Assembly: GCA_902595715.1 (NCBI GenBank)
Contig: CACJRI010000003.1
Location: forward strand, 5,583-69,582
Length of the DNA: 64,000 nucleotides
Direction of reading: 5' to 3'
Origin: an uncultured SAR86 cluster bacterium
Lineage (GTDB): Bacteria > Pseudomonadota > Gammaproteobacteria > Magnimaribacterales > AG-339-G14
In this document: one piece after another, positions 1 through 64,000 of the stretch
Layout: every line of letters begins with the position of its first letter
How positions within the stretch are numbered: the first letter of the stretch is position 1
The notes under the pieces: model-generated
The model's database searches: none
Seen by the model: only the letters and a program-made list of their open reading frames with translations
What the model was told of the DNA's origin: nothing
Made by a program: the position numbers and the translations under genes

Positions 1-1291
1 AAAACATTCTCTTGGCAGAAAATTTATAGGCTTCAATTCTGTCAAATCCCTCGGCCATTTTTCTATCAGCATATTCAACTACCACAACACAGCCATCAAT
101 TAACATTCCTAGGGATATCAATAACCCGAAACACACCATAAAATTAAAACTGTAATCTATTGCAGCTAAAAAAATTGAAGCGAAAAGAAAGCAGGTAGGG
201 ATTGCACCCGCAACCATGGTTGATGACCTCAAGCCCATGGTTCCAACAACAATGGTCATTACTAAAATCAAAGCAGTAAGAATGTTGCCGCCTAGTTCTC
301 CAACCATCATAGAAGACCAACCGGTCCTGTCTTGGGTAATCACTATTTCTACCCCATTAGGTAAATTAGGACGAAATTGGTCTAGAACGTAATTTACTTT
401 TGCTGCAGCAACTACTTCTTTGGCATCCTGTCTTTTCATGACAGAAAGGGTAACGGAATCTTTCCCGTTTACTCTCGAAAAGGAGTCTTTATCCTTGAAG
501 GTCCTTTTCAAAGAAACTAAATCCTTAAGAGTAATGACCTTTCCGTTGTTTTCTATGATTGGGATGTTCTCAACATCCGTGACATTCTCAAAAACAGAAG
601 GGACTAATACAGAAAACTTACCAGTCGATGATCTTAAGTCTCCTGCAGGGATTGCCCGATTAGCATCTCCAATGGCATTATAGAGATCTCTTGGAGAGAC
701 GTTATAGCTTTCAAGTTTGGTTTTATCTATTAAGGCCTCTAATAAGTCATCAGGAACTCCTCTTAACTGCGCCTCTAAAACATCTGGAATAGCCTCTACT
801 GCAGTTTGAAGCTCTCTGGCAAAAGCCAAAAGTTCTCGCTGACTTGCAGAACCAGAAATTAAGTTTATATCTAATATTGGATACTCATCCAAAGTGAATT
901 CTTTTACCACAGGATCTTCTGATTCTGATGGTAAATCTTGCTTAGTTTCATCAATCAGGTTCCTAACATCTTTAACAGCTTCATCTTTTGAATATTCAAC
1001 TGGAAATTCTAAAATAATATAAGACATGTTTTGTCTGCTGTAAGATTGAAGATCTACTAATTCATCTACGGTCTTTAACTTTTGCTCTAATGGTCTAGTA
1101 ACGAGCCTTTCAGCATCCTGAGCAGAGACACCATCGTAATAAGTAGAGACAAATACATATGGAATATTAATGTCTGAATAGGCTGAAGCCGGTATTTGTA
1201 TGATTGAAGTAAATCCCCAGACTAATATGAAGGTTAAGAAGGTGAATGTAGCCTTGTAGCGATCTACAAAAAAATCAATTAATGTTTTCAT
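1..1291 (-). CDS. RND (AcrB/HAE1-type) efflux permease, N-terminal ~430 codons; the 3' end lies beyond the window start
   Basis: Minus-strand frame is open from the ATG at 1291-1289 to the window edge, so it is absent from the ORF track. My translation starts MKTLIDFFVDRYKATFTFLTFILVWGFTSIIQIPASAYSDINIPYVFVSTYYDGVSAQDAERLVTRPLEQKL. This is the typical TM1 plus first periplasmic porter loop of RND pumps. The start overlaps the stop of the upstream adaptor gene by 17 nt. Confidence 0.85.
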   Translation of the reverse strand, partial: MKTLIDFFVDRYKATFTFLTFILVWGFTSIIQIPASAYSDINIPYVFVSTYYDGVSAQDAERLVTRPLEQKLKTVDELVDLQSYSRQNMSYIILEFPVEYSKDEAVKDVRNLIDETKQDLPSESEDPVVKEFTLDEYPILDINLISGSASQRELLAFARELQTAVEAIPDVLEAQLRGVPDDLLEALIDKTKLESYNVSPRDLYNAIGDANRAIPAGDLRSSTGKFSVLVPSVFENVTDVENIPIIENNGKVITLKDLVSLKRTFKDKDSFSRVNGKDSVTLSVMKRQDAKEVVAAAKVNYVLDQFRPNLPNGVEIVITQDRTGWSSMMVGELGGNILTALILVMTIVVGTMGLRSSTMVAGAIPTCFLFASIFLAAIDYSFNFMVCFGLLISLGMLIDGCVVVVEYADRKMAEGFDRIEAYKFSAKRMF

Positions 1292-2330
1292 CAGTATTCA
1301 GTCTATAGTCAATTGCGATATCAACCTTTTCATTGTTATTTACATAGTCCTGACCGACAGTAATGATTCTTGAATTGAAAGGAAGACCAGTCACCCAAAC
1401 TCCTTTTTCTGTATCTTGAATGATTTCCACTTTGTAAAACTCAACAAGACTATCTTTGTTGACGACTCTTACGCCAATATCACCTGCCTCATCTAATCTT
1501 AGAATTGAAAGTGGAACTATATGAGCTGGCTCAGGAGTAGCAAAAATAACGACTTCAGCTGTTTGTCCATCTTTGATCTTGCCAAGTGGATTGGGAATAG
1601 AAATCTCAATGTCAAAAGTATGCATCATCTCATCTGCTGAAGAAGAGATAAAAGTAATTTGACCTTGAAACTCTTGTCCATCGTTGGTTATAACTTTGAC
1701 ACCGCTATCTTTTGTTAAATCTAGAAGTTCAGATTCAGAAATATCACCTGTAACCATCATAGGATCTAAATCCAGAAGGGTCGCGCAGGTAGAGCCGCGA
1801 CTTAGAAAATCTCCAACGTCCAAATCAATTTTATCTACTACACCATCAAACGGTGCTTTTATGCTTGCATAGTCTAATTCAAGTTTAGCTCTTTCATAAT
1901 TTGACTTTGCATTTTGCAGTTGTTTTGATGAATAAAGTTCTTCTTCGTAAAGTTTTTGTGCTGAATTAAAATCAAGCAATGCTTTATCAAAATTTGCTTG
2001 TCTTTCGGCAACAAACAAAGAACAGATAACATCGCCTTTTTTAACAAAAGTACCTTGGGCAATTGGTAAATCAATAATTTTCCCTGAGGTTTCTGATTTG
2101 ACTGATACTTTTTTATCAGCTTTGGTAAAACCTTTTACTACAATTTCTTTAGAGAAATTTTCTGCTTTTTGATCAATAACCCTAACTACAGCATCTTTTT
2201 TTTCAATCAATGCCTCAGGAGCCGGTTCTTGAACGAATAGACCAGAAACCATCCAGATAATTGCAAAACCAATGAAAATTGATGCCCACTCTAAATTGGA
2301 TCTGCTTAGAATCTTTGAAACAATACTCAT
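1275..2330 (-). CDS. RND efflux periplasmic adaptor (membrane fusion protein, HlyD/AcrA family)
   Basis: 351 aa. It has an N-terminal membrane anchor (WASIFIGFAIIWMVSGLF), a coiled-coil hairpin region (AERQANFDKALLDFNSAQKLYEEELYSSKQLQNAKSNYERAKLELDYASIKAPFDGVV) and a C-terminal beta-barrel-like region. It is translationally coupled to the RND permease. Confidence 0.85.
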   Translation of the reverse strand: MSIVSKILSRSNLEWASIFIGFAIIWMVSGLFVQEPAPEALIEKKDAVVRVIDQKAENFSKEIVVKGFTKADKKVSVKSETSGKIIDLPIAQGTFVKKGDVICSLFVAERQANFDKALLDFNSAQKLYEEELYSSKQLQNAKSNYERAKLELDYASIKAPFDGVVDKIDLDVGDFLSRGSTCATLLDLDPMMVTGDISESELLDLTKDSGVKVITNDGQEFQGQITFISSSADEMMHTFDIEISIPNPLGKIKDGQTAEVVIFATPEPAHIVPLSILRLDEAGDIGVRVVNKDSLVEFYKVEIIQDTEKGVWVTGLPFNSRIITVGQDYVNNNEKVDIAIDYRLNTDENIN

Positions 2331-2386
2331 TAAATAGTTCTCTCTTCTTTTATATAGAGGCGAGGGGCGATTATATCAAGGAAAAC

Positions 2387-2986
2387 CTATAAGTATTTCT
2401 TTTTTATTTTCTCCAATCTTAATTTTTGCAAATCACTGGATAGGGGCTTTTCTTCAGTAAATTCTTCTTTGATTTCAGGTAAAAGGAGCAGGTTTTCCTT
2501 AAATTCACTCTCGTCCAATATTTCCTCATAGGCTTCTAAGAACGCCTTTTTGATATCAAACTCAGACTCTGTTTTTAACCTATACCAACCTACTTTTGCA
2601 CCGGCATGATAAACAAATGGATGGGACCAATTAAAATTCAAAGGATTTGTTTCTCCCAAAGAACTTGCCTCAATATAAGCAGCATTTGGAGAGGGGATAT
2701 TTTGTTCAAGCAGTTTTAATTCTTTAATTTGATTTAAAACTGCGCTCAAAGAAGGCAAATATTTTGAAGTTTCTATGATTTTATCTATTGCTCTGAATAC
2801 TATCTCATTTTGATATTTTTCTAGCTTCGCGAGCCAAAGTTGCTTAGCTAAGGTTAGAGTTTCTTCATCAGGAAATGCTTTATGAAATTGATTGTGAAAA
2901 GTGATTTCCAATTCAGCAAAAATAAGATTAATGAGCTCTACTTGGCTTTTAGGTATTTTAATTTTTGAAGTTAACTGCCCATTCAT
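2387..2986 (-). CDS. lambda-P-like replication protein (putative replicative-helicase loader family)
   Basis: 199 aa. The region INLIFAELEITFHNQFHKAF...AKQLWLAKLEKY...AIDKIIETSKYLPSLSAVLNQI, followed by IPSPNAAYIEAS...WSHPFVYHAGAKVGWY, follows the layout I remember for phage lambda P family proteins. It overlaps the upstream DnaT-like gene by 29 nt. Assignment is by recalled similarity only. Confidence 0.5.
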   Translation of the reverse strand: MNGQLTSKIKIPKSQVELINLIFAELEITFHNQFHKAFPDEETLTLAKQLWLAKLEKYQNEIVFRAIDKIIETSKYLPSLSAVLNQIKELKLLEQNIPSPNAAYIEASSLGETNPLNFNWSHPFVYHAGAKVGWYRLKTESEFDIKKAFLEAYEEILDESEFKENLLLLPEIKEEFTEEKPLSSDLQKLRLEKIKKKYL

Positions 2987-3914
2987 GATCTTTTAATCTT
3001 GATAATACATTTTTTGTGTTCCCATGTTTAGCTTTCCATTTAAACTTTACGTGTTGGATAAACTTTGAATTCCAGCAATTTCGCATTTCTTTCGTCTCAA
3101 GCCAATATAATTTAAATTCTGGTATTTGAGATACGGCAAAACTTTTATTTATTTTTGCTAAATTCAAAACATCAAAACAATCTTCTGAGGGTTTCCAATC
3201 TTTATGCATTCTAGTTGGTTTCTTCACCACAGAAATCAAATTTTGATACCTGACCCATTGATTTTTAATATGATTAAGAAATTTAGTATTCCAGGAATCT
3301 GACGCTGTCTTCCTTTCACTCCAATATAAGATAAATTCTGGTAAGGCATCGGTGATAAATTTTTCTTCTATTTCGGCATGTTTTAATATTTGTAATGCCT
3401 CTTTTGAAGGTCTCCAATTTTTTTGAATTGGTTTCATTTTAGATGTTTTATTTAATTTTTCTTCTTCGGCTCTCCATTCTTTTAAAAGATATTTAAGAAA
3501 CTTATAGTCCCAAGAAAAGCTTTTATCCTTTCGATCAGACCAATAAGTTCTAAATTCAGGAAGTTTATTTCTAATGAAGTCCTCAGAGATACCTAGACTT
3601 TTAGCTTCTTTCAAAATATTGTCCGAAGGAAGATATCCTTTAGAAATATTTTGCTTTCTCTCTGGAATAGTTTCTTTATTTTTAGATTTAAGACAAAAGG
3701 TATCTCTCGATGACTCTTCTATTAACTTAAGTTTAAGAAGTTTCTTTAGAACTTTAAGAATTTCCTCTTTTTCAATAAACGAAAGTTTGTCAATCAGCGA
3801 AGTTAAGTCTTGTTTAATTTCAGCTTTAAATATTTGAAGAACAATTGCTTCATTGAGACCAATGCTAAGGGCAATTTCTTTGTCAAAATTTAATAAATTT
3901 GATTTTTTTGCCAT
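2958..3914 (-). CDS. DnaT-like primosomal/replication protein with N-terminal HTH-like region and three tandem DnaT-C-like domains
   Basis: The ORF track starts it at 3956, which would overlap aroG by 38 nt. The in-frame ATG at 3914 (MAKKSNLLNFDKEIALSIGLNEAIVLQIF) leaves a 4-nt gap after the aroG stop and is more likely. There are three repeats of W/Y-x-P-S...(L/I)PEF..YW.......W..KF.......W. Confidence 0.5.
   Translation of the reverse strand: MAKKSNLLNFDKEIALSIGLNEAIVLQIFKAEIKQDLTSLIDKLSFIEKEEILKVLKKLLKLKLIEESSRDTFCLKSKNKETIPERKQNISKGYLPSDNILKEAKSLGISEDFIRNKLPEFRTYWSDRKDKSFSWDYKFLKYLLKEWRAEEEKLNKTSKMKPIQKNWRPSKEALQILKHAEIEEKFITDALPEFILYWSERKTASDSWNTKFLNHIKNQWVRYQNLISVVKKPTRMHKDWKPSEDCFDVLNLAKINKSFAVSQIPEFKLYWLETKEMRNCWNSKFIQHVKFKWKAKHGNTKNVLSRLKDHEWAVNFKN
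3036..3635 (-). repeat. three tandem intragenic repeats with an exact 73-codon period (DnaT-C-like domain x3)
   Basis: The repeat units start at residues Y108, W181 and W254 (numbering from the M at 3956). Unit 1: YLPSDNILKEAKSLGISEDFIRNKLPEFRTYWSDRKDKSFSWDYKFLKYLLKEW. Unit 2: WRPSKEALQILKHAEIEEKFITDALPEFILYWSERKTASDSWNTKFLNHIKNQW. Unit 3: WKPSEDCFDVLNLAKINKSFAVSQIPEFKLYWLETKEMRNCWNSKFIQHVKFKW. Confidence 0.8.
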
Positions 3915-3918
3915 AAAC

Positions 3919-4989
3919 TTAGGCAGATCGCTTAAGTTTTTCTCTCCTTGCATCAACGGCTTTAGCCAAAAGTTTCAGCATCACCTCAGTATCTTTCCAA
4001 CTAACGCAAGCATCAGTAACACTTTGACCATATTTAAGGTTTTTAAGAGAATCTATTTTTTGGTTTCCTTCCTCAAGATTGCTTTCAATCATAACTCCAA
4101 AAATACTTTTATCTCCTGATGCAATTTGATCAGAGATATCTTTATTCACAATGAGTTGTTTTTTGAACTGCTTTTGACTATTTCCATGAGACATATCAAC
4201 CATAATTTTTTGTGTTAAATCAGATTTTTTTAAGTCTTCATTAACTTTTTGTATATCTTTTTTTGAATAATTTGGGGTCTCTCCACCTCTGAGTATCACG
4301 TGACAATCTTTATTTCCAGAGGAGTTGAAAATTGCAGATTTTCCTTCTTTTGTAATGGAAAGAAAAATATGGCTGTTTGAAGAGGAGCCAATTGCATCCA
4401 AGGCAACTTGAATAGAACCGTTAGTAGAATTTTTAAATCCAACTGGGCAAGATAAGCCTGAGGCTAACTCTCTGTGTATTTGGCTTTCTGTAGTTCTGGC
4501 ACCAATTGCACCCCACGAAATCAAGTCTGAAATGTATTGTGGAGTGATCATATCCAAAAACTCAGTTCCTGCAGGCAAACCCAATTCATTAATTTTTAAC
4601 AAAAGCTTTCTAGCCACCTTAAGCCCTTTATTGACATCGTAACTATTATCCAAATCTGGATCGTTGATGAGACCTTTCCAACCCACAGTGGTTCTTGGTT
4701 TTTCAAAATAAACTCTCATCACTATTTTGAGTTGGTCTTTTAGATCTTTTTCTAGAGTTTTAAGTTTTTTTGCATACTCGATTGCTGCTTTTGGATCGTG
4801 TATTGAGCAAGGACCAACAACCACAACCAATTTATCTTCTTTACCATGGAGAATATCTGAAATTTCATTTCTGGAGTTAAAAACTAGCTCTGAAACTTTT
4901 TCTGAAATTGGAAGTTTTTCAATAACTTCAACAGGAGGAGAGACCTCCATCAGACCTGTTATTCTGGTATTATCCGTTAAATATTTCAT
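3919..4989 (-). CDS. aroG: 3-deoxy-7-phosphoheptulonate (DAHP) synthase, class I
   Basis: 356 aa. LVVVVGPCSIHDP...YFEKPRTTVGWKGLINDP...GARTTESQIHRELASGLSCPVGFKN are hallmark class I DAHP synthase stretches. The isozyme (F/G/H) cannot be determined from sequence alone. Confidence 0.9.
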   Translation of the reverse strand: MKYLTDNTRITGLMEVSPPVEVIEKLPISEKVSELVFNSRNEISDILHGKEDKLVVVVGPCSIHDPKAAIEYAKKLKTLEKDLKDQLKIVMRVYFEKPRTTVGWKGLINDPDLDNSYDVNKGLKVARKLLLKINELGLPAGTEFLDMITPQYISDLISWGAIGARTTESQIHRELASGLSCPVGFKNSTNGSIQVALDAIGSSSNSHIFLSITKEGKSAIFNSSGNKDCHVILRGGETPNYSKKDIQKVNEDLKKSDLTQKIMVDMSHGNSQKQFKKQLIVNKDISDQIASGDKSIFGVMIESNLEEGNQKIDSLKNLKYGQSVTDACVSWKDTEVMLKLLAKAVDARREKLKRSA

Positions 4990-5018
4990 TTGACCGTTGA
5001 TTTTATCTCTTCTAAATT
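4990..5018 (+). promoter_or_regulatory. possible sigma70-type promoter for nadE (TTGACC-17 nt-TAAATT)
   Basis: In the 52-nt divergent aroG/nadE spacer, TTGACC sits at 4990-4995 and TAAATT at 5013-5018, with 17-nt spacing, 24 nt upstream of the nadE ATG. AT-rich DNA produces such matches by chance. Confidence 0.25.
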
Positions 5019-5041
5019 TAAATTAAAGCTTAAATTAAGCA

Positions 5042-6655
5042 ATGTACAAAATAAAATTAGTTCAAGAAAACCCAAAAGTTGGCGATATTCAGGGTAATTT
5101 AGACCTTGCAAAGTCTCATATTATTAAAGCTAAAAATAAAGGCATAGATCTAATCCTATTCTCTGAAATGTTTTTAACAGGCTATCCGCCTGAAGATTTA
5201 CTTTTAAGACAAGATTTTTTAGATGAAAGCGAGAGATGTTCTAATGAGCTCAAAGAATTATCCAAAGAAATATCTATAATCATTGGATGTCCTTCTCGTG
5301 AAGGAGAAAATATTTTTAACTCTGCACTCTATTATCAAAATGGAAAAATTGTTAAAAATTACAAAAAGCAAATCCTTCCTAATTACAAAGAATTCGATGA
5401 AAAAAGATACTTTTTGAAGGGAGAAACCCATGAAGTTTTTGAAGATGGAGGCCTTAAGTTTGGTATTTCAATTTGTGAGGATATTTGGAATGAAGATTTT
5501 ACAAAAGAAGTATGCAATCAAGACATAGATTTTCTCATAAATTTAAGTGCATCGCCTTTCACACTAGATAAAAAGAATCTTAGAGAAGAAATGCTATGCA
5601 ATTATTTTGCTAAATTTAAAAAACCAATAATTTATGTTAATCAGGTCGGCGGACAAGACGAGCTTGTATTTGATGGAAGTTCTTTAATAGTCGATTCAAA
5701 AGATACCGTGAAGCGTTTGAAGAGTTTTGAAACAGATCAGGCTGTGATTGAAATAGATGACAATATTATTTCTACAAATTTACAAGGAGATAAATTAAGC
5801 GAGGTGGGAGATATTTCTGATATTTATAAAGCTTTGGTTTTAGGAACAAGAGACTATGTTCAAAAAAATAATTTTAAAGGAATATTAATTGGTTCATCTG
5901 GAGGAATTGATTCTGCTTTAACTGCAGCAATTGCCTCTGATGCATTAGGTCCTGAAAAGGTAAATACAGTTATGATGCCTTTTAAATACACAGCAGACAT
6001 CAGTATTGAAGATGCCCAACAGCTAGCAGAAAATCTTGGCTTCTCTCACGAAGTAATTCCGATATCTGAGATGTTTTCTGCGTTTAAAAATTCTTTGGAC
6101 AGCAAGTTAGAGCCTAGAGAATTTGATAAAACCGAAGAAAATCTCCAATCAAGATGCAGAGGAGTAACTCTGATGGCTCTTTCAAATAATTTAGGATATT
6201 TGGTTCTCACAACAGGTAATAAAAGTGAAGCAGCTGTCGGCTATTCAACTTTATATGGCGATACTGCAGGAGGATTTTCTGTACTAAGAGATGTTTACAA
6301 AACAACAGTATATGAGTTGGCAAACTACAGAAATTCTCTTGGCAAAGCCATTCCGCAGAGAATAATTGATAGAGAACCCAGTGCAGAGTTATCAGAAGAT
6401 CAAAAAGACAGTGATTCACTACCGACTTATGATCTACTAGATCCAATCATTGAAGCTTATGTTGAGGACGATAAAACTAAAAAAGAAATTATTGACTCAG
6501 GTTTTAATTCAAACGATGTACAAAAGGTTATTGATTTAATTAACTTTAATGAATACAAAAGAAGGCAAGTTCCACTTGGAATAAAGATTTCAGCAAGAAA
6601 TTTTGGTAAAGACAGAAGATATCCAATTACAAACTTCTGGAAAGACAATATATAG
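5042..6655 (+). CDS. nadE: glutamine-dependent NAD+ synthetase (N-terminal nitrilase/CN-hydrolase domain + NAD synthetase domain)
   Basis: 537 aa. The CN-hydrolase part has LILFSEMFLTGYPPEDL and FGISICEDIW. The synthetase part has the PP-loop GSSGGIDSALTA and a TTGNKSEAAVGYSTLYGD motif. Confidence 0.92.
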   Translation: MYKIKLVQENPKVGDIQGNLDLAKSHIIKAKNKGIDLILFSEMFLTGYPPEDLLLRQDFLDESERCSNELKELSKEISIIIGCPSREGENIFNSALYYQNGKIVKNYKKQILPNYKEFDEKRYFLKGETHEVFEDGGLKFGISICEDIWNEDFTKEVCNQDIDFLINLSASPFTLDKKNLREEMLCNYFAKFKKPIIYVNQVGGQDELVFDGSSLIVDSKDTVKRLKSFETDQAVIEIDDNIISTNLQGDKLSEVGDISDIYKALVLGTRDYVQKNNFKGILIGSSGGIDSALTAAIASDALGPEKVNTVMMPFKYTADISIEDAQQLAENLGFSHEVIPISEMFSAFKNSLDSKLEPREFDKTEENLQSRCRGVTLMALSNNLGYLVLTTGNKSEAAVGYSTLYGDTAGGFSVLRDVYKTTVYELANYRNSLGKAIPQRIIDREPSAELSEDQKDSDSLPTYDLLDPIIEAYVEDDKTKKEIIDSGFNSNDVQKVIDLINFNEYKRRQVPLGIKISARNFGKDRRYPITNFWKDNI

Positions 6656-6726
6656 ACAATTTTTCGCTTTAAAACACAATATTTTGTGTAATTGAGGCTT
6701 TTTAAACTATAATTGCCCCTTATATT

Positions 6727-7542
6727 ATGAAAAAAGAGCAGGAAAAAAACCCGAGGCAATCGGAGTTTAATCTGGCTACGGTTAACGGTGAGCAAATATT
6801 TCTACCTCACGATGATCTTTATATCCCGCCAAATGCTTTAAAAATTTTTCTTGAATCTTTTGAAGGTCCTTTAGACCTTCTTCTTTATTTTATTAGAAAA
6901 CAAAATTTAGACATACTCGATATCAATGTTGCTGAAATCACCAACCAATACGTAGAGTACATTGAATTAATGGAAAAACTGCAGTTTGATCTCGCTGGAG
7001 AGTATCTTTTAATGGCAGCATATTTGACAGAAATTAAATCCAGAATGATGTTACCAGCTGAAACGAGTGAAGATGACCTAGAAGAAGACCCAAGAGCAGA
7101 ACTTATTAAAAGACTTCAAGAATATGAGCGTTTCAAAACAGCATCTATGAAAATTGAATCGATGCCAAGAATAAATAGAGATTTTTTCCCAGCAAGCACA
7201 GCTCTTCCCGAGTTTGAATCCAAAGAGGCTCTTCCATCTTTAGAATTGGATAAGTTATCAAATATTTTTTATGAGCTATTAGAGAAACAAAAACTTAGAG
7301 GCAGTCATATTATCGAGTTTGAAAAACTTTCTACTAGAGAAAAAATGTCCAATGTCCTAGAACTGCTGGTAAGTGAAAACTTTTTGGAATTTTACAATCT
7401 TTACAAGAAGGCCGATGGAAAGCTTGGCTTGATAGTTACCTTTTTAGCCGTTTTAGAGTTAGTTAAAGACTCTATGATTCAATTGGTTCAATCTGATTCT
7501 TTTGGCCCCATTCATGTCAAAGCAAAGGAAAAGGTACATTAA
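6727..7542 (+). CDS. scpA: segregation and condensation protein A
   Basis: 271 aa. FEGPLDLLLYFIRKQNLDILDINVAEITNQYVEYI is the typical ScpA N-terminus. It is followed directly by scpB. Confidence 0.88.
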   Translation: MKKEQEKNPRQSEFNLATVNGEQIFLPHDDLYIPPNALKIFLESFEGPLDLLLYFIRKQNLDILDINVAEITNQYVEYIELMEKLQFDLAGEYLLMAAYLTEIKSRMMLPAETSEDDLEEDPRAELIKRLQEYERFKTASMKIESMPRINRDFFPASTALPEFESKEALPSLELDKLSNIFYELLEKQKLRGSHIIEFEKLSTREKMSNVLELLVSENFLEFYNLYKKADGKLGLIVTFLAVLELVKDSMIQLVQSDSFGPIHVKAKEKVH

Positions 7543-7546
7543 GAAT

Positions 7547-8122
7547 ATGGATAATTTGTCTTTAATCATTGAAGCCTTGCTTTTTTCTTCTTCAAGACCT
7601 TTGAGTGAAAAAGAAATATTGTCTGCTTTTGATCTGAGAAGCCCCCCGACATCAAACGAAATAAAGGAAGCCTTAAAATCCATTGAGGAAAAATATTCAG
7701 CAAATTCAATTGAATTAGTAAAAGTTGCTAGCGGTTATCGCCTCAGAATAAGGCAAGAATATTCTTCGTGGGTGGCAAAATTATGGGAAGCTAAACCTCA
7801 GAAATATTCCCGAGCTCTTTTGGAAACTTTAGCTTTGATAGCTTACAAACAACCTATTACCAGAGGGGAAATTGAGGAGGTAAGAGGAGTTTCTGTAAGT
7901 AGTCAAATTATCAGAACTCTTTTAGATAGATCTTGGATCAAAGTCGTAGGACATAGAGATGTTCCAGGAAGGCCAGCTTTATTTTCCACAACAAAAGATT
8001 TTTTAGATGACTTAAATCTATCAAAACTTTCAGATTTACCAGAATTACCAGAAATTCAAAACATTCCCGAGGAAGCTCAGATATCCTTACTGAATGAACC
8101 CTCCCCAAACAATTCAGAATAG
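7547..8122 (+). CDS. scpB: segregation and condensation protein B
   Basis: The track ORF starts at 7502, inside scpA. The internal ATG at 7547 (MDNLSLIIEALLFSSSRPLS, the canonical ScpB start) lies 4 nt after the scpA stop. Also has the YKQPITRGEIEEVRGV winged-helix motif. Confidence 0.88.
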   Translation: MDNLSLIIEALLFSSSRPLSEKEILSAFDLRSPPTSNEIKEALKSIEEKYSANSIELVKVASGYRLRIRQEYSSWVAKLWEAKPQKYSRALLETLALIAYKQPITRGEIEEVRGVSVSSQIIRTLLDRSWIKVVGHRDVPGRPALFSTTKDFLDDLNLSKLSDLPELPEIQNIPEEAQISLLNEPSPNNSE

Positions 8123-8128
8123 AAGCAG

Positions 8129-8833
8129 TTGTCTACGGAAAGGATTCAAAAGAAATTAGCTCAAAACGGATACTCATCAAGAAGAAAAGTTGAAAGCCTT
8201 ATAAAAGAAGGCAGGGTATTTATCAATGATATACCGGCTAAATTGGGGGATAAGATTTCTAGCGAGGATAAAGTTTATATCGATGGCAAGCTTATAAACA
8301 TTACCGAAAGAACTTCTTCCGAACTTTTGATGTACAACAAGCCTGTTGGAGAAGAGTGCTCTCATGCTTCATCGAGAAGGACCATTTTTGAGAGCTTGCC
8401 TAAACCAAAAACAGGAAAATGGATATCTATAGGAAGATTGGATATTAATACCAGCGGACTATTGCTGATTACCAATGATGGAAAATTAGCAAATGATATT
8501 ATTCATCCCTCTAATGAAATTGAAAGAGAATACATTGCTAGAGTTAGGGGCAAGCCTTCAGATTCAAATTTAAAAAAATTAATGTCTGGTATTACAATCG
8601 ATAAAGAAAAAATATCCTTTACTGATCTTGTTAAAGGCAAAGAAACCCTATCTCATACTTGGTTTGCTTTGGTTATCCTGTCTGGTAAAAATAGATCTGT
8701 GAGAAAGTTATGGGATTCAATAGGTCATGAGGTATCAAGACTTAAGAGGGTAAGATTAGGAAAGCTGTTTTTACCAAAAGAACTCAAGGAAGGAAAATTT
8801 AAAAGAATTAGTCCTGATGAAGTATTAGGTTAA
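8129..8833 (+). CDS. rluB: 23S rRNA pseudouridine synthase (RluB/RsuA family)
   Basis: TTG start. It has an S4 domain (RIQKKLAQNGYSSRRKVESLIKEGRV) and the catalytic GRLDINTSGLLLITNDG motif. The scpA-scpB-rluB order is conserved in Gammaproteobacteria. Confidence 0.85.
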   Translation: MSTERIQKKLAQNGYSSRRKVESLIKEGRVFINDIPAKLGDKISSEDKVYIDGKLINITERTSSELLMYNKPVGEECSHASSRRTIFESLPKPKTGKWISIGRLDINTSGLLLITNDGKLANDIIHPSNEIEREYIARVRGKPSDSNLKKLMSGITIDKEKISFTDLVKGKETLSHTWFALVILSGKNRSVRKLWDSIGHEVSRLKRVRLGKLFLPKELKEGKFKRISPDEVLG

Positions 8834-9483
8834 ATAAAGTTTATTAAATCTTTTATTTGATTTATCTTCGAAGTTGGGTTTAAAAGAGAAGCGTCTTTTT
8901 TATCTATATAACCGTATAAGGCAAGTGCAGAGTCTATTCCAGAATTATTTGCTGCTTCTATATCTCGCCAATTATCTCCAATATAAATAGATTGCTCTTT
9001 TTTTGTAGTTGTTTTTGCTAAAGCAGCATTGAGACTTCTTGGATCAGGTTTTCTTTTACCATCTACGTCTTCAGGAGAAACTATTGCTTTGGCATTGTGC
9101 TGCCATTCAAATTTCTCACAAATGTCTTGAGAGAACTTTTTTGGTTTGTTTGTCACGATCATCCAGTCAATCTTATTTTTGGATAATTCATTTAGAAATT
9201 CATCGACGCCAGGAAAAGTTTCAGAAAGAAGATAGTTCTTATCATATTCATCTAGAAGATCATTTCTAAGTTCTACAAACTCAGAATGATTTTCATCAAT
9301 TATGAAGCTATCTTGAATCAACCTTCCTACGCCATCAGAGACTCTATTTCTAACAAATTCATAAGTAACTGATTGTCGATTATTTTTTTTTAATGTGGCA
9401 TTAAGGCAAGTTAAAAACTCTGGAGCTGTATCCAAAAGAGTGCCATCTAAATCAAATAGAAAACATTTATATTTTTTTTGCAT
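8830..9483 (-). CDS. HAD-superfamily phosphatase (phosphoglycolate phosphatase Gph / MupP-like)
   Basis: 217 aa. HAD motif I is FLFDLDGTLLDT, and motifs III/IV are KPDP...YIGDNWRDIEAANNSG. It lies immediately downstream of ubiG, as in Pseudomonas. Confidence 0.75.
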   Translation of the reverse strand: MQKKYKCFLFDLDGTLLDTAPEFLTCLNATLKKNNRQSVTYEFVRNRVSDGVGRLIQDSFIIDENHSEFVELRNDLLDEYDKNYLLSETFPGVDEFLNELSKNKIDWMIVTNKPKKFSQDICEKFEWQHNAKAIVSPEDVDGKRKPDPRSLNAALAKTTTKKEQSIYIGDNWRDIEAANNSGIDSALALYGYIDKKDASLLNPTSKINQIKDLINFI

Positions 9484-10159
9484 GAATCAGATAGTTAACA
9501 TCAACATTTTTTCCTAACCAGTAATTTTTAGTCAGAGGGTTGTAACTCATACCGGTTAATTCTTTGACAGTAAGGCCGTTATTTTCCATCATTTGTATGA
9601 GCTCAGATGGTTTGATAAATTTTTCATACTCATGTGTACCCTTGGGTAATAGATTCAAAATATATTCAGCACCGACAATCGCAAAAAGAAATGATTTAGG
9701 ATTTCTGTTAATTGTTGAAAAGAAAATATCTCCATTTTTCTTACAAAGATCAGAACATGTTTTTACTAGTTGATTAGGATCAGGAACATGTTCGATTGCT
9801 TCGAGACAAGTTACAACATCAAAATGTTCATTTTTTTCAGGAAGTAAATTTTCCGCTTCCCCCAAAATATAGTTGATTTCAATATTTTTCTTTTCTGCGT
9901 GATTTTTCGCTGTATGAATTGCAACATCCGATATATCAACTCCAGATACATTACCTCCTTTTGTAGAAAGGGCTTCTGCCAATAAACCACCCCCACATGC
10001 AACATCAAGAATTTGTTTATTTTTTATTTCAGTTCTATCAGAAATATAATTAGCTCGAAGAGGATTAATTTTGTGTAAAGGAGCAAATTTTCCAGATGGA
10101 TCCCACCATTCCTCAGCTATTTTATTAAATTTTTCTTTTTCTTTTGGGTCGATATTCAT
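9467..10159 (-). CDS. ubiG: ubiquinone biosynthesis O-methyltransferase
   Basis: 230 aa. FNKIAEEWWDPSGKFAPLHKINPLRANYI is the UbiG-specific N-terminus. The SAM motif is ILDVACGGGLLAEAL. Confidence 0.9.
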   Translation of the reverse strand: MNIDPKEKEKFNKIAEEWWDPSGKFAPLHKINPLRANYISDRTEIKNKQILDVACGGGLLAEALSTKGGNVSGVDISDVAIHTAKNHAEKKNIEINYILGEAENLLPEKNEHFDVVTCLEAIEHVPDPNQLVKTCSDLCKKNGDIFFSTINRNPKSFLFAIVGAEYILNLLPKGTHEYEKFIKPSELIQMMENNGLTVKELTGMSYNPLTKNYWLGKNVDVNYLIHAKKI

Positions 10160-10217
10160 TTGCCTATCATTATGTTAGATTTATACTGCTTTTCAAATTA
10201 AAGTCTAAGAATCTTAT

Positions 10218-11345
10218 ATGAATATTTTTTTCCCGAAAGAACCCGAATTGGAGACAAGAGTTTCTTTAACTTTGGAATCGGCTAAAAAATTCTTGGATAA
10301 AGGTTTAAGTATCTCAATAGAAAAATCTTTTGCCGAGCACCTCGGAAGTAGCGATAAAGATTTCAAAGATCTTGGAGTGAAAATACTAAACCGCGATGAA
10401 GGTTTTGCTTCAGCCGATATAATTTGCAGTGTTAGAAATCTTACTGAGGATGAGCTTGATAAAATAAATCAAAGTACCTTGCTAGTAAGTTTTCTTGACC
10501 CTTTTAATGAAAAATCTCTTGTTAAAAAAATAAAAGAAAAAAATATATCAGCTATCAGCATGGAACTCATACCTAGAATTACTAGAGCTCAAAAGATGGA
10601 TGCTTTAAGTTCTCAAGCAAATTTGGCTGGATACTCTGCAGTCATTATTGCCTCGCAAGAACTACAAAAAGCATTGCCAATGATGATGACTGCTGCAGGT
10701 ACAATCTCTCCTTCAAAAGTATTTGTCATTGGGGTTGGAGTCGCTGGACTTCAAGCAATCGCTACAGCAAAAAGATTAGGAGCAAAGGTTGAAGCTTTTG
10801 ACACCCGACCTGTTGTAGAGGAACAAGTTAAGTCTTTAGGAGCACGTTTTGTAAAAATAGATATTGGAGAAACCGGAGAGACTGAACAAGGCTACGCAAA
10901 AGAATTAACTCCAGAACAAATCGTAATGCAAAGAGAGGGGATGAAAAAAGTTTGCGCTTCTTCTGATGTTGTAATCACTACAGCGCAAGTCTTTGGAAGG
11001 CCAGCTCCTACACTTGTAACAAGCGAAATGGTTTCTGCAATGAGCCAAGGCTCAGTTATTGTAGATATGGCTGTGGGAACGGGGGGTAATGTTGAAGGAT
11101 CTGTTCCAAACGAAACCATTGATCTAAATGGAGTAAAAATAGTTGGCAATACTAATCTCCCTGGCGAACTTCCTTTCCATTCAAGCCAAGTTTATTCTTC
11201 AAATATATTCAATTTGATAGATGAGTTTTGGAATGAAGAAGAGAATCAATTAAATCTTGATGTCTCAGACGAAATTCTATCAATTTGTCTTGTTTCTCAT
11301 GAAAAAGAATACATAAACAAAACCATAAAGGAGATAATGAACTAA
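10218..11345 (+). CDS. pntAA: NAD(P) transhydrogenase alpha subunit part 1 (dI, NAD(H)-binding)
   Basis: 375 aa. It has alanine-dehydrogenase-like/PNT domains with a VIGVGVAGLQAIATAKRLGA Rossmann motif, and is followed by the small membrane part and the beta subunit. Confidence 0.9.
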   Translation: MNIFFPKEPELETRVSLTLESAKKFLDKGLSISIEKSFAEHLGSSDKDFKDLGVKILNRDEGFASADIICSVRNLTEDELDKINQSTLLVSFLDPFNEKSLVKKIKEKNISAISMELIPRITRAQKMDALSSQANLAGYSAVIIASQELQKALPMMMTAAGTISPSKVFVIGVGVAGLQAIATAKRLGAKVEAFDTRPVVEEQVKSLGARFVKIDIGETGETEQGYAKELTPEQIVMQREGMKKVCASSDVVITTAQVFGRPAPTLVTSEMVSAMSQGSVIVDMAVGTGGNVEGSVPNETIDLNGVKIVGNTNLPGELPFHSSQVYSSNIFNLIDEFWNEEENQLNLDVSDEILSICLVSHEKEYINKTIKEIMN

Positions 11346-11633
11346 ATGGAATCCCAAGCTTTATTAGTTTTGCTTTTGTTTGTTCTTGTGCTTTCAATAT
11401 TTTTGGGTTTTGAGCTGATAAATAAAGTGCCATCGACACTTCACACTCCTCTTATGTCAGGAGCAAACGCGATATCTGGAATTACTATTGTTGGAGCTCT
11501 CTTAGCTTCAGGAGGAGAAGGTACTTTTTCATCAATATTAGTTGGTACTTTTGCCGTTTTCTTTGCCTCCATAAATGTTGTTGGAGGTTATTTGGTCACA
11601 AACAGAATGTTAAAAATGTTTAAGAAAAAATGA
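11346..11633 (+). CDS. pntAB: NAD(P) transhydrogenase alpha subunit part 2 (membrane dII-a)
   Basis: 95 aa with three predicted TM helices, including HTPLMSGANAISGI. It lies between pntAA and pntB, giving the split three-gene arrangement. Confidence 0.88.
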   Translation: MESQALLVLLLFVLVLSIFLGFELINKVPSTLHTPLMSGANAISGITIVGALLASGGEGTFSSILVGTFAVFFASINVVGGYLVTNRMLKMFKKK

Positions 11634-13033
11634 TGGCTTTTTTTCAATCTTCAATTTTCGTAAATTTAGCCTACATTTTTGCTTCGATTTTATTTATTTT
11701 TGGTTTAAAAATGCTGAGCTCACCAGAGACCGCACAAAGAGGAAATCTTGTATCTGCTTCTGGGATGTTGATTGCAATCATAGTTACTCTTGTTCAAAAC
11801 GAAATTATTGCTTATGAATATTTATTAATTGCTCTAATTGGTGGGTTGATTGTAGGGGTCTTGGCTTCTTCTCTCGTCAAAATGACTTCCATGCCGGAAT
11901 TGGTTGCTTTGTTCAATGGTTTCGGAGGAATTGCAAGCTTACTAGTTGGTGTTGCTGAATTCATTAATCCATCCAGCTCGACTCTTATTCAGATTATCGC
12001 AATTTCATTTACTGTCTTAATAGGTGGAATAACGTTTTCAGGAAGTCTCGTAGCTTTTGGAAAGTTATCTGAAATTATTTCCGGCAAGCCTCTTGTACTA
12101 TTTGGACAGAGATTTGTTTTATCAGCTTTATTATTAGTTGCCTTGTTATTAGTGCTTGAATTAATCATATCAACAGGCATGTTGAATATTTCGTCTCAAA
12201 CTATTCTTTTTGTTCTAATTGGTGTGACTTTAATATTGGGCGTGCTTTTAACTGCACCTATCGGCGGAGCTGATATGCCAGTAGTGATTGCATTGCTGAA
12301 TAGTTATTCTGGCCTTGCAGCATCCTCAGCAGGTTTTGTGATTAATAATAATGTACTAATCGTTGCCGGTGCTTTGGTTGGAGCTAGTGGACTTATTCTT
12401 ACTAATATAATGTGCAAGGCAATGAATAGATCATTATCAAATGTTTTGTTTGGTGGTTTTGGGGCAGCTACTTCATCTTCTGGAGGAAGTGGACAAATTC
12501 AAGGAGAGGTTAAACCTATTACTGCAGAGGATGCCTATCTTATTTTAGAAGCTGCAAATTCTGTTTTAGTCGTTCCAGGTTATGGAATGGCAGTATCTCA
12601 GGCGCAACACGTTGTAAGAGAATTAGGAGAGCTACTTGAAGATAATGGTTGTGAAGTTAAGTACGCAATTCATCCTGTAGCTGGCAGAATGCCGGGACAT
12701 ATGAATGTTCTTCTTGCTGAGGCAAATGTTTCATATGACGTTTTGGCTGAGCCAGACGATGTTAACCCTTTAATGGATACCGTTGATGTTTGCATAGTTA
12801 TTGGAGCAAATGATGTAGTAAATCCGGACGCTAGAGAAAATGAAGGAAGTCCTATTTACGGAATGCCAGTCATTGAAGTTGACAGAGCAAGAACAGTATT
12901 TATCTTAAAAAGAAGTATGGCTGCAGGTTTTGCAGGCATAGATAACCCGCTTTTCCTCAAAGAAAATTCAAGAATGTTATTTGGAGATGCTAAAGAATCT
13001 ATTTCAACCTTGGTCTCTGAATTTAAGTCCTGA
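11630..13033 (+). CDS. pntB: NAD(P) transhydrogenase beta subunit
   Basis: 467 aa. A polytopic N-terminal half is followed by the dIII NADP(H) domain (VPGYGMAVSQAQH...YAIHPVAGRMPGHMNVLLAEA...VIGANDVVNP). Confidence 0.92.
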   Translation: MMAFFQSSIFVNLAYIFASILFIFGLKMLSSPETAQRGNLVSASGMLIAIIVTLVQNEIIAYEYLLIALIGGLIVGVLASSLVKMTSMPELVALFNGFGGIASLLVGVAEFINPSSSTLIQIIAISFTVLIGGITFSGSLVAFGKLSEIISGKPLVLFGQRFVLSALLLVALLLVLELIISTGMLNISSQTILFVLIGVTLILGVLLTAPIGGADMPVVIALLNSYSGLAASSAGFVINNNVLIVAGALVGASGLILTNIMCKAMNRSLSNVLFGGFGAATSSSGGSGQIQGEVKPITAEDAYLILEAANSVLVVPGYGMAVSQAQHVVRELGELLEDNGCEVKYAIHPVAGRMPGHMNVLLAEANVSYDVLAEPDDVNPLMDTVDVCIVIGANDVVNPDARENEGSPIYGMPVIEVDRARTVFILKRSMAAGFAGIDNPLFLKENSRMLFGDAKESISTLVSEFKS

Positions 13034-13140
13034 AGCCCCATTTTTAGAAGCTAAAACACCTATAAAATGTTAAAATAATCTCATTAAATGAGTCGCTATT
13101 TTTACTATAAATTTCATTAGTTTTTCATTAATTTTTCTCT

Positions 13141-15663
13141 ATGGACGACATAACAGAAGATGTAATTCCCGTTAATATTACGGATGAATTAAAGAGTTCT
13201 TATATGGATTATGCAATGAGCGTAATCGTTGGGAGAGCTTTGCCAGATGCCAGAGATGGCTTAAAACCAGTTCACAGAAGAACTCTTTATGCCATGTTCA
13301 AACTGAATAACGAATGGAATAGACCGCATTTGAAATCAGCAAGAATTGTTGGCGAGGTGATGGGAAAATATCATCCTCATGGAGATTCAGCAATCTATCA
13401 GACGGTTGTTAGAATGGCTCAGGAATTTAGTCTGCGTTATCCCCTAGTTGATGGCCAAGGGAATTTCGGTTCGATGGATGGCGATGGCGCAGCAGCCATG
13501 AGATACACCGAAGCAAGGATGGCAAAAATTAGTAATGCTCTTCTCAATGATATCAATAAAGAAACTGTAGATTATGTTGAAAATTACGATGGCACTGAAC
13601 TAATTCCTGAAGTACTTCCAGCTTCATATCCCAATTTGTTGGTTAACGGATCTTCTGGAATAGCTGTAGGACTGGCTACCAATATTCTTCCTCATAATCT
13701 AAGCGAGACAATTGACGGCGCTCTAGCAATTTTAAAAAATCCAGAAATATCCATTGATGAATTAGTAACAATAATCCCAGGACCTGATTTTCCAACAGGA
13801 GGAATAATTAATGGAAAGGCTGGTGCTATTGAGGCTGCTAAAACTGGGAGAGGCAAAGTAGTTCTTAGAGCTAAAGTAGAAATTGAAAATGAGAAAAATG
13901 AAAAAAGTAGATTAATCATTTCTGAAATTCCTTATCAAGTAAATAAAGCCAATCTGGTAGAAAAGATTGCAGACCTTTCAAAAGATAAAAAAATTGACGG
14001 CATTTCAGAAATTCGAGATGAATCAGACAGAGAAGGGGTAAGAATAGTAATAGATCTCAAAGCAGGTCAAAACCCTGAAGTGATACTTAATAATCTTTAC
14101 GCTCAATCGCAATTGGAAACCTCTTTTGGTATAAACAACGTCGCTATTGTTGATAGAGTTCCAAAAGTTTTAAACTTAAAGGAACTTCTTGAAATATTTT
14201 TAAGCCATAGAAGATCTGTTGTTTCTAGAAGAACAGCTTTTGATTTAGCAAAGTCAAAAGATAGGGGTCACATTTTAGAAGGCCTGACAATTGCCCTTTC
14301 AAACATTGACCCAATAATTGAATTAATAAAAAAATCTAAAGATCCAAATGAGGCTAAAAGCAAGCTATTGGCTAAAAAATGGAAATCTACTTTGATAAAC
14401 AATTTATTGAAAAAAGCAGGCTCTATTGATACTCGGCCTGATGATATTTTTGAAGAATTTGGTCTTTCAGGTTCCAGCTATAAACTTTCCTCTAAACAAG
14501 CTCAAGCAATTTTAGATTTAAGACTTCAGAGGCTTACTGGCTTAGAGCAAGACAATTTAATAAACGAGTATGAAGAGGTTCTTCAGGATATAGCTGCTTT
14601 GAATGAAATATTAGAAAATCCCGAAAGGCTGCAAGAAGTTATTGAAGAAGAACTATTATCCGTTAAAGACGAATTTGGCGATGAAAGAAAAACTCCCATC
14701 GAAGATAAATTAGATCTATCGACTGAAGATTTAATTAAGCCTGAAGATATGGTTGTTACCATTTCGAATATGGGCTATGCAAAAACTCAACCTCTTGAGG
14801 TATATCAATCTCAAAGAAGAGGAGGAATGGGCAAAACCGCTGCATCAGTTAAAGACGAAGATTTTGTCGAACAATTGATAGTAGCTAATACTCATAGAAC
14901 CCTTTTATGTTTTTCAAATCTAGGAAAGGTTTATTGGCTTAAAGTTTACGAAATTCCTCAAGCTTCAAGAACCGCAAAAGGAAGACCTCTTATAAATTTA
15001 ATTGATTTAGATGAATCAGAGAGAGTAACTAGCCTCTTAGATGTTGAGTCTTTTGAGGGTGAGGCCTATGTATTCATGGCAACACAAAATGGGATAGTTA
15101 AAAAAACCCCCCTGTCAGAATTTAAGAAGCCAAGAAAAAATGGTAAGCGAGCAATAAAACTCGACGATAATGATGAGCTTGTCGGAACTCTATTAACTGA
15201 TGGCAGTGCTGATTTAATGGTAGTTTCTAATGCTGGAAAAGCAGTTTTTTTCAATGAGGTAGATGCTAGATCCATGGGCAGAGACACTCGGGGAGTGAAA
15301 GGAATTTCCTTAGGCGGAGATCAAAAAGTTATTTCTTTACTAAAACCCTCTAAAGAATCGGAGATATTAACTGTTTCAGAAAATGGGTATGGAAAAAGAT
15401 CAAAAGTTAACGATTTTAGAAAAACCAAAAGAGGTGCTAAAGGCGTTATAGCCATGCAGACTTCTGATAGGAATGGAGAACTAATTTCTGCTAAAGAAGT
15501 TAGCGAAATGGATGAAGTAATTCTTATTACCAACAAAGGAATGCTTGTAAGAACCAAAGTATCAGAAATTAGTTTGATTGGAAGGAATACTCAGGGAGTA
15601 AGAGTGATCAAACTAAAAGAAGATGAGGCTCTCAACGGACTTGCATTAGCTATCGATTCGTAA
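13141..15663 (+). CDS. gyrA: DNA gyrase subunit A
   Basis: 840 aa. [16 protein letters not shown], the [21 protein letters not shown] and the active-site [10 protein letters not shown] are present, followed by C-terminal beta-pinwheel repeats. Confidence 0.97.
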
Positions 15664-15674
15664 ATAATTTAACT

Positions 15675-16757
15675 ATGTCTAGAAATTACAATTTTTGTGC
15701 GGGACCCGCAGCACTTCCAAATGAAGTTTTGGATCAATTAAATGCAGAAATACCTGATTGGCAGGGAAAAGGCTTATCTGTTATGGAAATGAGTCATAGA
15801 AGCAAGGAATTTGTAGATATAGCTGAAACTGCAAAACAGGATTTCATTGACCTCTTGGAAATAAATGATGACTACGATGTTCTTTTTATTCAAGGAGGTG
15901 CTTCGTTGCAATTTTCAATGATTCCAATGAATCTATTAGATAATAATCAGGCTCTATGCAGTTATCTTGATGTTGGTCAGTGGTCTAAGAAAGCTATCAA
16001 GGAAGCAAAAAAATTTGGACAGGTAGAAATTTCTGCATCGTCAGCAGATGTATCCTATAAAAAATATCCAAAGCCTAATACCTGGAAAATCGATCCTGAG
16101 TCTGTTTTCACCCATCTCGTATTGAACGAAACAATCGATGGTGTTTGTCTAAGAAACTTAGATCATCTTCCTAAGAGAAGCCTCATTGCAGACTGCTCAT
16201 CATGCATTCTTTCTGAACCTCTTGATGTTTCAAAATTCAGTATGTTGTATGCGGGAGCTCAAAAAAATATTGGCCCTTCTGGATTAGCCATCATTGTCAT
16301 AAAAAAAGATCTCTTAAAGGAAAAAGATAATCTTCCCGCTATGATGCAATATAAGACTTATGCTGATTCAGACTCAATGTATAACACGCCACCTACATTT
16401 GCATGGTACTTATCAGGTATGGTTTTTAAATGGTTAAAAAAGAATGGGGGTCTTATGAACCAAAAGGTTATTAATGAGTCAAAAGCTAAAAAACTTTACT
16501 CTTATATTGACCAAAGCGATTTTTATAAAAATGATGTAGATAAAGAATCTAGATCCATTATGAATGTCCCGTTTCTATTGAAAGAAGACTCTTTAAATAA
16601 GAAGTTTTTAGAAGAGTCTGAAGAAAGCGGATTATTAAATCTTGCTGGTCACAGATCTGTAGGAGGGATGAGGGCAAGTATTTACAATGGAGTTCCAGAA
16701 GACGGGGTAGATGCTTTGATAGATTTTATGAAAGAATTTGAAAAAAATAATGGCTGA
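15675..16757 (+). CDS. serC: phosphoserine aminotransferase
   Basis: 360 aa. Has NFCAGPAALP, MEMSHRSKEF and YAGAQKNIGPSGL (PLP lysine region). Confidence 0.93.
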   Translation: MSRNYNFCAGPAALPNEVLDQLNAEIPDWQGKGLSVMEMSHRSKEFVDIAETAKQDFIDLLEINDDYDVLFIQGGASLQFSMIPMNLLDNNQALCSYLDVGQWSKKAIKEAKKFGQVEISASSADVSYKKYPKPNTWKIDPESVFTHLVLNETIDGVCLRNLDHLPKRSLIADCSSCILSEPLDVSKFSMLYAGAQKNIGPSGLAIIVIKKDLLKEKDNLPAMMQYKTYADSDSMYNTPPTFAWYLSGMVFKWLKKNGGLMNQKVINESKAKKLYSYIDQSDFYKNDVDKESRSIMNVPFLLKEDSLNKKFLEESEESGLLNLAGHRSVGGMRASIYNGVPEDGVDALIDFMKEFEKNNG

Positions 16758-17838
16758 AAAAAATCTACCAAAAAATTTAACTGACAATAGAAGAGAAATT
16801 GATCAAATCGATCAAAAACTTCTCAATCTTATTCATGAAAGATCTAAGCTTGTTATAAATGCTGGAAAAATAAAAAAGAAATCAGGCGAGAAGACATTTT
16901 ATAGACCGGACAGAGAAGCAAGTTTAATTAAGACTTTACTGAAGAAAAATAAAAGCTCTATTCCCTCAGAAAATATTAAATTTATTTTTAAAGAAATTAT
17001 CTCTGCATGTTTCACTCTTGAAAAAAAAATAAGAGTTTATTACTTGGGCCCTAAAGGAACTTTCTCCGAAATTGCAACAACAACACATTTTGGAAGTTCT
17101 GTTGAAAAGATAGAAACAGAAAATATCCGAGATATTTTTAAAGAAGTAGCTAAGGACAAAAATTCATACGGGATGTTGCCTTTTGAAAATTCAATAGAAG
17201 GAATGGTTAATCAATCTTTAGATTATCTTATTGAAAGTAATTTAAAAATTTGCTCAGAATTGGAATTACCTGTCGAACATTGTCTGATTTCATCTGAAAA
17301 AAATATAAAAAATCTTAATACCATATATGGGCATCCCCAAGCTTTTGCCCAATGCCGTAATTGGCTGAGTAAAAATCTTCCCAGAGTAAAAATATTGGAA
17401 GTCGAGAGCTCTGCAAAAGCAGCTCAATTGATTAAGAATAAATCTGGAAAAGGCTCTATAGGACCAAAAAAAATTTCTGAGATTTATTCTTTAAATTTAT
17501 TGAAAGAAAAAATTCAAGATCAAATAACTAACACAACTAGATTCTTAGTAATTGGACATGAATTTCCGGGAAAAACATCTGATGATAAAACTTCAATAAG
17601 CTTAAATTTAAAGAATGAACAAGGAGCTTTATTAAAAGTTTTGCAGATAGTAAATAAGAATAAAATTAATCTTACAAATATCTTATCCAGACCAGTTAAG
17701 AAAAATAAGTGGCAATATTCTTTCTTTTTAGAATTCTCTGGGCATGCTTCAGATAAAAATGTTTTAAAATTATTTAAAGAACTTCAAAAGGTTGGTTATG
17801 ACTTTAAAGTCTTAGGTTCCTATCCAGCAGCATACTGA
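16738..17838 (+). CDS. pheA: bifunctional chorismate mutase / prephenate dehydratase (P-protein)
   Basis: The chorismate mutase part has REIDQIDQKLLNLIHERSKL. The prephenate dehydratase part has YYLGPKGTFSE...TRFLVIG. A C-terminal ACT domain follows. The start may be the ATG at 16750 (ATGGCTGA overlap with the serC stop) rather than 16738. Confidence 0.9.
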   Translation: MKKIMAEKNLPKNLTDNRREIDQIDQKLLNLIHERSKLVINAGKIKKKSGEKTFYRPDREASLIKTLLKKNKSSIPSENIKFIFKEIISACFTLEKKIRVYYLGPKGTFSEIATTTHFGSSVEKIETENIRDIFKEVAKDKNSYGMLPFENSIEGMVNQSLDYLIESNLKICSELELPVEHCLISSEKNIKNLNTIYGHPQAFAQCRNWLSKNLPRVKILEVESSAKAAQLIKNKSGKGSIGPKKISEIYSLNLLKEKIQDQITNTTRFLVIGHEFPGKTSDDKTSISLNLKNEQGALLKVLQIVNKNKINLTNILSRPVKKNKWQYSFFLEFSGHASDKNVLKLFKELQKVGYDFKVLGSYPAAY

Positions 17839-17841
17839 TCT

Positions 17842-18969
17842 GTGAAAAATTCATTTTTAGAAAATCTCAACCAAGGTGTTCTTGGGCTTAAGCCCTATGA
17901 ACCAGGATTGCCGCTAGAACATACCCAGAAAAAATTAGGTCTGAAAAAAATGATAAAACTAGCAAGTAATGAAAATCCTTTGGGACCAAGCCCAAAGGCT
18001 TTAGATATGCTTCAAGGAAAAATGAATAGTTTTTCATCCGAATTAAACAGATATCCTGATGGAAACGCTTATGATTTAAAGGATGCAATATCAAAAAAAT
18101 ATAATGTAGATATGGACCAAATAACAATAGGCAATGGCTCTAATGATTTAATTGAGTTTGTTTCCAGATGTTTTTTAGGAGAAGGCAAAAAAGCAATTTA
18201 TTCTCAACATGGTTTTGCCATTTACCCATTAGCTATAAAAGCAACTGGGGCTGTTCCAGTAAAATCAAAAGCAAAAAATTGGGGTCACGATTTAGAATTA
18301 ATGTCTGATCTAATAGATGACAAAACAAAAGTTGTTTTTATTGCCTCACCAAATAATCCAACTGGAACGGCAAAAACTCTTCTAGAGATAAAAGATTTTT
18401 TGACAAACTTACCTGAAGATATCCTAGTCTTTTTAGATCAAGCTTATTTTGAATACATAGAAGGTTCAGAGTTTGATATTCCTTTTTCATTAATTGATGA
18501 TCATCCCAATTTAGTCATTTCACGAAGTTTTTCTAAAGCTCATGGATTGGCAGCATTAAGATTAGGTTTTTGCGTTTCAAATCCTGAGTTATCTGACTAT
18601 CTTAATAGAGTCAGACAGCCCTTTAACGCAAACTCTCTAGCCTTAGATATGGGAAAAGTAGCTCTTTCTGATCAAGAACATATCAGTAAATCTATAAAAA
18701 TTAATTCTTCCGGTATGGATAGAGTAAAAAAAGCTTTCACTAATCTTGACTATAACTTTATTGAATCCTGGGGAAATTTTATTTCTTTTGATGCCAAGCA
18801 GGACTCTGATATTGCTTTTCAATATTTTTTAGAGAAGGGTGTTATCCTCAGATCGTTAAAAGTATATGAAATGCCTCAACATTTGAGAGTCTCCATCGGC
18901 ACTGAAGAGGAGATGGATTTTTTTCTCCAAGTATTAGAGGACTATGAAAAAGACCTTTCTAAAAAATAA
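17842..18969 (+). CDS. hisC: histidinol-phosphate / aromatic aminotransferase
   Basis: GTG start. Has LASNENPLGPSP and SRSFSKAHGLAALRLGF (PLP lysine). Its position between pheA and tyrA matches Pseudomonas hisC2. Confidence 0.88.
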   Translation: MKNSFLENLNQGVLGLKPYEPGLPLEHTQKKLGLKKMIKLASNENPLGPSPKALDMLQGKMNSFSSELNRYPDGNAYDLKDAISKKYNVDMDQITIGNGSNDLIEFVSRCFLGEGKKAIYSQHGFAIYPLAIKATGAVPVKSKAKNWGHDLELMSDLIDDKTKVVFIASPNNPTGTAKTLLEIKDFLTNLPEDILVFLDQAYFEYIEGSEFDIPFSLIDDHPNLVISRSFSKAHGLAALRLGFCVSNPELSDYLNRVRQPFNANSLALDMGKVALSDQEHISKSIKINSSGMDRVKKAFTNLDYNFIESWGNFISFDAKQDSDIAFQYFLEKGVILRSLKVYEMPQHLRVSIGTEEEMDFFLQVLEDYEKDLSKK

Positions 18970-19807
18970 AAAAAACATCCAGTTTTTAATTATCGGTCTT
19001 GGTTTAATTGGGGGCTCAGTAGCAAAAAGGCTTTCAAAAAACGGTTTTGAAGTTTTGGCTATCGATAAAAATAAGTCTTACTTAAATAATGCAAAAAAAT
19101 CAAAAACTATAATTGGCAGCCTAGAAAAAATAGAGAGCTCAAAGAAACTTCTTCTAGTTGTTGCACTTCCTCCTAAAGTTATTCTTAATAGATTTGATGA
19201 ATATCTAGATTATTTTTATGAAGCTGAATTTATTACCGACTGCACTAGTGTAAAAGAGTCTTTGCTAAATAAAATTAGGACAAAAAAGCTTGAATCAAAA
19301 TTTATTTTATCTCACCCTATTGCAGGATCTGAAAAAAGTGGTTTTTTTAATTCTAAAGAGGACTTATTTCAAGATAAAATATCAATAATTTCTAAACACA
19401 AGGGTTTGTCCAATTCTACCTTGCAAATATGCAAAGAATTTTGGTCTGAGTTAGGCTCTAAAACTCATTATTTAGATCCGAAATTACATGACAAGGTATT
19501 TTCTTTAACAAGCCATGTTCCACATATTGTAGCCTTTAGCTTGATTTCTCTTTTCTCAAAAAGAAAAATATCAGAATATAAAAAATTTATCGGTGGAGGC
19601 TTAAAAGATTTTACAAGAATTGCAGAAAGCGACCCCTTAATGTGGGAAAATATTTTTTCTTTAAATAAAAAAAATTTATTGAAAGATATAAGTGAATTTG
19701 AGAAAGAGATTAAAAAAATCAAGGAATTTATTCTACAAGGTAATGAAAAAAAGCTAGAAGAGCATTTAAAAAAAATCAGAAAGACTAAAGAATCTTTGAA
19801 TAGATGA
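18944..19807 (+). CDS. tyrA: prephenate/arogenate dehydrogenase
   Basis: 287 aa. The Rossmann motif is LIIGLGLIGGSVAKRL, and the catalytic region is SHPIAGSEKSG. It is a separate gene that overlaps aroA by 4 nt (ATGA). Confidence 0.85.
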   Translation: MKKTFLKNKKNIQFLIIGLGLIGGSVAKRLSKNGFEVLAIDKNKSYLNNAKKSKTIIGSLEKIESSKKLLLVVALPPKVILNRFDEYLDYFYEAEFITDCTSVKESLLNKIRTKKLESKFILSHPIAGSEKSGFFNSKEDLFQDKISIISKHKGLSNSTLQICKEFWSELGSKTHYLDPKLHDKVFSLTSHVPHIVAFSLISLFSKRKISEYKKFIGGGLKDFTRIAESDPLMWENIFSLNKKNLLKDISEFEKEIKKIKEFILQGNEKKLEEHLKKIRKTKESLNR

Positions 19808-21111
19808 AATTTATTTCAAAACCATCTGAAGGACTTCAGGGAGAGATAAAAATCCCAGGTGACAAGTCTATATCTCATAGAGCGCTAATATGCGCTTCAA
19901 TTTCAGAGGGCACTTCTAAAATTTCTAACCTTCAAGAAAGCGAAGATGTAATCAATACTCTTAACAGCCTTAAACAACTTGGTGTAAATATCTTTAAGGA
20001 AAATGAATCTTATTTTGTAGAGGGCAAAGGATTTCGAGGATTAAAGAAACCAGAAAACCAACTTTATTTTGGGAACTCTGGAACAGGGGTCAGACTTATG
20101 TCTGGATTATTATCAATACAGAATTTTTCTTCAAGTCTTACAGGAGATGAATCTCTCTCTAAAAGACCAATGAAAAGAATAATTGAGCCTTTAGTTGAGA
20201 TGGGAGCAAACATATCTGGCTCAAAGGAAGATACTCTTCCTTTGCATATAGTTCCTTCTAAGAAGATAATTGGCATAAATTACGAAATGCCAATAGCAAG
20301 TGCGCAAGTGAAATCTGCAATTTTATTTGCTAGTTTGGGTGCTAAAGGCGAGACAAAAATTACAGAAAAATCAATATCAAGAGATCATACCGAAAGGATG
20401 TTTGAATATTTCGGAGCAAGTATTACTTATTCTGCAACGGAAACAAAATTAAAAGATACTGAGAAATTTATATCTCAAGACATAGAAGTTCCAGGAGACT
20501 TTTCTTCTTCAGCTTTTTTTATGGTAGCTGCTTTGATTTCAAAAAATTCTAATATTACTCTAAAAGAAGTTGGCATGAATCCTTCTCGAATTGCCCTTAT
20601 AAATAAATTGAAAGAAATGGGAGGAAATATCCAAGTATTCAATCACTCTTTGTTTGGTAAAGAGCCCATTGCAGATATTAATGTAAAGAGCTCTATTCTT
20701 CATGCTTGTGAAGTAGTACCAGAAGACGTACCAAACTTAATTGATGAGCTTCCTGTGTTATTTGTTGCTTGCTCATTTGCAGAAGGTACTTCAAATTTTT
20801 ATGAGATAGAAGAATTAAAACACAAGGAAAGCGATAGGCTTAAAGCTATGCAAGAGGGTTTAGATAAGATGAAGATAAATAACTTTTTTGAAGATAGTAT
20901 TTTTTGCATTGAAGGCAAAGGTAAAGATTACAAGTCGCCAAATTTTTTGGCTGAGACTTACTATGACCATAGAATTGCAATGTCATTTGCAATAGCTGGC
21001 TTGAATAGCAGTTCTTCTATTGAAATTTCTGCACCCGAGAGCATCAATACTTCGTTCCCAGAGTTTATTGATCTTGGTAAAACCCTTGGATGTAATTTTG
21101 AACTTAGTTAG
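19804..21111 (+). CDS. aroA: 3-phosphoshikimate 1-carboxyvinyltransferase (EPSP synthase)
   Basis: 435 aa. Has IPGDKSISHRALI, FGNSGTGVRLMSGLL, SAQVKSAILFASL and YYDHRIAMSFAIAGL. Confidence 0.94.
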   Translation: MKFISKPSEGLQGEIKIPGDKSISHRALICASISEGTSKISNLQESEDVINTLNSLKQLGVNIFKENESYFVEGKGFRGLKKPENQLYFGNSGTGVRLMSGLLSIQNFSSSLTGDESLSKRPMKRIIEPLVEMGANISGSKEDTLPLHIVPSKKIIGINYEMPIASAQVKSAILFASLGAKGETKITEKSISRDHTERMFEYFGASITYSATETKLKDTEKFISQDIEVPGDFSSSAFFMVAALISKNSNITLKEVGMNPSRIALINKLKEMGGNIQVFNHSLFGKEPIADINVKSSILHACEVVPEDVPNLIDELPVLFVACSFAEGTSNFYEIEELKHKESDRLKAMQEGLDKMKINNFFEDSIFCIEGKGKDYKSPNFLAETYYDHRIAMSFAIAGLNSSSSIEISAPESINTSFPEFIDLGKTLGCNFELS

Positions 21112-21772
21112 AAATATAATCACTATAGATGGTCCAGGTGGAGTAGGAAAAGGGACCCTTGCCTTTTCTTTAGCTGAAAAATTAAATTGGAATGTTCTAG
21201 ACAGCGGACTTATTTATAGACTTATTGGATATTTAAGTTTAGAAGGAAGGTTAGAAACTGAGCAAGAAATTATTCAATTTTTAAATAAATCAAAAATCCA
21301 GCTTCTTACCAATTTCAAAGAAGGTATTTGCGAGATAGAGTTGAACGGTAAGGTACTGGCAGAGGAGCTAAGAAATGAAAATATTGCGTCTAGAGCTTCA
21401 GAAATTGCTAAGGAAGCAGAAATTAGAAAAGCAATAATCAAAATCCAAAGAAATGCTTACGATCCTAAAAAAGGCCTTATTGCAGATGGCAGGGATATGG
21501 GGACCATGATTTTCCCTGAAGCAGCTTTGAAGGTGTTTCTCCAGGCATCTCCTGAAGTTCGAGCAGAAAGAAGAGCGAATCAGTTGAAAGAAAAGGGCAT
21601 GAGCGTTATCATGCACGACCTTTTGGAACTAATTAAGCAAAGGGATGAAGAAGATATGAATAGAAAAATATCTCCTTTAAAACCAGCTAAAGGCTCACTA
21701 ATAATTGATACAACTAATATGAGCATTAAAGACGTAGAACATGAGGTAATGGAGAACTTTAAAATATTATGA
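21098..21772 (+). CDS. cmk: cytidylate kinase
   Basis: The P-loop IITIDGPGGVGKGT begins just after the aroA stop. The track's ATG at 21020 would overlap aroA by 92 nt, so I prefer the in-frame TTG at 21098. The start is uncertain. Confidence 0.85.
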   Translation: MNLVRNIITIDGPGGVGKGTLAFSLAEKLNWNVLDSGLIYRLIGYLSLEGRLETEQEIIQFLNKSKIQLLTNFKEGICEIELNGKVLAEELRNENIASRASEIAKEAEIRKAIIKIQRNAYDPKKGLIADGRDMGTMIFPEAALKVFLQASPEVRAERRANQLKEKGMSVIMHDLLELIKQRDEEDMNRKISPLKPAKGSLIIDTTNMSIKDVEHEVMENFKIL

Positions 21773-23442
21773 CAGAAACAGCATTTGAAAAACTTTTAGA
21801 TGAAAGTCTTACAACTTTGAACTTTGATCAAGGAGCATTGATCTCTGGAGTAGTAGTAGACTTGACATCAGATTGGGTCACAGTTCATGTTGGCTTGAAA
21901 TCAGAATCTCTCATTCCAAGAACAGAATTTTTAGCTGATGAAGTTGATGGTGAGTTAGAAATAGGCGATGAAGTAAAAGTATCGCTTGAAGCAGTTGAAG
22001 ACGGTCATGGCTCTACAAGAGTCTCTAGAATAAGAGCGATGCATGACGAAAGTTGGAAAAACTTAGAAGAAGCACTTGAAACAGGAGCCCTTATCAAAGG
22101 CTATATTTCTGGAAAAGTTAGAGGTGGAATGACTGTCGATGTTGCTGGTGTAAGAGCTTTTCTTCCCGGATCTCTTGTAGATTCAAGACCATTAGAAAGC
22201 TTTGATCATTTAGAAAAAACTTTTCAAGATTTCAAAGTAATCAAACTCGACAAAGAGAAAAGCAATGTTGTGTTGTCAAGAAAAGCAGTTCAAGAAGATC
22301 TTAATTCAGAAGAAAGAGAAAAGATTTTTGCTACGATTCAGGAAGGTTCATTAATTTCTGGAATAGTTAAAAATTTAACTGATTACGGAGCATTTGTTGA
22401 TCTCGGAGGGGTTGATGGCTTATTGCATATTACTGACATTACTTGGAAAAGAATAAATCATCCTTCAGAAGTTCTTAATGTTGGCGACAAGCTTGATTTT
22501 AAAGTAACTAATTTTGATAAAGAAAAGCTAAGAATTTCTCTTGGCCTCAAACAACTAACAAATGATCCTTGGGAAAATATCAAAGATTCTTTTCAAATTA
22601 ACTCTATTCACAAAGCTAAAGTTTCTAGTATTGCAGAATACGGATTTTTTGCAGAATTGGATTCAAACACCGAAGGATTGGTTCACATTTCTGAAATTGA
22701 TTGGACTAACAAAAGCATCCATCCTTCCAAAGTAGTCTCTATAGGCGACGAAGTTGATGTAATGGTCTTAGAAATTGATATAGATAAAAGAAGAGTTTCG
22801 TTAGGAATGAAACAGTGTCAGGAAAATCCTTGGCTGACTTTTTCTGAAAATAATAGTCTCGGAGATATTGTTAAAGGTGAGGTAAGATCAATTACTGACT
22901 TTGGAATGTTCATTGGTCTTGAGGGAAATATCGATGGGCTTGTTCACTTATCTGATTTATCTTGGAACCAATCTGAGGATGAGGCAGTAAAATCCTTTGT
23001 AAAAGGACAAGAGGTTGAGGCAGTTATTCTTGGTATGGACCCTCATAAAGAAAGAATATCATTAGGTATTAAACAGTTATCTGAAGATGTTTTCGATACG
23101 TTTGCTAAAAATAATCCCAAAGGAACAGAATTAACTGGTTCGGTGAGCTCAATAGGAGAAGACTCAATCTTTGTAAGCTTAGCTGAAGACATTATTGGAA
23201 AAATAAAAAACAAAGAATTTAAAGATAATCTTCCTGCTGAAGGAGACTCCATAACCTCTCTTGTGACTTCAATCGATAGAAAAAATAGACAAATAAACTT
23301 ATCTGTTTTTGCTTTAGAAAAATCTCAAGAAAAAGAATTAATTAAGGAAAATATTTCAAAAAATAAACAAATTGAATCTGAAACTAAAACATCAATAGGG
23401 GATCTTATTCAAGAAGAGTTAAGTGATTCTTCAAAAGATTAG
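21769..23442 (+). CDS. rpsA: 30S ribosomal protein S1
   Basis: 557 aa with six S1 (OB-fold) repeats, e.g. GIVKNLTDYGAFVDLGGVDGLLHITDI. The cmk-rpsA-ihfB order is conserved. Confidence 0.96.
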   Translation: MTETAFEKLLDESLTTLNFDQGALISGVVVDLTSDWVTVHVGLKSESLIPRTEFLADEVDGELEIGDEVKVSLEAVEDGHGSTRVSRIRAMHDESWKNLEEALETGALIKGYISGKVRGGMTVDVAGVRAFLPGSLVDSRPLESFDHLEKTFQDFKVIKLDKEKSNVVLSRKAVQEDLNSEEREKIFATIQEGSLISGIVKNLTDYGAFVDLGGVDGLLHITDITWKRINHPSEVLNVGDKLDFKVTNFDKEKLRISLGLKQLTNDPWENIKDSFQINSIHKAKVSSIAEYGFFAELDSNTEGLVHISEIDWTNKSIHPSKVVSIGDEVDVMVLEIDIDKRRVSLGMKQCQENPWLTFSENNSLGDIVKGEVRSITDFGMFIGLEGNIDGLVHLSDLSWNQSEDEAVKSFVKGQEVEAVILGMDPHKERISLGIKQLSEDVFDTFAKNNPKGTELTGSVSSIGEDSIFVSLAEDIIGKIKNKEFKDNLPAEGDSITSLVTSIDRKNRQINLSVFALEKSQEKELIKENISKNKQIESETKTSIGDLIQEELSDSSKD

Positions 23443-23718
23443 ATGAAGAAATCCGACTTTATTTCTTTACTTTCTGCAGAATTAGAAAATTACAATGAAA
23501 TTGATGTAAGCCTTTCGGCTGAATTAATTCAAAAGGTAATTATTGAATCTTTAAAACAGAGGAACAGAGTTGAAATTAGAGGCTTTGGGTCCTTTTGCGT
23601 TAGAGATAGAAAATCTATTAGAGCAAGAAATCCAAAATCAGGTGAGTCTATAGAATTACCAAAAAGGTCAATACCCTACTTTAGAGCGTCAAAATTATTG
23701 AAACAAAGAGTAAATTAG
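23443..23718 (+). CDS. ihfB: integration host factor beta subunit
   Basis: 91 aa. Contains the HU/IHF-fold signature RVEIRGFGSFCVRDRKSIRARNPKSGESIELPKRSIPYFRASKLL. Confidence 0.93.
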   Translation: MKKSDFISLLSAELENYNEIDVSLSAELIQKVIIESLKQRNRVEIRGFGSFCVRDRKSIRARNPKSGESIELPKRSIPYFRASKLLKQRVN

Positions 23719-23737
23719 ATTGTGTTAAAATATTAGT

Positions 23738-23980
23738 ATGAAATATTTTTATTTCATCTCCTTAATCCTTCTTGTCTCGATCTTTTTTATATTCACAAAT
23801 TTAAATTCTAATTTAATTACATTGGATTTATTCTTTGCAAAAATTGAAGGCGTATCTGTCGGATTTTCTATGATTTTTTCTGTTCTTATTGGAGCTATTA
23901 TTTCATTATTTCTTCAGTTACCAAGGCTGTTTAAAAGAAACTCAAAATCTCTTTCCAATAACAAAGATGAAAATCCTTAA
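23738..23980 (+). CDS. lapA: LapA-like (YciS/DUF1049-type) inner-membrane LPS assembly protein
   Basis: 80 aa with two TM helices and a basic C-terminal tail. It lies immediately upstream of pyrF, the position of lapA in the E. coli lapA-lapB-pyrF region. Confidence 0.6.
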   Translation: MKYFYFISLILLVSIFFIFTNLNSNLITLDLFFAKIEGVSVGFSMIFSVLIGAIISLFLQLPRLFKRNSKSLSNNKDENP

Positions 23981-24665
23981 ACCTAAGCAAATTATCGTAG
24001 CTTTGGATTTTGATTCTGCTGTGGAGGCGAATTCCATTGTAAAGCTTTTAGATCCAGAGATTTATAGATTGAAAGTTGGAAAACAACTCTATGCTAGCGA
24101 AGGGCCTAAAATTCTAGAAAGTTTAAATAAACAGGGTTTTGATATCTTTCTAGACCTAAAGCTTCATGATATTCCTAATACTGTATACAAAGCACTGAAA
24201 AACTTACTGCATCAGAAAGTCTGGATGACAAATATACATCTTCTTGGGGGAGAAGAAATGATTCAAGCCGCTAGGGAAGCAAAAGAGCATACGAAGAGTG
24301 AAGCTCTTTTAATTGGAGTCACTGTCCTTACTAGTCTAGATGGAAATAATATTAAAAACATGGGGTTTAATATACAAATTCCTGAGTTAGTTAAAATTCT
24401 TTCCAAAAGCGCTAAGCAAAATAATATTGATGGCATAGTATGTTCAGCTCAAGAAGTTCCTGAAGTCAAAGCAAATTTAGGTGAAAAATTTATTACTGTA
24501 ACTCCAGGAATAAGAATTCAGCAAAATAATGATGATCAATCTAGAGTCGCAACTTTAAAAGAGGCAACGAAAAATGGGAGTGATTATATTGTTTTGGGAA
24601 GAGAAATCACTTCTTCAAAGAACATTTCTGAAATGATAAAAAAAGTTGAATCATATATAATTTAA
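23967..24665 (+). CDS. pyrF: orotidine-5'-phosphate decarboxylase
   Basis: The track ORF begins at 23889, inside lapA. The internal ATG at 23967 gives MKILKPKQIIVALDF, the canonical PyrF start. Also has DLKLHDIPNTV and the C-terminal VLGREIT. Confidence 0.92.
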   Translation: MKILKPKQIIVALDFDSAVEANSIVKLLDPEIYRLKVGKQLYASEGPKILESLNKQGFDIFLDLKLHDIPNTVYKALKNLLHQKVWMTNIHLLGGEEMIQAAREAKEHTKSEALLIGVTVLTSLDGNNIKNMGFNIQIPELVKILSKSAKQNNIDGIVCSAQEVPEVKANLGEKFITVTPGIRIQQNNDDQSRVATLKEATKNGSDYIVLGREITSSKNISEMIKKVESYII

Positions 24666-24667
24666 AG

Positions 24668-24997
24668 ATGGACAAAAATTGGCACATTGTAAAGCAAGAT
24701 GATAGATATGTTGTACTGGACAATAATTCTTTATCAAAGCTCGTTCCTAGCATAACAAAGTTAAATCCAAACAAAAGCACATCTGGCCACAAACACGAAG
24801 GTCAGGAAGAAGTTTATGTTTTTTATAAAGGCATAGGGATTATGCAAATAGATGATTCAAAATTTGAAGTAAAACAAGGAGATGTTATACCGGTTCCAGA
24901 TGGTGCGTTTCATAGAGTCTTCAATGAGTCTAATGAGATTTTAGAATTTGCTGCGATATTCAATGGAGAAAGGCATACTGAAGATAAGCCAAATTAG
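24668..24997 (+). CDS. small cupin-domain protein
   Basis: 109 aa. The two cupin motifs are SGHKHEGQEEVYVFYKG and GDVIPVPDGAFHRVFN. Confidence 0.7.
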   Translation: MDKNWHIVKQDDRYVVLDNNSLSKLVPSITKLNPNKSTSGHKHEGQEEVYVFYKGIGIMQIDDSKFEVKQGDVIPVPDGAFHRVFNESNEILEFAAIFNGERHTEDKPN

Positions 24998-26657
24998 CAA
25001 AATCTTTATTTCAAAATATCCAGTAATAGCATTTTTTTTAATCCTATTATTTTTTCATTCCTCATTTGTAAAATCTGAGTCTTACGCAGTTGCTTCAAGA
25101 CATCATCTCGCTACAGATATAGGAATGAAAGTTTTAGAAGAAGGCGGAAATGCTATCGATGCAGCTGTAGCAGTAGCATTTGCATTAGCTGTGGTAAATC
25201 CTTCGGCTGGCAATCTTGGCGGTGGCGGATTCATGCTATTGCATTTGGCTGAAACAAAAGAAACATTGTCCATTGACTATAGGGAAAGAGCACCAAAAAA
25301 GTCTTTTGAAACAATGTTCCAAGATAATTCTGGAAAAGTTATTAAAGGATTAAGCTTAAATTCTATTTTGGCTTCAGGAGTTCCAGGGACTGTATCGGGT
25401 ATGTTTTACGCTTCAAGAAAGTTTGGAACAATTGATATTAAATCATTAATTAATCCGTCAATTAATTTAGCAAAGGAGGGCTTTGCTTTATCTGATTTTC
25501 AGGCAAAAAATCTAAATAAGTACAAAAAGAAGTTTTCAAAAAATAAAGAGGCAAAAAAAATTTTTACGAAAACTAATGGATTTTCTAAAGGAGATATTTT
25601 AGTTCAAACAAATCTTGCTAGTACCTTAAAAAGAATTGCACAAAATGGAGAGAAAGAATTTTACTCGGGTGAGACGGCAAAAAAAATTGCAGATTTTTTT
25701 CAAATTAACGGTGGTCTTTTAAGTCTCGAGGATTTAAATCAATTTGAGCTTAGAATACTTGATCCAGTTTGCGGAAACTATAGGGTTTATACTATCTGCT
25801 CGATGGCTCCACCAAGTTCTGGGGGTATTGCTCTAGTTCAGATTTTAAACATTCTTGAAAATATTAACTTAAGTGAAATTGGTCATAATTCAAAAGAATA
25901 TTTAAAAATTTTAATATCTGCGATGGATTACGCTTACAAAGATAGGGCTAAATATCTCGGAGACCCAGACTATTTCAAAGTACCACAGGATTTACTTACA
26001 TCAAAAAAATATGCCAACGAAATCTACAAAAAGATACAAGAGAAGAAACTCCCCTCAAAAGTAAATGTCAATATAATAGAAAGCGAGGAGACAACTCATT
26101 TTTCTATTGTAGACAAATGGGGTAATGCAGTAAGCAATACATATACACTTAATACTGCTTATGGATCAGGCATAATTCCTACCGGAACTGGAATCTTGAT
26201 GAATAACGAAATGGACGATTTCTCATCAAAACCTGGACATCCAAATGCATATGGCTTAGTCGGGTCGGTAGCAAATAAAATTGAACCTAAAAAAACTCCT
26301 CTTTCGTCTATGTCTCCTGTAATAGTTTTTCGAGATGGCAAACCTTACTTAATTACTGGCTCTCCCGGCGGTTCAACAATCATTACAAGCGTATTACAAG
26401 AGATTTTGAATATATTAGATTTTCAAATGTCCTTAGAAGAATCTTCTAAAAAAAGCAGAATACATTTTCAACATTTACCAGATATATTATTTCATGAACA
26501 GCTTGACGATGACCTTATTGAGTTTCTCAAGAAAGATAAAAAACTTATAAATAGAAAATTGGGCGAAATACACTCTATCTTGTTAAGAAAAGATAATATT
26601 CAAGCATTTTCTGATAAAAGAAGACCAGATGGAAAAGCAAGCACAGTTTACAAATAA
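24948..26657 (+). CDS. ggt: gamma-glutamyltranspeptidase
   Basis: Has a signal-peptide-like N-terminus (VIAFFLILLFFHSSFVKSES), the autoprocessing/nucleophile site ETTHFSIVD and GSPGGSTII. The start is uncertain: 24948 or 24963, both overlapping the cupin gene. Confidence 0.9.
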   Translation: MLRYSMEKGILKISQISKIFISKYPVIAFFLILLFFHSSFVKSESYAVASRHHLATDIGMKVLEEGGNAIDAAVAVAFALAVVNPSAGNLGGGGFMLLHLAETKETLSIDYRERAPKKSFETMFQDNSGKVIKGLSLNSILASGVPGTVSGMFYASRKFGTIDIKSLINPSINLAKEGFALSDFQAKNLNKYKKKFSKNKEAKKIFTKTNGFSKGDILVQTNLASTLKRIAQNGEKEFYSGETAKKIADFFQINGGLLSLEDLNQFELRILDPVCGNYRVYTICSMAPPSSGGIALVQILNILENINLSEIGHNSKEYLKILISAMDYAYKDRAKYLGDPDYFKVPQDLLTSKKYANEIYKKIQEKKLPSKVNVNIIESEETTHFSIVDKWGNAVSNTYTLNTAYGSGIIPTGTGILMNNEMDDFSSKPGHPNAYGLVGSVANKIEPKKTPLSSMSPVIVFRDGKPYLITGSPGGSTIITSVLQEILNILDFQMSLEESSKKSRIHFQHLPDILFHEQLDDDLIEFLKKDKKLINRKLGEIHSILLRKDNIQAFSDKRRPDGKASTVYK

Positions 26658-28443
26658 AAAAATATTGTTCAATAAAAACATAGAGTTTCCAGAACTACCC
26701 GGTGTTTATAAATTTTTCAATTCCAAGAATGAGCTTATTTATATAGGAAAAGCAAAAAATATTAAAAAGAGGGTTAAAAGCTATCTTAATGTTAGAAAGG
26801 GTGAAGGCAAAAGAATAGCTAAACTTAAATCTCTGATTAAATATATAGAAACAATAATTACTAAAACAGAATCAGATGCATTAATTTTAGAACAAGGCTT
26901 AATTTCAAAAAAAAGACCTCCATTCAATATTCAATTTAGAGATGATAAATCTTATCCAGCAATTCACTTGTCTACATCTAAAGATTTTCCAGCAATTTAT
27001 GTCTCTAGGCAAAAGAATGCTACGAATACAATATTTGGACCTTATGCGAATGTTGGAGCCATGAGATTGAATGTAAGTCTAATAAGGTCTTTATTTAAAA
27101 TAAGAAACTGTAAAGATATTAATTTTAAAAATAGATCTCGTCCCTGTATTGAGTATCAAATGAATAGGTGTTCTGCTCCCTGTGTAGGAAATATTTCCAT
27201 AAAAGATTATGCTTCCGATGTACAAAGTACTATAAATTTTCTCTCGGGAGATACAAAAAATATAATATTAGATCTTCAAAAAAAGATGGATTTTTACTCT
27301 AAAATTAAAGATTACGAAAGAGCTGCTATATATAGAGACAAAGTCCAGTCCATAAGAGATACTCAGAAAAAACAAAACGTTTTAACAGGTTTTGATGATT
27401 TAGATGTTTTTGTAATAAAAAGAAATAAATTTAATTGCTGTATAAGCGTGCTTAAAATTGATGATGGCTGGATTACAAGTTCTCAAAACTTTTATCCAGA
27501 TTCAAAAGATGATGTTACTGATAAAGAGCTTTTATCTGTTTTTCTCGAAAGCTATGTTATAAACAACAAAGACAGGAAAACTATTAATTTACTTTTTCAT
27601 GGAGAAATTTCCCAAGAAACTAAGAATTTCCTATCCAATCTTCAATCTCCTAAAATCATTACTCACAAAATTAATAAACATAATAAGAATTTAATTGATA
27701 TCTGCACTTCTCAAGCTGAAGATGCAGTGTTAAAAAATAATAATTTTTCCTGGATTCAAAATTGTTTTGAGTCTCTGGCAAATTTTTTGCAAATAGAAAT
27801 AATTAACAGGATAGAGGGTTTTGATATCAGCCATACTTCAGGAAAAGCTGTATCAGCTTCCTGCATATCCATTACAAAAGGTGGTCCTGATAAAAAAAAA
27901 TACAGAATCATGAATATCAAAAAAGATTCTAATAATGATTATTTAGCCCTAAGTGAAGCTATTGAAAGAAGATGCAAAAATCTAATAAAAAATGACTTAG
28001 ATCTTCCTGAAGTGATCTTAATAGATGGAGGTAAGGGCCAATTAAAAACTGTTAAAAAAAATCTAAATAAAAACTTTTTAGAAAATATTAAATTTATTTC
28101 CGTTTCAAAAGGGCCAAATAGAAAAGAAAAGTATGACATTTTGCATGATGGCGATAAAAGTTATGAACTAAAAAATTCCAAAGAGATATCAAAACTTCTT
28201 CAATTAGCAAGAAATGAATCTCATAGGTTTGCAATTAACCATCATAGAAAAAGAAGATCAAAAAATTTTTTTTCATCTAGCCTAGATGGTATTGAAGGAT
28301 TAGGTCCTAAATTGAAAGAAAAGTTAATAAGACACTTCGGAGGGATAGACAAAGTTCTTGAAGCTTCGATAGATGATTTAAAATCTACTCCGGGTATAGG
28401 GGAACAAAAGGCTCAAAATATATTTTCTTGCTTAAAAAATTAA
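26629..28443 (+). CDS. uvrC: excinuclease ABC subunit C
   Basis: 604 aa. The GIY-YIG domain is PGVYKFFNSKNELIYIGKAKNIKKRVKSY. A UVR domain, an RNase-H-like endonuclease region and a C-terminal (HhH)2 (GIEGLGPKLKEKLIRHFG) follow. Confidence 0.93.
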   Translation: MEKQAQFTNKKILFNKNIEFPELPGVYKFFNSKNELIYIGKAKNIKKRVKSYLNVRKGEGKRIAKLKSLIKYIETIITKTESDALILEQGLISKKRPPFNIQFRDDKSYPAIHLSTSKDFPAIYVSRQKNATNTIFGPYANVGAMRLNVSLIRSLFKIRNCKDINFKNRSRPCIEYQMNRCSAPCVGNISIKDYASDVQSTINFLSGDTKNIILDLQKKMDFYSKIKDYERAAIYRDKVQSIRDTQKKQNVLTGFDDLDVFVIKRNKFNCCISVLKIDDGWITSSQNFYPDSKDDVTDKELLSVFLESYVINNKDRKTINLLFHGEISQETKNFLSNLQSPKIITHKINKHNKNLIDICTSQAEDAVLKNNNFSWIQNCFESLANFLQIEIINRIEGFDISHTSGKAVSASCISITKGGPDKKKYRIMNIKKDSNNDYLALSEAIERRCKNLIKNDLDLPEVILIDGGKGQLKTVKKNLNKNFLENIKFISVSKGPNRKEKYDILHDGDKSYELKNSKEISKLLQLARNESHRFAINHHRKRRSKNFFSSSLDGIEGLGPKLKEKLIRHFGGIDKVLEASIDDLKSTPGIGEQKAQNIFSCLKN

Positions 28444-28444
28444 T

Positions 28445-28978
28445 ATGAATCTTCCAAACTTTCTTTCTATTTCAAGAATTTTTCTTTTAATCCCCATTAT
28501 TTTTCTTTTTGAATATGGCTTTTACTTTTTTTCACTAATAATCTTTGTAGTTGCCTCATTAACAGATTACTTTGATGGATATTTTGCACGCAAAATGAAT
28601 TTATCGACTAATTTAGGAGCTCTTTTGGATCTTGTTTCAGATAAACTTTTTGTATCAATACTACTAATTTGGGCAACTTATAGTTTTGAGAGTTTTTTAA
28701 TTTTTTTATCTGCTTTAATTATTATTTCTAGAGAGCTAACTATAGGGTATTTAAGAATGTATTTATTACAAAATGGTTATTCTCAAGATTCATTGAGCCC
28801 TAATTTTATGGGTAAATTTAAGACTACTTTTCAAATGATTGGCTTAGGATTATTAATTGTATCCCCGCTTAATGCGTCTCTTGCATTACTTGCCATTTAT
28901 ATAATTTTTTTAAGTTCGGTTTTTTCACTTTTATCTTTATTTTCTTATTTAATAAAGTGGATTGGATACCCTAAATAA
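28445..28978 (+). CDS. pgsA: CDP-diacylglycerol--glycerol-3-phosphate 3-phosphatidyltransferase
   Basis: 177 aa. Has PNFLSISRI and the canonical CDP-alcohol motif DYFDGYFARKMNLSTNLGALLDLVSD. The uvrC-pgsA adjacency matches other Gammaproteobacteria. Confidence 0.9.
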   Translation: MNLPNFLSISRIFLLIPIIFLFEYGFYFFSLIIFVVASLTDYFDGYFARKMNLSTNLGALLDLVSDKLFVSILLIWATYSFESFLIFLSALIIISRELTIGYLRMYLLQNGYSQDSLSPNFMGKFKTTFQMIGLGLLIVSPLNASLALLAIYIIFLSSVFSLLSLFSYLIKWIGYPK

Positions 28979-29027
28979 GAAAACAAAATAATTTCGCTCT
29001 TCAAATTACCCTATAATGTGTTGAAAG

Positions 29028-29870
29028 ATGAAAGATCAAGAAGAAATAAAATCTATTGAGTTTTCTATAATAGATATACTTAGGGCTTTTAAACATTACA
29101 TCCATTTTTTTTATATTTTTATTCCTGTTGGATTTATCTTTGGCTTCATAATATCTATATATCTTACCCCTCTATATTCATCAGATATTCTTATTTCGGA
29201 TAATAATGAGTCGAATGAAACAAGTTCTTCAGCTATTGGAGGGCTCGCCTCACTTGCAGGAATACAGCTTCCTCAAGCTAATAATAAATCTTTATCAACG
29301 CTAGCAACCTTAAACTCAAGGACTTTTTTAAAAGCATTCATTAAAGAATATGATTTAAAGCCTAAAATTTTTAATGACTTATGGTTAGAGAAAACTAATT
29401 CGTGGTCAGGTGAAGAGCCCTCAGATCTAGGCGCTGTGGGAGAGCTAAAAAAACTCATTGACATAAAAAAGGTTGAAGGAGGTTTAGTAAGAATAAATGT
29501 TTCAACTTATGATCCTGAGTTTTCTTTATTCGTTGCAAATGAGATAGTTTTTTTCATAAATGACTACATGAGAAAATCTGCCATTGAGGAATCTGAAAAT
29601 CTAATTAAATTTTTAGAAAAAGAGGCAGTAAAATCAACCCTTTCTGATGTTAAGCTAAGAATTTTCTCACTAATACAAGAACACATTGCTGAGAAGTCTT
29701 TAGCAAATGTCAGACAAGAATTTATTTATAAGGTAATAGATAAAGCATATCTTTCTGACTATCCAAGTTACCCGAATAAGCTACAAATTAGATTATCAGG
29801 TATTATTTTAGGTTTTTTGCTAGCTGCCTTGCTAAGTATTTCTATGTATTTCTTCAGAAATAAAAATTGA
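29028..29870 (+). CDS. wzz: Wzz-like polysaccharide chain-length determinant protein
   Basis: 280 aa. One N-terminal and one C-terminal TM helix (FFYIFIPVGFIFGFIISIYL and GIILGFLLAALLSISMYFF) flank a periplasmic helical domain. It is the first gene of the glycan locus. It is shorter than classical Wzz. Confidence 0.65.
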   Translation: MKDQEEIKSIEFSIIDILRAFKHYIHFFYIFIPVGFIFGFIISIYLTPLYSSDILISDNNESNETSSSAIGGLASLAGIQLPQANNKSLSTLATLNSRTFLKAFIKEYDLKPKIFNDLWLEKTNSWSGEEPSDLGAVGELKKLIDIKKVEGGLVRINVSTYDPEFSLFVANEIVFFINDYMRKSAIEESENLIKFLEKEAVKSTLSDVKLRIFSLIQEHIAEKSLANVRQEFIYKVIDKAYLSDYPSYPNKLQIRLSGIILGFLLAALLSISMYFFRNKN

Positions 29871-29895
29871 TTTCACTTAAATAAAATAAAACATT

Positions 29896-31185
29896 GTGAT
29901 GAAAGTAAAAAATCTTATAGGAGAAGTTCCAAAAATAGGAATAATTGGATTGGGATATGTAGGCCTACCTCTAGCTGTAGAATTTTCAAAAAAGTATAAA
30001 ACAATTGGATTTGATTTAAATAAAAAAAGAATAGATCAATTGAAAAAAGGCCTCGATATAACTAACGAGGTAGAAAGAAAGCATATTTTAAACAAAAAAC
30101 TTTTCTTTACATCACAGGAAAGAGAAATTTCAAAATGTAATACGTTTATTGTTACTGTGCCTACACCTATAAAAAAAAATAAAGAACCTGATCTAAAATT
30201 CTTAAAACAAGCAAGTAAAATAGTAGGAAGAAATTTAAAAAAAGATGATGTTGTTATCTATGAATCAACCGTCTATCCTGGAGTGACAGAAGACATTTGT
30301 GTTCCAATTGTAGAAAAAGTATCTGGATTAAAAATTAATATAAATTTTTATTGTGGTTATAGTCCTGAAAGGATTAATCCAGGAGATAAAAAACACAGAA
30401 TTACAAATATTAAGAAAGTTACGTCAGGTTCCACCAAAGAAAGTGCTTCATATATTGATAATCTATATAAATCAATTATTAAAGCAGGAACTTATAGCGC
30501 AAAAGATATTAAAACTGCTGAAGCTGCAAAAGTGATTGAAAACACTCAAAGGGATATAAATATTGCCTTGATGAATGAATTTTCTATGGTTTTTAATAAA
30601 ATTGGCCTAGATACTCAATCAATTCTTGAGGCTGCTCAAACAAAGTGGAATTTTTTACCATTTCAACCTGGGCTTGTTGGAGGTCATTGTATTGGAGTTG
30701 ACCCTTACTATCTTGCTCATAAATCTATAAAAAGCGGTCATAATCCAGAAATGATTCTTGCAGGCAGAAAGATTAATGACTCTATGCCTAATTTTGTTTC
30801 TAGAGAAATTTTGCGTCTCATGAAATATAAAAATTTAAAAATCAAGACAGCTAGAATTTTGATTTTAGGTTTTTCTTTTAAGGAGAACTGTCCAGATCAT
30901 AGAAATACAAAAGTTTATGACCTGCATAATCACCTTGCTCAAAAAGTTTCAAAGGTTGATATTTATGATCCATTAGTAAATATTCCAGAAGCAAAAAAAA
31001 GTTACGATATAAATTTTATTACCAAAATTCCTAGAAAATTATATGACGCAATAGTTATTGCAGTACCACATTCTTCATTTATAGATTTAGGAAGAAATAA
31101 TTTTGAAGAATATTCAAAGTCAAACCATATAATTTATGATTTAAAAAATCTTTTCAAAAATAAAAAAAATATTCACAGGCTTTAG
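29896..31185 (+). CDS. wbpO: UDP-N-acetyl-D-glucosamine/galactosamine 6-dehydrogenase (WbpO/TviB/CapL type)
   Basis: 429 aa. Has the N-terminal Rossmann motif KIGIIGLGYVGLPLAVEF and the catalytic-Cys region PGLVGGHCIGVDPYYL. It is paired with a WbpP-like epimerase. Confidence 0.85.
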   Translation: MMKVKNLIGEVPKIGIIGLGYVGLPLAVEFSKKYKTIGFDLNKKRIDQLKKGLDITNEVERKHILNKKLFFTSQEREISKCNTFIVTVPTPIKKNKEPDLKFLKQASKIVGRNLKKDDVVIYESTVYPGVTEDICVPIVEKVSGLKININFYCGYSPERINPGDKKHRITNIKKVTSGSTKESASYIDNLYKSIIKAGTYSAKDIKTAEAAKVIENTQRDINIALMNEFSMVFNKIGLDTQSILEAAQTKWNFLPFQPGLVGGHCIGVDPYYLAHKSIKSGHNPEMILAGRKINDSMPNFVSREILRLMKYKNLKIKTARILILGFSFKENCPDHRNTKVYDLHNHLAQKVSKVDIYDPLVNIPEAKKSYDINFITKIPRKLYDAIVIAVPHSSFIDLGRNNFEEYSKSNHIIYDLKNLFKNKKNIHRL

Positions 31186-32202
31186 TTGAAAACTTTTAGT
31201 GACTACATAAACCATCTAAAAAAAAATCAATATTCTTGGTTAATTACCGGAGCAGGGGGATTCATAGGCTCTAATCTAGTTAATTTTTTGCTTGGGTTAA
31301 ATCAAAGAGTAGTTGGGTTAGATAACTTTTCATTGGGTATCAAAGAAGAATTATTAAATTTAACTAAAAACTATGAGAATAATCTATTTACTCTTGTCGA
31401 AGGAGATATTAATGATAAAAAGACTTGTATTTTAGCTTTAAAGAAAGTGGATTTTGCTTTACATCATGCAGCTCTTGGATCCGTTCCAAGATCAATTTCA
31501 GATCCCTTTAGCTCAAATGAAGCAAACATTTCAGGTTTTTTAAATATGTTAATTTCTGCAAGAGACTCTAATGTTAAAAATTTTATTTATGCTAGTTCAA
31601 GTTCTGCATATGGCGATCATGAAGCTTTACCTAAAGTAGAAGACGTTATAGGAAAACCTAAAAATCCATACTCTATCACTAAATATGTAAATGAACTTTA
31701 TGCAAACACTTTTGAGGAACATTACGGTTTCAAATCCATTGGTCTCAGATATTTTAATGTTTTTGGACCAAGGCAGAGGGAAAATGGCGATTATGCTGCA
31801 GTCATACCAAAATGGATTAAAAATATTCTAAATAGACAAGATATAGAAATTTATGGAGACGGAGAGACATCTAGAGATTTTTGCTATATAGAAAATGCAA
31901 TACAAGCCAATATAATTTCAGCTTTATCTAAAAATGAAATTGCCAAGGGCCAGGTATATAATATTTCTGTTGGCGATCAGACAACTTTGAATAATCTATT
32001 TTCTATGATTCATAATAATATTGAAAATTCTATTGGTGAAAATATTAAAATAAATCCGATTTATAAAGATTTCAGAGCTGGTGATATTAGACACTCAAGA
32101 GCAGATATATCTAAAGCAAAAAAATTATTAAATTATTCTCCTTCTCATAACGTTGAAAAGGGAATAAAAGAAACTGTTAACTGGTATATAAATAAGAAAT
32201 AA
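31186..32202 (+). CDS. wbpP: UDP-GlcNAc(A) C4-epimerase (WbpP/TviC/CapN type)
   Basis: TTG start. Has WLITGAGGFIGSNL, the SDR catalytic YSITKYVNE (YxxxK) and SRDFCYIENAIQANI. Confidence 0.82.
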   Translation: MKTFSDYINHLKKNQYSWLITGAGGFIGSNLVNFLLGLNQRVVGLDNFSLGIKEELLNLTKNYENNLFTLVEGDINDKKTCILALKKVDFALHHAALGSVPRSISDPFSSNEANISGFLNMLISARDSNVKNFIYASSSSAYGDHEALPKVEDVIGKPKNPYSITKYVNELYANTFEEHYGFKSIGLRYFNVFGPRQRENGDYAAVIPKWIKNILNRQDIEIYGDGETSRDFCYIENAIQANIISALSKNEIAKGQVYNISVGDQTTLNNLFSMIHNNIENSIGENIKINPIYKDFRAGDIRHSRADISKAKKLLNYSPSHNVEKGIKETVNWYINKK

Positions 32203-32204
32203 CA

Positions 32205-33182
32205 ATGAGAGTTTTGATTACAGGAGCTGATGGGTTTATTGGTTCACATTTAACTGAAGCTCTCTACAGCGAGGGTCATCAGATCAGAGCTCTTTGTCAG
32301 TATAATTCATTTAATAATTGGGGTTGGCTAGAAGATATTTCTTGCAAAAACGATATCGAGATATTTTCTGGTGATATCAGAGACCCTTACTATTGCGAAG
32401 AATTAGTTTCTGGAGTTGATATAGTTTTTCACCTTGCTGCTTTGATTGCTATTCCTTATTCTTATGTATCTCCTCAAAGTTATGTTGAAACGAATATACA
32501 GGGAACGTTAAACATTTGTCAGGCCTCTATAAAAAACAAAGTAAGTAGAGTATTGCATACTTCAACAAGTGAAGTTTATGGGACAGCTAAATACGTTCCT
32601 ATTGATGAAGACCATCCATTACAACCACAGTCTCCATATAGCGCCAGTAAGATTGGAGCAGATGCAATAGCCATGAGTTTTTTTCATTCCTTCAACTTGC
32701 CCGTTACGGTTGTAAGGCCTTTCAATACCTACGGACCCAGACAGTCTGCTAGGGCTGTCCTACCAACAATCATAACTCAAATTGCAAATGGTGCTAAAGA
32801 GATCAGCTTAGGTGACACGACGCCTACCAGAGACTTTACTTATGTAGAAGATACATGTTCTGGCTTTATAAAACTATCTTCATGCGATGATTCCATTGGA
32901 GAGACAGTAAATTTAGGATCAAATTCTGAGATAAGTATTTCAGATGCATTGGATATTATAAAAAATTTGATGAAAAGCGATGTTAATTTTATTTTAGATA
33001 AAGAAAGGATAAGGCCAAAAAATTCAGAGGTACATAGGTTATGGAGTGATAATTCCAAATTAAGAGAGTTGACTGATTTTTTCCCAAATACTTCTATCGA
33101 AGAAGGATTGAAGAAAACGATAGATTGGATCTTGATTCCAGAGAACCTATCGAGATATAAATCTGAAATTTATAATGTTTGA
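32205..33182 (+). CDS. legB: NDP-GlcNAc 4,6-dehydratase, LegB-like (extended SDR)
   Basis: 325 aa. MRVLITGADGFIGSHLTEAL...IRALCQYNSFNNWGWLEDI...FHLAALIAIPYSY, catalytic YSASK. From memory, the N-terminal layout matches Campylobacter Cj1319/LegB-type dehydratases. A DegT aminotransferase follows. Confidence 0.65.
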   Translation: MRVLITGADGFIGSHLTEALYSEGHQIRALCQYNSFNNWGWLEDISCKNDIEIFSGDIRDPYYCEELVSGVDIVFHLAALIAIPYSYVSPQSYVETNIQGTLNICQASIKNKVSRVLHTSTSEVYGTAKYVPIDEDHPLQPQSPYSASKIGADAIAMSFFHSFNLPVTVVRPFNTYGPRQSARAVLPTIITQIANGAKEISLGDTTPTRDFTYVEDTCSGFIKLSSCDDSIGETVNLGSNSEISISDALDIIKNLMKSDVNFILDKERIRPKNSEVHRLWSDNSKLRELTDFFPNTSIEEGLKKTIDWILIPENLSRYKSEIYNV

Positions 33183-34326
33183 GGACCTTGTTAAATTTAT
33201 AAGAGATTTATATCAGACTAATTCTTTTATCCCTCTTCATGAGCCACAGTTTTTAGGGAAGGAAAAAGAATATTTACTTGATGTTATAGACTCAACATTT
33301 GTTTCTAGTGTTGGTAAATCAGTAGATACATTTGAAGATAGGATAAGTAATTTTACCGGCATAAAATATGCAACAGCTACTGTAAATTGCACCTCTGCAA
33401 TTCATCTTTCGTTACTCTTGGCTGGAGTTAAGGAAGAAGACGAAGTTATAACTCAGTCTTTTAATTTTATTGCTGGCGCTAATGCTATTTCTTATTGCAG
33501 AGCAGATCCAGTATTCGTCGATATTGATAGAGACAGTCTTACAATGTCACCTATTAAATTAGAAAATTTTTTAAAAACAAATTATGAAATTAGAGAAGAT
33601 GGCAGATGTTGGAATAGAGTTACTAATAAAAGATTGGTGGCATGTTTGCCTATGAATTCTTATGGATTTCCTACTGATATAAATGGACTAAAAAAAATAT
33701 GTGATGATTTTCATATAAAGTTAATTGAAGATTCAGCTGAATCATTAGGAAGTTTTTGCAAGAGCAGGCACACAGGATCAGAATCAATCCTTTCTACCCT
33801 AAGTTTTAATGGAAACAAGATCATTACCACAGGGGGTGGAGGCATGATTCTTACTAACGATAAAAACTTACACAATAAAGCAAAGCATTTGTCTACTACC
33901 GCTAAATTGCCTCATAGGTGGGAATTCAATCATGATGAAATAGGATTTAATTTCAGAATGCCAAATCTCAATGCTGCACTAGGTTTGGCACAACTTGAGA
34001 TGATAGAAGATTTTATAATTAGCAAAAGAGATATTGCCTTAAAGTATCAAGAATGGGGAATAAAAAATAATTTGGTTTTTATAAAAGAACAAGAAGGTTC
34101 TAAATCTAATTATTGGTTAAATTGTCTAATGACAGAGGACCGTCATGAAAGAGACAGCTTATTAGAATACACTAATTCAAATAATGTCATGACTCGGCCC
34201 TCTTGGACTCCTTTGCATTTGTTAGGAATGTATGAGAAGAATTTTAAATCTGATTTAAAAGATACTGTTTGGGTTCACGAAAGACTAATTAATTTGCCCA
34301 GTTCGCCCATCTTAGAGCTCTTATGA
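33175..34326 (+). CDS. legC: DegT/DnrJ/EryC1-family PLP aminotransferase, LegC-like
   Basis: 383 aa. The DegT-family layout includes LSFNGNKIITTGGGGMILTND (PLP-lysine region) and GFNFRMPNLNAALGLAQL. Confidence 0.7.
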   Translation: MFEDLVKFIRDLYQTNSFIPLHEPQFLGKEKEYLLDVIDSTFVSSVGKSVDTFEDRISNFTGIKYATATVNCTSAIHLSLLLAGVKEEDEVITQSFNFIAGANAISYCRADPVFVDIDRDSLTMSPIKLENFLKTNYEIREDGRCWNRVTNKRLVACLPMNSYGFPTDINGLKKICDDFHIKLIEDSAESLGSFCKSRHTGSESILSTLSFNGNKIITTGGGGMILTNDKNLHNKAKHLSTTAKLPHRWEFNHDEIGFNFRMPNLNAALGLAQLEMIEDFIISKRDIALKYQEWGIKNNLVFIKEQEGSKSNYWLNCLMTEDRHERDSLLEYTNSNNVMTRPSWTPLHLLGMYEKNFKSDLKDTVWVHERLINLPSSPILELL

Positions 34327-35207
34327 AAATACTTTTAGCTGGTTCAGAGGGTTTCATTGGGAAAGCGTTTCAAGATAATTTATCTAAACATTTCGAAATA
34401 ATATGCACTGGGAGAAATTTTACAAAAGAAAATAAAACTCATATCAAGATAGATTTAGTTCTTGATGACTTAAATAAACTTCCTGACGATATTGATATTA
34501 TTGTCAATCTTGCTTCAAAACAACCCTCTCAAATTCAAGATTCTTGGGATGATTTTTACAAAGGTAATGTTATATCAACATTAAAATTATGGGATTATGC
34601 GAGGGAAATAGGTGCTAAAAAATTTATCTATATATCAAGCACTTCTTTGTTTAATCAGAGCTCGCCAAGTAATAAATTAAGTCATGATTCTATTGCCTGT
34701 CCCCTTAGTGAATACGGTCTAACTAAATATATTAGTGAGATACTTTTAAAAATGAGGTCAGAGGATGAAAATATCCAGACAATAATATTGAGATTCCCTT
34801 CAGTTTTTGGTGACGGCCATAAAGGTGGCTTAGTTAAAACTTTTTATGACTTAGCTGTAGAAAATAAAACTATAGATGTTTTTAATAATGGAAAAATTTA
34901 TAGAAATTTACTTTTTAAATCGGATGCTGTTTCAGCCATAAAGAAATGTATAGAAAATGAAACATTAGAAAATTTCGAAATTTTTATGATTGGAAGTAGC
35001 GACTCAATGCAGTCAAAAGAAATAGCAAAAAAAATTATAAAGTTGACTAAATCGAAATCGCGAATAAATCTTGTAAGCAAGCCGTCTCCTGTTGACTCAG
35101 ATATCTTTTTAGATTTAGAAAAATCCATAAAAAAATTAAACTTTAAACCATCTTCTATTGAGCATGGACTAAAATGTTTCCTAGAAAGCATGAATAATGA
35201 AATATAG
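34323..35207 (+). CDS. NAD-dependent sugar epimerase/reductase (extended SDR)
   Basis: 294 aa. Has MKILLAGSEGFIGKAF and the catalytic YGLTKYISE (YxxxK). The substrate is unknown. Confidence 0.7.
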   Translation: MKILLAGSEGFIGKAFQDNLSKHFEIICTGRNFTKENKTHIKIDLVLDDLNKLPDDIDIIVNLASKQPSQIQDSWDDFYKGNVISTLKLWDYAREIGAKKFIYISSTSLFNQSSPSNKLSHDSIACPLSEYGLTKYISEILLKMRSEDENIQTIILRFPSVFGDGHKGGLVKTFYDLAVENKTIDVFNNGKIYRNLLFKSDAVSAIKKCIENETLENFEIFMIGSSDSMQSKEIAKKIIKLTKSKSRINLVSKPSPVDSDIFLDLEKSIKKLNFKPSSIEHGLKCFLESMNNEI

Positions 35208-36366
35208 AACATCTTCACCTCATTTTCCTAAGGAAGATATAGAGGAGATTCTTCCTAAAATATCAGAAATCTTGGAGGGAAAAGGCCTTTTAAGTATGGG
35301 AGATAATGTTAAAGAATTTGAGTCCTCCTTCTCATCTTTCGTGGGCTCACGAGCAGCAGTAGCAACTAATTCTTGTTCTAGTGCTTTAGAAATTTCTTTA
35401 AATGTCCTTGGCGTTGGCTCTGGAGATGAGGTTATAGTTCCAACACAAACTTTTATTGCAACGGGATCTTCTGTAGTTAAAGTTGGAGCTAAGCCAATAT
35501 TCTGCGAAATAAATAAAAATTTTTTGATAGATTTTGAAGATTTAAAAAAGAAAATTAATAAACATACAAAAGCTGTAGTTATTGTTCATTTTGCTGGTTT
35601 AATCCACGAAGATATATTGAATATAAGAAAGTTTCTTAATGAAAAAGGCATTTTTTTAATAGAAGATGCTGCCCATGCAATTGGCTCTTCTTTGAATGGT
35701 ATTAAGGCTGGGAACTTTGGTGATTTGTCCTGTTTCTCTTTTTTTTCAACGAAAAATATGACAACTGGGGAAGGAGGCATGATCACTTCAAATAACATTG
35801 ATCTTTCAAAACTTTGTTCAAGTATTCGAAATAGAGGTTTAGACCTAGACTCATCTTCTGAGCAATTTATCAACATTGGTAGCAACAGCAGAATGACAGA
35901 GATTCAAGCTTTGCTTGGAATTTATCAACTAAAAAGAATTCAAGAATTCAATTTACATAGAAATAGGATTGCAGAAATTTACAATCAAGAACTTAATTCC
36001 TTTTTTGACTCAAACATTCTATCAAGACACACACAATCTAAAGATAATGTATCTTCTTACTGGAAGTATTGGATTTCACTTGAAGAAGGTTACTTCGAGG
36101 CTAGTGATAGAATTAAGATAAAAGAAGAGATGAATGCTTTATCTATTCCTGTAGATTGGGCCTACAGTCCTTTACTTCATTTACAACCAGTATTTAAAAA
36201 AATGTATGATATCAGCGAGGGTTATCTCCCTTTCTCTGAAGAAATGTCAAAAAGGCACATTTGCCTACCTATTCATGCATTGATCAGTGAAGAAGATGCA
36301 GTTTTCATAATAAAAAAATTTTCTGAAATAGTCTCAAAGTTAACGCAAGTTAATAACAAAAAATAA
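35197..36366 (+). CDS. second DegT/DnrJ/EryC1-family PLP aminotransferase
   Basis: 389 aa. Has FSFFSTKNMTTGEGGMITSN (PLP-lysine region), IEDAAHAIGS and SRMTEIQALLGIYQLKR. Confidence 0.8.
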   Translation: MKYRTSSPHFPKEDIEEILPKISEILEGKGLLSMGDNVKEFESSFSSFVGSRAAVATNSCSSALEISLNVLGVGSGDEVIVPTQTFIATGSSVVKVGAKPIFCEINKNFLIDFEDLKKKINKHTKAVVIVHFAGLIHEDILNIRKFLNEKGIFLIEDAAHAIGSSLNGIKAGNFGDLSCFSFFSTKNMTTGEGGMITSNNIDLSKLCSSIRNRGLDLDSSSEQFINIGSNSRMTEIQALLGIYQLKRIQEFNLHRNRIAEIYNQELNSFFDSNILSRHTQSKDNVSSYWKYWISLEEGYFEASDRIKIKEEMNALSIPVDWAYSPLLHLQPVFKKMYDISEGYLPFSEEMSKRHICLPIHALISEEDAVFIIKKFSEIVSKLTQVNNKK

Positions 36367-36369
36367 TTA

Positions 36370-37050
36370 ATGAAATTAAGTATTCATCAAAGTCAATATA
36401 TACCATGGCCAGCATATTTTAAGAAAATAGCTCTTTCAGATAAATTTGTTATTTTAGATGATGTTCAATTTCAAAAGAACGGTGTTCAGAATAGAAACAA
36501 ACTGAGAAATAAAAACGGGGAATTTTGGTTAACAATACCTGTTAAAGGTTCTTTGGGAGATTCCATAAAAGATAAAGAAATTGCTCACGATAAATGGAAA
36601 AAGAAGCATTTTCAGTCTATGTCTCAATCTTATTCAAAGTCACCATTTTGGGATTCCCTGAAAGATGAGATTGAAGCTTTATATTCTCTAGAAACTACTA
36701 AGTTAAATGATATAAATATCTTCTTTATAAAATTTATAATTTCTAAATTAGAAATTGATACTGAAATAATTATTTCTTCGAATGAAGATTTTAGCGGTAA
36801 AAAATCAGACTTAATCCTAAATATATGTAGTAACTTTAAAGCATCTAAGTATTTGAGCGGTACAGGAGCTAAAGATTATTTAGATATTGACAGTTTTAAG
36901 GAAAAAGGAATCATTGTAGAGTTTATGAAGTCGTTGCCAGCTATCTACACTCAAATACATGGTGATTTTATGCCCGGTCTTTCTATTATTGATATGATGA
37001 TGAACACTCCTTCTGAAGAGATAAGAAAATATCTATACGAAGAGAATTAA
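36370..37050 (+). CDS. WbqC-family protein (uncharacterised glycan-cluster family)
   Basis: 226 aa. The N-terminus is MKLSIHQSQYIPWPAYFKKIALSDKFVILDDVQFQKNGVQNRNKL, typical of WbqC-like proteins. Confidence 0.7.
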   Translation: MKLSIHQSQYIPWPAYFKKIALSDKFVILDDVQFQKNGVQNRNKLRNKNGEFWLTIPVKGSLGDSIKDKEIAHDKWKKKHFQSMSQSYSKSPFWDSLKDEIEALYSLETTKLNDINIFFIKFIISKLEIDTEIIISSNEDFSGKKSDLILNICSNFKASKYLSGTGAKDYLDIDSFKEKGIIVEFMKSLPAIYTQIHGDFMPGLSIIDMMMNTPSEEIRKYLYEEN

Positions 37051-37054
37051 GTCA

Positions 37055-38224
37055 ATGGCTAAGAAGATAAAGAAAATACTAGCTGTTACAGGAATAAGAT
37101 CTGAGTATGACATTTTATTTCCTGTAATAGATTCACTAAGAAAGCATAAATCTTTTCAGGTTCAACTGGTAGTTTGTGGGGCACACTTATCCGATTGGCA
37201 TGGAGATACTTTAAAAGATATTGAATCAGATAAGTTCGATGTCGTTGAAAAAATTGATTATCTTTTAATGACTAATAGAAAAACTCAAAGAGCAAAGGGA
37301 ATAGGCAATTTAATTTCTTCACTAACTCAAACGGTTGACCGTATCAAGCCAGATTTTATTCTGTACGTTGGTGATAGAGAAGAGAGTATCGCTTGTTCGA
37401 TAGTAGCAAACTATATGAATGTTTTAGCAGTTCATATAGGCGGGGGAGATTCGGTATACGGTAATGCAGATGATCCTATTAGATTTGCTTGTAGCGAGCT
37501 TGCACACGTTCATTTTACCACCTCACAACAGTATGCTGATAATCTCATAAAGATAGGTGAAGAACCAAGGCGGGTTTTTTTTAGTGGCAATCCGGCCTTA
37601 AAAAACATAAAAGACGTTCCTTCCATTTCAAAGAAAGAAATTTCAAAGAAGCTCGATTTTAATCTCAATAAATATGCTGTGATAATCAAACATCCCTTAT
37701 CCTCTTCTAAAGAAGAATCTTATTATCAGATGAAAACTACTTTAGAAGCAGTAGGTGAATTCACAAAGGAAAGAAATATTGAGGCTGTTGGCATATTTCC
37801 AAACACTGATCCTGGCTCCTATGACATATTAAGAGCAATAAAAGAAGAGGAAAGTAATTCAATGAAATTCTTTAAAAATCTCCCTAGAAATATTTTCGTA
37901 AACCTAATAAGGCATGCTTCATTGTTAATTGGAAATTCCAGTATGGGAATATTAGAAGCACCTTACTATAAATTACCAGTAATAAATGTAGGAGATCGCC
38001 AACTTGGAAGGTTAAATGCAGGAAATGTAAAGTTTGTAAATTATGATAAGAAAATTATCAAATCCGCTATGGAAGAGGCCATATTCAACTCAACTTATAT
38101 AGAAAAAATAAAGTCTTTAAAAAATCCATATGGCGGTGACGATGCTCACGAAAGAATAGTTGAAGTTCTTGAAAATCTAAACTTGGAAGACAAAACCTGG
38201 TATATAAAACAAAAGGTGTTTTAG
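37055..38224 (+). CDS. neuC: hydrolysing NDP-sugar 2-epimerase (NeuC/LegG type)
   Basis: 389 aa. Has ILAVTGIRSEYDILFPVI and YVGDREESIACSIVANYMNVLAVHIGGGD, and ends with NPYGGDDAHERIVEVL. Confidence 0.82.
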   Translation: MAKKIKKILAVTGIRSEYDILFPVIDSLRKHKSFQVQLVVCGAHLSDWHGDTLKDIESDKFDVVEKIDYLLMTNRKTQRAKGIGNLISSLTQTVDRIKPDFILYVGDREESIACSIVANYMNVLAVHIGGGDSVYGNADDPIRFACSELAHVHFTTSQQYADNLIKIGEEPRRVFFSGNPALKNIKDVPSISKKEISKKLDFNLNKYAVIIKHPLSSSKEESYYQMKTTLEAVGEFTKERNIEAVGIFPNTDPGSYDILRAIKEEESNSMKFFKNLPRNIFVNLIRHASLLIGNSSMGILEAPYYKLPVINVGDRQLGRLNAGNVKFVNYDKKIIKSAMEEAIFNSTYIEKIKSLKNPYGGDDAHERIVEVLENLNLEDKTWYIKQKVF

Positions 38225-38226
38225 TA

Positions 38227-38895
38227 ATGAAAAAAGTTATTGTCATTTCTCCACATCCAGACGATGAAACTTTAGGTTGTGGAGGGACACTTCTAAAGCA
38301 TATTTCAAATGGAGATCAAGTTTCTTGGGTCATCGTTACAGACATGAAAAAGATGCCAAATCTAAATAAAAACACATTAAACCAAAGAAATAAAGAAATT
38401 ATAGATGTCTCTAAAAGTTATGGTTTTCACAAAACATTCGAACTTGGGTTCCCCGCAACTCTCTTAGATACATTGCCAAAAAGAGATTTAATCTCATCAT
38501 TAGCTGATGTTATAAACGAGATAAAACCTGAAATTTTATACCTTCCTTATGAGAATGATGTTCATACAGACCATGAACAAGTTTTTAAAGCAGCTTCTGC
38601 ATTCACTAAATCTTTTCGTTTCCCTTTCATAAAAGACATTTATGTTTATCACACTTTATCTGAGACAGATTTCAATCTAGATCCAAAAAAATCTAGCTTC
38701 AAACCAAATTACTTTGTTGATATCACCGAACACTTTGATGAGAAGTTAGCCATTATGAGAATCTATGAGTCTGAATTAGGCAATCATCCTTTTCCTAGGT
38801 CTGTTGAAGCGATTAAGTCTCACGCAACCTTAATGGGAAGTATTTCGAATACTAGTTATGCTGAGGGCTTTGTCATCATTAAGCAAATAAGATGA
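38227..38895 (+). CDS. PIG-L/LmbE-family N-deacetylase
   Basis: 222 aa. Has the zinc-site motif VISPHPDDETLGCGGTL and a downstream HTDHEQV. Confidence 0.8.
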   Translation: MKKVIVISPHPDDETLGCGGTLLKHISNGDQVSWVIVTDMKKMPNLNKNTLNQRNKEIIDVSKSYGFHKTFELGFPATLLDTLPKRDLISSLADVINEIKPEILYLPYENDVHTDHEQVFKAASAFTKSFRFPFIKDIYVYHTLSETDFNLDPKKSSFKPNYFVDITEHFDEKLAIMRIYESELGNHPFPRSVEAIKSHATLMGSISNTSYAEGFVIIKQIR

Positions 38896-39968
38896 GCACA
38901 ATTGTTATTGCAGAGGCCGGCGTTAATCATAATGGCGACTTGCAGAAAGCTTTCCAGCTTGTTGATGCAGCATCAGAAGCCGGTGCTGATATTGTAAAAT
39001 TCCAAATTTTTAAAGCTGAAAATTTAGCAACCACCTCGGCAGAAAAGGCAAATTACCAAAAGAAAACCTCAAATTCATCTGAGTCACAATTTTCTATGCT
39101 TAAAAAGCTTGAACTTGATAATGAATCTTATTTTAAGTTACAAGAATATTGTCATCAGAAAGAAATTGATTTTCTATTATCTGCCTTCGATTTTGATAGT
39201 TTGAAATTTTTATTAGACGAACTTAGATTAAAAATTCTTAAAATACCTTCAGGAGACATTACTAATGCTCCATTGATTTTATCTCATGCCGTCTCAGGCA
39301 GGGATATCATTCTTTCAACAGGCATGTCTAATTTAAATGAAATAGAAACAGCATTATCAGTTATTTCATATGGATATTTAAACCAAACCATCAATTTAAA
39401 ACCTTCAATTGAAGATTTTAAAAAAGCCTATAATTCCTCTGAAGGAAAAGATTTATTAGAAGAAAAAGTTATTCTTTTGCATTGTACAACTGAATATCCA
39501 GCGCCTCTAAAAGATATCAACCTTGATGCCATGAATACCATAAAAGATCATTTTAAATTAAAAGTGGGGTATTCAGATCATAGTGATGGGATTTTAGTTC
39601 CTATCGCCGCAGCTGCTTTAGGAGCAAAAATTATAGAAAAACATATAACGTTAAACAAAGATGATATAGGTCCGGATCATAGGGCATCTTTGGAGCCAGA
39701 TCAGTTCAAAAGAATGATTTCAAGTATTAGAAAAGTAGAGTTACTAAAAGGCGATGGCATAAAAAAACCAAGAGAATCTGAGTCATCAAATATTATGATT
39801 GCTAGGAAGAGTATTTTTGCTAAAAAAATAATCAAGGCGGGGGAAATTTTCTCTGAAGAAAATATTGCTTTAAAAAGACCTTCTAAAGGGCTCGACCCGA
39901 TAATGTATTGGGAAGTTTTAGGTCAGGAGGCTACTAGAGATTACGAAGTAGACGAGGCAATTGAATGA
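38892..39968 (+). CDS. neuB: nonulosonic acid synthase (NeuB/LegI type)
   Basis: 358 aa. Has IAEAGVNHNGDL...GADIVKFQ...KIPSGDITN...LHCTTEYPAP...GYSDHS, followed by a C-terminal SAF domain. Confidence 0.88.
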   Translation: MSTIVIAEAGVNHNGDLQKAFQLVDAASEAGADIVKFQIFKAENLATTSAEKANYQKKTSNSSESQFSMLKKLELDNESYFKLQEYCHQKEIDFLLSAFDFDSLKFLLDELRLKILKIPSGDITNAPLILSHAVSGRDIILSTGMSNLNEIETALSVISYGYLNQTINLKPSIEDFKKAYNSSEGKDLLEEKVILLHCTTEYPAPLKDINLDAMNTIKDHFKLKVGYSDHSDGILVPIAAAALGAKIIEKHITLNKDDIGPDHRASLEPDQFKRMISSIRKVELLKGDGIKKPRESESSNIMIARKSIFAKKIIKAGEIFSEENIALKRPSKGLDPIMYWEVLGQEATRDYEVDEAIE

Positions 39969-40885
39969 AAATAGGTTATTTTGCAGATGGTCCTTGGTCC
40001 CATAAAGCTTTAGAGAGAATAGTTTCTGATAGGAGATTAGAGATATCTTTTATTGTTCCAAGATATGATTCTCAAGATTCTGTTCTCAAGGAATGGGCAA
40101 AAAAACTAGGAGTTGATTTTATTCCTATGAAAAATGTGAATTCAAAGGACTCTATAAATAAATTAAAAAGCTATAAAGCAGACATATTTGTTTCTATGTC
40201 ATTTGATCAGATTATAAAGAAGGAAGTTATACATTTACCGGAAAAAGGTTTTATTAATTGTCACGCAGGAGCCTTGCCATTTTATAGAGGCAGAAACGTA
40301 CTTAATTGGGTATTAATAAATGATGAAAAAGAATTCGGAGTAACGGTTCATTACATTGATGAAGGGATTGATACAGGCGATATAATTTTACAAAACAAGA
40401 GTTTGATAACTGACGATGATTCTTATAAAACTTTATTAGAAAGAGCTATCGACCTTTGTGATAAGACCCTCTACGAAGCTATTGTAAAAATCTTAAATGG
40501 TGAGAACCAAAGAATTAAACAAAAGGAGATAGATCCTGTGGGAAGTTATTTTAGAATCAGAAAAGAAGGTGATGAATGGATCAACTGGGAATGGACATCA
40601 AGAAAAATATTTAATTTCATCAGAGCAATTACAGATCCAGGGCCTTGTGCACAAACCATGTTTAAAGAGAATCTTATCAAGATAAGAAACTCTAAAGAAA
40701 TTCCTAATTCTCCCAAATACGTTTGCGTTCCAGGGGAAATAGTGGGCAAAACAGACGATTCTTTAATTTTAAAGACTGGAGACAGCACGCTGTCAATAAA
40801 TTCTTATGATAGTTTAGATAAAAAGAATGATATGGCGCTCAGAGCTCTAAGAATTGGCAATCGCTTATATAAACCAAATCATTAA
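39965..40885 (+). CDS. formyltransferase (Fmt/ArnA-N-like) for a sugar amino group
   Basis: 306 aa. The Formyl_trans_N core is FINCHAGALPFYRGRNVLNWVLINDEKEFGVTVHYIDEGIDTGDII (N/H/D catalytic residues). A C-terminal Fmt-C-like domain follows. Confidence 0.8.
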   Translation: MKIGYFADGPWSHKALERIVSDRRLEISFIVPRYDSQDSVLKEWAKKLGVDFIPMKNVNSKDSINKLKSYKADIFVSMSFDQIIKKEVIHLPEKGFINCHAGALPFYRGRNVLNWVLINDEKEFGVTVHYIDEGIDTGDIILQNKSLITDDDSYKTLLERAIDLCDKTLYEAIVKILNGENQRIKQKEIDPVGSYFRIRKEGDEWINWEWTSRKIFNFIRAITDPGPCAQTMFKENLIKIRNSKEIPNSPKYVCVPGEIVGKTDDSLILKTGDSTLSINSYDSLDKKNDMALRALRIGNRLYKPNH

Positions 40886-40915
40886 TTTTATTTATAATCT
40901 ACGAGGAGAAAATAA

Positions 40916-41974
40916 TTGACTAAAATTAATTGGATAGCATCTACCTTGCTCAAAGATGAGTCTATGGAGAAAGCAATAAAAAATCTTAATCTTCAATCAA
41001 CAAGGATTGTTCTTGTAATTGATAAAAATCAAAAATTATTAGGAACGATCACAGATGGAGATATCAGAAGAGCTATACTCGAAAACAAGTCAATGGATAC
41101 TCCTTTATGTGACTTCATGAACCCTAATCCCACCACAGCCTCTGAAAATGAAGATATGGATTCAATATTAAAATTAATGCAAAAAAATGATCTTATCCAG
41201 ATTCCTATTGTCGACTCCAAGTCTAAAATTGTTGGCCTTGAAACTCTTCATCACTTAATCGAAAATGAGACAAAAAATAATCCCGTATTTTTAATGGCGG
41301 GAGGGTTTGGCAAGCGGTTAGCACCTTTAACCGATGAGATGCCTAAACCTCTTCTTAAAATTGGCTCTAAACCCATATTAGAAATCATAATAGATAACTT
41401 CATAGATCAAGGATTTAATAATTTTTATATCTCTACCCATTTTCTTGCAGAAAAGATAGTTGATTTCTTTGGAGATGGAACTCTTAAAGGAGTTTCTATT
41501 GAATACATACATGAAAAAAAACCTATGGGAACTGCTGGATCATTAGGACTATTGCCTCAGGAGAAGATAGACTCGCCAATAATTATGATGAATGGAGATT
41601 TATTATCTAAAGTCAATTTTTCAGATCTCTTAAGTTATCATAATGATAAACCCGGAGAAATCACCATGTGTATCTCTGAATATGAATTTCAAGTGCCTTA
41701 TGGCGTAATTAAAACCGATAAAGAAAGGCTCAAAGGAATTGATGAAAAACCTTCTCAGAAATTTTTTATAAATGCTGGTATTTATGTTGTTGAGCCATCT
41801 GTCTTAAAAAAGGTTAATAACAATGAATATATCGACATGCCAACTTTGTTAGATGAAATGATAAAAGATGGTATTGAAATAAATGTTTTTCCTATTCATG
41901 AGTACTGGCTCGATGTTGGCAAAATCGATGATTTTAATATGGCTAAAAAGGAAATAAACAAAGATGACCAATAA
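40916..41974 (+). CDS. CBS-domain sugar-1-phosphate nucleotidyltransferase (PtmE-like)
   Basis: TTG start, 352 aa. An N-terminal CBS pair (VIDKNQKLLGTITDGDIRRA; IPIVDSKSKIVGL) is followed by the nucleotidyltransferase motif LMAGGFGKRLAPLTDEMPKPLLKIG. Confidence 0.8.
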   Translation: MTKINWIASTLLKDESMEKAIKNLNLQSTRIVLVIDKNQKLLGTITDGDIRRAILENKSMDTPLCDFMNPNPTTASENEDMDSILKLMQKNDLIQIPIVDSKSKIVGLETLHHLIENETKNNPVFLMAGGFGKRLAPLTDEMPKPLLKIGSKPILEIIIDNFIDQGFNNFYISTHFLAEKIVDFFGDGTLKGVSIEYIHEKKPMGTAGSLGLLPQEKIDSPIIMMNGDLLSKVNFSDLLSYHNDKPGEITMCISEYEFQVPYGVIKTDKERLKGIDEKPSQKFFINAGIYVVEPSVLKKVNNNEYIDMPTLLDEMIKDGIEINVFPIHEYWLDVGKIDDFNMAKKEINKDDQ

Positions 41975-42965
41975 TGAAAAATACTTGGTTGTTGGAGCGG
42001 GGAACATATCTAAAAAACATATCGATAATATAAAGAGACTAAAAAGAAACAGCTTGGTATTCAATTTGTCTTCTTCAGGTCGGAATATTGATCCTCAATC
42101 TAATAATGCAGATTATTTATTAAGAAACTTTCAAGAAGCTCATGAACATAAATTTAGTGCAGTCATTATTGCTTCGCCAGCTAGTTTTCACATAGAACAT
42201 GCATTGTTTTTTTCTTCTTTAAACATACCCTTGCTAATTGAAAAGCCTTTGTCTGACAATTTAAAAAAATATGAAGAAGCAAGTAATACTCTTTTGGATT
42301 TAAATGAAAAAATAAAAATTGCTTACAATCTTAGATATCTCAATTCGATGATTTTTTTTAAGAATTTTTTACGTGAAAATTTATTGGGAAAAATATATTC
42401 GGTTCAATCAGAAGTAGGGCAAAACCTAATTAATTGGAGACCAAAAAAAAATTATAAACATACTGTTTCTTCAAACAAAAAACTTGGCGGAGGCGCTCTT
42501 TTAGAGTTAAGTCATGAATTGGATTACCTAACTTGGATTTTTGGCGACATTCAAAGTGTTTTCTGCAAACTTTCTAATACCAACCATTTCGATATTGATG
42601 TTGAAGATAATGTTGAATCTATTCTTCAAACAAAAAGTGGCTTATGCATCAACTTACATATGGATTTTTTACAAAATAAAACTATAAGAAAATGTAAGGT
42701 TATAGGAGAAAAGGGCACTTTAGATTTTGATCTTTTAGAGAATAAAATTATTCACTATCAAGAAAATGAAAAAATAGAGATTATCTACAACGAGAATGTT
42801 TTTGATCAGAATCAGCCTTATATTGACATGCTTCAAGATTTCTTAAATCCAGATACAGAGAAACTAAATAATCTTGCAAGCCTAGATGAAGCCAAATATG
42901 TTTTAGCAATCATAGAGGCTATGAGAGTTTCATCTAAAGAAAATTCTCTAATCAAGGTAGATTGA
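41964..42965 (+). CDS. Gfo/Idh/MocA-family oxidoreductase (PtmF-like)
   Basis: 333 aa. Has the N-terminal Rossmann motif YLVVGAGNISKKHIDNI and EKPL (LLIEKPLSDN). Confidence 0.75.
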   Translation: MTNNEKYLVVGAGNISKKHIDNIKRLKRNSLVFNLSSSGRNIDPQSNNADYLLRNFQEAHEHKFSAVIIASPASFHIEHALFFSSLNIPLLIEKPLSDNLKKYEEASNTLLDLNEKIKIAYNLRYLNSMIFFKNFLRENLLGKIYSVQSEVGQNLINWRPKKNYKHTVSSNKKLGGGALLELSHELDYLTWIFGDIQSVFCKLSNTNHFDIDVEDNVESILQTKSGLCINLHMDFLQNKTIRKCKVIGEKGTLDFDLLENKIIHYQENEKIEIIYNENVFDQNQPYIDMLQDFLNPDTEKLNNLASLDEAKYVLAIIEAMRVSSKENSLIKVD

Positions 42966-42968
42966 ATA

Positions 42969-43661
42969 ATGAAAACATTTGCATTTATATTTGCTAGGGG
43001 GGGTTCTAAAGGGCTTCCAAAAAAAAATATTTTAAATCTAGGAGGGCTTCCTCTTATTGCTCACTCCATTCTTTCAGCTAAAAATAATCAAATGATTGAT
43101 GATGTTTTTGTTTCAACAGACTCAGATGAAATTGCAGAAGTTTCTAACAAATTTGAAGCTAAAATTATAAAGAGACCAAAAGAACTTGCACAAGATGATT
43201 CTTCAGAATGGTTATCTTGGAATCACGCAATCAATTATGTTCATGATCAGGGGTATGTTTTTAACAGATTTATAAGCTTGCCTGCAACTGCACCCCTTAG
43301 AGCTGATGAGGATATTAATAAATGTCTCTTAGCTTTTAAAGGAAATGTTGATGTAGTTATAACTGTAACTCCAGCAAATCGTAATCCTAGTTTTAATATG
43401 ATTAAAAGAGATGCTAAAGGCATGAGTAATTTAATTTTAAAATCTGACATCGCAAGAAGACAAGATGCTCCTTTAGTATATGACATGACTACTGTGGCAT
43501 ATGTGACTACACCAGAATATATTTTAAGTAAAAAAAATCTTTTTGAAGGAAATACTTACTCGGTTATCATTCCTAAAGATCGAGCTATAGACATAGATGA
43601 CAGAGTAGACTTTATTTTAGCAGAGAGGTTATTCGAAATAAGAAATGATTTTACAAAATAA
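42969..43661 (+). CDS. neuA: CMP-nonulosonic acid synthetase (acylneuraminate cytidylyltransferase, NeuA/LegF type)
   Basis: 230 aa. FAFIFARGGSKGLPKKNILNLGGLPLIAHSI is the CTP-transferase-3 N-terminus. Also has ATAPLR. Confidence 0.88.
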   Translation: MKTFAFIFARGGSKGLPKKNILNLGGLPLIAHSILSAKNNQMIDDVFVSTDSDEIAEVSNKFEAKIIKRPKELAQDDSSEWLSWNHAINYVHDQGYVFNRFISLPATAPLRADEDINKCLLAFKGNVDVVITVTPANRNPSFNMIKRDAKGMSNLILKSDIARRQDAPLVYDMTTVAYVTTPEYILSKKNLFEGNTYSVIIPKDRAIDIDDRVDFILAERLFEIRNDFTK

Positions 43662-44409
43662 TACTGTATTAGTTGTAGGAGCCAATGGCAGAATTGGATC
43701 AGTTATCTCAAAAAGATTGTTAGAGGAAGGTGCTAATGTAATAGCTGCAGATATAACTCTACAAAATCTCAAAAATAATGAATTTGGTGTATACAAAGAT
43801 CAATTTCTCAAAATTGAGATGGACATCACTAATAAAGAATCCATAGAAAAAGCATTTGAATTTGCTTTATCCAAGTTTGGTAAAATAGACTCTGCTATCA
43901 ATACTTCATATCCAAAAGGTAGTGAGTATGGAAAACATTTCTTTGATGTTTCTTATGATTCTTTTACTGAAAATCTATCTCTTCATGTAGGAGGATTTTT
44001 CTTATTTATGCAAATTTGTGCTAAATACTCGTTATCCTCAAACCAGAAGTTTTCCTTGCTAAATTTCTCTTCAATATATGGCAATATAGCGCCAAGATTT
44101 GAAATTTATGAAAATACTGACATGACTACTCCCGTTGAGTACGCAGCTATGAAATCGGCAATTCAACATTTATCTCAGTACGTGAGCGCTTTTACAAAGA
44201 ACTCAAAATTCAGGGTAAATTGTATTAGTCCTGGAGGAATATCAGATAATCAAGATGCTAAATTCTTAGCCAAATATAAAAAATTTTCTAGGGAAAAAGG
44301 CATGTTAGATGTTGAAGATCTTTTGGGTACCGTCTTATATTTGATTTCAGAATCCTCTGAATATGTATGTGGTCAAAATATTATTGTTGATGATGGTTTT
44401 GTGGTTTAA
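43645..44409 (+). CDS. short-chain dehydrogenase/reductase (PtmA-like)
   Basis: 254 aa. Has VLVVGANGRIGSVISKRL and the catalytic YAAMKSAIQHL (YxxxK). Confidence 0.75.
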   Translation: MILQNNTVLVVGANGRIGSVISKRLLEEGANVIAADITLQNLKNNEFGVYKDQFLKIEMDITNKESIEKAFEFALSKFGKIDSAINTSYPKGSEYGKHFFDVSYDSFTENLSLHVGGFFLFMQICAKYSLSSNQKFSLLNFSSIYGNIAPRFEIYENTDMTTPVEYAAMKSAIQHLSQYVSAFTKNSKFRVNCISPGGISDNQDAKFLAKYKKFSREKGMLDVEDLLGTVLYLISESSEYVCGQNIIVDDGFVV

Positions 44410-44429
44410 AAAAATTTAAATCTTTAAAA

Positions 44430-45068
44430 ATGTCATCAAAACAAAGAGTAGTCATAATTGACAGAAAGAATGCAAACATAAATTCCCTGAAGAATGCAAT
44501 TCAACACGTAAGCGATTTTCATTTATCTGTTTCAAGTGATATGAAAGAAATTCAAAAAGCTGATTTTTTAGTTTTAGCTGGTGTGGGCGCTTTTGGTGAT
44601 GGCATGGCTGATCTTATAGAAAAAGATCTGGTTGATGGGCTTATAAATCAAGCGCTTATTAAAAAAAAGCCTTTTCTTGGCATATGTTTAGGTATGCAGA
44701 TGCTTTTTTCTGAATCAGAAGAAAAAGGGATTAATAAAGGCCTAAATTTAATTGAAGGCAAAGTTAAATATCTTGATCTTGATCCTTCTTATAGAATTCC
44801 TCATGTTGGATGGAATAACATTGAATACGAAGAAGATAAAAAAATATTCAATGGTTTAGGGCCTGATAAGAACTTTTATTTTGTGCATAGCCTTTCAGCT
44901 CAATGTGATGAGAAAAATATAATTGCTAAAGTTGACTATGATAAGAAAATAACCGCAGCAGTCCAAAAAGATAATATTTTAGGCTTTCAATTTCATCCAG
45001 AAAAAAGTCAAGGGAATGGGATGATTCTTTTAAGAAACTTTTTATCAGGTAGATACTACGATGCTTAA
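44430..45068 (+). CDS. hisH: HisH-like glutamine amidotransferase subunit dedicated to glycan synthesis (WbuY type)
   Basis: 212 aa. The class-I GATase triad is present: nucleophile in PFLGICLGMQML and H/E in FQFHPEKS. Its context is next to a HisF-like gene and WbpG-like amidotransferases, not other his genes. Confidence 0.82.
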   Translation: MSSKQRVVIIDRKNANINSLKNAIQHVSDFHLSVSSDMKEIQKADFLVLAGVGAFGDGMADLIEKDLVDGLINQALIKKKPFLGICLGMQMLFSESEEKGINKGLNLIEGKVKYLDLDPSYRIPHVGWNNIEYEEDKKIFNGLGPDKNFYFVHSLSAQCDEKNIIAKVDYDKKITAAVQKDNILGFQFHPEKSQGNGMILLRNFLSGRYYDA

Positions 45069-45870
45069 ACCAAGACTTATACCTTGCATAATAACTAGAG
45101 GTGACATGGTAGTACAAAGTATAAACTTTAAAAGATATCTTCCAATTGGAAATATAAAAACAGCAATAGAATTTTTTGTAAAATGGGATGTTGATGAAAT
45201 AGTAATATTAGATATTACAGCTTCCAAAGAAAACCGACATCCAAATACTGAATTAATTGAATGGGCCTCATCTGAGTGTTTTGTCCCTCTTACTGTTGGC
45301 GGAGGGATTAAAACCTCCCAAGATATTAGAGATTTATTAAATTCTGGAGCTGATAAAGTTTGCATAAATTCAGCTGCTAGGAATGATATAGCTCTTGTGG
45401 AAGAAGCAAGCAACATTTTCGGTGCACAATGCATTACTGTCTCAGTTGATGTTATTTTTAAAGATGGGGAATACAAAATTTATACATACGAAAACAATGA
45501 TATTTTAGATATCTCTCTCATTTCATACATTAAAGGTCTAGAACAAAAAGGAGCTGGAGAAATTTTTTTAAATTCCGTTAATAGAGATGGTAGTAAAGAG
45601 GGCTATGATATAAAACTCATAAAATCCGTAACGGATAATGTAAACATACCAGTAATTGCATGTGGCGGGGTAGGAAAAAATAGCCATTTTTCAGAGGCAA
45701 TAATTTATGCAAACTGCTCTGCAGTTTCAGCATCAAATATTTTTCAACATACAGAACATAGTACAATTTCTGCTAAAGCCATGTTGCTAAAAGACGGAGT
45801 AGAAGTGAGGCTTAATGGAGACGTTAAATACAGTAATTTTGAATTTGATCAAATGGGAAGACCTTTCTAA
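45061..45870 (+). CDS. hisF: HisF-like cyclase/ammonia-channel subunit dedicated to glycan synthesis (WbuZ type)
   Basis: 269 aa. TIM-barrel HisF signatures RLIPCIITRGDMVVQS, ILDITAS and TVGGGIK...ACGGVG are present. Confidence 0.82.
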   Translation: MLKPRLIPCIITRGDMVVQSINFKRYLPIGNIKTAIEFFVKWDVDEIVILDITASKENRHPNTELIEWASSECFVPLTVGGGIKTSQDIRDLLNSGADKVCINSAARNDIALVEEASNIFGAQCITVSVDVIFKDGEYKIYTYENNDILDISLISYIKGLEQKGAGEIFLNSVNRDGSKEGYDIKLIKSVTDNVNIPVIACGGVGKNSHFSEAIIYANCSAVSASNIFQHTEHSTISAKAMLLKDGVEVRLNGDVKYSNFEFDQMGRPF

Positions 45871-47147
45871 TGAAATATTGCAAGAGATGTATTTATCCTG
45901 AAAATCATCCATTGGGAATTACATTTGATGAGAGGGGTGTTTGCAGCGGGTGTCTGGTTCATGAAGAGAAATATGAAATAGATTGGGAAAAAAAGCGTGA
46001 GGAATTTGATAAATTATTATCTCAGTACAGAAATAAGTTTAACTTCCATTATGACTGCATAATACCGGTTGTTGGTTCAGGAGATGATTTTTTTGTAGTG
46101 GATACTATAAAAAATGAATTCAATATGAACCCTCTGCTTGTAACTTATAACAATCATTTCAATACTAAGGTAGGAATAAGAAACTTAGCTAGATTACTCA
46201 CAGAGTTAGATTGTGACCATATGGTTTCTACTGTTGGGCCTGAAACTGTAAAAGAGATTACAAGACTATCTATTAGAGAGCTTGGAGATATTTATTGGCA
46301 TGTTCTTGCAGGAACGCAAACATTTCCTGTTCAAGTAGCAACTAAATTAAAAATCCCTTTAATCATATGGGGTGTAAATGGTTGGTTAGACCAGGTTGGT
46401 ATGTTTTCCCATCATGATCAAGTAGAAATGACAAAAAAAGTAAGGAAAGAGCATTCTCTTAGGAGGAGAGATGCTGAATCTTTAATTGGAAAAAGTAAAA
46501 ATATTTCAATTAAAGATTTACAAGCTTTTACATACCCTTCAGATAAGCAATTAGAAAAAAACAGAGTAAGAGGTGTCTATTTGGGGAACTATGTATTTTG
46601 GGACTCTCAAAAACAAATAGAAAAAGCTATAGATAAGTTTGGTTATGAAACTATTTCTCAAGAAAGAACATTTAACAATTACGAGTCTATATATTGTTGG
46701 AATAACGCAGGAGTGCATGATTATATTAAATTTCTAAAATTTGGTTACGGGAAAGTAACAGATCATGTATGTAGAGATATAAGACTAAAAAGAATTTCTA
46801 GAGAACAAGGAATAAAGCTTGTAGAAAAATTTCAAAATGTCGAACCAGAAACTCTTGATAAATTTCTTGAATGGGTAAAGCTTTCTAAAGAAGAGTTTAT
46901 GAAATCAATCAATTCATTTAGAGATAAGCGGGCCTGGAAAGAAACAAGCAAAGGAAACTTTGTCTTAAGAGATTCAATTATCAATCATATCGATGATGAT
47001 GGTGTTGATGCTGTCAGATTAAAAGTTAGCGATCCTAGAGAGTACAAGCTGACTGAGTTAAAGGAAGAACATAATATGAATGATGATTACATTCTTTTGG
47101 GTAGAGCTTTCATTGATGAAAATAACTTCAAGGCAATCGAAGGATGA
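45870..47147 (+). CDS. N-acetyl-sugar amidotransferase paralogue 1 (WbpG/PseA/WbuX family) with a degenerate PP-loop
   Basis: 425 aa. The N-terminal zinc ribbon is MKYCKRCIYP...CSGC. It aligns with the downstream paralogue, but where that copy has SGGKDS this one has GSGDDF (46071-46091). Confidence 0.75.
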   Translation: MKYCKRCIYPENHPLGITFDERGVCSGCLVHEEKYEIDWEKKREEFDKLLSQYRNKFNFHYDCIIPVVGSGDDFFVVDTIKNEFNMNPLLVTYNNHFNTKVGIRNLARLLTELDCDHMVSTVGPETVKEITRLSIRELGDIYWHVLAGTQTFPVQVATKLKIPLIIWGVNGWLDQVGMFSHHDQVEMTKKVRKEHSLRRRDAESLIGKSKNISIKDLQAFTYPSDKQLEKNRVRGVYLGNYVFWDSQKQIEKAIDKFGYETISQERTFNNYESIYCWNNAGVHDYIKFLKFGYGKVTDHVCRDIRLKRISREQGIKLVEKFQNVEPETLDKFLEWVKLSKEEFMKSINSFRDKRAWKETSKGNFVLRDSIINHIDDDGVDAVRLKVSDPREYKLTELKEEHNMNDDYILLGRAFIDENNFKAIEG

Positions 47148-48259
47148 AATACTGTAAAAATTGTGTAATGCCAGATACAAAACCTGGAGTTTACTTAGAT
47201 GAGAGAGGTTTATGTAATGCTTGTAGGAGTCAAGAAATAAAATCACAAATTGATTGGAAAGAAAGATTTAAAGATTTAGAAAAAATAGTTTCAGAAATCA
47301 AAAAACAAAATCATCCCTTTTATGATTGTATTGTTCCTGTAAGCGGAGGAAAGGATAGTTGGGTGCAAGCACTAACTTTATCAAAGGAGCTTGGACTAAA
47401 GACACTTTGTGTAACTTTAGCTAACCACCTTCCTACAACGGAAGGAATAGCAAACCTCAATAACATGATCAAAGACCTGAATGTAGATCATATGAAAATT
47501 AATCTAAAACCAAGTTTTTATAGGTCAGTCAGAAGAAAGTGTACTATTGAACAAGGCGAACCAAATTGGGCGGAACATTGTGCAGTGTTTTCTAGCGTAG
47601 TAAATATTGCTGTCATTTACGATGTTCCACTAATTGTTTGGGGTGAAGATATAGCATTTGAGTTTGGAGGCGGCCAAAGACAAGAAAGTACTGCAAGCGC
47701 GATGGAAATTGATAGAAGCGATTTAAATAAAGAAGGAAAGGTAATTGAAGATTGGCTTGATGAAGATTTATCCGAAAGAGATACTTTTTTTTATAAATAT
47801 CCTGATTATGAGATTCTAAAACAGGCTAACATTCAAAGTATTTATCTTGGGCATTACACAAACTGGTATGGAAGAAAGAACTATGAAGAAGTTAAAGCTA
47901 GAGGTTTTTCAGAAAGAAAACTAGGACCACTATCTGGAAATTATCTTTCTTACGATAATATCGATGAAAAGCTTTGTGAAATAAATATATGGTTTAAATA
48001 TCTAAAATTTGGATTTTGGAGATCAACAGATCAGACTTGCTACGATATATGGAACAATAGGTTGACAAGAAAAGAAGCAATAAAAATAGTGAATGATCTC
48101 AGTGATCAATTCCCAGAAGAATATTTTCAAGATTTTTTAAGATTTCACAATATCTCAGAGACTGAGTTTTGGGAGATAGCTGAAAACTATAGAAATAAAG
48201 ACATTTGGGAGTTTTCAGGAAACAAGTGGAATTTAAAATACCCTCTTAAAGATATATAA
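47144..48259 (+). CDS. N-acetyl-sugar amidotransferase paralogue 2 (WbpG/PseA/WbuX family), canonical PP-loop
   Basis: 371 aa. Has MKYCKNCVMP...CNAC and the PP-loop VPVSGGKDSW (47342-47359). Confidence 0.8.
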   Translation: MKYCKNCVMPDTKPGVYLDERGLCNACRSQEIKSQIDWKERFKDLEKIVSEIKKQNHPFYDCIVPVSGGKDSWVQALTLSKELGLKTLCVTLANHLPTTEGIANLNNMIKDLNVDHMKINLKPSFYRSVRRKCTIEQGEPNWAEHCAVFSSVVNIAVIYDVPLIVWGEDIAFEFGGGQRQESTASAMEIDRSDLNKEGKVIEDWLDEDLSERDTFFYKYPDYEILKQANIQSIYLGHYTNWYGRKNYEEVKARGFSERKLGPLSGNYLSYDNIDEKLCEINIWFKYLKFGFWRSTDQTCYDIWNNRLTRKEAIKIVNDLSDQFPEEYFQDFLRFHNISETEFWEIAENYRNKDIWEFSGNKWNLKYPLKDI

Positions 48260-48292
48260 CTTCATATTTATTCATTCCTTGATAGTTTAATT

Positions 48293-49714
48293 ATGAATAG
48301 TGAAATACAAGACCAAATTAGAAAGTTTTTAGATTTTGAAAAAAGTCTTGAAATAGAGAATCTTGTTCAGAAGAACTTGTCTATCTGGCATATCTTAAGG
48401 ACTGCGGTATTTGAGGAGATCTTTAGAGAAAAAAATTTATCTTTAGGCTCGCAAAAAAATAACGACCTAAGAAAATTTTCTCTAAATCTTCAATATTTAT
48501 ACCTTCTTTTTCGAGAGATGCTTTCTTTTTCTAATATTTTTAATAAAGCAGATGTTTTGTTGATAAATAATGACCCTAAAACAAAAATAATTGATGGAAG
48601 TTTTACAACAAAATTAGTCTGGGGATTTACTAAAGCATTAGAGTCTGATTTTACGATAAGTATTTTAAATACTCAGTCAGTTCATTTAAACCCAGACTTA
48701 AATTCTATAAATGTTTCTCGAATTCTATCTTTATTCTCAAGGATGATAGCTATATTTAAAGATCTTACAGGATGGAAAATTTCAGCAAATTATTTGGATA
48801 AAAGCATAAATAAATATTTCGGGATAAGACTCGACTGGAAAAGAATTTATAGGGACAACTTCATAAGACAAGTATTCCTTGGCTACATATTAAGATTGAT
48901 TATAAAAATAAAGAGTCCCAAAATCATAATCTTCTCAGATAATGGCTCAATGAGCTTGGTGAATAAAATTGCAAATGATAGAAATATCCCAACAGTCGAT
49001 TATCAACACGCAGTTTTATCAGATTACTATATTATTTATAATCACAATGAAGGCTCTAGTTCATTGTATAAAGAACATCTCTCCGATTATTTTTTTTCAT
49101 GGGGAGAATATAGACTTGAAAGATATAAAGATAATTATAAATGCAGAGTAGTTGGTAATGCTTTCTTTGAGGAGTCAAGGAAAGAATTTATTCAAGTTAA
49201 AAAAAACCAAAAGAGCTTGCTACTTGTTTCTGACGGGAAATACACTAGAGACGAATTAGTTGATTTAGCAATTCAATTATCTAAAAAATTTAAAGATTTC
49301 ATTATTTATTACAAACTTAGACCTGAAGAGTACGAGAATTGGTTACTTAATTACCCTAAAGAATTCTCTGAAATTTCAAATATTAATGTTATCGACAATG
49401 ATGATACTAATCTCTACTACTATTTAACTCTTTGCTCTTATGTAATAGGAACGAATTCTACTGTTTTACTTGAAGCTTTGCCTATTTCACAAATTATTAT
49501 TTATAAAATAGGTTGGTTTTTCGAAATGAATGATTACATAGATGATGGTTTGTTCTTATCGGCTGATTCTTGTAGCGAAGTAATGGATCTAATTTCAAGT
49601 AAAAAAAATGCAAATGGCAAAATAAGTTCGGACTCTATATTTAAAGAAGAATCTCAGTACTTAACATATCAAAATGTAAAAGAGATTTTAGATAAAAAAT
49701 CTTTCAATGATTAG
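48293..49714 (+). CDS. hypothetical protein (possible GT-B-like surface-carbohydrate / nonulosonate transferase)
   Basis: 473 aa with no motif I can assign with confidence. The C-terminal half (SLLLVSDGKYTRDELVDLAIQLSKKF...YYKLRPEEY...SYVIGTNSTVLLEAL) has the alternating strand/helix look of a Rossmann-like GT-B half-domain. Confidence 0.35.
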   Translation: MNSEIQDQIRKFLDFEKSLEIENLVQKNLSIWHILRTAVFEEIFREKNLSLGSQKNNDLRKFSLNLQYLYLLFREMLSFSNIFNKADVLLINNDPKTKIIDGSFTTKLVWGFTKALESDFTISILNTQSVHLNPDLNSINVSRILSLFSRMIAIFKDLTGWKISANYLDKSINKYFGIRLDWKRIYRDNFIRQVFLGYILRLIIKIKSPKIIIFSDNGSMSLVNKIANDRNIPTVDYQHAVLSDYYIIYNHNEGSSSLYKEHLSDYFFSWGEYRLERYKDNYKCRVVGNAFFEESRKEFIQVKKNQKSLLLVSDGKYTRDELVDLAIQLSKKFKDFIIYYKLRPEEYENWLLNYPKEFSEISNINVIDNDDTNLYYYLTLCSYVIGTNSTVLLEALPISQIIIYKIGWFFEMNDYIDDGLFLSADSCSEVMDLISSKKNANGKISSDSIFKEESQYLTYQNVKEILDKKSFND

Positions 49715-51767
49715 CTATAGAAAAGAAATAGATGGCTTAAGAGCAATTGCTGTCATTCCTGTAGTTTTTTTTCATGCAGGCATATCCAGCTTTAGTGGAG
49801 GTTATGTAGGTGTAGATGTTTTTTTTGTAATAAGCGGATATTTGATTACTTCTCTAATTGTTGCAGAAAAAGAAAAAGCAGAATTTAGCATAATAAATTT
49901 TTACGAGAGAAGGGCTAGACGATTACTACCTGCATTATTTTTTATGTCTTTGGTATGCGTGCCTTTTTCTTTGTTATTAATGTCTCCCATTCAGCTTAAG
50001 GAATTTTCTGATAGTTTAATTTCTATTCCTCTATTTGTATCAAATTTTGTTTTTTGGAGTGAGTCAGGATATTTTTCTACTGCTGCAGAAGAAAAACCTT
50101 TATTACATACATGGAGCTTAGCTGTAGAAGAGCAGTACTACCTTATTTTCCCTATATTTATTTTAATGTTTTGGAAATTTAAAAAAGCAATTTTAATTTC
50201 CATTATTTTTATAATAAGCATTTTTAGCATCTTAATTGCACAATTCGGTTCCAATTTAGCTTCCCAACCACCTTTCTATGACGAAGTCTTTAGATATAAT
50301 GCAATTCCAGACTTTGCTTTTTTCTTAGCTCCAACAAGAGCTTGGGAGCTATTATTTGGATCACTTACAGCTTTTTTTCTTTTAAAAGAAAAGAAAGATA
50401 AATTTTTTATCAATCAGATATTGTCTTTAACTGGCATGTTTATGATCCTTTTTTCTATCATTGCTTTTGACTCAACAACTCCTTTTCCAGGATTTTCTGC
50501 TCTGATACCTGTTTTGGGAACTGTTTTAATAATCATTTATGCAAGAGCAGGAACTCTCATTTATAAAGCGCTTACTCTGCGTCCTTTAGTATTTTTTGGA
50601 TTAATTTCTTACAGCATTTATCTTTGGCACCAACCTTTATTTGCATTTGTAAGACTTTCAACTATTAACTCACCCTCAGTAATTACGTATTTAATCTTAA
50701 GCTTCATATCATTCTTCTTAGGTTGGTTGAGCTGGAAATACATTGAAGCTCCATTTAGAAAAAAAGATTTTTTAACCAGAAAACAAATCTTTATATCAAG
50801 TCTAACTGTCGGATTATTTATAGTCTTAATAGGAGTAATTGGAGTTTCTTCAAATGGATTTATAAAAAGGTTCTCCACAGATGAGCTGCAAGCAATTCAA
50901 CCTGAAAAATTTGATAATTCAATTTGTAAATGGACTTCTCCAATAGAGGAATTTCCAAACCTAGAATTTTGTGAGTTTGGAGATTTAAACTCATTAAAAA
51001 AACCAATATTATTGTATGGAGACTCCCATGCTGATTCTTTAACAGCAAGCTTAGATAAAACTTTAAAAGAAAAAAAACTTAAGGGGATCAAGATTTTAAA
51101 TTCATATTGTGAACCCATCATTGGATTTTATAAAAAAGTTGATGCAAATATTTTTTCAAAAAATAGGTGTGAAAAGGTCTTTTCTAAGATCTTGAAAGAA
51201 ATAAAAAAAATAAATGTAGAGCACGTAATAATTTTTAACAGGTGGTCTTTTAGATTTTTTCCTGTAAAAAATAAAATTTCTCAGCTTAATTTCAATAACG
51301 AAGAAGGCGGAATTGAGTATGTTAAAAACTATAGAGAATATTTGGTTTACGATGGAATGAATTTCACAACGGATGGAGAGTCTAAGAAAAAAACTCTTAA
51401 TAGATTTATCAAATCTTTTCTCGATAAAGAAATAAGAGTGAAATTAATTTATCCTCTTCCAGAGGTCGGCTGGAATTTATCAAAACTTAATATGGTGAGT
51501 AATATTTCTAAAGGAAGCATACCTGATAAAGTTAGTACCAGTTTTCAGGTATTTCTTAAAAGACAAAATTATGCAAACTACGTACTAGACTCTTTAAAAG
51601 ATAGTTTGTTTTTAGAAAGGATTTATTTAGATAAAGTCTTTTGCGATGAGATTTTAAAAGACAGGTGTATGGCTCAAATTGATGGAGTTCCTTTCTATTA
51701 TGATTCTAATCACCTCAGCAATGAAGGCGCAGACGTTTTAATTAAAAATACAAACCTAGTAAGATAG
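49707..51767 (+). CDS. acyltransferase-3 family membrane O-acyltransferase with C-terminal SGNH-like domain (OafA/Lag-1 type)
   Basis: 686 aa. YRKEIDGLRAIAVIPVVFFHAG and WSLAVEEQYYLIFP are AT3 hallmarks. About 10 TM helices are followed by a soluble ~300-aa domain (ILLYGDSHADSL...YYDSNHLS). Confidence 0.85.
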   Translation: MISYRKEIDGLRAIAVIPVVFFHAGISSFSGGYVGVDVFFVISGYLITSLIVAEKEKAEFSIINFYERRARRLLPALFFMSLVCVPFSLLLMSPIQLKEFSDSLISIPLFVSNFVFWSESGYFSTAAEEKPLLHTWSLAVEEQYYLIFPIFILMFWKFKKAILISIIFIISIFSILIAQFGSNLASQPPFYDEVFRYNAIPDFAFFLAPTRAWELLFGSLTAFFLLKEKKDKFFINQILSLTGMFMILFSIIAFDSTTPFPGFSALIPVLGTVLIIIYARAGTLIYKALTLRPLVFFGLISYSIYLWHQPLFAFVRLSTINSPSVITYLILSFISFFLGWLSWKYIEAPFRKKDFLTRKQIFISSLTVGLFIVLIGVIGVSSNGFIKRFSTDELQAIQPEKFDNSICKWTSPIEEFPNLEFCEFGDLNSLKKPILLYGDSHADSLTASLDKTLKEKKLKGIKILNSYCEPIIGFYKKVDANIFSKNRCEKVFSKILKEIKKINVEHVIIFNRWSFRFFPVKNKISQLNFNNEEGGIEYVKNYREYLVYDGMNFTTDGESKKKTLNRFIKSFLDKEIRVKLIYPLPEVGWNLSKLNMVSNISKGSIPDKVSTSFQVFLKRQNYANYVLDSLKDSLFLERIYLDKVFCDEILKDRCMAQIDGVPFYYDSNHLSNEGADVLIKNTNLVR

Positions 51768-51784
51768 AGCTTGAGATTTTATTA

Positions 51785-52690
51785 ATGAGCAAGATTTTAG
51801 TCACTGGGGGAGCAGGCTTTATTCCAAGTCATTTAGTTGATGCCCTCGTAAAAGACAATCACGAAGTTACATCAGTGGATAATTTCGTTACTGGGAAAGA
51901 GAAAAATTTATCAACAAAAGATAATCATAGATTTATCAAGGCAGACGTAAATAACATCGATGAGATAGAGCCTATTATTAGGAATGGCGAATATGAATAT
52001 ATTTTTCACTACGCTGCTCTAGTTGGAGTTCATAGAACAATAAATAATCCTATCGGAGTTCTAAATGATTTGAGCGGACTGGAAAATCTCTTTTCCCTTG
52101 CAAAAGAAACTAAGGTAAGAAAAATATTTTTTTCTTCCTCTTCGGAAGTTTATGGAGAGCCGGTTGAATTGCCTCAGAGAGAATATCTTACCCCTCTTAA
52201 TTCAAGGTTGCCTTATGCTGTGATAAAAAATGTGGGAGAGTGTTTCTGTAAATCTTACAAGCAAGAACATGGCCTTGATTATACAATTTTTAGATTTTTC
52301 AATACTTATGGTTTGAGACAGAGCGAAGACTTTGTCGTTTCAAAGTTTTTAAAGCTCGCTAAAGAAAACAAAGACATAACTGTCTACGGAACAGGTCTGC
52401 AAACTAGAACATTTTGTTATATTGATGATCATATCGAAGCTACAACAAAAGCATTTAAAGAAAATATCTATAATAATGAAATTGTAAATATAGGTAATAA
52501 TGAAGAAACAACTATCCTTCAACTAGCTGAAACAATAATTAAAATATTAGATTCTAAATCTAAAATAATACATTTGGATCCACTAGCAGAAGGGGATATG
52601 ACAAGAAGACAGCCAGATGTCGAAAGGATGAAATCTCTTCTTAATAGAGACTTTACTACCTTAGAAAAAGGACTCAAAAAAATCATTTAA
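51785..52690 (+). CDS. NAD-dependent sugar dehydratase/decarboxylase/epimerase (UXS/RmlB-like extended SDR)
   Basis: 301 aa. Has ILVTGGAGFIPSHLVDAL (P replaces the third Gly), the catalytic YAVIKNVGE and a C-terminal RRQPDVERMKSLL, which resembles UDP-glucuronate decarboxylases. Confidence 0.7.
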   Translation: MSKILVTGGAGFIPSHLVDALVKDNHEVTSVDNFVTGKEKNLSTKDNHRFIKADVNNIDEIEPIIRNGEYEYIFHYAALVGVHRTINNPIGVLNDLSGLENLFSLAKETKVRKIFFSSSSEVYGEPVELPQREYLTPLNSRLPYAVIKNVGECFCKSYKQEHGLDYTIFRFFNTYGLRQSEDFVVSKFLKLAKENKDITVYGTGLQTRTFCYIDDHIEATTKAFKENIYNNEIVNIGNNEETTILQLAETIIKILDSKSKIIHLDPLAEGDMTRRQPDVERMKSLLNRDFTTLEKGLKKII

Positions 52691-52712
52691 TTAAATTCTT
52701 CAATAAGAAAGC

Positions 52713-54155
52713 ATGGATTTTTTTAATTTTTTCAAAGCAAGCTTTTTCTTCGTTATTACTAAGTACATAGTAATCCTATTAAATTTTATACGATCAATCA
52801 TCATAGCCTCATCATTAGGGCCAAATAGTCTTGGAGAATATGCAATATTGGTAATTATTCTTGAGTATTTCTACTATACAAATTTAGGAATCTTTTTCTC
52901 TATGACAAAAGAAGTATCAATAAATATTGATCAAAAGGGCAAACAAGAATATGTCAAGAAAATAATAAACAATACCGTATCTTTTCAATCAATAAATTCA
53001 ATTTTTGTATTAGCCTTTTTCGCCTTATTTTTTGGTTTTGAATATTATGGATTTTTTCAAATTGAAATCTTTAATACTAATTATCTATTTTATATTTTAA
53101 CTCTAGGGATAATTTACCAAGCTAAAAGCTTCATTTTCAGTTATTTACGCCTTTACGATCGAATAAATGAGATGGTTAAAATTGAGTTTTTTTCTTCCCT
53201 ATTTGTTTTTCTAGGTATTTACTTTTTTGTTGATGATTTTGGGTTAGATGCAATTTTTCTCATCAGCATCATTGTTAATTTATTTGTGCTAATTCCTTAC
53301 ATAAAAAAAATATCTAATTTTAAGTTCATTTTAGAATTGAAAATAGTACAAGTATTGATCTATGTGGGATTACCTCTCTTGTTGTTTAATTTTTTGTCAT
53401 TAATGATAACTACTATAGACAGAATTATGATTAATCAATTAGTTTCTTCTAACCGTGAAGCACTAGGAATTTACCATTTAGGTTACCTTTTATCCTTTGG
53501 AGTAATGACAGCTTTCAATTCTGTTATTTTTTTGTTGTTGCCAAAAATGTTGAAACAATTTCACTCGTCTAAAGAAGTATATTCTTTAATGTTCAATCAA
53601 ACTAAATTCACAGAATTCATTCTGGCGTCAATTTTAATTTTAGCAATCATTACCATTTCGCCATTTATCCAGTTTTTCCTTGAGGAATACAAGAGAAGTG
53701 TTTTAGTAATGCAGTTGCTTTTGTTTGCTTATTTCATGAAAGGGTTAGCTTTTCTTCCAGAAAGTTATTTAATTGCAAATAACAAACATATGAATACTTT
53801 AGTAATTTTTTTCCTTTCTTTACTAAACGCCTTATTTTTAAATTACTTCTCTATTATTTTGGGATATGGCATTTATGGGGTTGCAATTGCAACAATAGGA
53901 ACTTTCTATATTTATACAGTAGGTATTTTTTGCCTTTATTTTCATTTTGAACAAATAAAAATTTATAAAGGGATTACAAGAGTCATTTTAAGACCAATGC
54001 TTTTTATGACTATATCTACTATTTTATTATATGAAAACATTACCACGCTATGGTTGGTTATTGTTTTTCTTATATTTTATTTAAGAGATATTGTCACTTA
54101 TCTTAAAAAGACCATAAATCTATCTCAGGAACTTTTAAACTCAAAAAAGTCTTAA
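52713..54155 (+). CDS. wzx: polysaccharide flippase (Wzx, MOP superfamily)
   Basis: 480 aa with about 12-14 TM helices and no soluble domain. The length and hydrophobic profile are typical of MOP/PST proteins, and it sits inside the glycan locus. Confidence 0.7.
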   Translation: MDFFNFFKASFFFVITKYIVILLNFIRSIIIASSLGPNSLGEYAILVIILEYFYYTNLGIFFSMTKEVSINIDQKGKQEYVKKIINNTVSFQSINSIFVLAFFALFFGFEYYGFFQIEIFNTNYLFYILTLGIIYQAKSFIFSYLRLYDRINEMVKIEFFSSLFVFLGIYFFVDDFGLDAIFLISIIVNLFVLIPYIKKISNFKFILELKIVQVLIYVGLPLLLFNFLSLMITTIDRIMINQLVSSNREALGIYHLGYLLSFGVMTAFNSVIFLLLPKMLKQFHSSKEVYSLMFNQTKFTEFILASILILAIITISPFIQFFLEEYKRSVLVMQLLLFAYFMKGLAFLPESYLIANNKHMNTLVIFFLSLLNALFLNYFSIILGYGIYGVAIATIGTFYIYTVGIFCLYFHFEQIKIYKGITRVILRPMLFMTISTILLYENITTLWLVIVFLIFYLRDIVTYLKKTINLSQELLNSKKS

Positions 54156-54198
54156 TAACAAATATTATTCAATCTAGATATAATAGAGGCTTGAGAAC

Positions 54199-54891
54199 AT
54201 GGAAAGCACAAATACATTAACCTTTAGAGATATTCTTGACGCCAGTACAGCTAACCTAACTTCTGGTGCAAATCTGACTGTAATTGATGTTTTAGTAGGG
54301 CTTGGGGCAAGTTTGATATGCGCTGCAATTATTTCTTGGACATATAGAGCAAGTTATCAGGGAGTTTTGTATCAAAAAAGTTTTAACTTATCTCTGATTT
54401 TAATTTGCCTAGTGACTACATCAGTAATAATGGTAATAAGTGGAAACCTTGTTTTATCTTTAGGAATGGTAGGAGCACTATCCATCGTAAGGTTTAGAGC
54501 TGCTATTAAAGATCCGATGGATATAGTGTATATGTTTTGGTCTGTTGCAGTAGGGATAGCTAATGGAGTAGCAAATATAAAAGTTTCTCTCACAGCAACA
54601 ATAGTCATATCAATATTAATAATCTTACTTAACAGACTTCCTTTTGGAACAATAGCTTATTTGGTCATCCTGAAATATAACGCCGATGATGAGCCTACTT
54701 TTTTGAAAGCCCTAGACCAAAACACTTCCCAATACATCATTAAGAGTAAAAATATAAAAGATGGCCAGGTTGAATTGATTGCAGAGGCACGATTAAAAAA
54801 AGATAGCGATCTTTCTAAAAATTTAACCGAGCTTAACGGTTTTGTAGACTTAAGCTTACTAGCCTACAGCAGCAATATTCTTGATAACTAA
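54199..54891 (+). CDS. DUF4956-family membrane protein
   Basis: 230 aa. It has about four TM helices with the family hallmark LGMVGALSIVRFRAAIKDPMDIVYMFWSVAVGIANG, then a soluble ~80-aa C-terminal domain. Confidence 0.75.
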   Translation: MESTNTLTFRDILDASTANLTSGANLTVIDVLVGLGASLICAAIISWTYRASYQGVLYQKSFNLSLILICLVTTSVIMVISGNLVLSLGMVGALSIVRFRAAIKDPMDIVYMFWSVAVGIANGVANIKVSLTATIVISILIILLNRLPFGTIAYLVILKYNADDEPTFLKALDQNTSQYIIKSKNIKDGQVELIAEARLKKDSDLSKNLTELNGFVDLSLLAYSSNILDN

Positions 54892-54909
54892 TACATTAAT
54901 GTATTAAAC

Positions 54910-57510
54910 ATGACTAGGATTAGATTTTTTTTTAGTTTATTTATTATTTTAATAATCCTTATAATTGGCAGTGTTTTCATAACCTCATTTTTTTATTTCA
55001 ATAATAGTTTTTATTCTAAAGCAATAGAGATCTCTAAAGATTATCCAAGATTCCAAAAAATTATTGATTTATCTGACTCCTTCTTTAATGAGATTGATTT
55101 AAGAAAGTATCTCAATGAGAGTTTTTTGCCTGAGACAAAATTAGTTAGATTGTATTTAACTGGTTCTGATCTAAAAAATATTAACGAGCAAATTGATAAG
55201 TTTAAAAATATTGGGTTTATAAGAGATGAATTAAATTATTGGCGAAAAGCGAAGATAAAAGTTAATGGCTCTGAGGAAAAAATAAAATATAAATTTCACG
55301 GCACTTCAATTTCTCCTTTAAGCAAACATAATTCAATTTCTTTTAGGATAAAGCATAAAAAAGACGGGAATTACTTGAATAATATGAGGAGATTTTCATT
55401 ACTCACTTATAAAGACGATTTAGATATATCAACAATCATCATAAATCAAATAGCATCTGACTTTGGTCTAATTTCGCCAGTTGGAAAGATGGTTGCTTTA
55501 AAGATTAATGATATTGATATTGGCATGTATATGTTAGTGGAACATCATAGTAAAGAGTGGTTTGAAAAATTTCATAAAATGACCAATTATTCACTTTTTA
55601 AATCTAATGATGATTGGGATAGAAAAGAAAATACTGGGGGAACAGCTCATTTATCTAGTTCAGATAACTTGGTAAACAACAAAGAAATAAAAGGCTCTTC
55701 CCTAGATCATGCTACAAACCTTGCCGCATTAAAGTTATTACTCGAGGCTATACAAAAAAAAGATATGGGAACTCTAAAGCAACTAATCGATTTAGATTAT
55801 GCCGCAAAATTTGTTGCATTAAATATATTGGCGAATAATGCACACCATGTTTCTGGTGATAATTTTAAATATTTATATGATCAAACAAGAGGTAAATTTA
55901 AGTTTTTATTCAGAATCGAAGACTCAATAAAACCAATTCAAAAATCATTAGAAAGTTTCAACTCCTCCTGGTTTGAAAGCTATTTTGTAAAATCTCAAAC
56001 TCTCAATCTTTTTTATCTCTTAACTCAAGATGATGAATTCAGAAATCTCAGAGACGAATATCTCATGAGATTAATTGAAAAAAAAGATCTTTTGATTGAA
56101 ACAGCCAAAAAGACTTATGATGAAAATTATGATGTTTTATATGCAAGTAAAAATTCTTTAAGGAAGGCAAACTTTTTCAAAAATGAGTTTTTTAAAAATT
56201 TAACAAACAATTTCGAAGTAATCGAACAATACTTAAATTATGGAAAAGTTTTCTTAACTTTTGAGAAAACAAATCCTTCTCAAAATTTCTATGATGTTTT
56301 ATCTGTCTTTAACGACTCATACGTAACTTCCACCTTGAAATTTAAAAATGATAAAGAAATTATTTTTAAAGAAATTCAACTAATGCCCTTAGAAATTAAA
56401 GATACATTAGATTCAAAAAATAGAATCACTAAATCTATCCTCAAAGATCAGAATTTATATTCTAAATTTGTTATAGAAAATAACGTAACGAATCAGACAC
56501 TTGCTGAGAAAGACATATATATAAATTATTTAAATAGCTTTTCTTTAATAAATTATGAAGATTCTATTTCTACTCTTAAATCTAACAACGTGAATTATTC
56601 ATTAACGAAAAAAGAGTTAATCGTTCTTCCAGGAAATTACAACATTAAAAGCGACTTAATTTTTCCTGAAAATTTAAAAATTATATTTTCAGCAGGCTCA
56701 AATTTTTTTATTGATCAAAATAAATCAATTTTAGTCAAATCAGACTTTGAAATAAAAGGTACTAGCGACATGCCAATTACTATAGAAAGTAAAACTAAAG
56801 ACAAACCTTTTGGAGTTTTAGCGATTTTTGGTAAAGAAAAAATTGCGAATGTTTTAATTAATAATCTCAGAATAAATGGAGGATCCGAGGCTTCCTTAGA
56901 AGGTGTAAGATACTTGGGTCAAATTTCAATACATAATGCGAACGTAAAAATTTTTGACTCTATTATCGAAGGAAGTAGTTCAGATGATGGGGTAAATATA
57001 AGAGACAGTGAAGTATTGATTGCAAACTCGATATTTAAGAATAATTCTGCAGATCAAATTGATTTAGACTTTTGTTCCGGAGAGGTAAATAAAAATATTT
57101 TTCTTATAAGTAAAGACAGCAAAACCAAAATTGACTTTAATGGAGATGGATTAGATCTTAGCGGGTCAAAGATAAACATCTCTGAAAATAAATTTACAGG
57201 ATTCTTAGACAAGGCTTTAAGTATTGGTGAAGAGTCAAAAGCTTTAATTAATAAAAATTTATTTGATGACAATAACAGCGCTATAACTGTGAAAGATGGT
57301 TCTCAGGCCTATGTTTTATCAAATAATTTTATGAATAATAAACAAGACTTTAGCCTTTTTATAAAAAAAAGATTTTATGATTCTCCAACTTTATTCATTA
57401 AGAAAAGCGATACCAACAGGTCAGTTCAGAATAACTTAAAGAATAAAATAAACTCTATACGATTAAGTTCCGAAGAAGAAATGAGAAGATTATATGCAAC
57501 AAATAGATAA
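54910..57510 (+). CDS. CotH-family atypical kinase homologue with N-terminal membrane anchor and C-terminal parallel beta-helix domain
   Basis: 866 aa. The N-terminal anchor is RIRFFFSLFIILIILIIGSVFITSFFYF. The CotH-like core has KIKYKFHGTSISPLSKHNSISFRIK and NAHHVSGDNFKYLYDQTRGKFKFLFRIEDS. The C-terminus carries PbH1-type repeats (NANVKIFDSIIEGSSSDDGVNIRDSEVLIANSIFKNNSADQIDL...GDGLDLSGSKINISENKF...NNSAITVKDGS). Confidence 0.75.
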   Translation: MTRIRFFFSLFIILIILIIGSVFITSFFYFNNSFYSKAIEISKDYPRFQKIIDLSDSFFNEIDLRKYLNESFLPETKLVRLYLTGSDLKNINEQIDKFKNIGFIRDELNYWRKAKIKVNGSEEKIKYKFHGTSISPLSKHNSISFRIKHKKDGNYLNNMRRFSLLTYKDDLDISTIIINQIASDFGLISPVGKMVALKINDIDIGMYMLVEHHSKEWFEKFHKMTNYSLFKSNDDWDRKENTGGTAHLSSSDNLVNNKEIKGSSLDHATNLAALKLLLEAIQKKDMGTLKQLIDLDYAAKFVALNILANNAHHVSGDNFKYLYDQTRGKFKFLFRIEDSIKPIQKSLESFNSSWFESYFVKSQTLNLFYLLTQDDEFRNLRDEYLMRLIEKKDLLIETAKKTYDENYDVLYASKNSLRKANFFKNEFFKNLTNNFEVIEQYLNYGKVFLTFEKTNPSQNFYDVLSVFNDSYVTSTLKFKNDKEIIFKEIQLMPLEIKDTLDSKNRITKSILKDQNLYSKFVIENNVTNQTLAEKDIYINYLNSFSLINYEDSISTLKSNNVNYSLTKKELIVLPGNYNIKSDLIFPENLKIIFSAGSNFFIDQNKSILVKSDFEIKGTSDMPITIESKTKDKPFGVLAIFGKEKIANVLINNLRINGGSEASLEGVRYLGQISIHNANVKIFDSIIEGSSSDDGVNIRDSEVLIANSIFKNNSADQIDLDFCSGEVNKNIFLISKDSKTKIDFNGDGLDLSGSKINISENKFTGFLDKALSIGEESKALINKNLFDDNNSAITVKDGSQAYVLSNNFMNNKQDFSLFIKKRFYDSPTLFIKKSDTNRSVQNNLKNKINSIRLSSEEEMRRLYATNR

Positions 57511-58228
57511 TCTTATAAGACAAGAGTTTAAATACTATGTCTCTGCTGAAGTTATTAGCAAATTAAGAACATATTTAAAAGAAATAATGAAGGTAGATGA
57601 GAATGCTAATTCTCAAAATAATCAATACACTATAACAAGTCTTTATTTTGATACTCCAAACGAAGAAGATTTTGAAGACAAAGTTGATGGAATTAAATCT
57701 AGAGAGAAATTTAGATTAAGATTTTATAATCAAAAAAAAGATTTAGTTAAATTTGAGTCAAAAAAAAGAGTAGAAACAGCTATAAAAAAAACGTCTTCGA
57801 TAATTCCAATACATGATGTAAGTGAGATTTTGAAGGGAAATTATGAATCGTTATTAAATAGCAACAGTGAATTTCTTAAAATATCCTATGCAAAATTAAC
57901 ATCCCGAGGATACAGACCTAAACTCATAGTTGAATATGACAGGGAGGCTTATTTTTTACCATATGGAAATATTCGAGTTACTTTTGATTTAAACTTGCGT
58001 ACATATAATTCTGAGACTGACCTTTTAAACATTTCTAATACAGCTATTCCTATTTTTGAAGATAATTTGCAAGTTCTAGAAGTAAAGCACAGTATTCCGT
58101 TACCCTCTCATTTAAAATTTGTTCTTAGTAAAATTCCTGCGGCTAGAAACGCAATTAGTAAGTTTGTTTTAGGGCATAAATATATTGAGTCATCAGCTTA
58201 TAGAGATCCAGTGAACTCGCCTTTTTAA
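57494..58228 (+). CDS. VTC-domain protein (triphosphate-tunnel fold; homologous to the polyphosphate polymerase domain of eukaryotic Vtc4)
   Basis: 244 aa, soluble. Strands with alternating charged residues (RQEFKY, YFDT, KFRLRFY, FESKKR, EYDREAY, RVTFD, LEVKH) are typical of CYTH/VTC tunnel proteins. It overlaps the CotH gene by 17 nt. Confidence 0.7.
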   Translation: MQQIDNLIRQEFKYYVSAEVISKLRTYLKEIMKVDENANSQNNQYTITSLYFDTPNEEDFEDKVDGIKSREKFRLRFYNQKKDLVKFESKKRVETAIKKTSSIIPIHDVSEILKGNYESLLNSNSEFLKISYAKLTSRGYRPKLIVEYDREAYFLPYGNIRVTFDLNLRTYNSETDLLNISNTAIPIFEDNLQVLEVKHSIPLPSHLKFVLSKIPAARNAISKFVLGHKYIESSAYRDPVNSPF

Positions 58229-58230
58229 AA

Positions 58231-59943
58231 ATGCAAAAAGAATACCATTTTAAAGCCTCTATCATCATACCCGTTCTAAATGAAGAAAGGTTCATAGAAG
58301 AATGTATCGAGTCTGTGGTAAGCAATACAGATGATATTGAAAAGATGGAAATTATAATTATTGATGGAGGAAGTGAAGATACTACTGTTGAAATAGTTAA
58401 AAAAATCTCTTCAAAATATCAAAATGTAATATTGCTCCATAATCCAAAAAAAATTACTCCTATTTCTTTAAACCTTGGCATCAAGGAGTCTTCTGGAGAA
58501 TTTATAGTTAGACTAGATGCTCATGCTCTATATTCAAAAAATTATGTAAATAAATGCATTCAAGTATTAGAAAATTCTGATGAAAATATTGGGAATGTAG
58601 GAGGATTTATTGAAACAAAATCTACAAATTCTTCGATTTTCTCTAGGGCGGTTTCTTTATGCTTATCAAGTATTTTTGGGGTAGGAATATCTAAATTTAG
58701 AATTTCTAAACCAACAAAAAAAGAATTTGTTGATACTGTTCCTTTTGGATGTTTTAGAAGGTCTTTGTTTGATGAGTTAGGTTTTTTTAATGAGGAAGAG
58801 CCTAGAAATGAAGATTTAGAGTTTAATCAAAGAATATTAAGGGCAGATAAAAAGATAATCTTAGATCCAGACATACACTCTACTTATTTTTCGAGATCAA
58901 CTCTAAATAAACTTTTCTCACAGCAATTTGATAATGGGAAAATAGTTACAAACAAATATAGAGGGAAAGAGTCTTTTCATAAACTTAGACATTTCGTTCC
59001 TTTACTTTTCTTTACTTATCTTTTATCAATTCCTTTTTTTAGTTTATTTGAAACTACATATTTTACAGAAGCTAACCTTTATCTATATCCTGGATTTCTA
59101 TATTTAATCCTAAATGTAAGTTTTAGTATTTTTATTGCATTGAGAAATAAAGATATTTTATTGTTCCCTAGTTTAATATTTGTATTTTTTGTAATTCACT
59201 TTAGTTATGGCCTAGGTTCATTTTTTGGCTTATTTCAAATTGAAAAGAAAGTTTCTCTTCAAGAATTTTTAGAAGAAACCTTTCCATATAAGTCAACATT
59301 TATAAGAAAAGATTTTGGCTTTTTCACTAACTTGGTCAAATTCTTTTCTCTCAGAGTTGCCTATTTTCTATATCTCTTTGGTCTTTCGGCGAATGCTTTG
59401 ACTATTTCATCTATCTTCATATCATCCTTTTCTTTTTACTTTCTTTATATTGGAATGACTAGTGAGAATATTTATTTTGCGATTTTAGGTTATTTGTTAA
59501 TGTGCCTTGTTCTTTTTATTGATTTTGTAGATGGTACTTTATCTAGAATAAGTAAAATAAAATATAAAACTGGAGAAGCCTTAGATAATTTACCGCCTGA
59601 CATAATAAGAGTTGGTTCTATTTTTTCTTTTGGAGTTTTGTCTGAAAATATAATTCTCATTTTAATGTCTCTAATTAGCTCTGTAATAATAACAAGATAT
59701 ATTCCCGAAACTGTAGAAAACATTAAGCCAAAACGGGACTGGATCAAAATCTTGATAGGATCAAGAATGTCAATATCAGGCTTGAGGCTAATCTCTTTAT
59801 TTTTTATGCCTAGTTTAATTTTCGTAACATTTTTATTGCCTAACTTGAAAGTTTTTTACTCATCATTTTTAGTAGCCATGTATTTTATTTTTTCTTTAAT
59901 TTGGTTGGCTTTTTCCCTAGAAGATAAGGAGTTTAAAAATTAA
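58231..59943 (+). CDS. fusion protein: family-2 glycosyltransferase + polytopic CDP-alcohol-phosphotransferase-like domain
   Basis: 570 aa. The N-terminal GT2 has ASIIIPVLNEERFIEECIESV, IIIDGGSEDTT, RLDAHA and EDLEFNQR. TM helices follow. The C-terminal domain has SANALT and DFVDGTLSRISKIKYKTGEALDNLPPD (59521-59601). This is the CDP-alcohol motif with SR for AR and a 4- rather than 3-residue final spacer. Confidence 0.7.
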   Translation: MQKEYHFKASIIIPVLNEERFIEECIESVVSNTDDIEKMEIIIIDGGSEDTTVEIVKKISSKYQNVILLHNPKKITPISLNLGIKESSGEFIVRLDAHALYSKNYVNKCIQVLENSDENIGNVGGFIETKSTNSSIFSRAVSLCLSSIFGVGISKFRISKPTKKEFVDTVPFGCFRRSLFDELGFFNEEEPRNEDLEFNQRILRADKKIILDPDIHSTYFSRSTLNKLFSQQFDNGKIVTNKYRGKESFHKLRHFVPLLFFTYLLSIPFFSLFETTYFTEANLYLYPGFLYLILNVSFSIFIALRNKDILLFPSLIFVFFVIHFSYGLGSFFGLFQIEKKVSLQEFLEETFPYKSTFIRKDFGFFTNLVKFFSLRVAYFLYLFGLSANALTISSIFISSFSFYFLYIGMTSENIYFAILGYLLMCLVLFIDFVDGTLSRISKIKYKTGEALDNLPPDIIRVGSIFSFGVLSENIILILMSLISSVIITRYIPETVENIKPKRDWIKILIGSRMSISGLRLISLFFMPSLIFVTFLLPNLKVFYSSFLVAMYFIFSLIWLAFSLEDKEFKN

Positions 59944-60010
59944 AAATATAGCCAAAACTGAGGTTAATCCTCTGCAAATAGGTATTCCTGTTAGGAAAGT
60001 TTTCATCCTT

Positions 60011-61213
60011 TTGTATTCTTTTTTTTATGCTATTTGGGGTACAAGTTGGACATTTCCATTTATTAATATTAATTATTCTTATTTATGGTTTGGTACGGCA
60101 ATAATGGCTATATTTTTTTCAAATTCAAAGAAAGTTAGCTTTGATGGTTTTTTAATAATATTTTTAATTGTAGTGTGGACGATTCTTTACTTCTTTATTG
60201 GCATTCCTGATAATCTTTCTTCGGACAGAAGTAGCGATTTTTATTATTTATTAACATATGTTCTAAAAATTTTTCTTGGAATTTTTTTAGTATTTACTTT
60301 TGTAAATTTATTTCAGAGTAATGAAGATATTAGACTTTTTTTTGTTTCTCTATGTTTGTTTATCATTCCAATAATCTTCTATCTTGCCTATAAATATTTA
60401 TATGACTATGGATTAGATTTTATAGGGGTGCAGGTAGATGACAGCCTTAGAGGAACAAAAACCTTTAAAAATTCTTTAGCAACATCATTAGTCTTGATAA
60501 CACCCTTCATTTTTGCCGGAATATTTTCTGGAAGAAATAGATTTATTTTCGTCTTAGCATTCTTTTCAGTTTTATTTTTTTTATACTACGTTAATTCCAG
60601 ATCTGCAGTAATAATTTTAATTTTTGAAATTTTATTTTTCTTTTTCTTATCACAGTCTGAGAATATTAAGAGCAACTTAAGATATATATTCATTTCCTCA
60701 GTCGTATTAATCTTCATATCTGGGATATCTCTTTCTGATTGGATTCTAAAAAATAATGCTTTTTCAGACAGTGGACTTCCAGAATATTTTCAATCTAATG
60801 AAGAAAACCTTATTGAAACTCATAGGGGATGGCTCTTGATAGAGTCATTAAATGGCTATCTTGATTCATCTTTAATGGGAAATGGCATTGCAACATTTAG
60901 AATACGCCCGACAAATCTGGACTCAAGAACAGATACTCACAATGATTATGCTCTATTGTTATATGAGCAGGGCACTATAGGGTTTGCATTAATTTTATTT
61001 TTAATAATTTGGAGAATTTCAGTTAATGTAAAATTATCGAAAAATTATAATGACAGATTCTTAGAAGCATCTTCCTGTGCTTTATTTGGATTACTTATCT
61101 CGCTACTCTTCGTGAATCTTATTCAATCTTTAGTTTTTTGGACAATCATTGCGTTTAGTTATGTTTTTTTTGATATTTACAAAAAAAATAATTTAGAAGA
61201 AAAAAATAATTGA
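60011..61213 (+). CDS. Wzy/O-antigen-ligase-family polytopic membrane protein (putative polymerase)
   Basis: 400 aa with about 10 TM helices. The periplasmic loop ends in the family motif TDTHNDYALLLYEQGTIGFALILFLIIW. The TTG start is uncertain: the frame is open upstream to 59921 without an ATG/GTG. Confidence 0.65.
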   Translation: MYSFFYAIWGTSWTFPFININYSYLWFGTAIMAIFFSNSKKVSFDGFLIIFLIVVWTILYFFIGIPDNLSSDRSSDFYYLLTYVLKIFLGIFLVFTFVNLFQSNEDIRLFFVSLCLFIIPIIFYLAYKYLYDYGLDFIGVQVDDSLRGTKTFKNSLATSLVLITPFIFAGIFSGRNRFIFVLAFFSVLFFLYYVNSRSAVIILIFEILFFFFLSQSENIKSNLRYIFISSVVLIFISGISLSDWILKNNAFSDSGLPEYFQSNEENLIETHRGWLLIESLNGYLDSSLMGNGIATFRIRPTNLDSRTDTHNDYALLLYEQGTIGFALILFLIIWRISVNVKLSKNYNDRFLEASSCALFGLLISLLFVNLIQSLVFWTIIAFSYVFFDIYKKNNLEEKNN

Positions 61214-61214
61214 G

Positions 61215-63095
61215 ATGTGCGGCATATCAGGAATTTTTTCATCACAAAGACAAATTGAAGAATCTTTAAAAAAAATGTCCTTGTCTTTGTCCCATAGAGG
61301 GCCAGATCATTCTGCTATATATATTGGAAATAATTTCGGTATTGCACACAACAGATTAAGCATCATAGATTTATCGGACCAAGCGAACCAACCCATGGCG
61401 GATAATTCAGAAAGATATTTGATTAGTTTTAATGGCGAAATTTTTAATTTCAAAGAACTTCGTAACGATTTAACTAATATTGGATGTCATTTTAAGACCC
61501 AAAGTGATACTGAAGTTTTGCTAGAGGGATACTTAAAAAACGGAGAAGATTTTTTTAACAAAATTAGAGGTTTTTTTGCTATTTGTATCTATGATAAAAA
61601 AGAGGATGTAGCTATATTTTCAAGAGATATTTTTGGAAAAAAACCTCTCTATTATCATGCAAATAAAGAGGAGTTCATATTTGGCTCTGAAATAAAATCT
61701 ATTTTAGAAATTATAAAGCCAGACATAAGTGTAGATTTTAGCTCACTTTCACATTTTTTATGGAAAGGGTATTACGTCGACGGAGATACTGCTTATTCAG
61801 AAATTAAGTCTTTACTACCAGGAGAAACTCTAAAAATTTCTCGTTCTCAGGATAAATTGAATATGGAGAGAAGTTCAAAAAAAATAAAATTAACTCTCTC
61901 AAAAAAAGAACCTAAAAAAGACATAAAAGATATAGAAGAATCCTTAAAGAATTCTATAAGATATAGATTTATTTCAGATGTGCCTTTTTCTTTTCTCCTT
62001 TCGGGAGGAATAGACTCATCTCTTATTACAACGATGGCATCAGGTTTAAATAAAGAAAAAAGACTTGAAAGTCACTTTCTAGGATATGGCGCTGATGATC
62101 CTTTCAAAGATCATGCGGAGTTTGTTTCAAAAAATATCAATTCAATTCATACAAATCACGAAATGAAACTACCTAATTTTGAAGAAATTGTTCCCTTGAT
62201 GTTGAGTATTTTTGATGAACCATTTGGTGATTATTCTGCGATTCCTAGTCATGAAATTTACAAAAAAGTTAGTAAATTTAATAAAGTGGTTATTTCTGGA
62301 GATGGAGCAGATGAAATGTTTGCTGGCTATAAGGACTCTAGATTGTTTTATTTAAAGAGTTTTATTCCATCTTTCAACTTTAAAAATTTAAAGTTTCTTT
62401 CCATTTGCTACCGATTGTTAGACTCAAAATATTATTTTTTAAGAATTTTAAGTTACGCTCTATTAATTTTATTCAGCAACGATGGAATTCTTAGTATGGC
62501 AACCTATAAAGGTGGATGGAATTTACATTACAGAAAAAAATATATGACTTCTGAAGGATATAAATTAATCGGGGAAGAAAAAACTGAATTAAGGGAATTA
62601 ATGTCTTTTAATAAATCTGGGAGAGATTCTTTAGAAAGATACTTAAATTATGATTTAAAGAGATTATCATTTGATTTTCTAGTCAAAGTTGACAGAACTT
62701 CAATGAAAAATTCTCTTGAAGTTAGATCTCCTTTTTTAGATAAAAAGTTTGTAGAAAGTCTATTTCCAGTAAATCCCAATCATTTATTTAGTTTTCTTAC
62801 AAATAAAAAAAGGCTTAAAGAATTACTAGGAAAATATGGACTTCAAAAAATAGGGAGAACATCGAAACAAGGTTTTACCCCCCCCTTAGAAAAGTGGATA
62901 ACTTCAAGCGAAAGCAAAAAATTTTTGATGAAAATTTTTGAAGACCAAGACTCCATAATTTCTAAATTATTCAAATTAGATGAGCTAAAAAAAATTCTTC
63001 TTAAAGATAAATCCATTATTAAAAATAAAGCTAGATTATGGTTTTTAATGATTTTGTATGTATGGCATAAAGAAAATTTTTTAAAGTCTTCCTAA
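61215..63095 (+). CDS. asnB: asparagine synthase (glutamine-hydrolysing)-like amidotransferase (WbpS-like)
   Basis: 626 aa. It has the Ntn nucleophile MCGISGIF, HRGPD and a PP-loop FLLSGGIDSSLI. Its location in a glycan locus suggests sugar-carboxylate amidation rather than Asn synthesis. Confidence 0.8.
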   Translation: MCGISGIFSSQRQIEESLKKMSLSLSHRGPDHSAIYIGNNFGIAHNRLSIIDLSDQANQPMADNSERYLISFNGEIFNFKELRNDLTNIGCHFKTQSDTEVLLEGYLKNGEDFFNKIRGFFAICIYDKKEDVAIFSRDIFGKKPLYYHANKEEFIFGSEIKSILEIIKPDISVDFSSLSHFLWKGYYVDGDTAYSEIKSLLPGETLKISRSQDKLNMERSSKKIKLTLSKKEPKKDIKDIEESLKNSIRYRFISDVPFSFLLSGGIDSSLITTMASGLNKEKRLESHFLGYGADDPFKDHAEFVSKNINSIHTNHEMKLPNFEEIVPLMLSIFDEPFGDYSAIPSHEIYKKVSKFNKVVISGDGADEMFAGYKDSRLFYLKSFIPSFNFKNLKFLSICYRLLDSKYYFLRILSYALLILFSNDGILSMATYKGGWNLHYRKKYMTSEGYKLIGEEKTELRELMSFNKSGRDSLERYLNYDLKRLSFDFLVKVDRTSMKNSLEVRSPFLDKKFVESLFPVNPNHLFSFLTNKKRLKELLGKYGLQKIGRTSKQGFTPPLEKWITSSESKKFLMKIFEDQDSIISKLFKLDELKKILLKDKSIIKNKARLWFLMILYVWHKENFLKSS

Positions 63096-63097
63096 AA

Positions 63098-64000
63098 ATG
63101 AAAATATTACATATTGCCCCAATAAAGTTTCAAAAAAAATCGAAGTTTGATATGACGGGATACTTTTCCCCAGAGGGAATTTCAAACAGTGTTACAAGTC
63201 TCGCAGAAGCTCAAATGAGAAATGGAAAAAAAGTGGGCATCATTTCTTCTTTTAAGTCGGAAAAAGTAGTTTCAGAAAATATATATTGGGAAGAATTAAT
63301 TAATGTTTTATCTTGTTTTTTCCTTTTTATAAAAACGCTTAAAGTATTTGGTAAACCAGATGTACTTCACATTCATGACATATATAACCTAAGGCAATTA
63401 TTTTTTTCACTTTTTTACATTATTTTGGGAGTTAAGATATTTATTTCTCCAAGAGGATCTTTTTCAGAAGTAGCTTTATCAAGAAGTAAAATAAAAAAGC
63501 AGTTTTTTTTGTTTTTTTTTAGAATCTATACTTTTTTTATTTATTCTTTTTCAGCATTAAATGTTGAAGAAAAGAAACAAATTAGAAAGATGTTTAAAAA
63601 AAAGAAAATAATAATTATAGGAAACGGATGCAATCTTGATGAAGATAGAATACGAAGACTTAACAAAGTCTTTTTAAAAAAAAACAAGACGGAAATAATC
63701 ACAGTAGGGTTTCTAGGAAGATTTGATGTAACTATCAAAGGATTGGACTGTTTATTGAGGGCTTATAAAGCCTATCAAGAAAATTCAAAAAAGTTAAAAG
63801 TAAATCTTTGTTTTATTGGGGAACATAGATCAAAGGAAATTGATAGTGAAATATTTTTTAATAAAATGAAAAACGAAATGGTTTACCCAAATAAGTTTTT
63901 TGTTAAAAATTCAATTTATGGTGAAGAAAAGTGGCATGAATTAGCAAGATTTGATTTACTTGCGCTTCCTTCAAGATCGGAAGGAATGCCAAACGTAGTT
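63098..64000 (+). CDS. GT4-type (GT-B) glycosyltransferase, N-terminal 301 codons; continues beyond the window end
   Basis: The ORF runs off the window and so is not in the track. My translation is MKILHIAPIKF...ISPRGSFSEVALSR...ITVGFLGRFDVTIKGLDCLLRAY...FDLLALPSRSEGMPNVV. The last stretch is the start of the GT4 E-x7-E region. Confidence 0.75.
   Translation, partial: MKILHIAPIKFQKKSKFDMTGYFSPEGISNSVTSLAEAQMRNGKKVGIISSFKSEKVVSENIYWEELINVLSCFFLFIKTLKVFGKPDVLHIHDIYNLRQLFFSLFYIILGVKIFISPRGSFSEVALSRSKIKKQFFLFFFRIYTFFIYSFSALNVEEKKQIRKMFKKKKIIIIGNGCNLDEDRIRRLNKVFLKKNKTEIITVGFLGRFDVTIKGLDCLLRAYKAYQENSKKLKVNLCFIGEHRSKEIDSEIFFNKMKNEMVYPNKFFVKNSIYGEEKWHELARFDLLALPSRSEGMPNVV

Follow-up and report, generated by a model that had tools for sequence, protein, structure and literature searches.

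A chromosomal dopC–dopE operon in SAR86 combines a three-repeat DnaT-type protein with a lambda-P-like putative helicase loader

We found that a minus-strand gene pair at positions 2387–3914 of a 64-kb stretch of an uncultured SAR86 genome (henceforth the window, i.e., the whole stretch of DNA analysed) is the SAR86 version of a published module, dopC–dopE, and thus not a new system. The module was described in Cellvibrionales and Oceanospirillales by Brézellec et al. (2017, Genome Biol Evol 9:1561; PMC5509034), whose sampling did not include SAR86. The identification follows from the two-gene architecture, which matches the published one, and from the closest named relatives (Marinimicrobium, Gilvimarinus, Cellvibrio, Porticoccaceae and Pseudohongiella), whose DopC proteins have the same layout of a winged helix-turn-helix (wHTH) followed by three DnaT-type domains. 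Overall, we consider it probable that the pair is the SAR86 dopC–dopE orthologue and that it represents an initiator/loader module of a lambdoid phage turned resident chromosomal operon. A preliminary description of the window had proposed a chromosomal, non-prophage pair of a DnaT-domain gene and a lambda-P-family gene; this proposal is supported and is essentially the published hypothesis, stated without its name. The sequence covered comprised the 64 kb of this genome together with 10 kb on either side of the loci in relatives.

The first gene, dopC, occupies positions 2958–3914 (minus strand; stop codon at 2958–2960) and encodes 318 amino acids when read from the ATG at 3914. Its open reading frame spans 2958–3956 and opens at a TTG at 3956, and gene callers also use an ATG at 3953, which yields a 331-residue form. 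Translation probably begins at the ATG at 3914 and not at either of these, because the N-terminal extension overlaps the upstream gene aroG, is disordered in the AF2 model (pLDDT about 40; the first 18 residues of the 331-residue form) and does not occur in other SAR86 clades. The second gene, dopE (2387–2986, minus strand), encodes a 199-residue, lambda-P-like putative DnaB helicase loader, and its 5′ end overlaps the 3′ end of dopC by 29 nt (2958–2986) in the list of open reading frames. Adjacency or overlap of the two genes was retained in every locus having dopE, and their translational coupling across the overlap is likely. Upstream of dopC lies an aroG-type DAHP synthase gene (3919–4989, minus strand; PF00793, E = 3.6e-99), the stop codon of which (3919–3921) leaves a gap of 4 nt to the ATG at 3914; aroG is syntenic across SAR86 and is probably co-transcribed there with the dopC–dopE operon. 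Downstream of dopE is an RND efflux operon (1–2330, minus strand) composed of a membrane fusion protein (MFP) gene (1275–2330; PF16576 and PF13437) and a gene for an AcrB-family pump (PF00873), which begins near 1291 and extends beyond the window. The MFP start at 2330 lies 56 nt downstream of the dopE stop, so that all three distances given in the preliminary description (29, 4 and 56 nt) were correct.

In the AF2 model (mean pLDDT 78.6), DopC consists of a winged helix (3690–3881; residues 25–88 of the 331-residue form; pLDDT 77–89) followed by three three-helix bundles at 3456–3635 (residues 107–166), 3240–3416 (residues 180–238) and 3018–3197 (residues 253–312), all on the minus strand. 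Each of the three repeat units begins at W/Y-x-P-S, and comparison of the protein with itself gave a single sharp peak at lag 73 (BLOSUM62 sum 168; second-best lag, -9). The Pfam profile of the DnaT DNA-binding domain, PF17948, matched DopC three times, far above its cut-off (E = 1.4e-61; 204.6 bits, cut-off 25). Three features that the preliminary description had read from the letters, namely an HTH-like N-terminus, three copies at an exact 73-residue period and a resemblance to the C-terminal domain of Escherichia coli DnaT, are therefore borne out by the model, the lag-73 peak and the PF17948 matches. The resemblance extends to individual positions: the residues F124, Y127, W128, W140 and K143 of E. 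coli DnaT are identical in all three DopC repeats. Four of them (F124, Y127, W128 and K143) have been reported to contact ssDNA, and mutation of Y127, W128 or K143 weakens binding (PMC4132743); in the preprimosome, the DnaT C-terminal domain also assembles into a filament along ssDNA (PMC13377028). On the strength of these conserved residues and of the DnaT filament, DopC would be expected to bind ssDNA. The 73/73-residue spacing is retained in most members of the DopC family, which suggests a geometric constraint. A profile search with DopC found DnaT chains in the PDB weakly (E = 0.13–0.9, with matches confined to the C-terminal domain), and a Foldseek search with the DopC model, the bundles of which are small, did not retrieve DnaT; the DnaT assignment thus derives from Pfam and from the residue mapping. 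Behind the third bundle, a C-terminal motif R-L-x-D-x-E-W-A (2961–3008, minus strand; low pLDDT) contains a tryptophan, W325, that is invariant in the family alignment.

For the N-terminus of DopC, a generic winged-helix fold is all that is supported. Foldseek returned only generic winged-helix matches for this domain (Z-alpha, MarR and cullin WHB; E ≥ 0.1), no member of the DopC alignment matched HTH_36 (PF13730) at E ≤ 0.01 (window DopC had no match at E ≤ 1), and hhalign of lambda O against the DopC profile gave a probability of 0.2%, a comparison of low sensitivity with a single-sequence template. The similarity to lambda O and HTH_36 reported for the published DopC was thus not reproducible in the SAR86 protein, nor was the "O-derived" part of the published account. 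There was likewise no Pfam match to an AAA+ or IstB domain at E ≤ 1 in DopC or DopE, and no NCBIfam match to either. Constraint within DopC is also weakest in the winged helix (dN/dS 0.17, against 0.078, 0.038 and 0.037 in repeats 1, 2 and 3, respectively). One could suppose from this domain, and from the location of the SAR86 gene with aroG on one side and the RND operon on the other, that DopC regulates the transcription of one of these neighbours through its winged helix. We give this idea very little credence, as conservation in DopC is lowest in the winged helix and highest in the DnaT repeats, and as the same pair stands in unrelated contexts outside SAR86.

DopC is not a DnaT orthologue, since it has a winged helix at its N-terminus and three C-terminal domains instead of one. 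E. coli DnaT (PDB 4ou6, 4ou7 and 9zbu) oligomerises via its own N-terminal domain and docks on PriA and PriB, whereas in DopC the C-terminal domains are covalently linked. What the two systems have in common, besides the conserved aromatic and basic ssDNA-contact residues, is a gene with a DnaT C-terminal-type domain directly upstream of a phage-derived DnaB loader, although the loader is of the lambda-P type next to DopC and the AAA+ protein DnaC next to DnaT. The adjacency of dnaT and dnaC in E. coli, to which the preliminary description had likened the pair, is real, and its view of a module domesticated for helicase loading or replication restart is supported as a reading by analogy; the likeness of DopC to DnaT is limited to the C-terminal domain. 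The likely ancestral stock for DopC is found among phage "replication initiation proteins" (PHROGs 1408 and 1032; e.g., QYW06371.1 of Stenotrophomonas phage StM171), which carry a DnaT-like domain in their C-terminal part. They differ from DopC in having a single such domain (the match covers 26% of DopC) and unlike N-terminal domains, and in StM171 the gene that follows the initiator is rusA and not a P-like loader.

The lambda-P-like nature of DopE, also proposed in the preliminary description, is supported by profile and structure searches. The PF06992 match of window DopE is significant by E-value (6.8e-5) and, at 23.1 bits, slightly below the Pfam cut-off of 26; the assignment draws its weight from the orthologues, from the comparison of profiles and from the search by fold. 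Specifically, all 23 of the 23 DopE orthologues tested matched PF06992 (best E = 2.3e-12), PHROG 109 ("P-like helicase loader") matched DopE with E = 4.4e-15, and hhalign of the DopE family profile against lambda P gave a probability of 91.3% (E = 9.5e-7 over 174 columns). The all-alpha AF2 model of DopE (pLDDT 79.2, pTM 0.70) found lambda P chains of the DnaB–lambda P complex as its top three Foldseek matches (probability 1.00, TM 0.49–0.57, with modest E-values of 0.02–0.04), and the probability of the fourth-ranked match dropped to 0.09. Purifying selection on dopE is strong (dN/dS = 0.083).

DopE and lambda P (PDB 8v9t and 9oa1; PMC12661323) share a colinear organisation in which an all-alpha core is followed by a flexible linker and a C-terminal helix. 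The globular core of DopE (2504–2950, minus strand; residues 13–161; pLDDT 81–94), which is the part matched to the lambda P chains of 9oa1, corresponds to lambda P domains II–III, and the profile alignments run colinearly along lambda P residues 32–228. The remainder (2390–2503, minus strand) comprises a disordered linker (residues 162–183; pLDDT about 40) and an amphipathic helix (residues 184–198/199; pLDDT 81–87). This tail aligns with lambda P residues of about 206–228, within domain IV, i.e., the C-terminal lasso that binds the DnaB DH–LH interface (PMC12661323), and the helix is accordingly a putative DnaB-binding lasso, as judged from the alignment. [quoted passage not shown] Unlike lambda P, DopE is chromosomally encoded and its partner is not lambda O; its binding to DnaB is putative.

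The pair is flanked by housekeeping genes (DAHP synthase, NAD synthase, scpA/scpB, an rluB-like gene, the RND pump, pntAB and gyrA), and no phage genes or tRNAs were found around dopCE, in agreement with an earlier remark that no phage genes flank it. The GC skew changes sign near 5 kb, where the change coincides with the divergent orientation of aroG and nadE. Scans for promoters and terminators gave counts at or below shuffle expectation, with no terminator-like site in 1200–5200. A replication origin at the dopCE locus was considered and rejected, as we found no iteron-like direct-repeat family in 2300–4100 and no cluster of DnaA-box-like 9-mers (23 against 18.7 expected). The order aroG–dopC–dopE–MFP–RND is retained in at least six deep SAR86-type lineages, so that the pair, for which conservation in relatives had been set as a check, is kept at the same locus and does not occur sporadically. 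Among 10 close genomes, dN/dS was 0.10 for dopC and 0.08 for dopE, compared with 0.02–0.065 for the housekeeping neighbours. From the conserved locus, the dN/dS of about 0.1 and the lack of phage genes, tRNAs, iterons and DnaA-box clusters, we conclude that dopCE is resident and functional in SAR86 and under purifying selection. That both protein families are otherwise phage-borne (PHROGs 109, 1408 and 1032) might instead point to a decaying prophage remnant with no cellular function, a reading that we regard as extremely improbable and effectively refuted by synteny and dN/dS: purifying selection is strong, the synteny persists where AroG is merely 60–75% identical, and reading frames are intact in all of the 80 or more loci, with no phage neighbours.

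Orthologues of DopC were present in at least 575 species genomes. Beyond SAR86, dopE directly followed dopC in every non-SAR86 locus with sequence extending past dopC, and aroG, nadE or MFP was not detected at any non-SAR86 dopCE locus. The SAR86 operon shares with the module of Brézellec et al. its gene order, a lambda-P-like DopE (PF06992), a DopC with an HTH N-terminus and a DnaT C-terminal-type domain, a chromosomal, non-prophage context devoid of iterons or origin features, vertical inheritance and purifying selection. It differs in its host and in the arrangement aroG–dopCE–RND, which constitutes a fifth genomic context, and SAR86 DopE lacks a roughly 30-residue N-terminal segment that is present in Cellvibrionales DopE. 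The original paper speaks of "a domain" of DnaT, whereas the protein actually has three tandem copies (two in some lineages).

By analogy with lambda P and DnaC, the SAR86 module would load the DnaB helicase. Published phyletic data show that dopE occurs exactly where dciA and dnaC/dnaI are absent (PMC5509034), and in the literature searched we found no paper connecting SAR86 with DciA and no experiments on DopC or DopE, later papers merely citing the 2017 proposal. Two narrower or competing roles can be considered. The first is that DopC–DopE only reloads DnaB at abandoned forks, as an analogue of PriA/PriB/DnaT plus DnaC, and that another factor serves oriC. It was offered as an option by the 2017 authors (PMC5509034) and is in line with E. 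coli DnaT, the sole characterised protein with this domain, which serves restart and not initiation, and with the lack of origin features near the locus; the published phyletic pattern, however, argues for a substitute of the general loader, which would serve initiation and restart alike. We therefore hold a restart-only role to be unlikely, and see in it a narrower version of the favoured explanation, not an alternative to it. The second is a role against phages or in competition with them, in which the domesticated protein occupies DnaB or competes with phage loaders and is not the cell's own loader. The 2017 authors speculate that phages which hijack DnaB might be hindered by a viral loader once it is domesticated (PMC5509034), and lambda P does out-compete DnaC for DnaB, but defence genes are typically patchy and mobile, whereas dopCE is vertically inherited at a single housekeeping locus in deep lineages, with dN/dS of about 0.1. 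Such a role seems to us quite improbable. Taken as a loader, DopC–DopE has been put forward as a third type of replicative-helicase loader in bacteria, after DciA and DnaC/DnaI, and in SAR86-type marine bacteria it is a fixed and strongly conserved housekeeping operon throughout. SAR86 is among the most abundant bacterial clades of the surface ocean, and the range of the system is thus extended well past its two original orders and now includes an ecologically dominant group whose genomes are streamlined.

If DopE acts like lambda P, its globular core would dock at DnaB subunit interfaces, and the C-terminal helix on its flexible linker would insert at the DH–LH junction of adjacent subunits, opening the hexameric ring for the entry of ssDNA. 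DopC might then be the DNA-supplying adaptor, with its three tandem bundles forming a covalently pre-assembled, short DnaT-like filament. E. coli DnaT, which binds ssDNA at two nucleotides per bundle–bundle interface, provides the model for its grip, which may be applied to DnaA-melted oriC, to the lagging-strand template of an abandoned fork, or to both. Further contacts, with DNA or with a partner protein, could come from the winged helix and from the Trp motif at the C-terminus, and the DopC–ssDNA complex would finally take up DopE–DnaB, much as lambda O takes up lambda P–DnaB and as DnaT is thought to take up DnaC–DnaB. Three handles on this scheme are absent from the original paper: the covalent linkage, in standard DopC, of three DnaT-type bundles that are spaced by a constant 73 residues and keep their ssDNA-contact residues; the tethered C-terminal helix of DopE that matches the DnaB-opening lasso of lambda P; and the existence of natural variants.

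Natural variants hint at which of these parts are indispensable. A triplication peculiar to the window was rejected, as 79 of 80 loci carry three DnaT repeats, which is the standard architecture of DopC (including Cellvibrionaceae, Marinimicrobium and Porticoccaceae). Three repeats are nonetheless not obligatory, given that DopC has two in two SAR86-like lineages and that repeat 1 is degenerate in others (L018 and P0028). A further variant, which we call type B, is a deep monophyletic SAR86 clade (16 loci) in which the lambda-P-like dopE body is missing between dopC and MFP at the aroG locus; a tree of AroG and NadE cleanly separates the locus types. Both the two-repeat and the type-B proteins retain the C-terminal motif of DopC. 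Type-B DopC ends in a tail of roughly 20 residues with the C-terminal motif of SAR86 DopE, L-x-x-L-K-x-K-H-x-I, and the DopE segment bearing this motif is the one that aligns with the DnaB-binding lasso of lambda P. A short HMM of the DopE tail did not match type-B tails significantly (HMMER, E = 0.28 to >20). In an anchored BLOSUM ranking that covered 1696 ORFs, no C-terminus outside DopE scored better than the type-B tails, barring one spurious 60-residue ORF, and the motif, which was defined post hoc, occurred in 36 of 15,208 ORFs, each of which encodes either DopE or type-B DopC. The ranking and the motif are suggestive of homology between the two tails and fall short of proof.

These variants underlie a more far-reaching and rather doubtful possibility, namely that SAR86 relies on DopCE alone to load its replicative helicase, that DopC is a covalently pre-assembled ssDNA filament of the DnaT type, and that the system can collapse into one polypeptide in type B. 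Should type-B genomes lack any further loader, a protein made of a winged helix, three DnaT repeats and a lasso would constitute a helicase loader of a new and minimal kind, in a single chain. A search for a dopE that had moved elsewhere in type B covered the best 150 of 314 representatives and yielded none: each AT-rich DopE clade among these 150 for which the context was readable lay at the standard aroG–dopC–dopE locus of further SAR86-like lineages.

The minus-strand gene pair in the window is the SAR86 member of the published dopC-dopE system. Brézellec et al. 2017 (PMC5509034) found that, in Cellvibrionales and in the Oceanospirillales with neither dciA nor dnaC/dnaI, dopE (which encodes a lambda-P-like protein) is always preceded by dopC (whose product joins an N-terminal HTH to a C-terminal DnaT domain). 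They described the two genes as resident, located outside prophages and away from the replication origin, and proposed that they represent a third kind of replicative-helicase "matchmaker" (PMC5509034). Our literature search for experimental follow-up on DopC-DopE found none; subsequent papers each contain a single citation of DopE. Useful refinements to this system come from the triple DnaT architecture, the alignment with the lambda P lasso (i.e., its C-terminal DnaB-binding segment, at the DH-LH interface) and the natural variants described here.

The ORF list places dopC at 2958..3956 and dopE at 2387..2986, both on the minus strand and sharing 29 nt. The stop of the DAHP synthase gene (aroG; 3919..4989) lies 4 nt from a dopC ATG at 3914, and a 56-nt gap after the end of dopE leads to an RND efflux operon, consisting of a membrane fusion protein gene (MFP; 1275..2330) and an AcrB-family pump that continues beyond the window edge; the location of the pair, its overlap and the two gaps are as the preliminary description gave them. 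Public gene annotation is divided on the start of dopC, with calls of 331 aa (ATG 3953, 35-nt overlap with aroG) and 318 aa (ATG 3914). Given that the extension (from TTG 3956 or ATG 3953) overlaps aroG, is disordered in the AF2 model and has no counterpart in other SAR86 clades, whose dopC begins downstream of the aroG stop, the longer frame is probably not in use and ATG 3914 is the probable start. Neither ATG 3953 nor ATG 3914 has a Shine-Dalgarno-like sequence at a usable distance; an AAGGAG at 3944-3949 falls downstream of the former and precedes the latter by about 29 nt.

The likeness of the second gene product to lambda P, first noticed from the sequence, was upheld by several comparisons. 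The Pfam model of the family (PF06992, Phage_lambda_P) matched the window DopE with E 6.8e-5 but slightly below threshold (23.1 bits vs. 26); it matched all 23 of the DopE orthologues collected, and the phage protein family PHROG 109 ("P-like helicase loader") matched DopE with E 4.4e-15. The DopE family profile was colinear with lambda P in a PDB search (E 0.006), and hhalign aligned the two over 174 columns (probability 91.3%, E 9.5e-7). In the AF2 model (pLDDT 79.2, pTM 0.70), the all-alpha core of DopE spans residues 13-161 and is joined by a disordered linker to a C-terminal helix predicted with confidence (184-198). The top three Foldseek matches of this model were the lambda P chains of the DnaB-lambda P complex, with no other match comparable. 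The conserved C-terminal helix, tethered in the model, aligns with the lasso segment of lambda P. Lambda P has a second lasso at its other end, made up of the N-terminal 29 residues. In our DopE alignment a segment of about 30 residues (consensus M..xxLxxxxxxxxxxS..S.T.AG) stands at the N-terminus of DopE from Cellvibrionales, Porticoccaceae and Pseudohongiella, and is absent from DopE of the SAR86 clades aligned (the DopE N-terminus lies at window positions 2890-2986).

For DopC, self-comparison gave a single peak at lag 73 (score 168, with the runner-up lag at -9), which bears out the three copies at an exact 73-residue period initially reported; each unit opens with W/Y-x-P-S. PF17948 (DnaT DNA-binding domain) gave three matches in the protein (204.6 bits against a cut-off of 25; E 1.4e-61). 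In the AF2 model (pLDDT 78.6) a winged helix, in agreement with the HTH-like N-terminus originally suspected, precedes three three-helix bundles. Residues F124, Y127, W128, W140 and K143 of E. coli DnaT align with identical residues in all three repeats; of these, F124, Y127, W128 and K143 are reported to contact ssDNA, which is bound less well when Y127, W128 or K143 is mutated (PMC4132743). The three repeats were detectable in 112 of 121 database homologues and at 79 of 80 DopC genomic loci, with the 73/73 spacing kept in most family members and repeat 1 degenerate in some lineages. The triplication is thus real, yet not peculiar to the window, and since "a domain" is the wording of the 2017 paper, the tandem architecture adds detail to the published system without making a new kind. 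In a 316-aa database protein (P0019), a TonB-plug domain (PF07715) is joined to a stretch that matches one third of the window DopC at 94% identity; a chimera created in assembly or gene calling is the probable explanation.

The DopC N-terminus found only generic winged-helix relatives in Foldseek and showed no detectable similarity to lambda O or to HTH_36; the term "O-derived" is best taken to mean an analogy of position, together with a winged helix of a generic kind. PHROGs 1408 and 1032 (phage "replication initiation protein") match DopC via the DnaT domain, and through it their phage initiators are more direct relatives of DopC than lambda O is. Among phages, the closest relatives of DopC ("replication initiation" or "DnaD-like primosome initiator" proteins) have just one DnaT-like domain, in contrast to the three of standard DopC. 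In Stenotrophomonas phage StM171 (MZ611865.1, 14426-15292) the gene that comes after the DopC relative is rusA and does not encode a P-like loader, meaning that not all phage initiators with a DnaT domain are paired in the O/P manner.

The E. coli dnaT and dnaC genes are confirmed to be adjacent, as are dopC and dopE, which supports the parallel drawn at the outset between the two pairs. The C-terminal domains of E. coli DnaT line up as a filament along lagging-strand ssDNA, each domain-domain interface holding two nucleotides, and the mature preprimosome shows four of these domains (PMC13377028). By analogy, the three covalently joined, evenly spaced domains of DopC could act as a ready-made short filament. 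Based on this analogy and on the alignment of the DopE helix with the lasso, we propose that DopC would capture ssDNA at melted oriC and/or abandoned forks and pass it to DnaB opened by DopE, a division of labour that would mirror lambda O/P and dnaT/dnaC.

The pair also behaves as a chromosomal rather than a prophage element, as was initially supposed, judging by its housekeeping context, purifying-range dN/dS and conserved synteny. The gene content of the 64-kb window is housekeeping and polysaccharide synthesis only, with no phage genes flanking the pair; the whole window yielded no tRNA and no Rfam match, and neither iterons in or near dopC nor a DnaA-box cluster. From 10218 to 64000, about 44 consecutive ORFs of at least 150 aa all lie on the plus strand, and the GC skew stays positive over this entire stretch (pntAB, gyrA at 13141-15663, rpsA, ggt and uvrC are among the genes sampled). 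Beyond about 29 kb, G+C is for the most part reduced (0.28-0.33), and the genes sampled resemble those for making surface polysaccharides (UDP-glucose dehydrogenase, DegT aminotransferase, acyltransferase-3/SGNH), together with an 866-aa CotH-like protein and an asparagine synthase.

The proteins nearest to the window pair belong to SAR86 cluster bacteria; for DopE, a protein of a SAR86 MAG reaches 94% identity. At least 575 DopC relatives were found in an alignment scan with one genome per species, including many SAR86, Porticoccaceae, Cellvibrionaceae, Marinimicrobium, Gilvimarinus, Pseudohongiella and Spongiibacteraceae. Outside SAR86, dopE directly follows dopC at every locus whose sequence extends past dopC. 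Within SAR86, scpBA/nadE followed by aroG-dopC-dopE-MFP-RND is common to the window clade (loci L001-L009) and deeper clades (L010; L013, L025, L028 and L032; L018), and the same arrangement recurs in two more SAR86-like lineages found via DopE representatives. Across ten close genomes, dN/dS was 0.10 for dopC and 0.08 for dopE (neighbours 0.02-0.065); within DopC, repeats 2 and 3 were tightest (0.04) and the winged helix loosest (0.17).

Two kinds of natural variant depart from this standard. In two SAR86-like marine lineages, DopC has two repeats (L084:9205-10035, L087:5247-6080 and L089:7079-7843; 254-277 aa, 71-residue spacing) at a locus that is still aroG-dopC-dopE-MFP-RND, and three repeats are therefore not obligatory. 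The second variant, type B, is the item of most follow-up value. It comprises 16 loci of a deep, monophyletic SAR86 clade (L011, L014-L017, L019, L020, L022, L023, L026, L027, L039, L041, L043, L044 and L073) in which nadE/aroG-dopC-MFP-RND is intact and dopE is absent, leaving just ~40-150 nt between dopC and MFP; a DopE HMM found no match within 10 kb on either side. Among the best 150 of 314 DopE representatives, the AT-rich lineages with readable contexts all proved to be other lineages with dopE in its standard position, yielding no relocated type-B dopE; as the search covered these contexts, loss of dopE from type-B genomes is a tentative reading.

Type-B DopC (e.g., L017:9992-11080, L015:9986-11023) has 346-364 aa, 30-45 residues more, with a basic tail ending in ...L-(E/K)-x-L-K-(K/E)-K-H-x-I (e.g., ...LEELKKKHLI, ...FKKLKEKHQI), the same C-terminal motif as in the lambda-P lasso region of SAR86 DopE (compare KKIKSKLEELKKKHLI in DopC of type-B locus L017 with EKQIHLLEKLKKKHLI in DopE of L028, which has the standard arrangement). 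A short-tail HMM scored the type-B tails below significance; in an anchored comparison of 1696 ORFs they ranked above all other C-termini outside DopE, bar one spurious 60-aa ORF. The motif, which was defined post hoc, occurred in 36 of 15,208 ORFs, namely 21 SAR86-type DopE and 15 type-B DopC, with no others. The simplest reading of these sequences suggests that the lambda-P-like body was lost through an in-frame deletion, with its lasso staying behind on DopC. A further C-terminal motif of DopC, R-L-x-D-x-E-W-A (2961-3008, after repeat 3), is disordered in the model, and its Trp is invariant family-wide. It is kept in two-repeat and type-B DopC, and its presence in the latter, without dopE, argues that it is not simply a docking site for the DopE body.

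Follow-up and report, generated by a model that had tools for sequence, protein, structure and literature searches.

Gene content of the locus

The window, that is, the whole 64-kb stretch of DNA that was analysed, carries 13 co-directional ORFs between 32205 and 44409, overlapping for the most part. The ORF boundaries fall exactly at 32205 (LegB start) and 44409 (end of the PtmA-like SDR).

32205..33182, +, LegB-type NAD-dependent NDP-GlcNAc 4,6-dehydratase, 325 aa
33175..34326, +, LegC-family PLP aminotransferase, 383 aa
34323..35207, +, extended SDR, GalE/4-epimerase-like (SDR2), 294 aa
35197..36366, +, second DegT aminotransferase (DegT2), 389 aa
36370..37050, +, WbqC-family protein, candidate BshC-like ligase, 226 aa
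37055..38224, +, hydrolysing NDP-sugar 2-epimerase (NeuC/LegG), 389 aa
38227..38895, +, PIG-L/LmbE-family de-N-acetylase, 222 aa
38892..39968, +, nonulosonic acid synthase (NeuB/LegI type) with SAF domain, 358 aa
39965..40885, +, Fmt/ArnA-like sugar N-formyltransferase, 306 aa
40916..41974, +, CBS-pair and sugar-1-phosphate nucleotidyltransferase (PtmE/LgaF/Elg6-like), 352 aa
41964..42965, +, Gfo/Idh/MocA oxidoreductase (ElaA/PtmF-like), 333 aa
42969..43661, +, CMP-nonulosonate synthetase (ElaB-like), 230 aa
43645..44409, +, classical SDR (ElaC/E. coli O61-type), 254 aa

All eight gene types listed in an earlier note on this DNA are present here with very strong family matches; as an inventory that list was incomplete, since it missed five tailoring genes (the GalE-like SDR, the second DegT, WbqC, PIG-L and the Fmt-type formyltransferase). 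The sugar block also reaches beyond 44409, to at least 48259, with HisH/HisF-like genes and two amidotransferases.

44430-45068, +, HisH-like glutaminase
45061-45870, +, HisF/WbuZ-like cyclase-type subunit
45870-47147, +, N-acetyl-sugar amidotransferase (WbuX/PseA-type)
47144-48259, +, paralogous N-acetyl-sugar amidotransferase (WbuX/PseA-type)
48293..49714, +, 473-aa protein with no family match
49707..51767, +, probable AT3 and SGNH O-acyltransferase (OafA-like), 686 aa

The block lies in a compact polysaccharide locus of 31 genes, all in one direction, that extends from Wzz to AsnB with intergenic gaps of 67 nt or less throughout. The head of this locus (29028..32202) comprises Wzz-, TviB- and TviC-like genes, and its remainder (51785..63095) was recognized through Pfam and NCBIfam matches.

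29028-29870, +, Wzz-like chain-length determinant
29896-31185, +, TviB-like UDP-GlcNAc 6-dehydrogenase
31186-32202, +, TviC-like 4-epimerase
52713-54155, +, Wzx-like flippase
60011-61213, +, Wzy_C-like protein
61215-63095, +, AsnB-like amidotransferase
within 51785..63095, +, epimerase/dehydratase, DUF4956-CotH-VTC trio and GT2::CDP-alcohol-phosphatidyltransferase

The Wzz-like protein falls just under the PF02706 cutoff (24 bits, cutoff 25.5); the TviB (NF011729, 526 bits) and TviC (NF011728, 397 bits) scores fall short of their equivalog cutoffs but greatly exceed those of every other model. The 64-kb window contains neither flagellin nor maf genes. This, together with the genes flanking the block, supports the earlier view that the product is probably a repeat-unit sugar of a polysaccharide (O-antigen) locus and not a flagellin glycan. 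The label of low-GC gammaproteobacterium is likewise backed by the GC content (0.27-0.37), by the synteny ubiG...gyrA-serC-pheA-hisC-tyrA-aroA-cmk-rpsA-ihfB, and by the 90% protein clusters, whose fellow members are named Gammaproteobacteria bacterium. At least 23 contigs from marine metagenomes, TARA samples among them, carry an identical formyltransferase.

Core genes and the class of sugar

The dehydratase passes the LegB model TIGR04180 (500.9 bits, cutoff 475) and reaches only 70 bits with the PseB model (cutoff 408); the LegB genes of 24 related loci specify products 55-68% identical to it. The first aminotransferase passes the LegC model TIGR04181 (482.7 bits, cutoff 420), possesses the lysine motif SFNGNK, and is 47-48% identical to LegC of E. 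coli O61, O161 and NT1F31. NeuC was identified through TIGR03568 (371 bits, cutoff 236). Among PDB entries it scores highest, at 184 bits, with the hydrolysing GDP/UDP-N,N'-diacetylbacillosamine 2-epimerase 5ZLR; the sialic-acid SiaA 6VLB reaches only 67 bits.

The synthase passes TIGR03569 (467 bits, cutoff 400) and contains PF03102 (299 bits) and SAF (24.3 bits, cutoff 21) domains; with the PseI model it scores 247 bits, under the cutoff of 340. It is 54-55% identical to NeuB of E. coli O61 and NT1F31, which belong to canonical Leg-type clusters, and 45% to that of O161. NeuB homologues of at least 40% identity adjoin NeuC in 32 of 34 loci, and the same loci hold the CBS-nucleotidyltransferase (31/34) and LegC (28/34). 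The nucleotidyltransferase itself (NTP_transferase 127 bits, CBS 55 bits) shares 45-49% identity with its E. coli O61, O161 and NT1F31 homologues.

With the PseB, PseC, PseI and PseF models all below their cutoffs, the pseudaminic pathway is excluded. Plain sialic acid (Neu5Ac) is excluded as well, by the LegB and LegC matches and the affinity of NeuC to the diNAcBac epimerase. Because both are excluded, there is good support for a 5,7-diamino nonulosonic acid of the Leg family as the predicted product, as the earlier note had argued in preferring a Leg-type over a Pse-type sugar. Its reading of a GDP route fared less well. The CBS-nucleotidyltransferase is also found with UDP-GlcNAc-dehydratase-type clusters and is therefore not diagnostic, and the PtmF/PtmA resemblance is a weak indication of GDP-GlcNAc supply, as the classical SDR fails the curated PtmA model NF050062 (231 bits, cutoff 350) and resembles its E. 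coli O61 counterpart in its model scores. What argues for the GDP route is solely the LegB-type dehydratase.

The last three genes of the 32205-44409 interval match E. coli O61 in order and identity (37/49/49%). The Gfo protein possesses both GFO_IDH_MocA Pfam domains (N and C) and shares 37-38% identity with its counterpart in E. coli O61 and ECZP248, where it occupies the same position. The CMP-nonulosonate synthetase (CTP_transf_3 70 bits; PseF model 118 bits, under the cutoff of 206) shares 48.7% identity with the E. coli O61 enzyme, 36% with that of O161 and 32% with that of NT1F31. The SDR passes NF006619 (319 bits, cutoff 255) and is 49.4% identical to the O61 SDR, which displays the same model pattern (NF006619 350, PtmA 201). 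The E. coli O61 O antigen contains 8-epi-legionaminic acid (8eLeg5Ac7Ac), whereas E. coli O161, which makes Leg5Ac7Ala, is without the trio (PMC7685785). Genetics and crystal structures have been reported for ElaABC (PMC13656337), and EpaA/EpaB were shown to 8-epimerise Pse (PMC12053666). Judged by gene order and identity, the trio matches the E. coli O61/Acinetobacter ElaABC type, linked to 8-epi-legionaminic acid, and the SDR is a candidate C8 keto-reductase. Against 8-epimerisation, Campylobacter has the same Gfo-CMP-SDR order and is reported to make Leg, not 8eLeg, and the ElaA/ElaC mechanism is itself a proposal that has not been reconstituted.

Formyltransferase and tailoring genes

The formyltransferase (Formyl_trans_N 91 bits, Formyl_trans_C 46 bits) has PDB relatives that include ArnA, GDP-perosamine formyltransferase and PseJ, the last a solved structure from the Pse pathway and a precedent for formylation chemistry; the N98/H100/D146 motif was found by eye. 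The slot between NeuB and the nucleotidyltransferase is taken by a PglD_N+Hexapep acetyltransferase in Paenibacillus, Alteromonas, Deltaproteobacteria, Marinomonas and E. coli, and by a formyltransferase in the window and in Leptospira. The order NeuB-Fmt-nucleotidyltransferase recurs in Leptospira and Limnospira (Fmt identity 61-62%), and sister lineages keep formyltransferase orthologues at 79-90% identity. The 64-kb window yielded neither a PglD/LegH-type nor a FemAB homologue (best E 0.39), even though these acetyltransferases retain 30-52% identity to one another across phyla. Since the window has no LegH-type acetyltransferase and a formyltransferase fills its slot, an N-formylated Leg-family sugar is likely and plain Leg5Ac7Ac unlikely. 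5-N-formyl-Leg occurs in Halorubrum (PMC6137143), and the CMP-NulOs of Ca. Kuenenia, whose Leg-type cluster encodes a deacetylase together with a formyltransferase, include formyl and free-amine forms (bioRxiv 10.64898/2026.04.20.719630).

A LegH could be encoded elsewhere in the genome, outside the window, as the legH of C. jejuni lies apart from its leg genes (as stated in the SugarBase preprint). It may also be that deacetylation comes first and the formyltransferase then modifies N5 instead of N7, since in Limnospira a formyltransferase and a small hexapeptide acetyltransferase are both found next to PIG-L. DegT2, in turn, may simply be an alternative C4 aminotransferase, because in Azonexus the cassette described below is present with LegB and there is no LegC within 10 kb.

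The order SDR-DegT-WbqC-NeuC-PIG-L is conserved across phyla, being kept in Sphingomonas, Azonexus, Burkholderiales, Deltaproteobacteria, Marinamargulisbacteria and Marinomonas. SDR2 (PF01370 98 bits, RmlD_sub_bind 65 bits) has UDP-GlcA 4-epimerase 6ZL6 and GalE as nearest solved structures; by eye it possesses GxxGxxG and YGLTK motifs and lacks the dehydratase glutamate. In related loci its position is invariably immediately upstream of a DegT2 orthologue; about 13 loci have such orthologues, with 41-55% identity, within this cassette. DegT2 (PF01041 337 bits, catalytic lysine within SFFSTK) is below the PseC, LegC and WecE cutoffs and is nearest in structure to GDP-perosamine synthase 3BN1/3DR4. 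PIG-L (PF02585 90 bits) has BshB1 as its best NCBIfam match (80 bits, below the cutoff of 182) and carries the metal-binding motifs HPDDE and HTDH, read by eye. In a Limnospira cluster where no WbqC gene was called, PIG-L is accompanied by an ATP-grasp ligase.

WbqC (PF08889 239 bits) co-occurs with PIG-L in 67/80 loci and with NeuB in 57/80; GNAT-WbqC fusion proteins exist. Its AF2 model (pLDDT 96) gives BshC 4WBD as top Foldseek match (probability 0.99, E 5.5e-3). This BshC-like fold suggests deacetylation followed by re-acylation as the chemistry of the cassette. The match is weak, however (TMq 0.48, RMSD 9 Å, no sequence-level match in PDB), and for BshC, too, the chemistry is unproven.

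Downstream, the HisH/HisF-like pair (44430..45870; TIGR01855 220 bits, cutoff 105; WbuZ TIGR03572 272 bits, below the cutoff of 300) is conserved along with the cassette in 7 loci and is predicted to supply ammonia to the amidotransferases. The latter (45870..48259; TIGR03573 373 and 397 bits, cutoff 203) are retained as a pair, with 47-63% identity, in 7 loci that belong to different phyla, and are predicted to form acetamidino groups. The 473-aa protein has no Pfam or NCBIfam match and its single-sequence AF2 model (pLDDT 36) is unusable; that it is the nonulosonate transferase is only a guess. The protein that follows (PF01757 105 bits, PF19040 120 bits) is probably an AT3-SGNH O-acyltransferase, and is named "peptidoglycan/LPS O-acetylase OafA/YrhL" in one source.

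Proposed pathway

We consider it reasonably probable that, within an O-antigen-type locus of an uncultured marine gammaproteobacterium, this block is the part that makes a sugar precursor, specifying a tailored, CMP-activated Leg-family nonulosonic acid with non-standard N-substituents. Its core steps are drawn from family membership and conserved gene order; the tailoring steps are less certain. The CBS-nucleotidyltransferase would provide NDP-GlcNAc, probably GDP-GlcNAc, for 4,6-dehydration by LegB and C4 amination by LegC. The Fmt-type enzyme, replacing the LegH acetyltransferase, would formylate the newly introduced 4-amino group, with N10-formyl-tetrahydrofolate as donor; the nitrogen so modified would become N7 of the final sugar. 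NeuC/LegG would then remove the nucleotide and invert C2, NeuB/LegI condense the product with PEP, and the ElaB-like cytidylyltransferase yield a CMP-activated, legionaminic-family 5,7-diamino-3,5,7,9-tetradeoxy-nonulosonic acid. The nucleotide specificity, the stereochemistry and the site of each N-substituent are all inferred from sequence.

In tailoring, the Gfo/Idh/MocA protein and the SDR, which flank the cytidylyltransferase, may oxidise and re-reduce C8, a route to the 8-epi (L-glycero-D-galacto) isomer that has been proposed for ElaABC. With ammonia from the HisH/HisF-like pair, the two WbuX amidotransferases might convert N-acetyl to acetamidino, and the AT3-SGNH protein would O-acetylate the sugar. 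PIG-L most likely removes the N-acetyl group that derives from GlcNAc, and WbqC, as a BshC-like Rossmann-fold protein, may re-acylate the amine so freed. De-N-acetylation and acetamidino formation, however, compete for the same N5-acetyl group, and therefore the roles of PIG-L and WbuX cannot both be simple. The finished sugar would share a Wzx/Wzy-type repeat unit with a GalNAcA-type uronic acid.

The system is a variation on a well-known pathway rather than something new in kind, in an abundant marine gammaproteobacterium, with a tailoring cassette that is widespread but uncharacterised.

Gene content and setting of the sugar block

The block at 32205–44409 begins and ends exactly at ORF boundaries and contains 13 ORFs, all read in one direction, most of which overlap at their stop and start codons or are 2–30 nt apart; it is part of a tightly packed run of 31 genes on a single strand. 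All eight gene types named in an earlier note on this DNA are present, but five of the 13 genes had been missed: SDR2 (a GalE/4-epimerase-like SDR), DegT2 (a second DegT aminotransferase), a WbqC-family protein, a PIG-L de-N-acetylase and a formyltransferase. The sugar block also extends past 44409, with HisH/HisF-like genes, two WbuX-type genes, a 473-aa protein and an AT3-SGNH gene.

Genes of the sugar block and of its surroundings (window positions; bit scores are followed in brackets by the model cutoff)
from 29028, upstream of the block: Wzz-like gene
upstream of the block: TviB-like UDP-GlcNAc 6-dehydrogenase and TviC-like 4-epimerase, together a UDP-GalNAcA route
32205–33182: LegB; TIGR04180, 500.9 bits (475)
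33175–34326: LegC; TIGR04181, 482.7 bits (420); 47–48% identity to PGAP-named E. coli LegC
34323–35207: SDR2, extended SDR; PF01370
35197–36366: DegT2, second DegT aminotransferase; PF01041
36370–37050: WbqC-family protein, 226 aa; PF08889
37055–38224: NeuC, hydrolysing 2-epimerase; TIGR03568, 371 bits (236)
38227–38895: PIG-L de-N-acetylase; PF02585
38892–39968: NeuB with SAF domain; TIGR03569, 467 bits (400)
39965–40885: two-domain Fmt/ArnA-like formyltransferase, 306 aa; PF00551, 91 bits, and PF02911, 46 bits
40916–41974: CBS domain plus nucleotidyltransferase; Pfam
41964–42965: Gfo/Idh/MocA oxidoreductase; Pfam
42969–43661: cytidylyltransferase; CTP_transf_3
43645–44409: classical SDR; NF006619, 319 bits (255)
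44430–45870: HisH-like and HisF/WbuZ-like genes; HisH 220 bits (105), WbuZ 272 bits, slightly below the cutoff of 300
45870–48259: two paralogous WbuX-type N-acetyl-sugar amidotransferases; TIGR03573, 373 and 397 bits (203)
directly before the AT3-SGNH gene: 473-aa protein of no assigned family
49707–51767: AT3-SGNH O-acyltransferase
downstream of the sugar block: epimerase/dehydratase, Wzx-like flippase, DUF4956–CotH–VTC trio
farther downstream: GT2::CDP-alcohol phosphatidyltransferase fusion, Wzy_C-type protein, AsnB-like amidotransferase

No flagellin or maf-type genes were found within the 64 kb window. Given this and the locus context, it is reasonable to place the nonulosonate in a polysaccharide repeat unit, in agreement with the earlier suggestion of a wzx/wzy locus product rather than a flagellin glycan; Wzz, Wzx and Wzy genes flank the block.

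The polysaccharide locus contains two further gene arrangements. At 54199–58228 a DUF4956 protein, a CotH-kinase-like protein of 866 aa that includes a NosD/beta-helix region, and a protein with a VTC domain make up a trio. A single 570-aa ORF at 58231–59943 joins a family-2 glycosyltransferase to a CDP-alcohol phosphatidyltransferase, an uncommon architecture pointing to a phospho-alcohol, as substituent or as linker, in the polymer. The single-sequence AlphaFold model of the 473-aa protein (pLDDT 36) was unusable.

Upstream lie the housekeeping genes ubiG, a phosphatase gene, pntAB, gyrA, serC, pheA, hisC, tyrA, aroA, cmk, rpsA (557 aa) and ihfB. The order ubiG...gyrA-serC-pheA-hisC-tyrA-aroA-cmk-rpsA-ihfB...wzz (8830–29870) resembles the neighbourhood of the Pseudomonas aeruginosa O-specific antigen locus. 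GC content ranges from 0.27 to 0.37 across the window.

Sugar family and configuration at C8

That the product is a nonulosonic acid of the legionaminic acid (Leg) family is well supported. The earlier note had argued for a Leg-type sugar over a pseudaminic acid (Pse) type, with a NeuC-type epimerase instead of PseG, and both points are borne out: LegB, LegC, NeuC and NeuB pass the cutoffs of their models, NeuC with 371 bits versus 236, while the Pse models fail on the window proteins. PseB gave 70 bits (cutoff 408), PseI 247 (cutoff 340) and PseF 118 (cutoff 206); the PseC model gave 201 and 241 bits with the two aminotransferases against a cutoff of 424, and PseG and PseH had no match among the window proteins. 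A Pse pathway is ruled out by these results.

Among solved structures NeuC comes closest to 5ZLR, the GDP/UDP-N,N'-diacetylbacillosamine hydrolysing 2-epimerase (184 bits), against 67 bits for meningococcal SiaA. This closer match, together with the presence of LegB and LegC, rules out a plain sialic acid cluster. TIGR03569 cannot tell Leg from Neu5Ac synthases, and that distinction here rests on LegB and LegC; nor did a PDB search with NeuB discriminate, as SpsE, PseI and NmNeuB scored alike (150–166 bits).

A blastn comparison of the window with E. coli genomes gave a sole match, 143 nt in LegC, which led to the annotated E. coli Leg clusters. The PGAP-annotated Leg-type clusters O61, O161, NT1F31 and ECZP248 served as the reference set. 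NeuB is 54–55% identical to the O61 and NT1F31 proteins and 45% identical to that of O161. When the context of NeuB was compared over 61 related loci containing a homologue, the 34 homologues of at least 40% identity were accompanied by NeuC in 32 loci, by the CBS-nucleotidyltransferase in 31 and by LegC in 28; NeuC accompanied none of the 27 homologues below 40%. Neither this context nor the model scores place the proteins in a Pse or Neu clade, the outcome which the earlier note had named as contrary to its view.

Less certain is the role of the trio which closes the block, that is, the Gfo/Idh/MocA oxidoreductase (ElaA/PtmF-like), the cytidylyltransferase (ElaB-like) and the classical SDR (ElaC or E. 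coli O61-type). The first and last of these had been likened to PtmF and PtmA of a GDP-GlcNAc supply, but this comparison fails for the SDR, which scores 231 bits with the PtmA equivalog NF050062 (cutoff 350). The E. coli O61 SDR shows a matching pattern (NF006619, 350 bits; PtmA, 201 bits). The O61 cluster, our proxy for the Acinetobacter baumannii Ela proteins, carries the Gfo, cytidylyltransferase and SDR genes in an order identical to that of the window (37%, 49% and 49% identity, with 54% for NeuB and 48% for the nucleotidyltransferase). The window cytidylyltransferase is only 36% identical to that of O161 and 32% to that of NT1F31, and both of these clusters are without Gfo and SDR genes. 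A PDB search for ElaA, ElaB and ElaC turned up no entry close to the Gfo protein or to the SDR.

The O61 antigen contains 8eLeg5Ac7Ac, a derivative of 8-epi-legionaminic acid (8eLeg) (PMC7685785). ElaA, ElaB and ElaC have been proposed, from mutants and crystal structures, to 8-epimerise CMP-Leg5,7Ac2 (PMC13656337), and the cytidylyltransferase-like/SDR pair EpaA/EpaB was shown to turn Pse into 8ePse (PMC12053666). By analogy an ElaABC-like trio, leading to an 8-epi configuration, seems a better guess than PtmF/PtmA supply; the Gfo protein and the SDR would oxidise and then re-reduce C8 of the sugar. Against this reading, the reported product of Campylobacter, whose gene order is the same, is Leg, and the mechanism of the Ela proteins is itself a proposal.

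What remains of the GDP route suggested earlier is more limited. The CBS-nucleotidyltransferase, which had been taken as PtmE-like and as a marker of that route, does have the expected architecture, but this type also accompanies clusters with a UDP-GlcNAc-type dehydratase. To judge from the genes present, only the LegB-type dehydratase would argue for GDP-linked intermediates; the proposed PtmE/PtmF/PtmA route to legionaminic acid is supported only in part.

Among the known systems closest to the window are the 8eLeg clusters of E. coli O61 and A. baumannii KL49 (lgaABCDEF plus elaABC, "elg"), with which it shares the core order aminotransferase...NeuC, NeuB, acyl slot, CBS-nucleotidyltransferase, Gfo, cytidylyltransferase, SDR. 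(By acyl slot we mean the gene position between NeuB and the CBS-nucleotidyltransferase.) Unlike the window, those clusters have a dehydratase of the UDP-GlcNAc 4,6-dehydratase (Polysacc_synt_2) type rather than LegB and a PglD-type acetyltransferase in the acyl slot, and they are without SDR2-DegT2-WbqC-PIG-L and without the WbuX/HisHF genes, both of which the window has. With the flagellin Leg pathway of Campylobacter jejuni/coli (LegB, C, H, G, I, F; PtmE, F, A; PtmG/H) the window shares a LegB-type dehydratase, LegC, the CBS-nucleotidyltransferase, the Gfo-cytidylyltransferase-SDR layout and an acetamidino-making amidotransferase; it differs in an SDR which fails PtmA, in having no LegH, maf or flagellin gene, in its Wzz/Wzx/Wzy context, and in its extra formyltransferase and SDR2-DegT2-WbqC-NeuC-PIG-L cassette.

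The acyl slot and the WbqC/PIG-L cassette

Paenibacillus, Alteromonas, two Deltaproteobacteria, Marinomonas and E. coli O61, ECZP248 and NT1F31 all carry a PglD-type acetyltransferase in the acyl slot; in O61 (L094) this gene lies at 10371–11018, the same post-NeuB position as 39965–40885 in the window. In the window the formyltransferase takes this place, with a 4-nt overlap at the stop codon of NeuB. Seven PglD/LegH-type acetyltransferases from related loci, 30–52% identical to one another, gave no tblastn match in the 64 kb window (best E 0.39). LegH could be encoded outside it, as in C. jejuni, in which legH is located outside the leg cluster (SugarBase preprint).

Solved relatives of the formyltransferase found in the PDB include ArnA, GDP-perosamine formyltransferase and PseJ (E 1e-13). 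Its catalytic Asn-His-Asp were located by eye as N98, H100 and D146, in the motifs HAGALPFYRG and DEGIDTGD. Homologues of 53–66% identity are numerous and occupy the same position wherever the context was inspected; they occur in nonulosonate clusters, which rules out the housekeeping Fmt as its identity. Leptospira santarosai has the order NeuC-NeuB-Fmt-CBS-nucleotidyltransferase-cytidylyltransferase, without a hexapeptide acetyltransferase, and Limnospira fusiformis has PIG-L-NeuB-Fmt-small hexapeptide protein-CBS-nucleotidyltransferase-Gfo-cytidylyltransferase-SDR.

Formylated nonulosonates have precedents. Halorubrum makes 5-N-formyl-Leg, with a candidate formyltransferase in its cluster, and has LegH as well (PMC6137143). 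Mass spectrometry of Ca. Kuenenia CMP-nonulosonates revealed one formylated and one free amine, and the Leg-type cluster to which these sugars were linked encodes both a deacetylase and a formyltransferase (bioRxiv 10.64898/2026.04.20.719630). As in the PseJ route to Pse5Ac7Fo, Halorubrum sp. PV6 and Ca. Kuenenia stuttgartiensis, the window has a formyltransferase among its nonulosonate genes, and like Kuenenia it has a deacetylase adjoining it (the Kuenenia and Halorubrum likenesses being drawn from published descriptions). At 306 aa the window enzyme has two domains and is Fmt/ArnA-like, in contrast to the short, single-domain PseJ. Because LegH is absent from the window, the formyltransferase fills the acyl slot, its homologues share that context and precedents exist, an N-formyl group on the sugar is likely, as far as gene content can tell. 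We prefer to place it on N7: the formyltransferase would cap the 4-amino group in LegH's stead, rather than formylating N5 after deacetylation by PIG-L.

The acyl gene varies among Leg-type clusters, being a PglD-type acetyltransferase, a FemA/FemB-family transferase or a formyltransferase. In E. coli O161 (L092, 12135–13127) the acyl step belongs to a FemA/FemB-family gene located between LegC and NeuB; this strain makes Leg5Ac7Ala, and the enzyme was termed "Lea3 alanyltransferase" (PMC7685785). The WbqC protein was considered as the alanyltransferase of alanyl-Leg producers, an idea which we rejected for O161, where Lea3 is of the FemA/FemB family.

Further tailoring is suggested by the genes after 44409. 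The two WbuX paralogues and the HisH/HisF-like genes are kept together in seven loci, and HisH-HisF-WbuX-WbuX often comes after the cassette. The WbuX pair would convert N-acetyl to acetamidino, as in sugars of the Leg5Am7Ac type. As PIG-L and WbuX would compete for one acetyl group, either the steps are ordered or one of the enzymes acts on another sugar, for example GalNAcA. The AT3-SGNH protein is a candidate O-acetyltransferase; Legionella Lag-1, an AT3-family enzyme, 8-O-acetylates legionaminic acid.

The ordered cassette SDR2-DegT2-WbqC-NeuC-PIG-L was found in Sphingomonas, Azonexus, Burkholderiales, Deltaproteobacteria, Marinamargulisbacteria, a gammaproteobacterial MAG and Marinomonas sp. 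S3726, with DegT2 at 41–55% identity. Of the cultured organisms with the complete cassette, the Marinomonas strain (JXYC01000004.1, L090) is the nearest (38–61% identity to the window), in the order DegT(LegC)-SDR2-DegT2-WbqC-NeuC-PIG-L-NeuB-acyl slot-CBS-nucleotidyltransferase-cytidylyltransferase; compared with the window it has a Polysacc_synt_2 dehydratase for LegB and a PglD-type acetyltransferase for the formyltransferase, and no Gfo/SDR or WbuX/HisHF genes. A WbqC profile search over one genome per species confirmed 563 loci, of which 80 were fetched and scored within 10 kb of WbqC. PIG-L was present in 67 of the 80, NeuB in 57 and DegT in 52; NeuC, LegB, LegC and the CBS-nucleotidyltransferase each occurred in 29–40, and a formyltransferase homologue in two. 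It follows from the 67 against two that WbqC, not the formyltransferase, is the conserved partner of PIG-L.

WbqC and PIG-L also stand beside NeuB-like synthases (<40% identity to the window NeuB) in 27 loci without NeuC (L028–L089), including those of archaeal MAGs (Methanosarcinales, L045; Nitrosopelagicus, L062 and L086). This makes the pair an accessory of ulosonic-acid synthases in general, not one specific to Leg.

The WbqC family is large (12,733 representatives of 50%-identity clusters at E <= 1e-10), and a literature search turned up no functional study of it. Residues H6, Q7, W13, K19, D30, R42 and K79 of WbqC are invariant. Sequence and profile searches against the PDB returned nothing for WbqC. 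Its AlphaFold model (pLDDT 96) has BshC as sole notable fold neighbour (probability 0.99, E 5.5e-3, TMq 0.48), followed by class-I tRNA-synthetase-like folds; WbqC has no detectable sequence similarity to BshC. PIG-L, in which the metal motifs are present, has as its best family match BshB1, the deacetylase acting before BshC. We propose a parallel with bacillithiol BshB/BshC (and mycothiol MshB/MshC), in which the 2-amino group of a GlcNAc derivative is first deacetylated by a PIG-L/LmbE enzyme and then receives a cysteinyl group from a Rossmann-fold enzyme. WbqC has 226 aa against 540 for BshC, and in place of GlcNAc-malate it would act on a nucleotide-sugar or nonulosonate; we treat the resemblance as a lead and do not count the pair as a member of that system.

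Three independent fusions (P0587, P0602 and P0623) join an N-terminal GNAT acetyltransferase to a C-terminal WbqC domain, a hint that WbqC is tied to N-acyl chemistry. In Limnospira an ATP-grasp ligase lies next to PIG-L in a cluster without a called WbqC gene, and WbqC is often flanked by SAM methyltransferases. Since the BshB1 match, the Limnospira ligase, the GNAT fusions and the flanking methyltransferases all fit deacetylation followed by re-acylation, we offer as a weak suggestion that the cassette is such a module acting on the GlcNAc-derived N-acetyl. PIG-L would free this position (the future N5) and WbqC would re-acylate the amine.

SDR2 has the NAD and YxxxK motifs without the dehydratase acid/base residue and resembles 4-epimerases; DegT2 retains the catalytic lysine, and its closest solved structure is GDP-perosamine synthase. 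The two enzymes might install a third amino group, provide an alternative C4 amination or remodel an acyl side chain. In Azonexus hydrophilus ZS02 (L027, 1213–17879), LegB, NeuB, the full cassette, two WbuX genes and HisHF occur with no LegC orthologue within 10 kb; its DegT2 may be the C4 aminotransferase.

Two published precedents for the extra genes were set aside. A link between DegT2 and the "second aminotransferase" of the Vibrio vulnificus CMCP6 and Aliivibrio wodanis Leg clusters (PMC7371886) found no backing, as no named Vibrio protein was among its best 120 homologues. Acinetobacter aciABCD (acinetaminic acid) is reported to be SDR-type and restricted to A. baumannii, and so constitutes a different cassette.

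Taken in full, our proposal is that the cassette is an undescribed tailoring route: deacetylation by PIG-L, addition of an acyl or aminoacyl group by WbqC as a BshC-like ATP-dependent ligase, and remodelling of that group, or addition of a third nitrogen, by SDR2 and DegT2. This proposal is tentative and in its entirety somewhat improbable. A rather unlikely alternative is that PIG-L and the formyltransferase swap the N5 acetyl for formyl, giving a Halorubrum-type 5-N-formyl or a Kuenenia formyl/free-amine sugar, N7 being otherwise acylated (perhaps by WbqC) or free. A deacetylase and a formyltransferase do occur together both in the window and in the loci of Elusimicrobia (L018), Limnospira (L088) and Leptospira (L087, with a Polysacc_deac_1 protein as deacetylase), the Kuenenia cluster and mass spectra agree on one free amine and one N-formyl, Halorubrum makes its 5-N-formyl-Leg with both LegH and a formyltransferase, and the Limnospira formyltransferase lies alongside a hexapeptide acetyltransferase. 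This swap is difficult to reconcile with the frequency of PIG-L (67/80) and rarity of the formyltransferase homologue (2/80) in WbqC loci, with the lack of any other enzyme to cap the 4-amino group in the window or in Leptospira, and with the PseJ precedent of 4-amino formylation. The route favoured in the earlier note, when extended to a standard Campylobacter-type GDP pathway to CMP-Leg5Ac7Ac or Leg5Am7Ac with PtmE/F/A supplying GDP-GlcNAc, LegH elsewhere and the extra genes serving other repeat-unit sugars, is unlikely. LegB, LegC, NeuC and NeuB above their cutoffs, the CBS-nucleotidyltransferase, the Campylobacter gene order (also PtmE-PtmF-LegF-PtmA) and the position of C. jejuni legH outside the leg cluster all accord with it. 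It does not account for an SDR below the PtmA cutoff (231 vs 350) which groups with that of O61, a cytidylyltransferase far nearer the O61 type than the O161 or lga type, five extra genes interleaved with the core through overlapping stop and start codons, the co-conservation of the cassette with NeuC and NeuB across phyla, or a formyltransferase exactly in the acetyltransferase slot.

Two other readings assign the extra genes to other chemistry. SDR2 and DegT2 might add a third nitrogen, for example by oxidation of the C8-OH of the (CMP-)nonulosonate and transamination to a 5,7,8-triamino sugar as in Tenacibaculum (Flexibacter) maritimum, with WbqC acylating or bridging the amine. An 8-amino-3,5,7,8,9-pentadeoxynonulosonic acid is documented in the T. 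maritimum O-polysaccharide (PMC3210612), and the conserved DegT2 lysine, the SDR2 NAD/YxxxK motifs without dehydratase residues, and the invariable adjacency of the two genes, in most loci additional to LegB and LegC, would suit such a step. We consider it quite improbable nonetheless: the 8-amino sugar is linked to no gene cluster, no Tenacibaculum was among the recovered loci, SDR2 resembles NDP-hexose 4-epimerases, and the Azonexus pair without a nearby LegC suggests that DegT2 can be a C4 aminotransferase. Lastly, the locus might make two products, with LegB, LegC and the formyltransferase yielding an NDP-2-acetamido-4-formamido-2,4,6-trideoxyhexose (bacillosamine-type) used directly, and a separate branch leading to NeuC and NeuB. 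In marine O-antigens, e.g. that of T. maritimum, 4-N-acylated QuiNAc4N commonly partners nonulosonic acids, and the window has two aminotransferases and three extra epimerase/dehydratase-family genes. Leg synthesis, however, itself depends on what LegB and LegC make, the genes lie interspersed with NeuC and NeuB, to which they are translationally coupled, and the adjacency of NeuB and the formyltransferase with its 4-nt overlap is kept in Leptospira and Limnospira, all of which makes a split pathway very unlikely. The most likely product, to the extent that the sequence predicts it, would be a legionaminic-family sugar that is N-formylated, probably 8-epi and tailored further.

Distribution and significance

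The 90% clusters containing GyrA and NadE have members named "[Gammaproteobacteria bacterium]". An identical formyltransferase sequence was found on at least 23 contigs of marine metagenomes, TARA Oceans samples among them, with gene order unchanged. Housekeeping proteins of window 1–28978 fall in 90% clusters of 500–900 members, against 10–32 members for most proteins of the polysaccharide locus (29028–63095) and also for uvrC and aroA nearby; this contrast is as expected if a strain-variable surface-sugar locus sits in an abundant lineage.

The best genome match (L007, JAYNHP010000009.1) is labelled a Flavobacteriales MAG. It carries the uvrC (82% aa)-pgsA-wzz flank of the window, for which reason we reject a Flavobacteriales origin; the label is probably that of a mis-binned low-GC gammaproteobacterial contig. 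Compared with window 26374–47047, its sugar cluster has 92.0% nt identity over 17.8 kb and its uvrC-pgsA flank 80.3%, a hint that related lineages have recently exchanged the O-antigen locus.

These findings refine annotation and do not overturn current understanding: nonulosonate clusters are common, precedents exist for both the formyl and the 8-epi variant, and the cassette is widespread and not special to this genome. If our reading of the trio is true, annotation should take the Gfo/SDR pair as the mark of an 8-epimerase and not of "PtmF/PtmA precursor supply". The acyl step after NeuB appears as a swappable tailoring position, filled by an acetyltransferase or a formyltransferase, and may allow the N7 substituent to be predicted from genomes.

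Bacterial surface nonulosonic acids govern recognition by phages, grazers and immune systems, and their N-substituents set surface charge. If the assignments hold, the O-antigen of an abundant open-ocean gammaproteobacterium bears an N-formylated, probably 8-epi, amidino- or re-acylated legionaminic-type sugar; were the cassette to act as proposed in addition to N-formylation and 8-epimerisation, this marine bacterium would display a nonulosonic acid absent from any structure database. The WbqC/PIG-L question is the one most worth carrying forward. The two proteins are very widespread partners of NeuB-type synthases in bacteria and archaea, and their proposed action provides a testable hypothesis for a large uncharacterised family.

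What the first reader, a model, noticed from the sequence alone, without database searches (positions are those of the whole stretch)
38227..40885. Formyltransferase and PIG-L deacetylase inside the nonulosonate block, with no hexapeptide N-acetyltransferase in the window
The canonical Leg pathway needs an N-acetyltransferase of the left-handed beta-helix type (LegH/PglD-like) after the aminotransferase step. I find no hexapeptide-repeat protein anywhere in the 35 kb of the locus visible here.

Instead, neuB is bracketed by two other genes, each overlapping it by 4 nt. One is a PIG-L/LmbE deacetylase (VISPHPDDETLGCGGTL). The other is an Fmt-like formyltransferase (INCHAGALPFYRGRN...HYIDEGIDTGDII).

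This predicts an N-formylated nonulosonic acid, and possibly a deacetylated and re-acylated one. It would be an unusual derivative if confirmed.
Basis: inference. Interest (0 to 1): 0.55.

Follow-up and report, generated by a model that had tools for sequence, protein, structure and literature searches.

The report
Formyltransferase replaces acetyltransferase in legionaminic-acid cluster
In this marine Flavobacteriales sugar-coat locus, a formyltransferase sits exactly where the usual acetyltransferase of the legionaminic-acid pathway sits in matching clusters, and the neighbouring deacetylase belongs to a separate editing module, so the cell probably makes an N-formylated, re-tailored sialic-acid-like sugar.

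Summary
PIG-L deacetylase (38227-38895), NeuB/LegI (38892-39968) and a two-domain Fmt/ArnA-like formyltransferase (39965-40885) overlap by ATGA. No hexapeptide (LbH) protein is detectable in any frame of the 64 kb window, or in about 2.8 kb beyond it.

The arrangement is common, not a one-off. The formyltransferase ("FMT-A") is a tightly conserved family, with 263 matches in species-representative genomes across many phyla. It nearly always lies beside NeuB or PtmE in LegB-LegC-NeuC-NeuB clusters, and 55 of 83 loci examined have no LbH within 10 kb.

In clusters syntenic with the window, the FMT-A slot holds either FMT-A or a PglD/LegH-type LbH, never both. I read this as non-orthologous displacement. 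FMT-A most likely formylates the LegC product, giving a 7-N-formyl legionaminic acid.

PIG-L is not FMT-A's partner. It travels with WbqC (26 of 27 WbqC loci), or elsewhere with a second formyltransferase type ("FMT-B"). The WbqC model's only PDB fold match is BshC. This suggests BshB/BshC-like logic: remove the N5 acetyl, then re-acylate.

Precedents exist: PseJ (Pse5Ac7Fo), Halorubrum 5-N-formyl-Leg, and Kuenenia formyl/free-amine NulOs. None of these steps has been tested biochemically here, and which nitrogen is formylated remains inferred.

The parts
32205..33182 (+). [quoted passage not shown]
   Evidence: TIGR04180 at 500.9 bits, above its cut-off of 475.
33175..34326 (+). LegC, the 4-aminotransferase that creates the amine later acylated at N7
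   Evidence: TIGR04181 at 482.7 bits, above its cut-off of 420.
34323..35207 (+). SDR2, a short-chain epimerase/reductase-like protein and first gene of the accessory block
   Evidence: PF01370 and RmlD_sub_bind. 38% identical to its Marinomonas counterpart in the same position. Recurs as SDR2-DegT2-WbqC-NeuC-PIGL.
35197..36366 (+). DegT2, a second DegT-family PLP enzyme and part of the accessory block
   Evidence: PF01041 at 1.7e-100. Below the PseC and LegC cut-offs. Present in 20 of 27 WbqC loci.
36370..37050 (+). WbqC-family protein, a candidate ATP-dependent amide ligase and partner of PIG-L
   Evidence: PF08889 at 5.8e-71. AF2 model with pLDDT 96.2. The only PDB fold match is BshC 4wbd: E 1.3e-3, probability 1.0, TMq 0.48. 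PIG-L is present in 26 of 27 WbqC loci.
37055..38224 (+). NeuC/LegG, hydrolysing NDP-sugar 2-epimerase
   Evidence: TIGR03568 at 371.4 bits, above its cut-off of 235.9.
38227..38895 (+). PIG-L/LmbE-family N-deacetylase
   Evidence: PF02585 at 90.3 bits. Nearest named families are BshB1/BshB2, below their cut-offs. PDB relatives: TT1542, diacetylchitobiose deacetylase and BshB1. H10-x-D12-D13 and H113-x-D115-H116 are conserved in 33 orthologues.
38892..39968 (+). NeuB/LegI, nonulosonate synthase
   Evidence: TIGR03569 at 466.8 bits, above its cut-off of 399.65. PseI scores only 246.8 against a cut-off of 340.
39965..40885 (+). FMT-A, a two-domain Fmt/ArnA-like formyltransferase occupying the LegH slot
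   Evidence: PF00551 plus PF02911. N98, H100 and D136 are invariant in the family. PDB relatives: Fmt 1e-26, ArnA 1.7e-25, WbkC 4.7e-20, PseJ 1e-13. Slot swap with the PglD_N LbH.
40916..41974 (+). PtmE-like CBS + nucleotidyltransferase that makes the NDP-hexosamine precursor
   Evidence: CBS plus NTP_transferase. Adjacent to FMT-A, or to the LbH, in nearly all related loci.
41964..42965 (+). PtmF-like GFO/IDH/MocA oxidoreductase
   Evidence: PF01408, PF02894 and PF22725.
42969..43661 (+). NeuA/LegF, CMP-nonulosonate synthetase
   Evidence: PF02348. Most similar to PseF, below its cut-off.
43645..44409 (+). PtmA-like SDR
   Evidence: PRK09186 at 318.9 bits, above its cut-off. FlagModPtmA at 231 bits, below its cut-off.
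44430..48259 (+). HisH, WbuZ and two tandem WbuX amidotransferases (amide-to-amidine tailoring set)
   Evidence: TIGR01855; TIGR03572 (just below cut-off); TIGR03573 twice, at 373 and 397 bits against a cut-off of 203. The same four-gene set recurs in L022, L062, L108, L109, L127 and L143.

Best explanation
The window carries a legionaminic-acid (Leg) type nonulosonate pathway inside a Wzx/Wzy polysaccharide locus of a marine Flavobacteriales bacterium.

**Core pathway (gene identities shown).** PtmE, PtmF and PtmA supply the NDP-hexosamine. LegB dehydrates it and LegC aminates C4. NeuC, NeuB and NeuA then build and activate the nine-carbon acid.

**Step 1 (inferred from synteny).** The Fmt/ArnA-like enzyme FMT-A takes the place of the missing LegH acetyltransferase. 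It uses N10-formyl-tetrahydrofolate to formylate the 4-amino group of the NDP-sugar. That group becomes N7 of Leg, giving Leg5Ac7Fo-type intermediates.

**Step 2 (inferred from co-occurrence, family chemistry and a weak fold match).**
- PIG-L is part of an independent, recurrent accessory block, SDR2-DegT2-WbqC-NeuC-PIG-L.
- It removes the only N-acetyl left, the one inherited from GlcNAc (N2 of the hexose, N5 of Leg).
- WbqC then re-acylates the freed amine.
- This parallels BshB/BshC and MshB/MshC, where a deacetylase is followed by an ATP-dependent ligase.

**Step 3 (inferred).** HisH, WbuZ and the two WbuX proteins may convert one or more amides to amidines.

**Predicted product.** A CMP-activated Leg with a 7-N-formyl group and a non-acetyl group at N5.
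For: **Gene identities.** LegB, LegC, NeuC and NeuB all score above their curated NCBIfam cut-offs. FMT-A has both formyltransferase domains. Its Asn98, His100 and Asp136 are invariant in 20 diverse family members and align to the ArnA/Fmt catalytic region.

**LbH is absent.** None in six frames of the window or the next ~2.8 kb, with positive controls found.

**FMT-A is a Leg-cluster enzyme.**
- 263 matches in species-representative genomes.
- In 83 loci it co-occurs with PtmE (80), NeuB (78), NeuC (72) and LegC (63). Fifty-five loci have no LbH within 10 kb.

**Slot swap.**
- L143 reads DegT2-WbqC-NeuC-PIGL-NeuB-[LbH]-PtmE-PtmF-NeuA-PtmA, which is the window's order with a PglD_N LbH in place of FMT-A.
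- L095, L102, L109 and L113 read LegC-[LbH]-NeuB. L108 reads LegC-[FMT-A]-NeuB.
- Marinomonas, Brevibacillus and Alteromonas loci have NeuB-[LbH]-PtmE.
- Across these WbqC-type clusters the count is 9 LbH, 4 FMT-A and none with both.
- The same alternation appears in PIG-L-centred loci: L172 has FMT-A, L173 and L174 have LbH.
- Flanking genes are orthologous. Marinomonas proteins are 47-61% identical for LegC, DegT2, WbqC, NeuC, PIG-L, NeuB and PtmE.

**PIG-L.**
- The metal and catalytic motifs are conserved.
- It is found in 26 of 27 WbqC loci.
- Elsewhere it overlaps a second formyltransferase type, FMT-B, by 4 nt.
- It is retained in LbH-less FMT-A clusters, so its acetyl substrate must be the GlcNAc-derived one.

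**WbqC.** The AF2 model has pLDDT 96 and its sole significant PDB fold match is BshC.

**Precedents.**
- PseJ makes Pse5Ac7Fo (PMC11040635; PDB 6ci2).
- Kuenenia CMP-NulOs carry one formyl group and one free amine, and its Leg-like cluster holds a deacetylase and a formyltransferase.
Against: - There is no biochemical or glycan-structure evidence for this organism or for any FMT-A protein.
- Twelve of 83 FMT-A loci carry a PglD-like LbH directly beside FMT-A. That would be redundant if both acylate N7.
- FMT-A is almost always beside PtmE. In C. jejuni, PtmE yields GDP-GlcN with a free 2-amine, which is a possible alternative substrate.
- The one structurally defined N-formyl Leg (Halorubrum) is formylated at N5, not N7.
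- The WbqC-BshC similarity is modest (TMq 0.48, E 1.3e-3) and has no sequence support. To my knowledge, BshC's own ligase activity is not well reconstituted.
- The model gives SDR2 and DegT2 no role.
- A LegH gene could lie elsewhere in the genome, as it does in C. jejuni.
Confidence: 0.58

Rival explanations
1. FMT-A formylates the 2-amino group, either on GDP-GlcN made by PtmE or after PIG-L deacetylation. The product would be a 5-N-formyl Leg as in Halorubrum, with N7 left free, also formylated, or acylated by something else.
For: - FMT-A is adjacent to PtmE in most loci.
- Twelve loci have both a PglD-like LbH and FMT-A side by side. That reads naturally as 7-N-acetyl plus 5-N-formyl.
- Halorubrum PV6 carries 5-N-formyl-Leg, and its cluster has an LbH (NeuD-like) and a formyltransferase.
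Against: - The PglD_N LbH and FMT-A alternate in the same slot of otherwise orthologous clusters, directly after LegC or NeuB.
- In LbH-less clusters this model leaves the 4-amine unacylated and leaves PIG-L with no acetyl to remove. Yet PIG-L is retained there (window, L091, L108, L172).
- All characterised sugar N-formyltransferases I know of act on 3- or 4-amines made by DegT-type transaminases: ArnA, WbkC, VioF, PseJ and WlaRD (for the PDB relatives; their regiochemistry is from my own knowledge).
- The Halorubrum enzyme begins MRVVFI, like FMT-B and classical Fmt. It does not begin with FMT-A's invariant MKIGYFADGPWSH.
Confidence: 0.22
2. PIG-L simply leaves a free amine on the finished nonulosonate, as reported for Kuenenia. 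WbqC, DegT2 and SDR2 do something unrelated, such as an epimer change or adding a further amino group.
For: - Kuenenia CMP-NulOs have one free amine and one formyl group, and its cluster has a deacetylase and a formyltransferase.
- The WbqC-BshC link is weak.
- An oxidoreductase plus a DegT enzyme is the classic way to turn a hydroxyl into an amine. An FAD-oxidoreductase + DegT + PIG-L arrangement is seen in Alteromonas.
Against: - The near-obligate WbqC-PIG-L co-occurrence (26 of 27) argues that the two act on the same intermediate.
- In other clusters PIG-L is coupled to a re-acylating enzyme, FMT-B, with a 4-nt overlap. This suggests that deacetylation is normally followed by re-acylation.
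Confidence: 0.2
3. A LegH-type acetyltransferase lies elsewhere in the genome and makes ordinary Leg5Ac7Ac. The formyltransferase acts on a different sugar of the repeat unit, such as the DegT2 product.
For: - In C. jejuni, legH lies outside the leg cluster (stated).
- The window has a second DegT and other sugar genes.
- The rest of the genome could not be searched.
Against: - FMT-A is found in 83 of 83 loci inside Leg gene sets, and only 12 of them have a DegT2-like gene.
- The DegT2-WbqC-PIG-L block usually occurs with an LbH and without FMT-A; FMT-A is present in only 2 of 27.
- The slot swap makes a separate LegH unnecessary.
Confidence: 0.07
4. The gene is the housekeeping methionyl-tRNA formyltransferase and lies in the locus by chance.
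For: Sources annotate the family as methionyl-tRNA formyltransferase. The best PDB hit is an Fmt.
Against: - It scores 133 bits against TIGR00460, below the 201.5 cut-off.
- It has a family-specific invariant N-terminus (GYFADGxWSH) and an HAGALPxYRGRN motif.
- It lies in a conserved position in nonulosonate clusters in many phyla.
Confidence: 0.01

Closest known systems
PseJ, the formyltransferase of the pseudaminic-acid pathway (PDB 6ci2/6ci4; cited in PMC11040635 as completing the Pse5Ac7Fo pathway)
   Same: It is a folate-type formyltransferase encoded inside a nonulosonate cluster. It is credited with the N7-formyl group in place of the usual N-acetyltransferase step. This is the closest functional analogue.
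   Different: PseJ chains are 192-217 residues and match only FMT-A's N-terminal domain, at E about 1e-13. FMT-A is a 306-aa, two-domain Fmt/ArnA-like protein. FMT-A sits in Leg-type clusters (LegB/LegC/NeuC/NeuB), not Pse-type clusters. FMT-A has not been characterised.
LegH / PglD-type LbH N-acetyltransferases (canonical Leg pathway in C. jejuni)
   Same: They occupy the same genomic slot, after LegC or between NeuB and PtmE, in orthologous clusters. The inferred substrate is the same NDP-4-amino sugar.
   Different: The fold and the cofactor are unrelated: a left-handed beta-helix using acetyl-CoA, against a formyltransferase fold using N10-formyl-THF. The product would carry formyl, not acetyl.
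ArnA N-terminal domain and Fmt
   Same: These are the best sequence relatives in the PDB (E 1e-25 to 1e-26). They share the two-domain architecture and the Asn-His-Asp catalytic region. ArnA also formylates a 4-amino NDP-sugar.
   Different: FMT-A scores below every curated cut-off: fmt 133 against 201.5, ArnA 137 against 777. It has a distinct invariant N-terminus. It lacks the ArnA dehydrogenase domain.
Halorubrum sp. PV6 leg cluster (PMC6137143)
   Same: A Leg cluster with an in-cluster predicted formyltransferase, and an N-formylated Leg demonstrated on glycoproteins.
   Different: The formyl group is at N5 there. That cluster also has a NeuD-like LbH. Its formyltransferase starts MRVVFI, which is FMT-B/classical-like and not FMT-A-like.
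Ca. Kuenenia stuttgartiensis Leg-like cluster (SugarBase preprint, 10.64898/2026.04.20.719630)
   Same: A deacetylase and a formyltransferase lie between leg genes and neuB. CMP-nonulosonates with one N-formyl group and one free amine were detected by MS.
   Different: No WbqC, DegT2 or amidotransferase set is reported there. I could not retrieve the sequences to say whether its formyltransferase is FMT-A or FMT-B type.
BshB/BshC (bacillithiol) and MshB/MshC (mycothiol) deacetylase-ligase pairs
   Same: Each pairs a PIG-L/LmbE deacetylase acting on a 2-acetamido sugar with an enzyme that acylates the freed amine. The window's PIG-L is most similar to BshB1/BshB2 among named families. The WbqC model's only PDB fold match is BshC.
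   Different: WbqC is 226 aa against 540 for BshC. There is no detectable sequence similarity. The context is a nonulosonate cluster, not thiol biosynthesis. The acyl donor is unknown.

Membership tests
Formyl_trans (Fmt/ArnA-type folate-dependent formyltransferases) | N-terminal Formyl_trans_N domain above the Pfam gathering score | tested here: met
   PF00551 at 90.8 bits against 26.1.
Formyl_trans (Fmt/ArnA-type folate-dependent formyltransferases) | C-terminal Formyl_trans_C domain | tested here: met
   PF02911 at 46.1 bits against 21.1.
Formyl_trans (Fmt/ArnA-type folate-dependent formyltransferases) | Catalytic Asn-His...Asp residues | tested here: met
   N98, H100 and D136 are invariant in 20 family members. 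They align to the ArnA and Fmt NxH and D motifs. That these are the catalytic residues is from established knowledge of ArnA and Fmt.
Formyl_trans (Fmt/ArnA-type folate-dependent formyltransferases) | Uses N10-formyl-THF to formylate an amine | not testable with these tools
   Needs an enzyme assay.
Methionyl-tRNA formyltransferase (TIGR00460 equivalog) | Score above the curated cut-off | tested here: not met
   133.4 bits against 201.5.
PseJ-type nonulosonate N7-formyltransferase | Close sequence relationship to PseJ and a single-domain architecture | tested here: not met
   Only E about 1e-13 over residues 71-199. PseJ chains are 192-217 aa, FMT-A is 306 aa with a C-terminal domain.
PseJ-type nonulosonate N7-formyltransferase | Encoded in a nonulosonate cluster in place of the N-acetyltransferase | tested here: met
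   Slot swap with the PglD_N LbH in syntenic Leg clusters. Here the pathway is Leg, not Pse.
LegH/PglD LbH N-acetyltransferase (is one present in the window?) | Hexapeptide-repeat / PglD_N protein encoded in the locus | tested here: not met
   No Pfam Hexapep hit. Six-frame LbH profile: best E 0.044, with controls at 5e-53 and 4.6e-36. None in the ~2.8 kb downstream.
Legionaminic-acid (Leg) biosynthesis cluster | LegB and LegC equivalogs | tested here: met
   TIGR04180 at 500.9 against 475. TIGR04181 at 482.7 against 420.
Legionaminic-acid (Leg) biosynthesis cluster | Hydrolysing 2-epimerase, NeuB-type (not PseI-type) synthase, and CMP-synthetase | tested here: met
   TIGR03568 at 371 against 236. 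TIGR03569 at 467 against 400, with PseI at 247 against 340. CTP_transf_3.
Legionaminic-acid (Leg) biosynthesis cluster | Product has the D-glycero-D-galacto configuration | not testable with these tools
   Needs NMR of the released sugar. SDR2 and DegT2 could alter the stereochemistry.
PIG-L/LmbE N-deacetylase | PIG-L domain above the gathering score | tested here: met
   PF02585 at 90.3 against 28.2.
PIG-L/LmbE N-deacetylase | Metal-binding and catalytic HPDD and HxDH motifs | tested here: met
   H10, D12, D13 and H113, D115, H116 are conserved in at least 97% of 33 orthologues. The role of these motifs is from established knowledge of MshB and BshB.
BshB1 (bacillithiol deacetylase equivalog) | Score above the curated cut-off | tested here: not met
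   80.4 bits against 182.5. It resembles BshB but is not a member.
BshC-like ligase (for WbqC) | Shared fold with BshC | tested here: inconclusive
   Foldseek E 1.3e-3, probability 1.0, TMq 0.48 over 219 columns. No sequence match with a WbqC profile.
BshC-like ligase (for WbqC) | ATP-dependent acylation of a deacetylated amino sugar | not testable with these tools
   Needs an enzyme assay.

The most novel reading that the evidence does not exclude
Leg-type nonulosonate clusters may be built from two interchangeable acylation modules that have not been described as such.

- **N7 slot.** It is filled either by a LegH-type acetyltransferase or by the uncharacterised FMT-A formyltransferase family.
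- **N5 editing module.** A dedicated PIG-L deacetylase strips the GlcNAc-derived acetyl. A partner then installs a new group: FMT-B, or WbqC acting as a BshC-like ATP-dependent ligase, possibly helped by SDR2 and DegT2.

On this reading the window would make a Leg derivative not yet seen in any glycan: 7-N-formyl with an aminoacyl or otherwise unusual N5 group, possibly also amidinated by the two WbuX paralogues.
Probability: 0.3. Interest if true: 0.65.

Novelty: new variant of a known kind. Interest (0 to 1): 0.48.

Why it matters
Nonulosonic acids sit at the tips of bacterial surface glycans and flagellins. Their N-acyl groups set charge, antigenicity and phage or lectin recognition.

If the reading is right, many Leg clusters across many phyla make N-formyl rather than di-N-acetyl legionaminic acids. 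These include Leptospira, cyanobacteria, marine Gammaproteobacteria, Bacteroidota and gut Lachnospiraceae. The enzyme family responsible is currently annotated as methionyl-tRNA formyltransferase.

This would correct sugar predictions made from genomes. It would also supply enzymes for making defined Leg derivatives.

The PIG-L/WbqC and PIG-L/FMT-B pairs would explain how the N5 acetyl inherited from GlcNAc gets replaced. How non-acetyl groups reach N5 of these sugars is largely unknown enzymatically.

Tried and rejected
- **Hexapeptide regex.** A simple six-frame regular expression for hexapeptide repeats gave only chance three-repeat matches. I replaced it with a profile search that had positive controls.
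- **FMT-A clusters without an aminotransferase.** I looked for such clusters, since they would have argued for a 2-amine substrate. The candidates (L023, L030, L041, L045, L064, L065, L076) were variable Lachnospiraceae flagellin islands. Their unlabelled ORFs were a chemoreceptor, glycosyltransferases, a class-III aminotransferase and so on. This was not informative.
- **Halorubrum formyltransferase sequence.** The paper's supplement holds only primers, which give just the first six residues.
- **Kuenenia homologue.** It could not be retrieved.
- **Literature searches.**
  - 'WbqC' returned nothing functional.
  - Formyl-Leg abbreviations returned mostly DNA-damage papers.
  - The acinetaminic-acid paper did not describe PIG-L or WbqC-like genes, so I did not pursue the epimer-conversion idea for the accessory block.
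  - The E. coli O-antigen review did not mention the O121 N-acetylglycyl sugar. The link between WbqC and glycyl transfer in E. coli O121 therefore rests on my memory only.
- **WbqC profile against PDB sequences.** No hits.
- **ORF 48293-49714.** No Pfam or NCBIfam match, even at E 0.01.

Full report
**Observation**

The three genes are as described.
- ORF 38227-38895 is a PIG-L/LmbE deacetylase (PF02585, 90.3 bits).
- ORF 38892-39968 is a NeuB-type synthase.
- ORF 39965-40885 has both formyltransferase domains, PF00551 and PF02911.
- The quoted motifs are present. Both junctions read ATGA, a 4-nt overlap.

**Locus anatomy**

Housekeeping genes end at about 28.9 kb: aro/phe/tyr genes, cmk, rpsA, pyrF, ggt, uvrC and pgsA. 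A Wzx/Wzy-type polysaccharide locus then runs to the window end and beyond. In order it encodes:
- Wzz, a UDP-sugar dehydrogenase and a TviC-like epimerase;
- LegB and LegC, both above their NCBIfam cut-offs;
- an SDR (SDR2), a second DegT enzyme (DegT2) and a WbqC-family protein;
- NeuC, PIG-L, NeuB and the formyltransferase;
- a PtmE-like CBS-nucleotidyltransferase, a PtmF-like oxidoreductase, NeuA and a PtmA-like SDR;
- HisH, WbuZ and two WbuX amidotransferases;
- a 473-aa ORF with no family match, and an AT3-SGNH O-acyltransferase;
- an epimerase and Wzx;
- a DUF4956-CotH-VTC trio;
- a GT2 fused to a CDP-alcohol phosphatidyltransferase;
- Wzy, an AsnB-type amidotransferase and a GT4.

NeuB scores as NeuB/LegI, not PseI. 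With LegB and LegC this marks a Leg-type pathway.

The source is a marine Flavobacteriales bacterium. A MAG contig is 96% identical for the formyltransferase, and identical proteins occur on Tara Oceans contigs.

**Absence of an LbH acetyltransferase**

- No ORF of 80 aa or more between 15.7 and 63.1 kb hits any hexapeptide family.
- I built an LbH profile from 36 LbH proteins found in related loci. I searched all stop-to-stop segments of 40 aa or more in six frames of the whole window and of the downstream contig L084.
- The best window hit was E=0.044, on an epimerase. Control LbH proteins scored 5e-53 and 4.6e-36, and a GlmU scored 2.6e-20.
- Downstream to about 66.8 kb there are only a GT4, a GAPDH-like protein, a DHQS/Fe-ADH-like protein and an SDR.
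- The claim therefore holds for what can be seen. The rest of the genome could not be checked.

**The formyltransferase family (FMT-A)**

- The protein has thousands of homologues. The best 120 are all at least 53% identical over the full length.
- A scan of one genome per species found 263 matches, in Bacteroidota, Alpha- and Gammaproteobacteria, cyanobacteria, Bacillota, Leptospira/Turneriella, Campylobacterota, Verrucomicrobiota, Acidobacteriota and others.
- The family is very conserved, with 63% mean column identity. It has an invariant N-terminal GYFADGxWSH and an HAGALPxYRGRNxLNW motif. The Asn98, His100 and Asp136 residues correspond to the ArnA/Fmt catalytic residues.
- Its best solved relatives are Fmt (1e-26), ArnA (1.7e-25) and WbkC (4.7e-20). 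PseJ, the pseudaminic-acid formyltransferase, matches only at about 1e-13 over the N-domain.
- It is below the curated cut-offs for fmt and ArnA, so it is a separate subfamily.

**Context of FMT-A**

I labelled ORFs in 83 loci with the window's proteins.
- FMT-A co-occurs with PtmE in 80 loci, NeuB in 78, NeuC in 72, NeuA in 69 and LegC in 63.
- An LbH lies within 10 kb in only 28 loci, and directly adjacent in 12.
- PIG-L is present in 10 loci and WbqC in 2.
- Typical gene orders are LegC-NeuC-NeuB-FMT-PtmE-NeuA, LegB-LegC-FMT-NeuB-NeuC-PtmE-NeuA and LegB-LegC-PtmE-FMT-NeuB-NeuC-NeuA.
- LegH-less, FMT-A-containing Leg clusters are therefore the rule for this family, not an oddity of this window.

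**Slot swap**

The WbqC gene led to clusters that are syntenic with the window but carry a PglD_N-type LbH where the window has FMT-A.
- Marinomonas sp. S3726 reads dehydratase-LegC-SDR-DegT2-WbqC-NeuC-PIG-L-NeuB-LbH-PtmE-NeuA. Most of its proteins are 47-61% identical to the window's.
- Brevibacillus choshinensis and an Alteromonas flagellin island have the same NeuB-LbH-PtmE arrangement.
- Metagenome locus L143 repeats the window's order gene for gene: DegT2-WbqC-NeuC-PIGL-NeuB-[LbH]-PtmE-PtmF-NeuA-PtmA, with HisH-WbuZ-WbuX-WbuX alongside.
- L095, L102, L109 and L113 read LegC-[LbH]-NeuB, and L108 reads LegC-[FMT-A]-NeuB. Pfam confirms PglD_N + Hexapep, or Formyl_trans_N + C, for those slot proteins.
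- In this set, 9 clusters have the LbH, 4 have FMT-A, and none has both.
- Three PIG-L-centred loci chosen without reference to either gene show the same alternation: L172 has FMT-A, L173 and L174 have LbH.

This is the pattern of non-orthologous gene displacement. It is the main reason I assign FMT-A to the LegH step, acylation of the 4-amine made by LegC, which becomes N7 of Leg.

**PIG-L and its partners**

- The PIG-L protein has the HPDD and HxDH motifs, which are conserved in 33 orthologues.
- Its nearest named families are BshB1 and BshB2, both below cut-off. Its solved relatives are TT1542, diacetylchitobiose deacetylase and BshB1.
- It belongs to a large, tight family of about 222-aa proteins.
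- It is not tied to FMT-A. It is tied to WbqC: of 27 WbqC loci with at least 4 kb on both sides, 26 have PIG-L, 22 have NeuB, 20 have a DegT2-like gene, and only 2 have FMT-A. The block is often arranged as SDR2-DegT2-WbqC-NeuC-PIGL.
- In other Leg clusters PIG-L overlaps by 4 nt a second, classical-looking formyltransferase of about 295 aa, starting MKIxFIG, which I call FMT-B.
- PIG-L therefore looks like the first half of an editing pair: deacetylate, then add something else.
- In LbH-less clusters such as the window, the only N-acetyl available is the one inherited from GlcNAc (hexose N2, which becomes Leg N5). Known PIG-L family members remove exactly this kind of group.

**WbqC**

- An AlphaFold model built on 32 homologues is confident (pLDDT 96.2, pTM 0.92).
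- Its only notable PDB fold match is BshC, the putative cysteine ligase that follows BshB in bacillithiol synthesis (E 1.3e-3, probability 1.0, TMq 0.48). Weak matches to other nucleotide-binding alpha/beta proteins, such as a universal stress protein and pantothenate synthetase, follow.
- There is no sequence-level PDB match.
- From memory, not checked here: the family is named after a gene in the E. coli O121 cluster, whose O-antigen carries an N-acetylglycyl group on an amino sugar. That would fit an aminoacyl-ligase role.
- I treat 'WbqC re-acylates the amine freed by PIG-L' as a reasoned hypothesis, not a result.

**Proposed mechanism**

*Shown:* gene identities, the absence of an LbH, the conservation and context of the families, and the slot swap.

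*Inferred:*
1. PtmE, PtmF and PtmA (with a housekeeping acetyltransferase, as in C. jejuni) supply NDP-GlcNAc.
2. LegB and LegC make the 4-amino sugar.
3. FMT-A formylates it.
4. NeuC and NeuB give a Leg5Ac7Fo-type acid.
5. PIG-L removes the N5 acetyl at some stage, and WbqC installs another group. SDR2 and DegT2 may help, but their role is unknown.
6. The HisH/WbuZ/WbuX set may amidinate.
7. NeuA activates the product.

**Points against, and rivals**

- Twelve FMT-A loci also have a PglD-like LbH next to FMT-A. This is redundant under my model and natural if FMT-A formylates the 2-amine.
- FMT-A's constant neighbour PtmE makes GDP-GlcN in C. jejuni.
- Halorubrum carries 5-N-formyl-Leg. However, the Halorubrum enzyme begins MRVVFI like FMT-B. 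The N5 model also leaves PIG-L without a substrate in LbH-less clusters.
- I give the N5 rival about 0.2.
- A free-amine end product, as in Kuenenia, is a live alternative for the PIG-L half.
- A remote LegH, with FMT-A serving the DegT2 product, is unlikely given the co-occurrence numbers.
- A housekeeping Fmt is excluded for practical purposes.

**Comparison with what is known**

- A formyltransferase substituting for the acetyltransferase in a nonulosonate pathway is established for Pse (PseJ; PMC11040635).
- A predicted formyltransferase sits in the Halorubrum Leg cluster (PMC6137143).
- A deacetylase-formyltransferase pair in a Leg-like cluster has been linked by MS to formyl/free-amine CMP-NulOs in Kuenenia (preprint).

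The finding therefore falls within a known kind. I did not find the following described in the searchable literature:
- the widespread FMT-A family as the LegH alternative;
- the modular picture of an N7 slot plus a PIG-L-based N5 editing module;
- the WbqC-PIG-L pairing.

**Verdict**

The feature is real. It is a new variant of a known kind and of moderate interest. The mechanism is supported by comparative genomics only.

Noticed in passing
window 36370-37050 and 38227-38895; loci L087-L171: WbqC and PIG-L form a near-obligate pair in nonulosonate clusters: 26 of 27 WbqC loci with enough flank have PIG-L. They often lie in a conserved SDR2-DegT2-WbqC-NeuC-PIGL block. The confident AF2 model of WbqC matches only BshC in the PDB, which suggests a BshB/BshC-like deacetylase-ligase logic.
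   Followed up: partly
L044, L046, L050, L056, L059, L067, L079, L172, L173, L174: A second formyltransferase type (FMT-B) overlaps PIG-L by 4 nt in many Leg clusters. It is about 295 aa, starts with the classical MKIxFIG and is Fmt/ArnA-like. It occurs with either FMT-A or a PglD-type LbH elsewhere in the cluster. It probably converts N5-acetyl to N5-formyl.
   Followed up: partly
window 44430-48259: HisH, WbuZ and two tandem WbuX (N-acetyl sugar amidotransferase) paralogues. The same four-gene set with two WbuX copies recurs in L022, L062, L108, L109, L127 and L143. Why two are needed is unexplained; one per amide, or a heteromer, are possibilities.
   Followed up: no
window 48293-49714: A 473-aa ORF with no Pfam or NCBIfam match, even at E 0.01. 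Homologues sit in other nonulosonate loci (L004, L014, L091), usually near the end of the sugar genes. It is a candidate nonulosonate transferase or polymerase.
   Followed up: no
window 54199-58228: A DUF4956 protein, an 866-aa CotH kinase-like protein with a NosD-like beta-helix region, and a VTC-domain protein lie together inside the polysaccharide locus. Their function here is unknown.
   Followed up: no
window 58231-59943: A GT2 glycosyltransferase fused to a CDP-alcohol phosphatidyltransferase domain. This suggests a phosphodiester-linked substituent, such as a polyol phosphate, in the polymer.
   Followed up: no
L084 6234-9970 (window-equivalent ~63.1-66.8 kb): The locus continues past the window with a GT4, a GAPDH-like dehydrogenase, a DHQS/Fe-ADH-like protein and an SDR. 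The cluster end is not visible.
   Followed up: partly
L003 (Limnospira fusiformis) and L090 (Pontivivens insulae): PIG-L also occurs with an ATP-grasp ligase and a methyltransferase next to NeuB. This may be a third kind of re-acylating partner.
   Followed up: no
L001/L002 (Leptospira santarosai), L014, L032: A third, distant Formyl_trans_N-like protein of about 265 aa, starting MKITIFTSNQPRH, lies a few genes downstream of FMT-A. In Leptospira it follows a Polysacc_deac_1 deacetylase.
   Followed up: no
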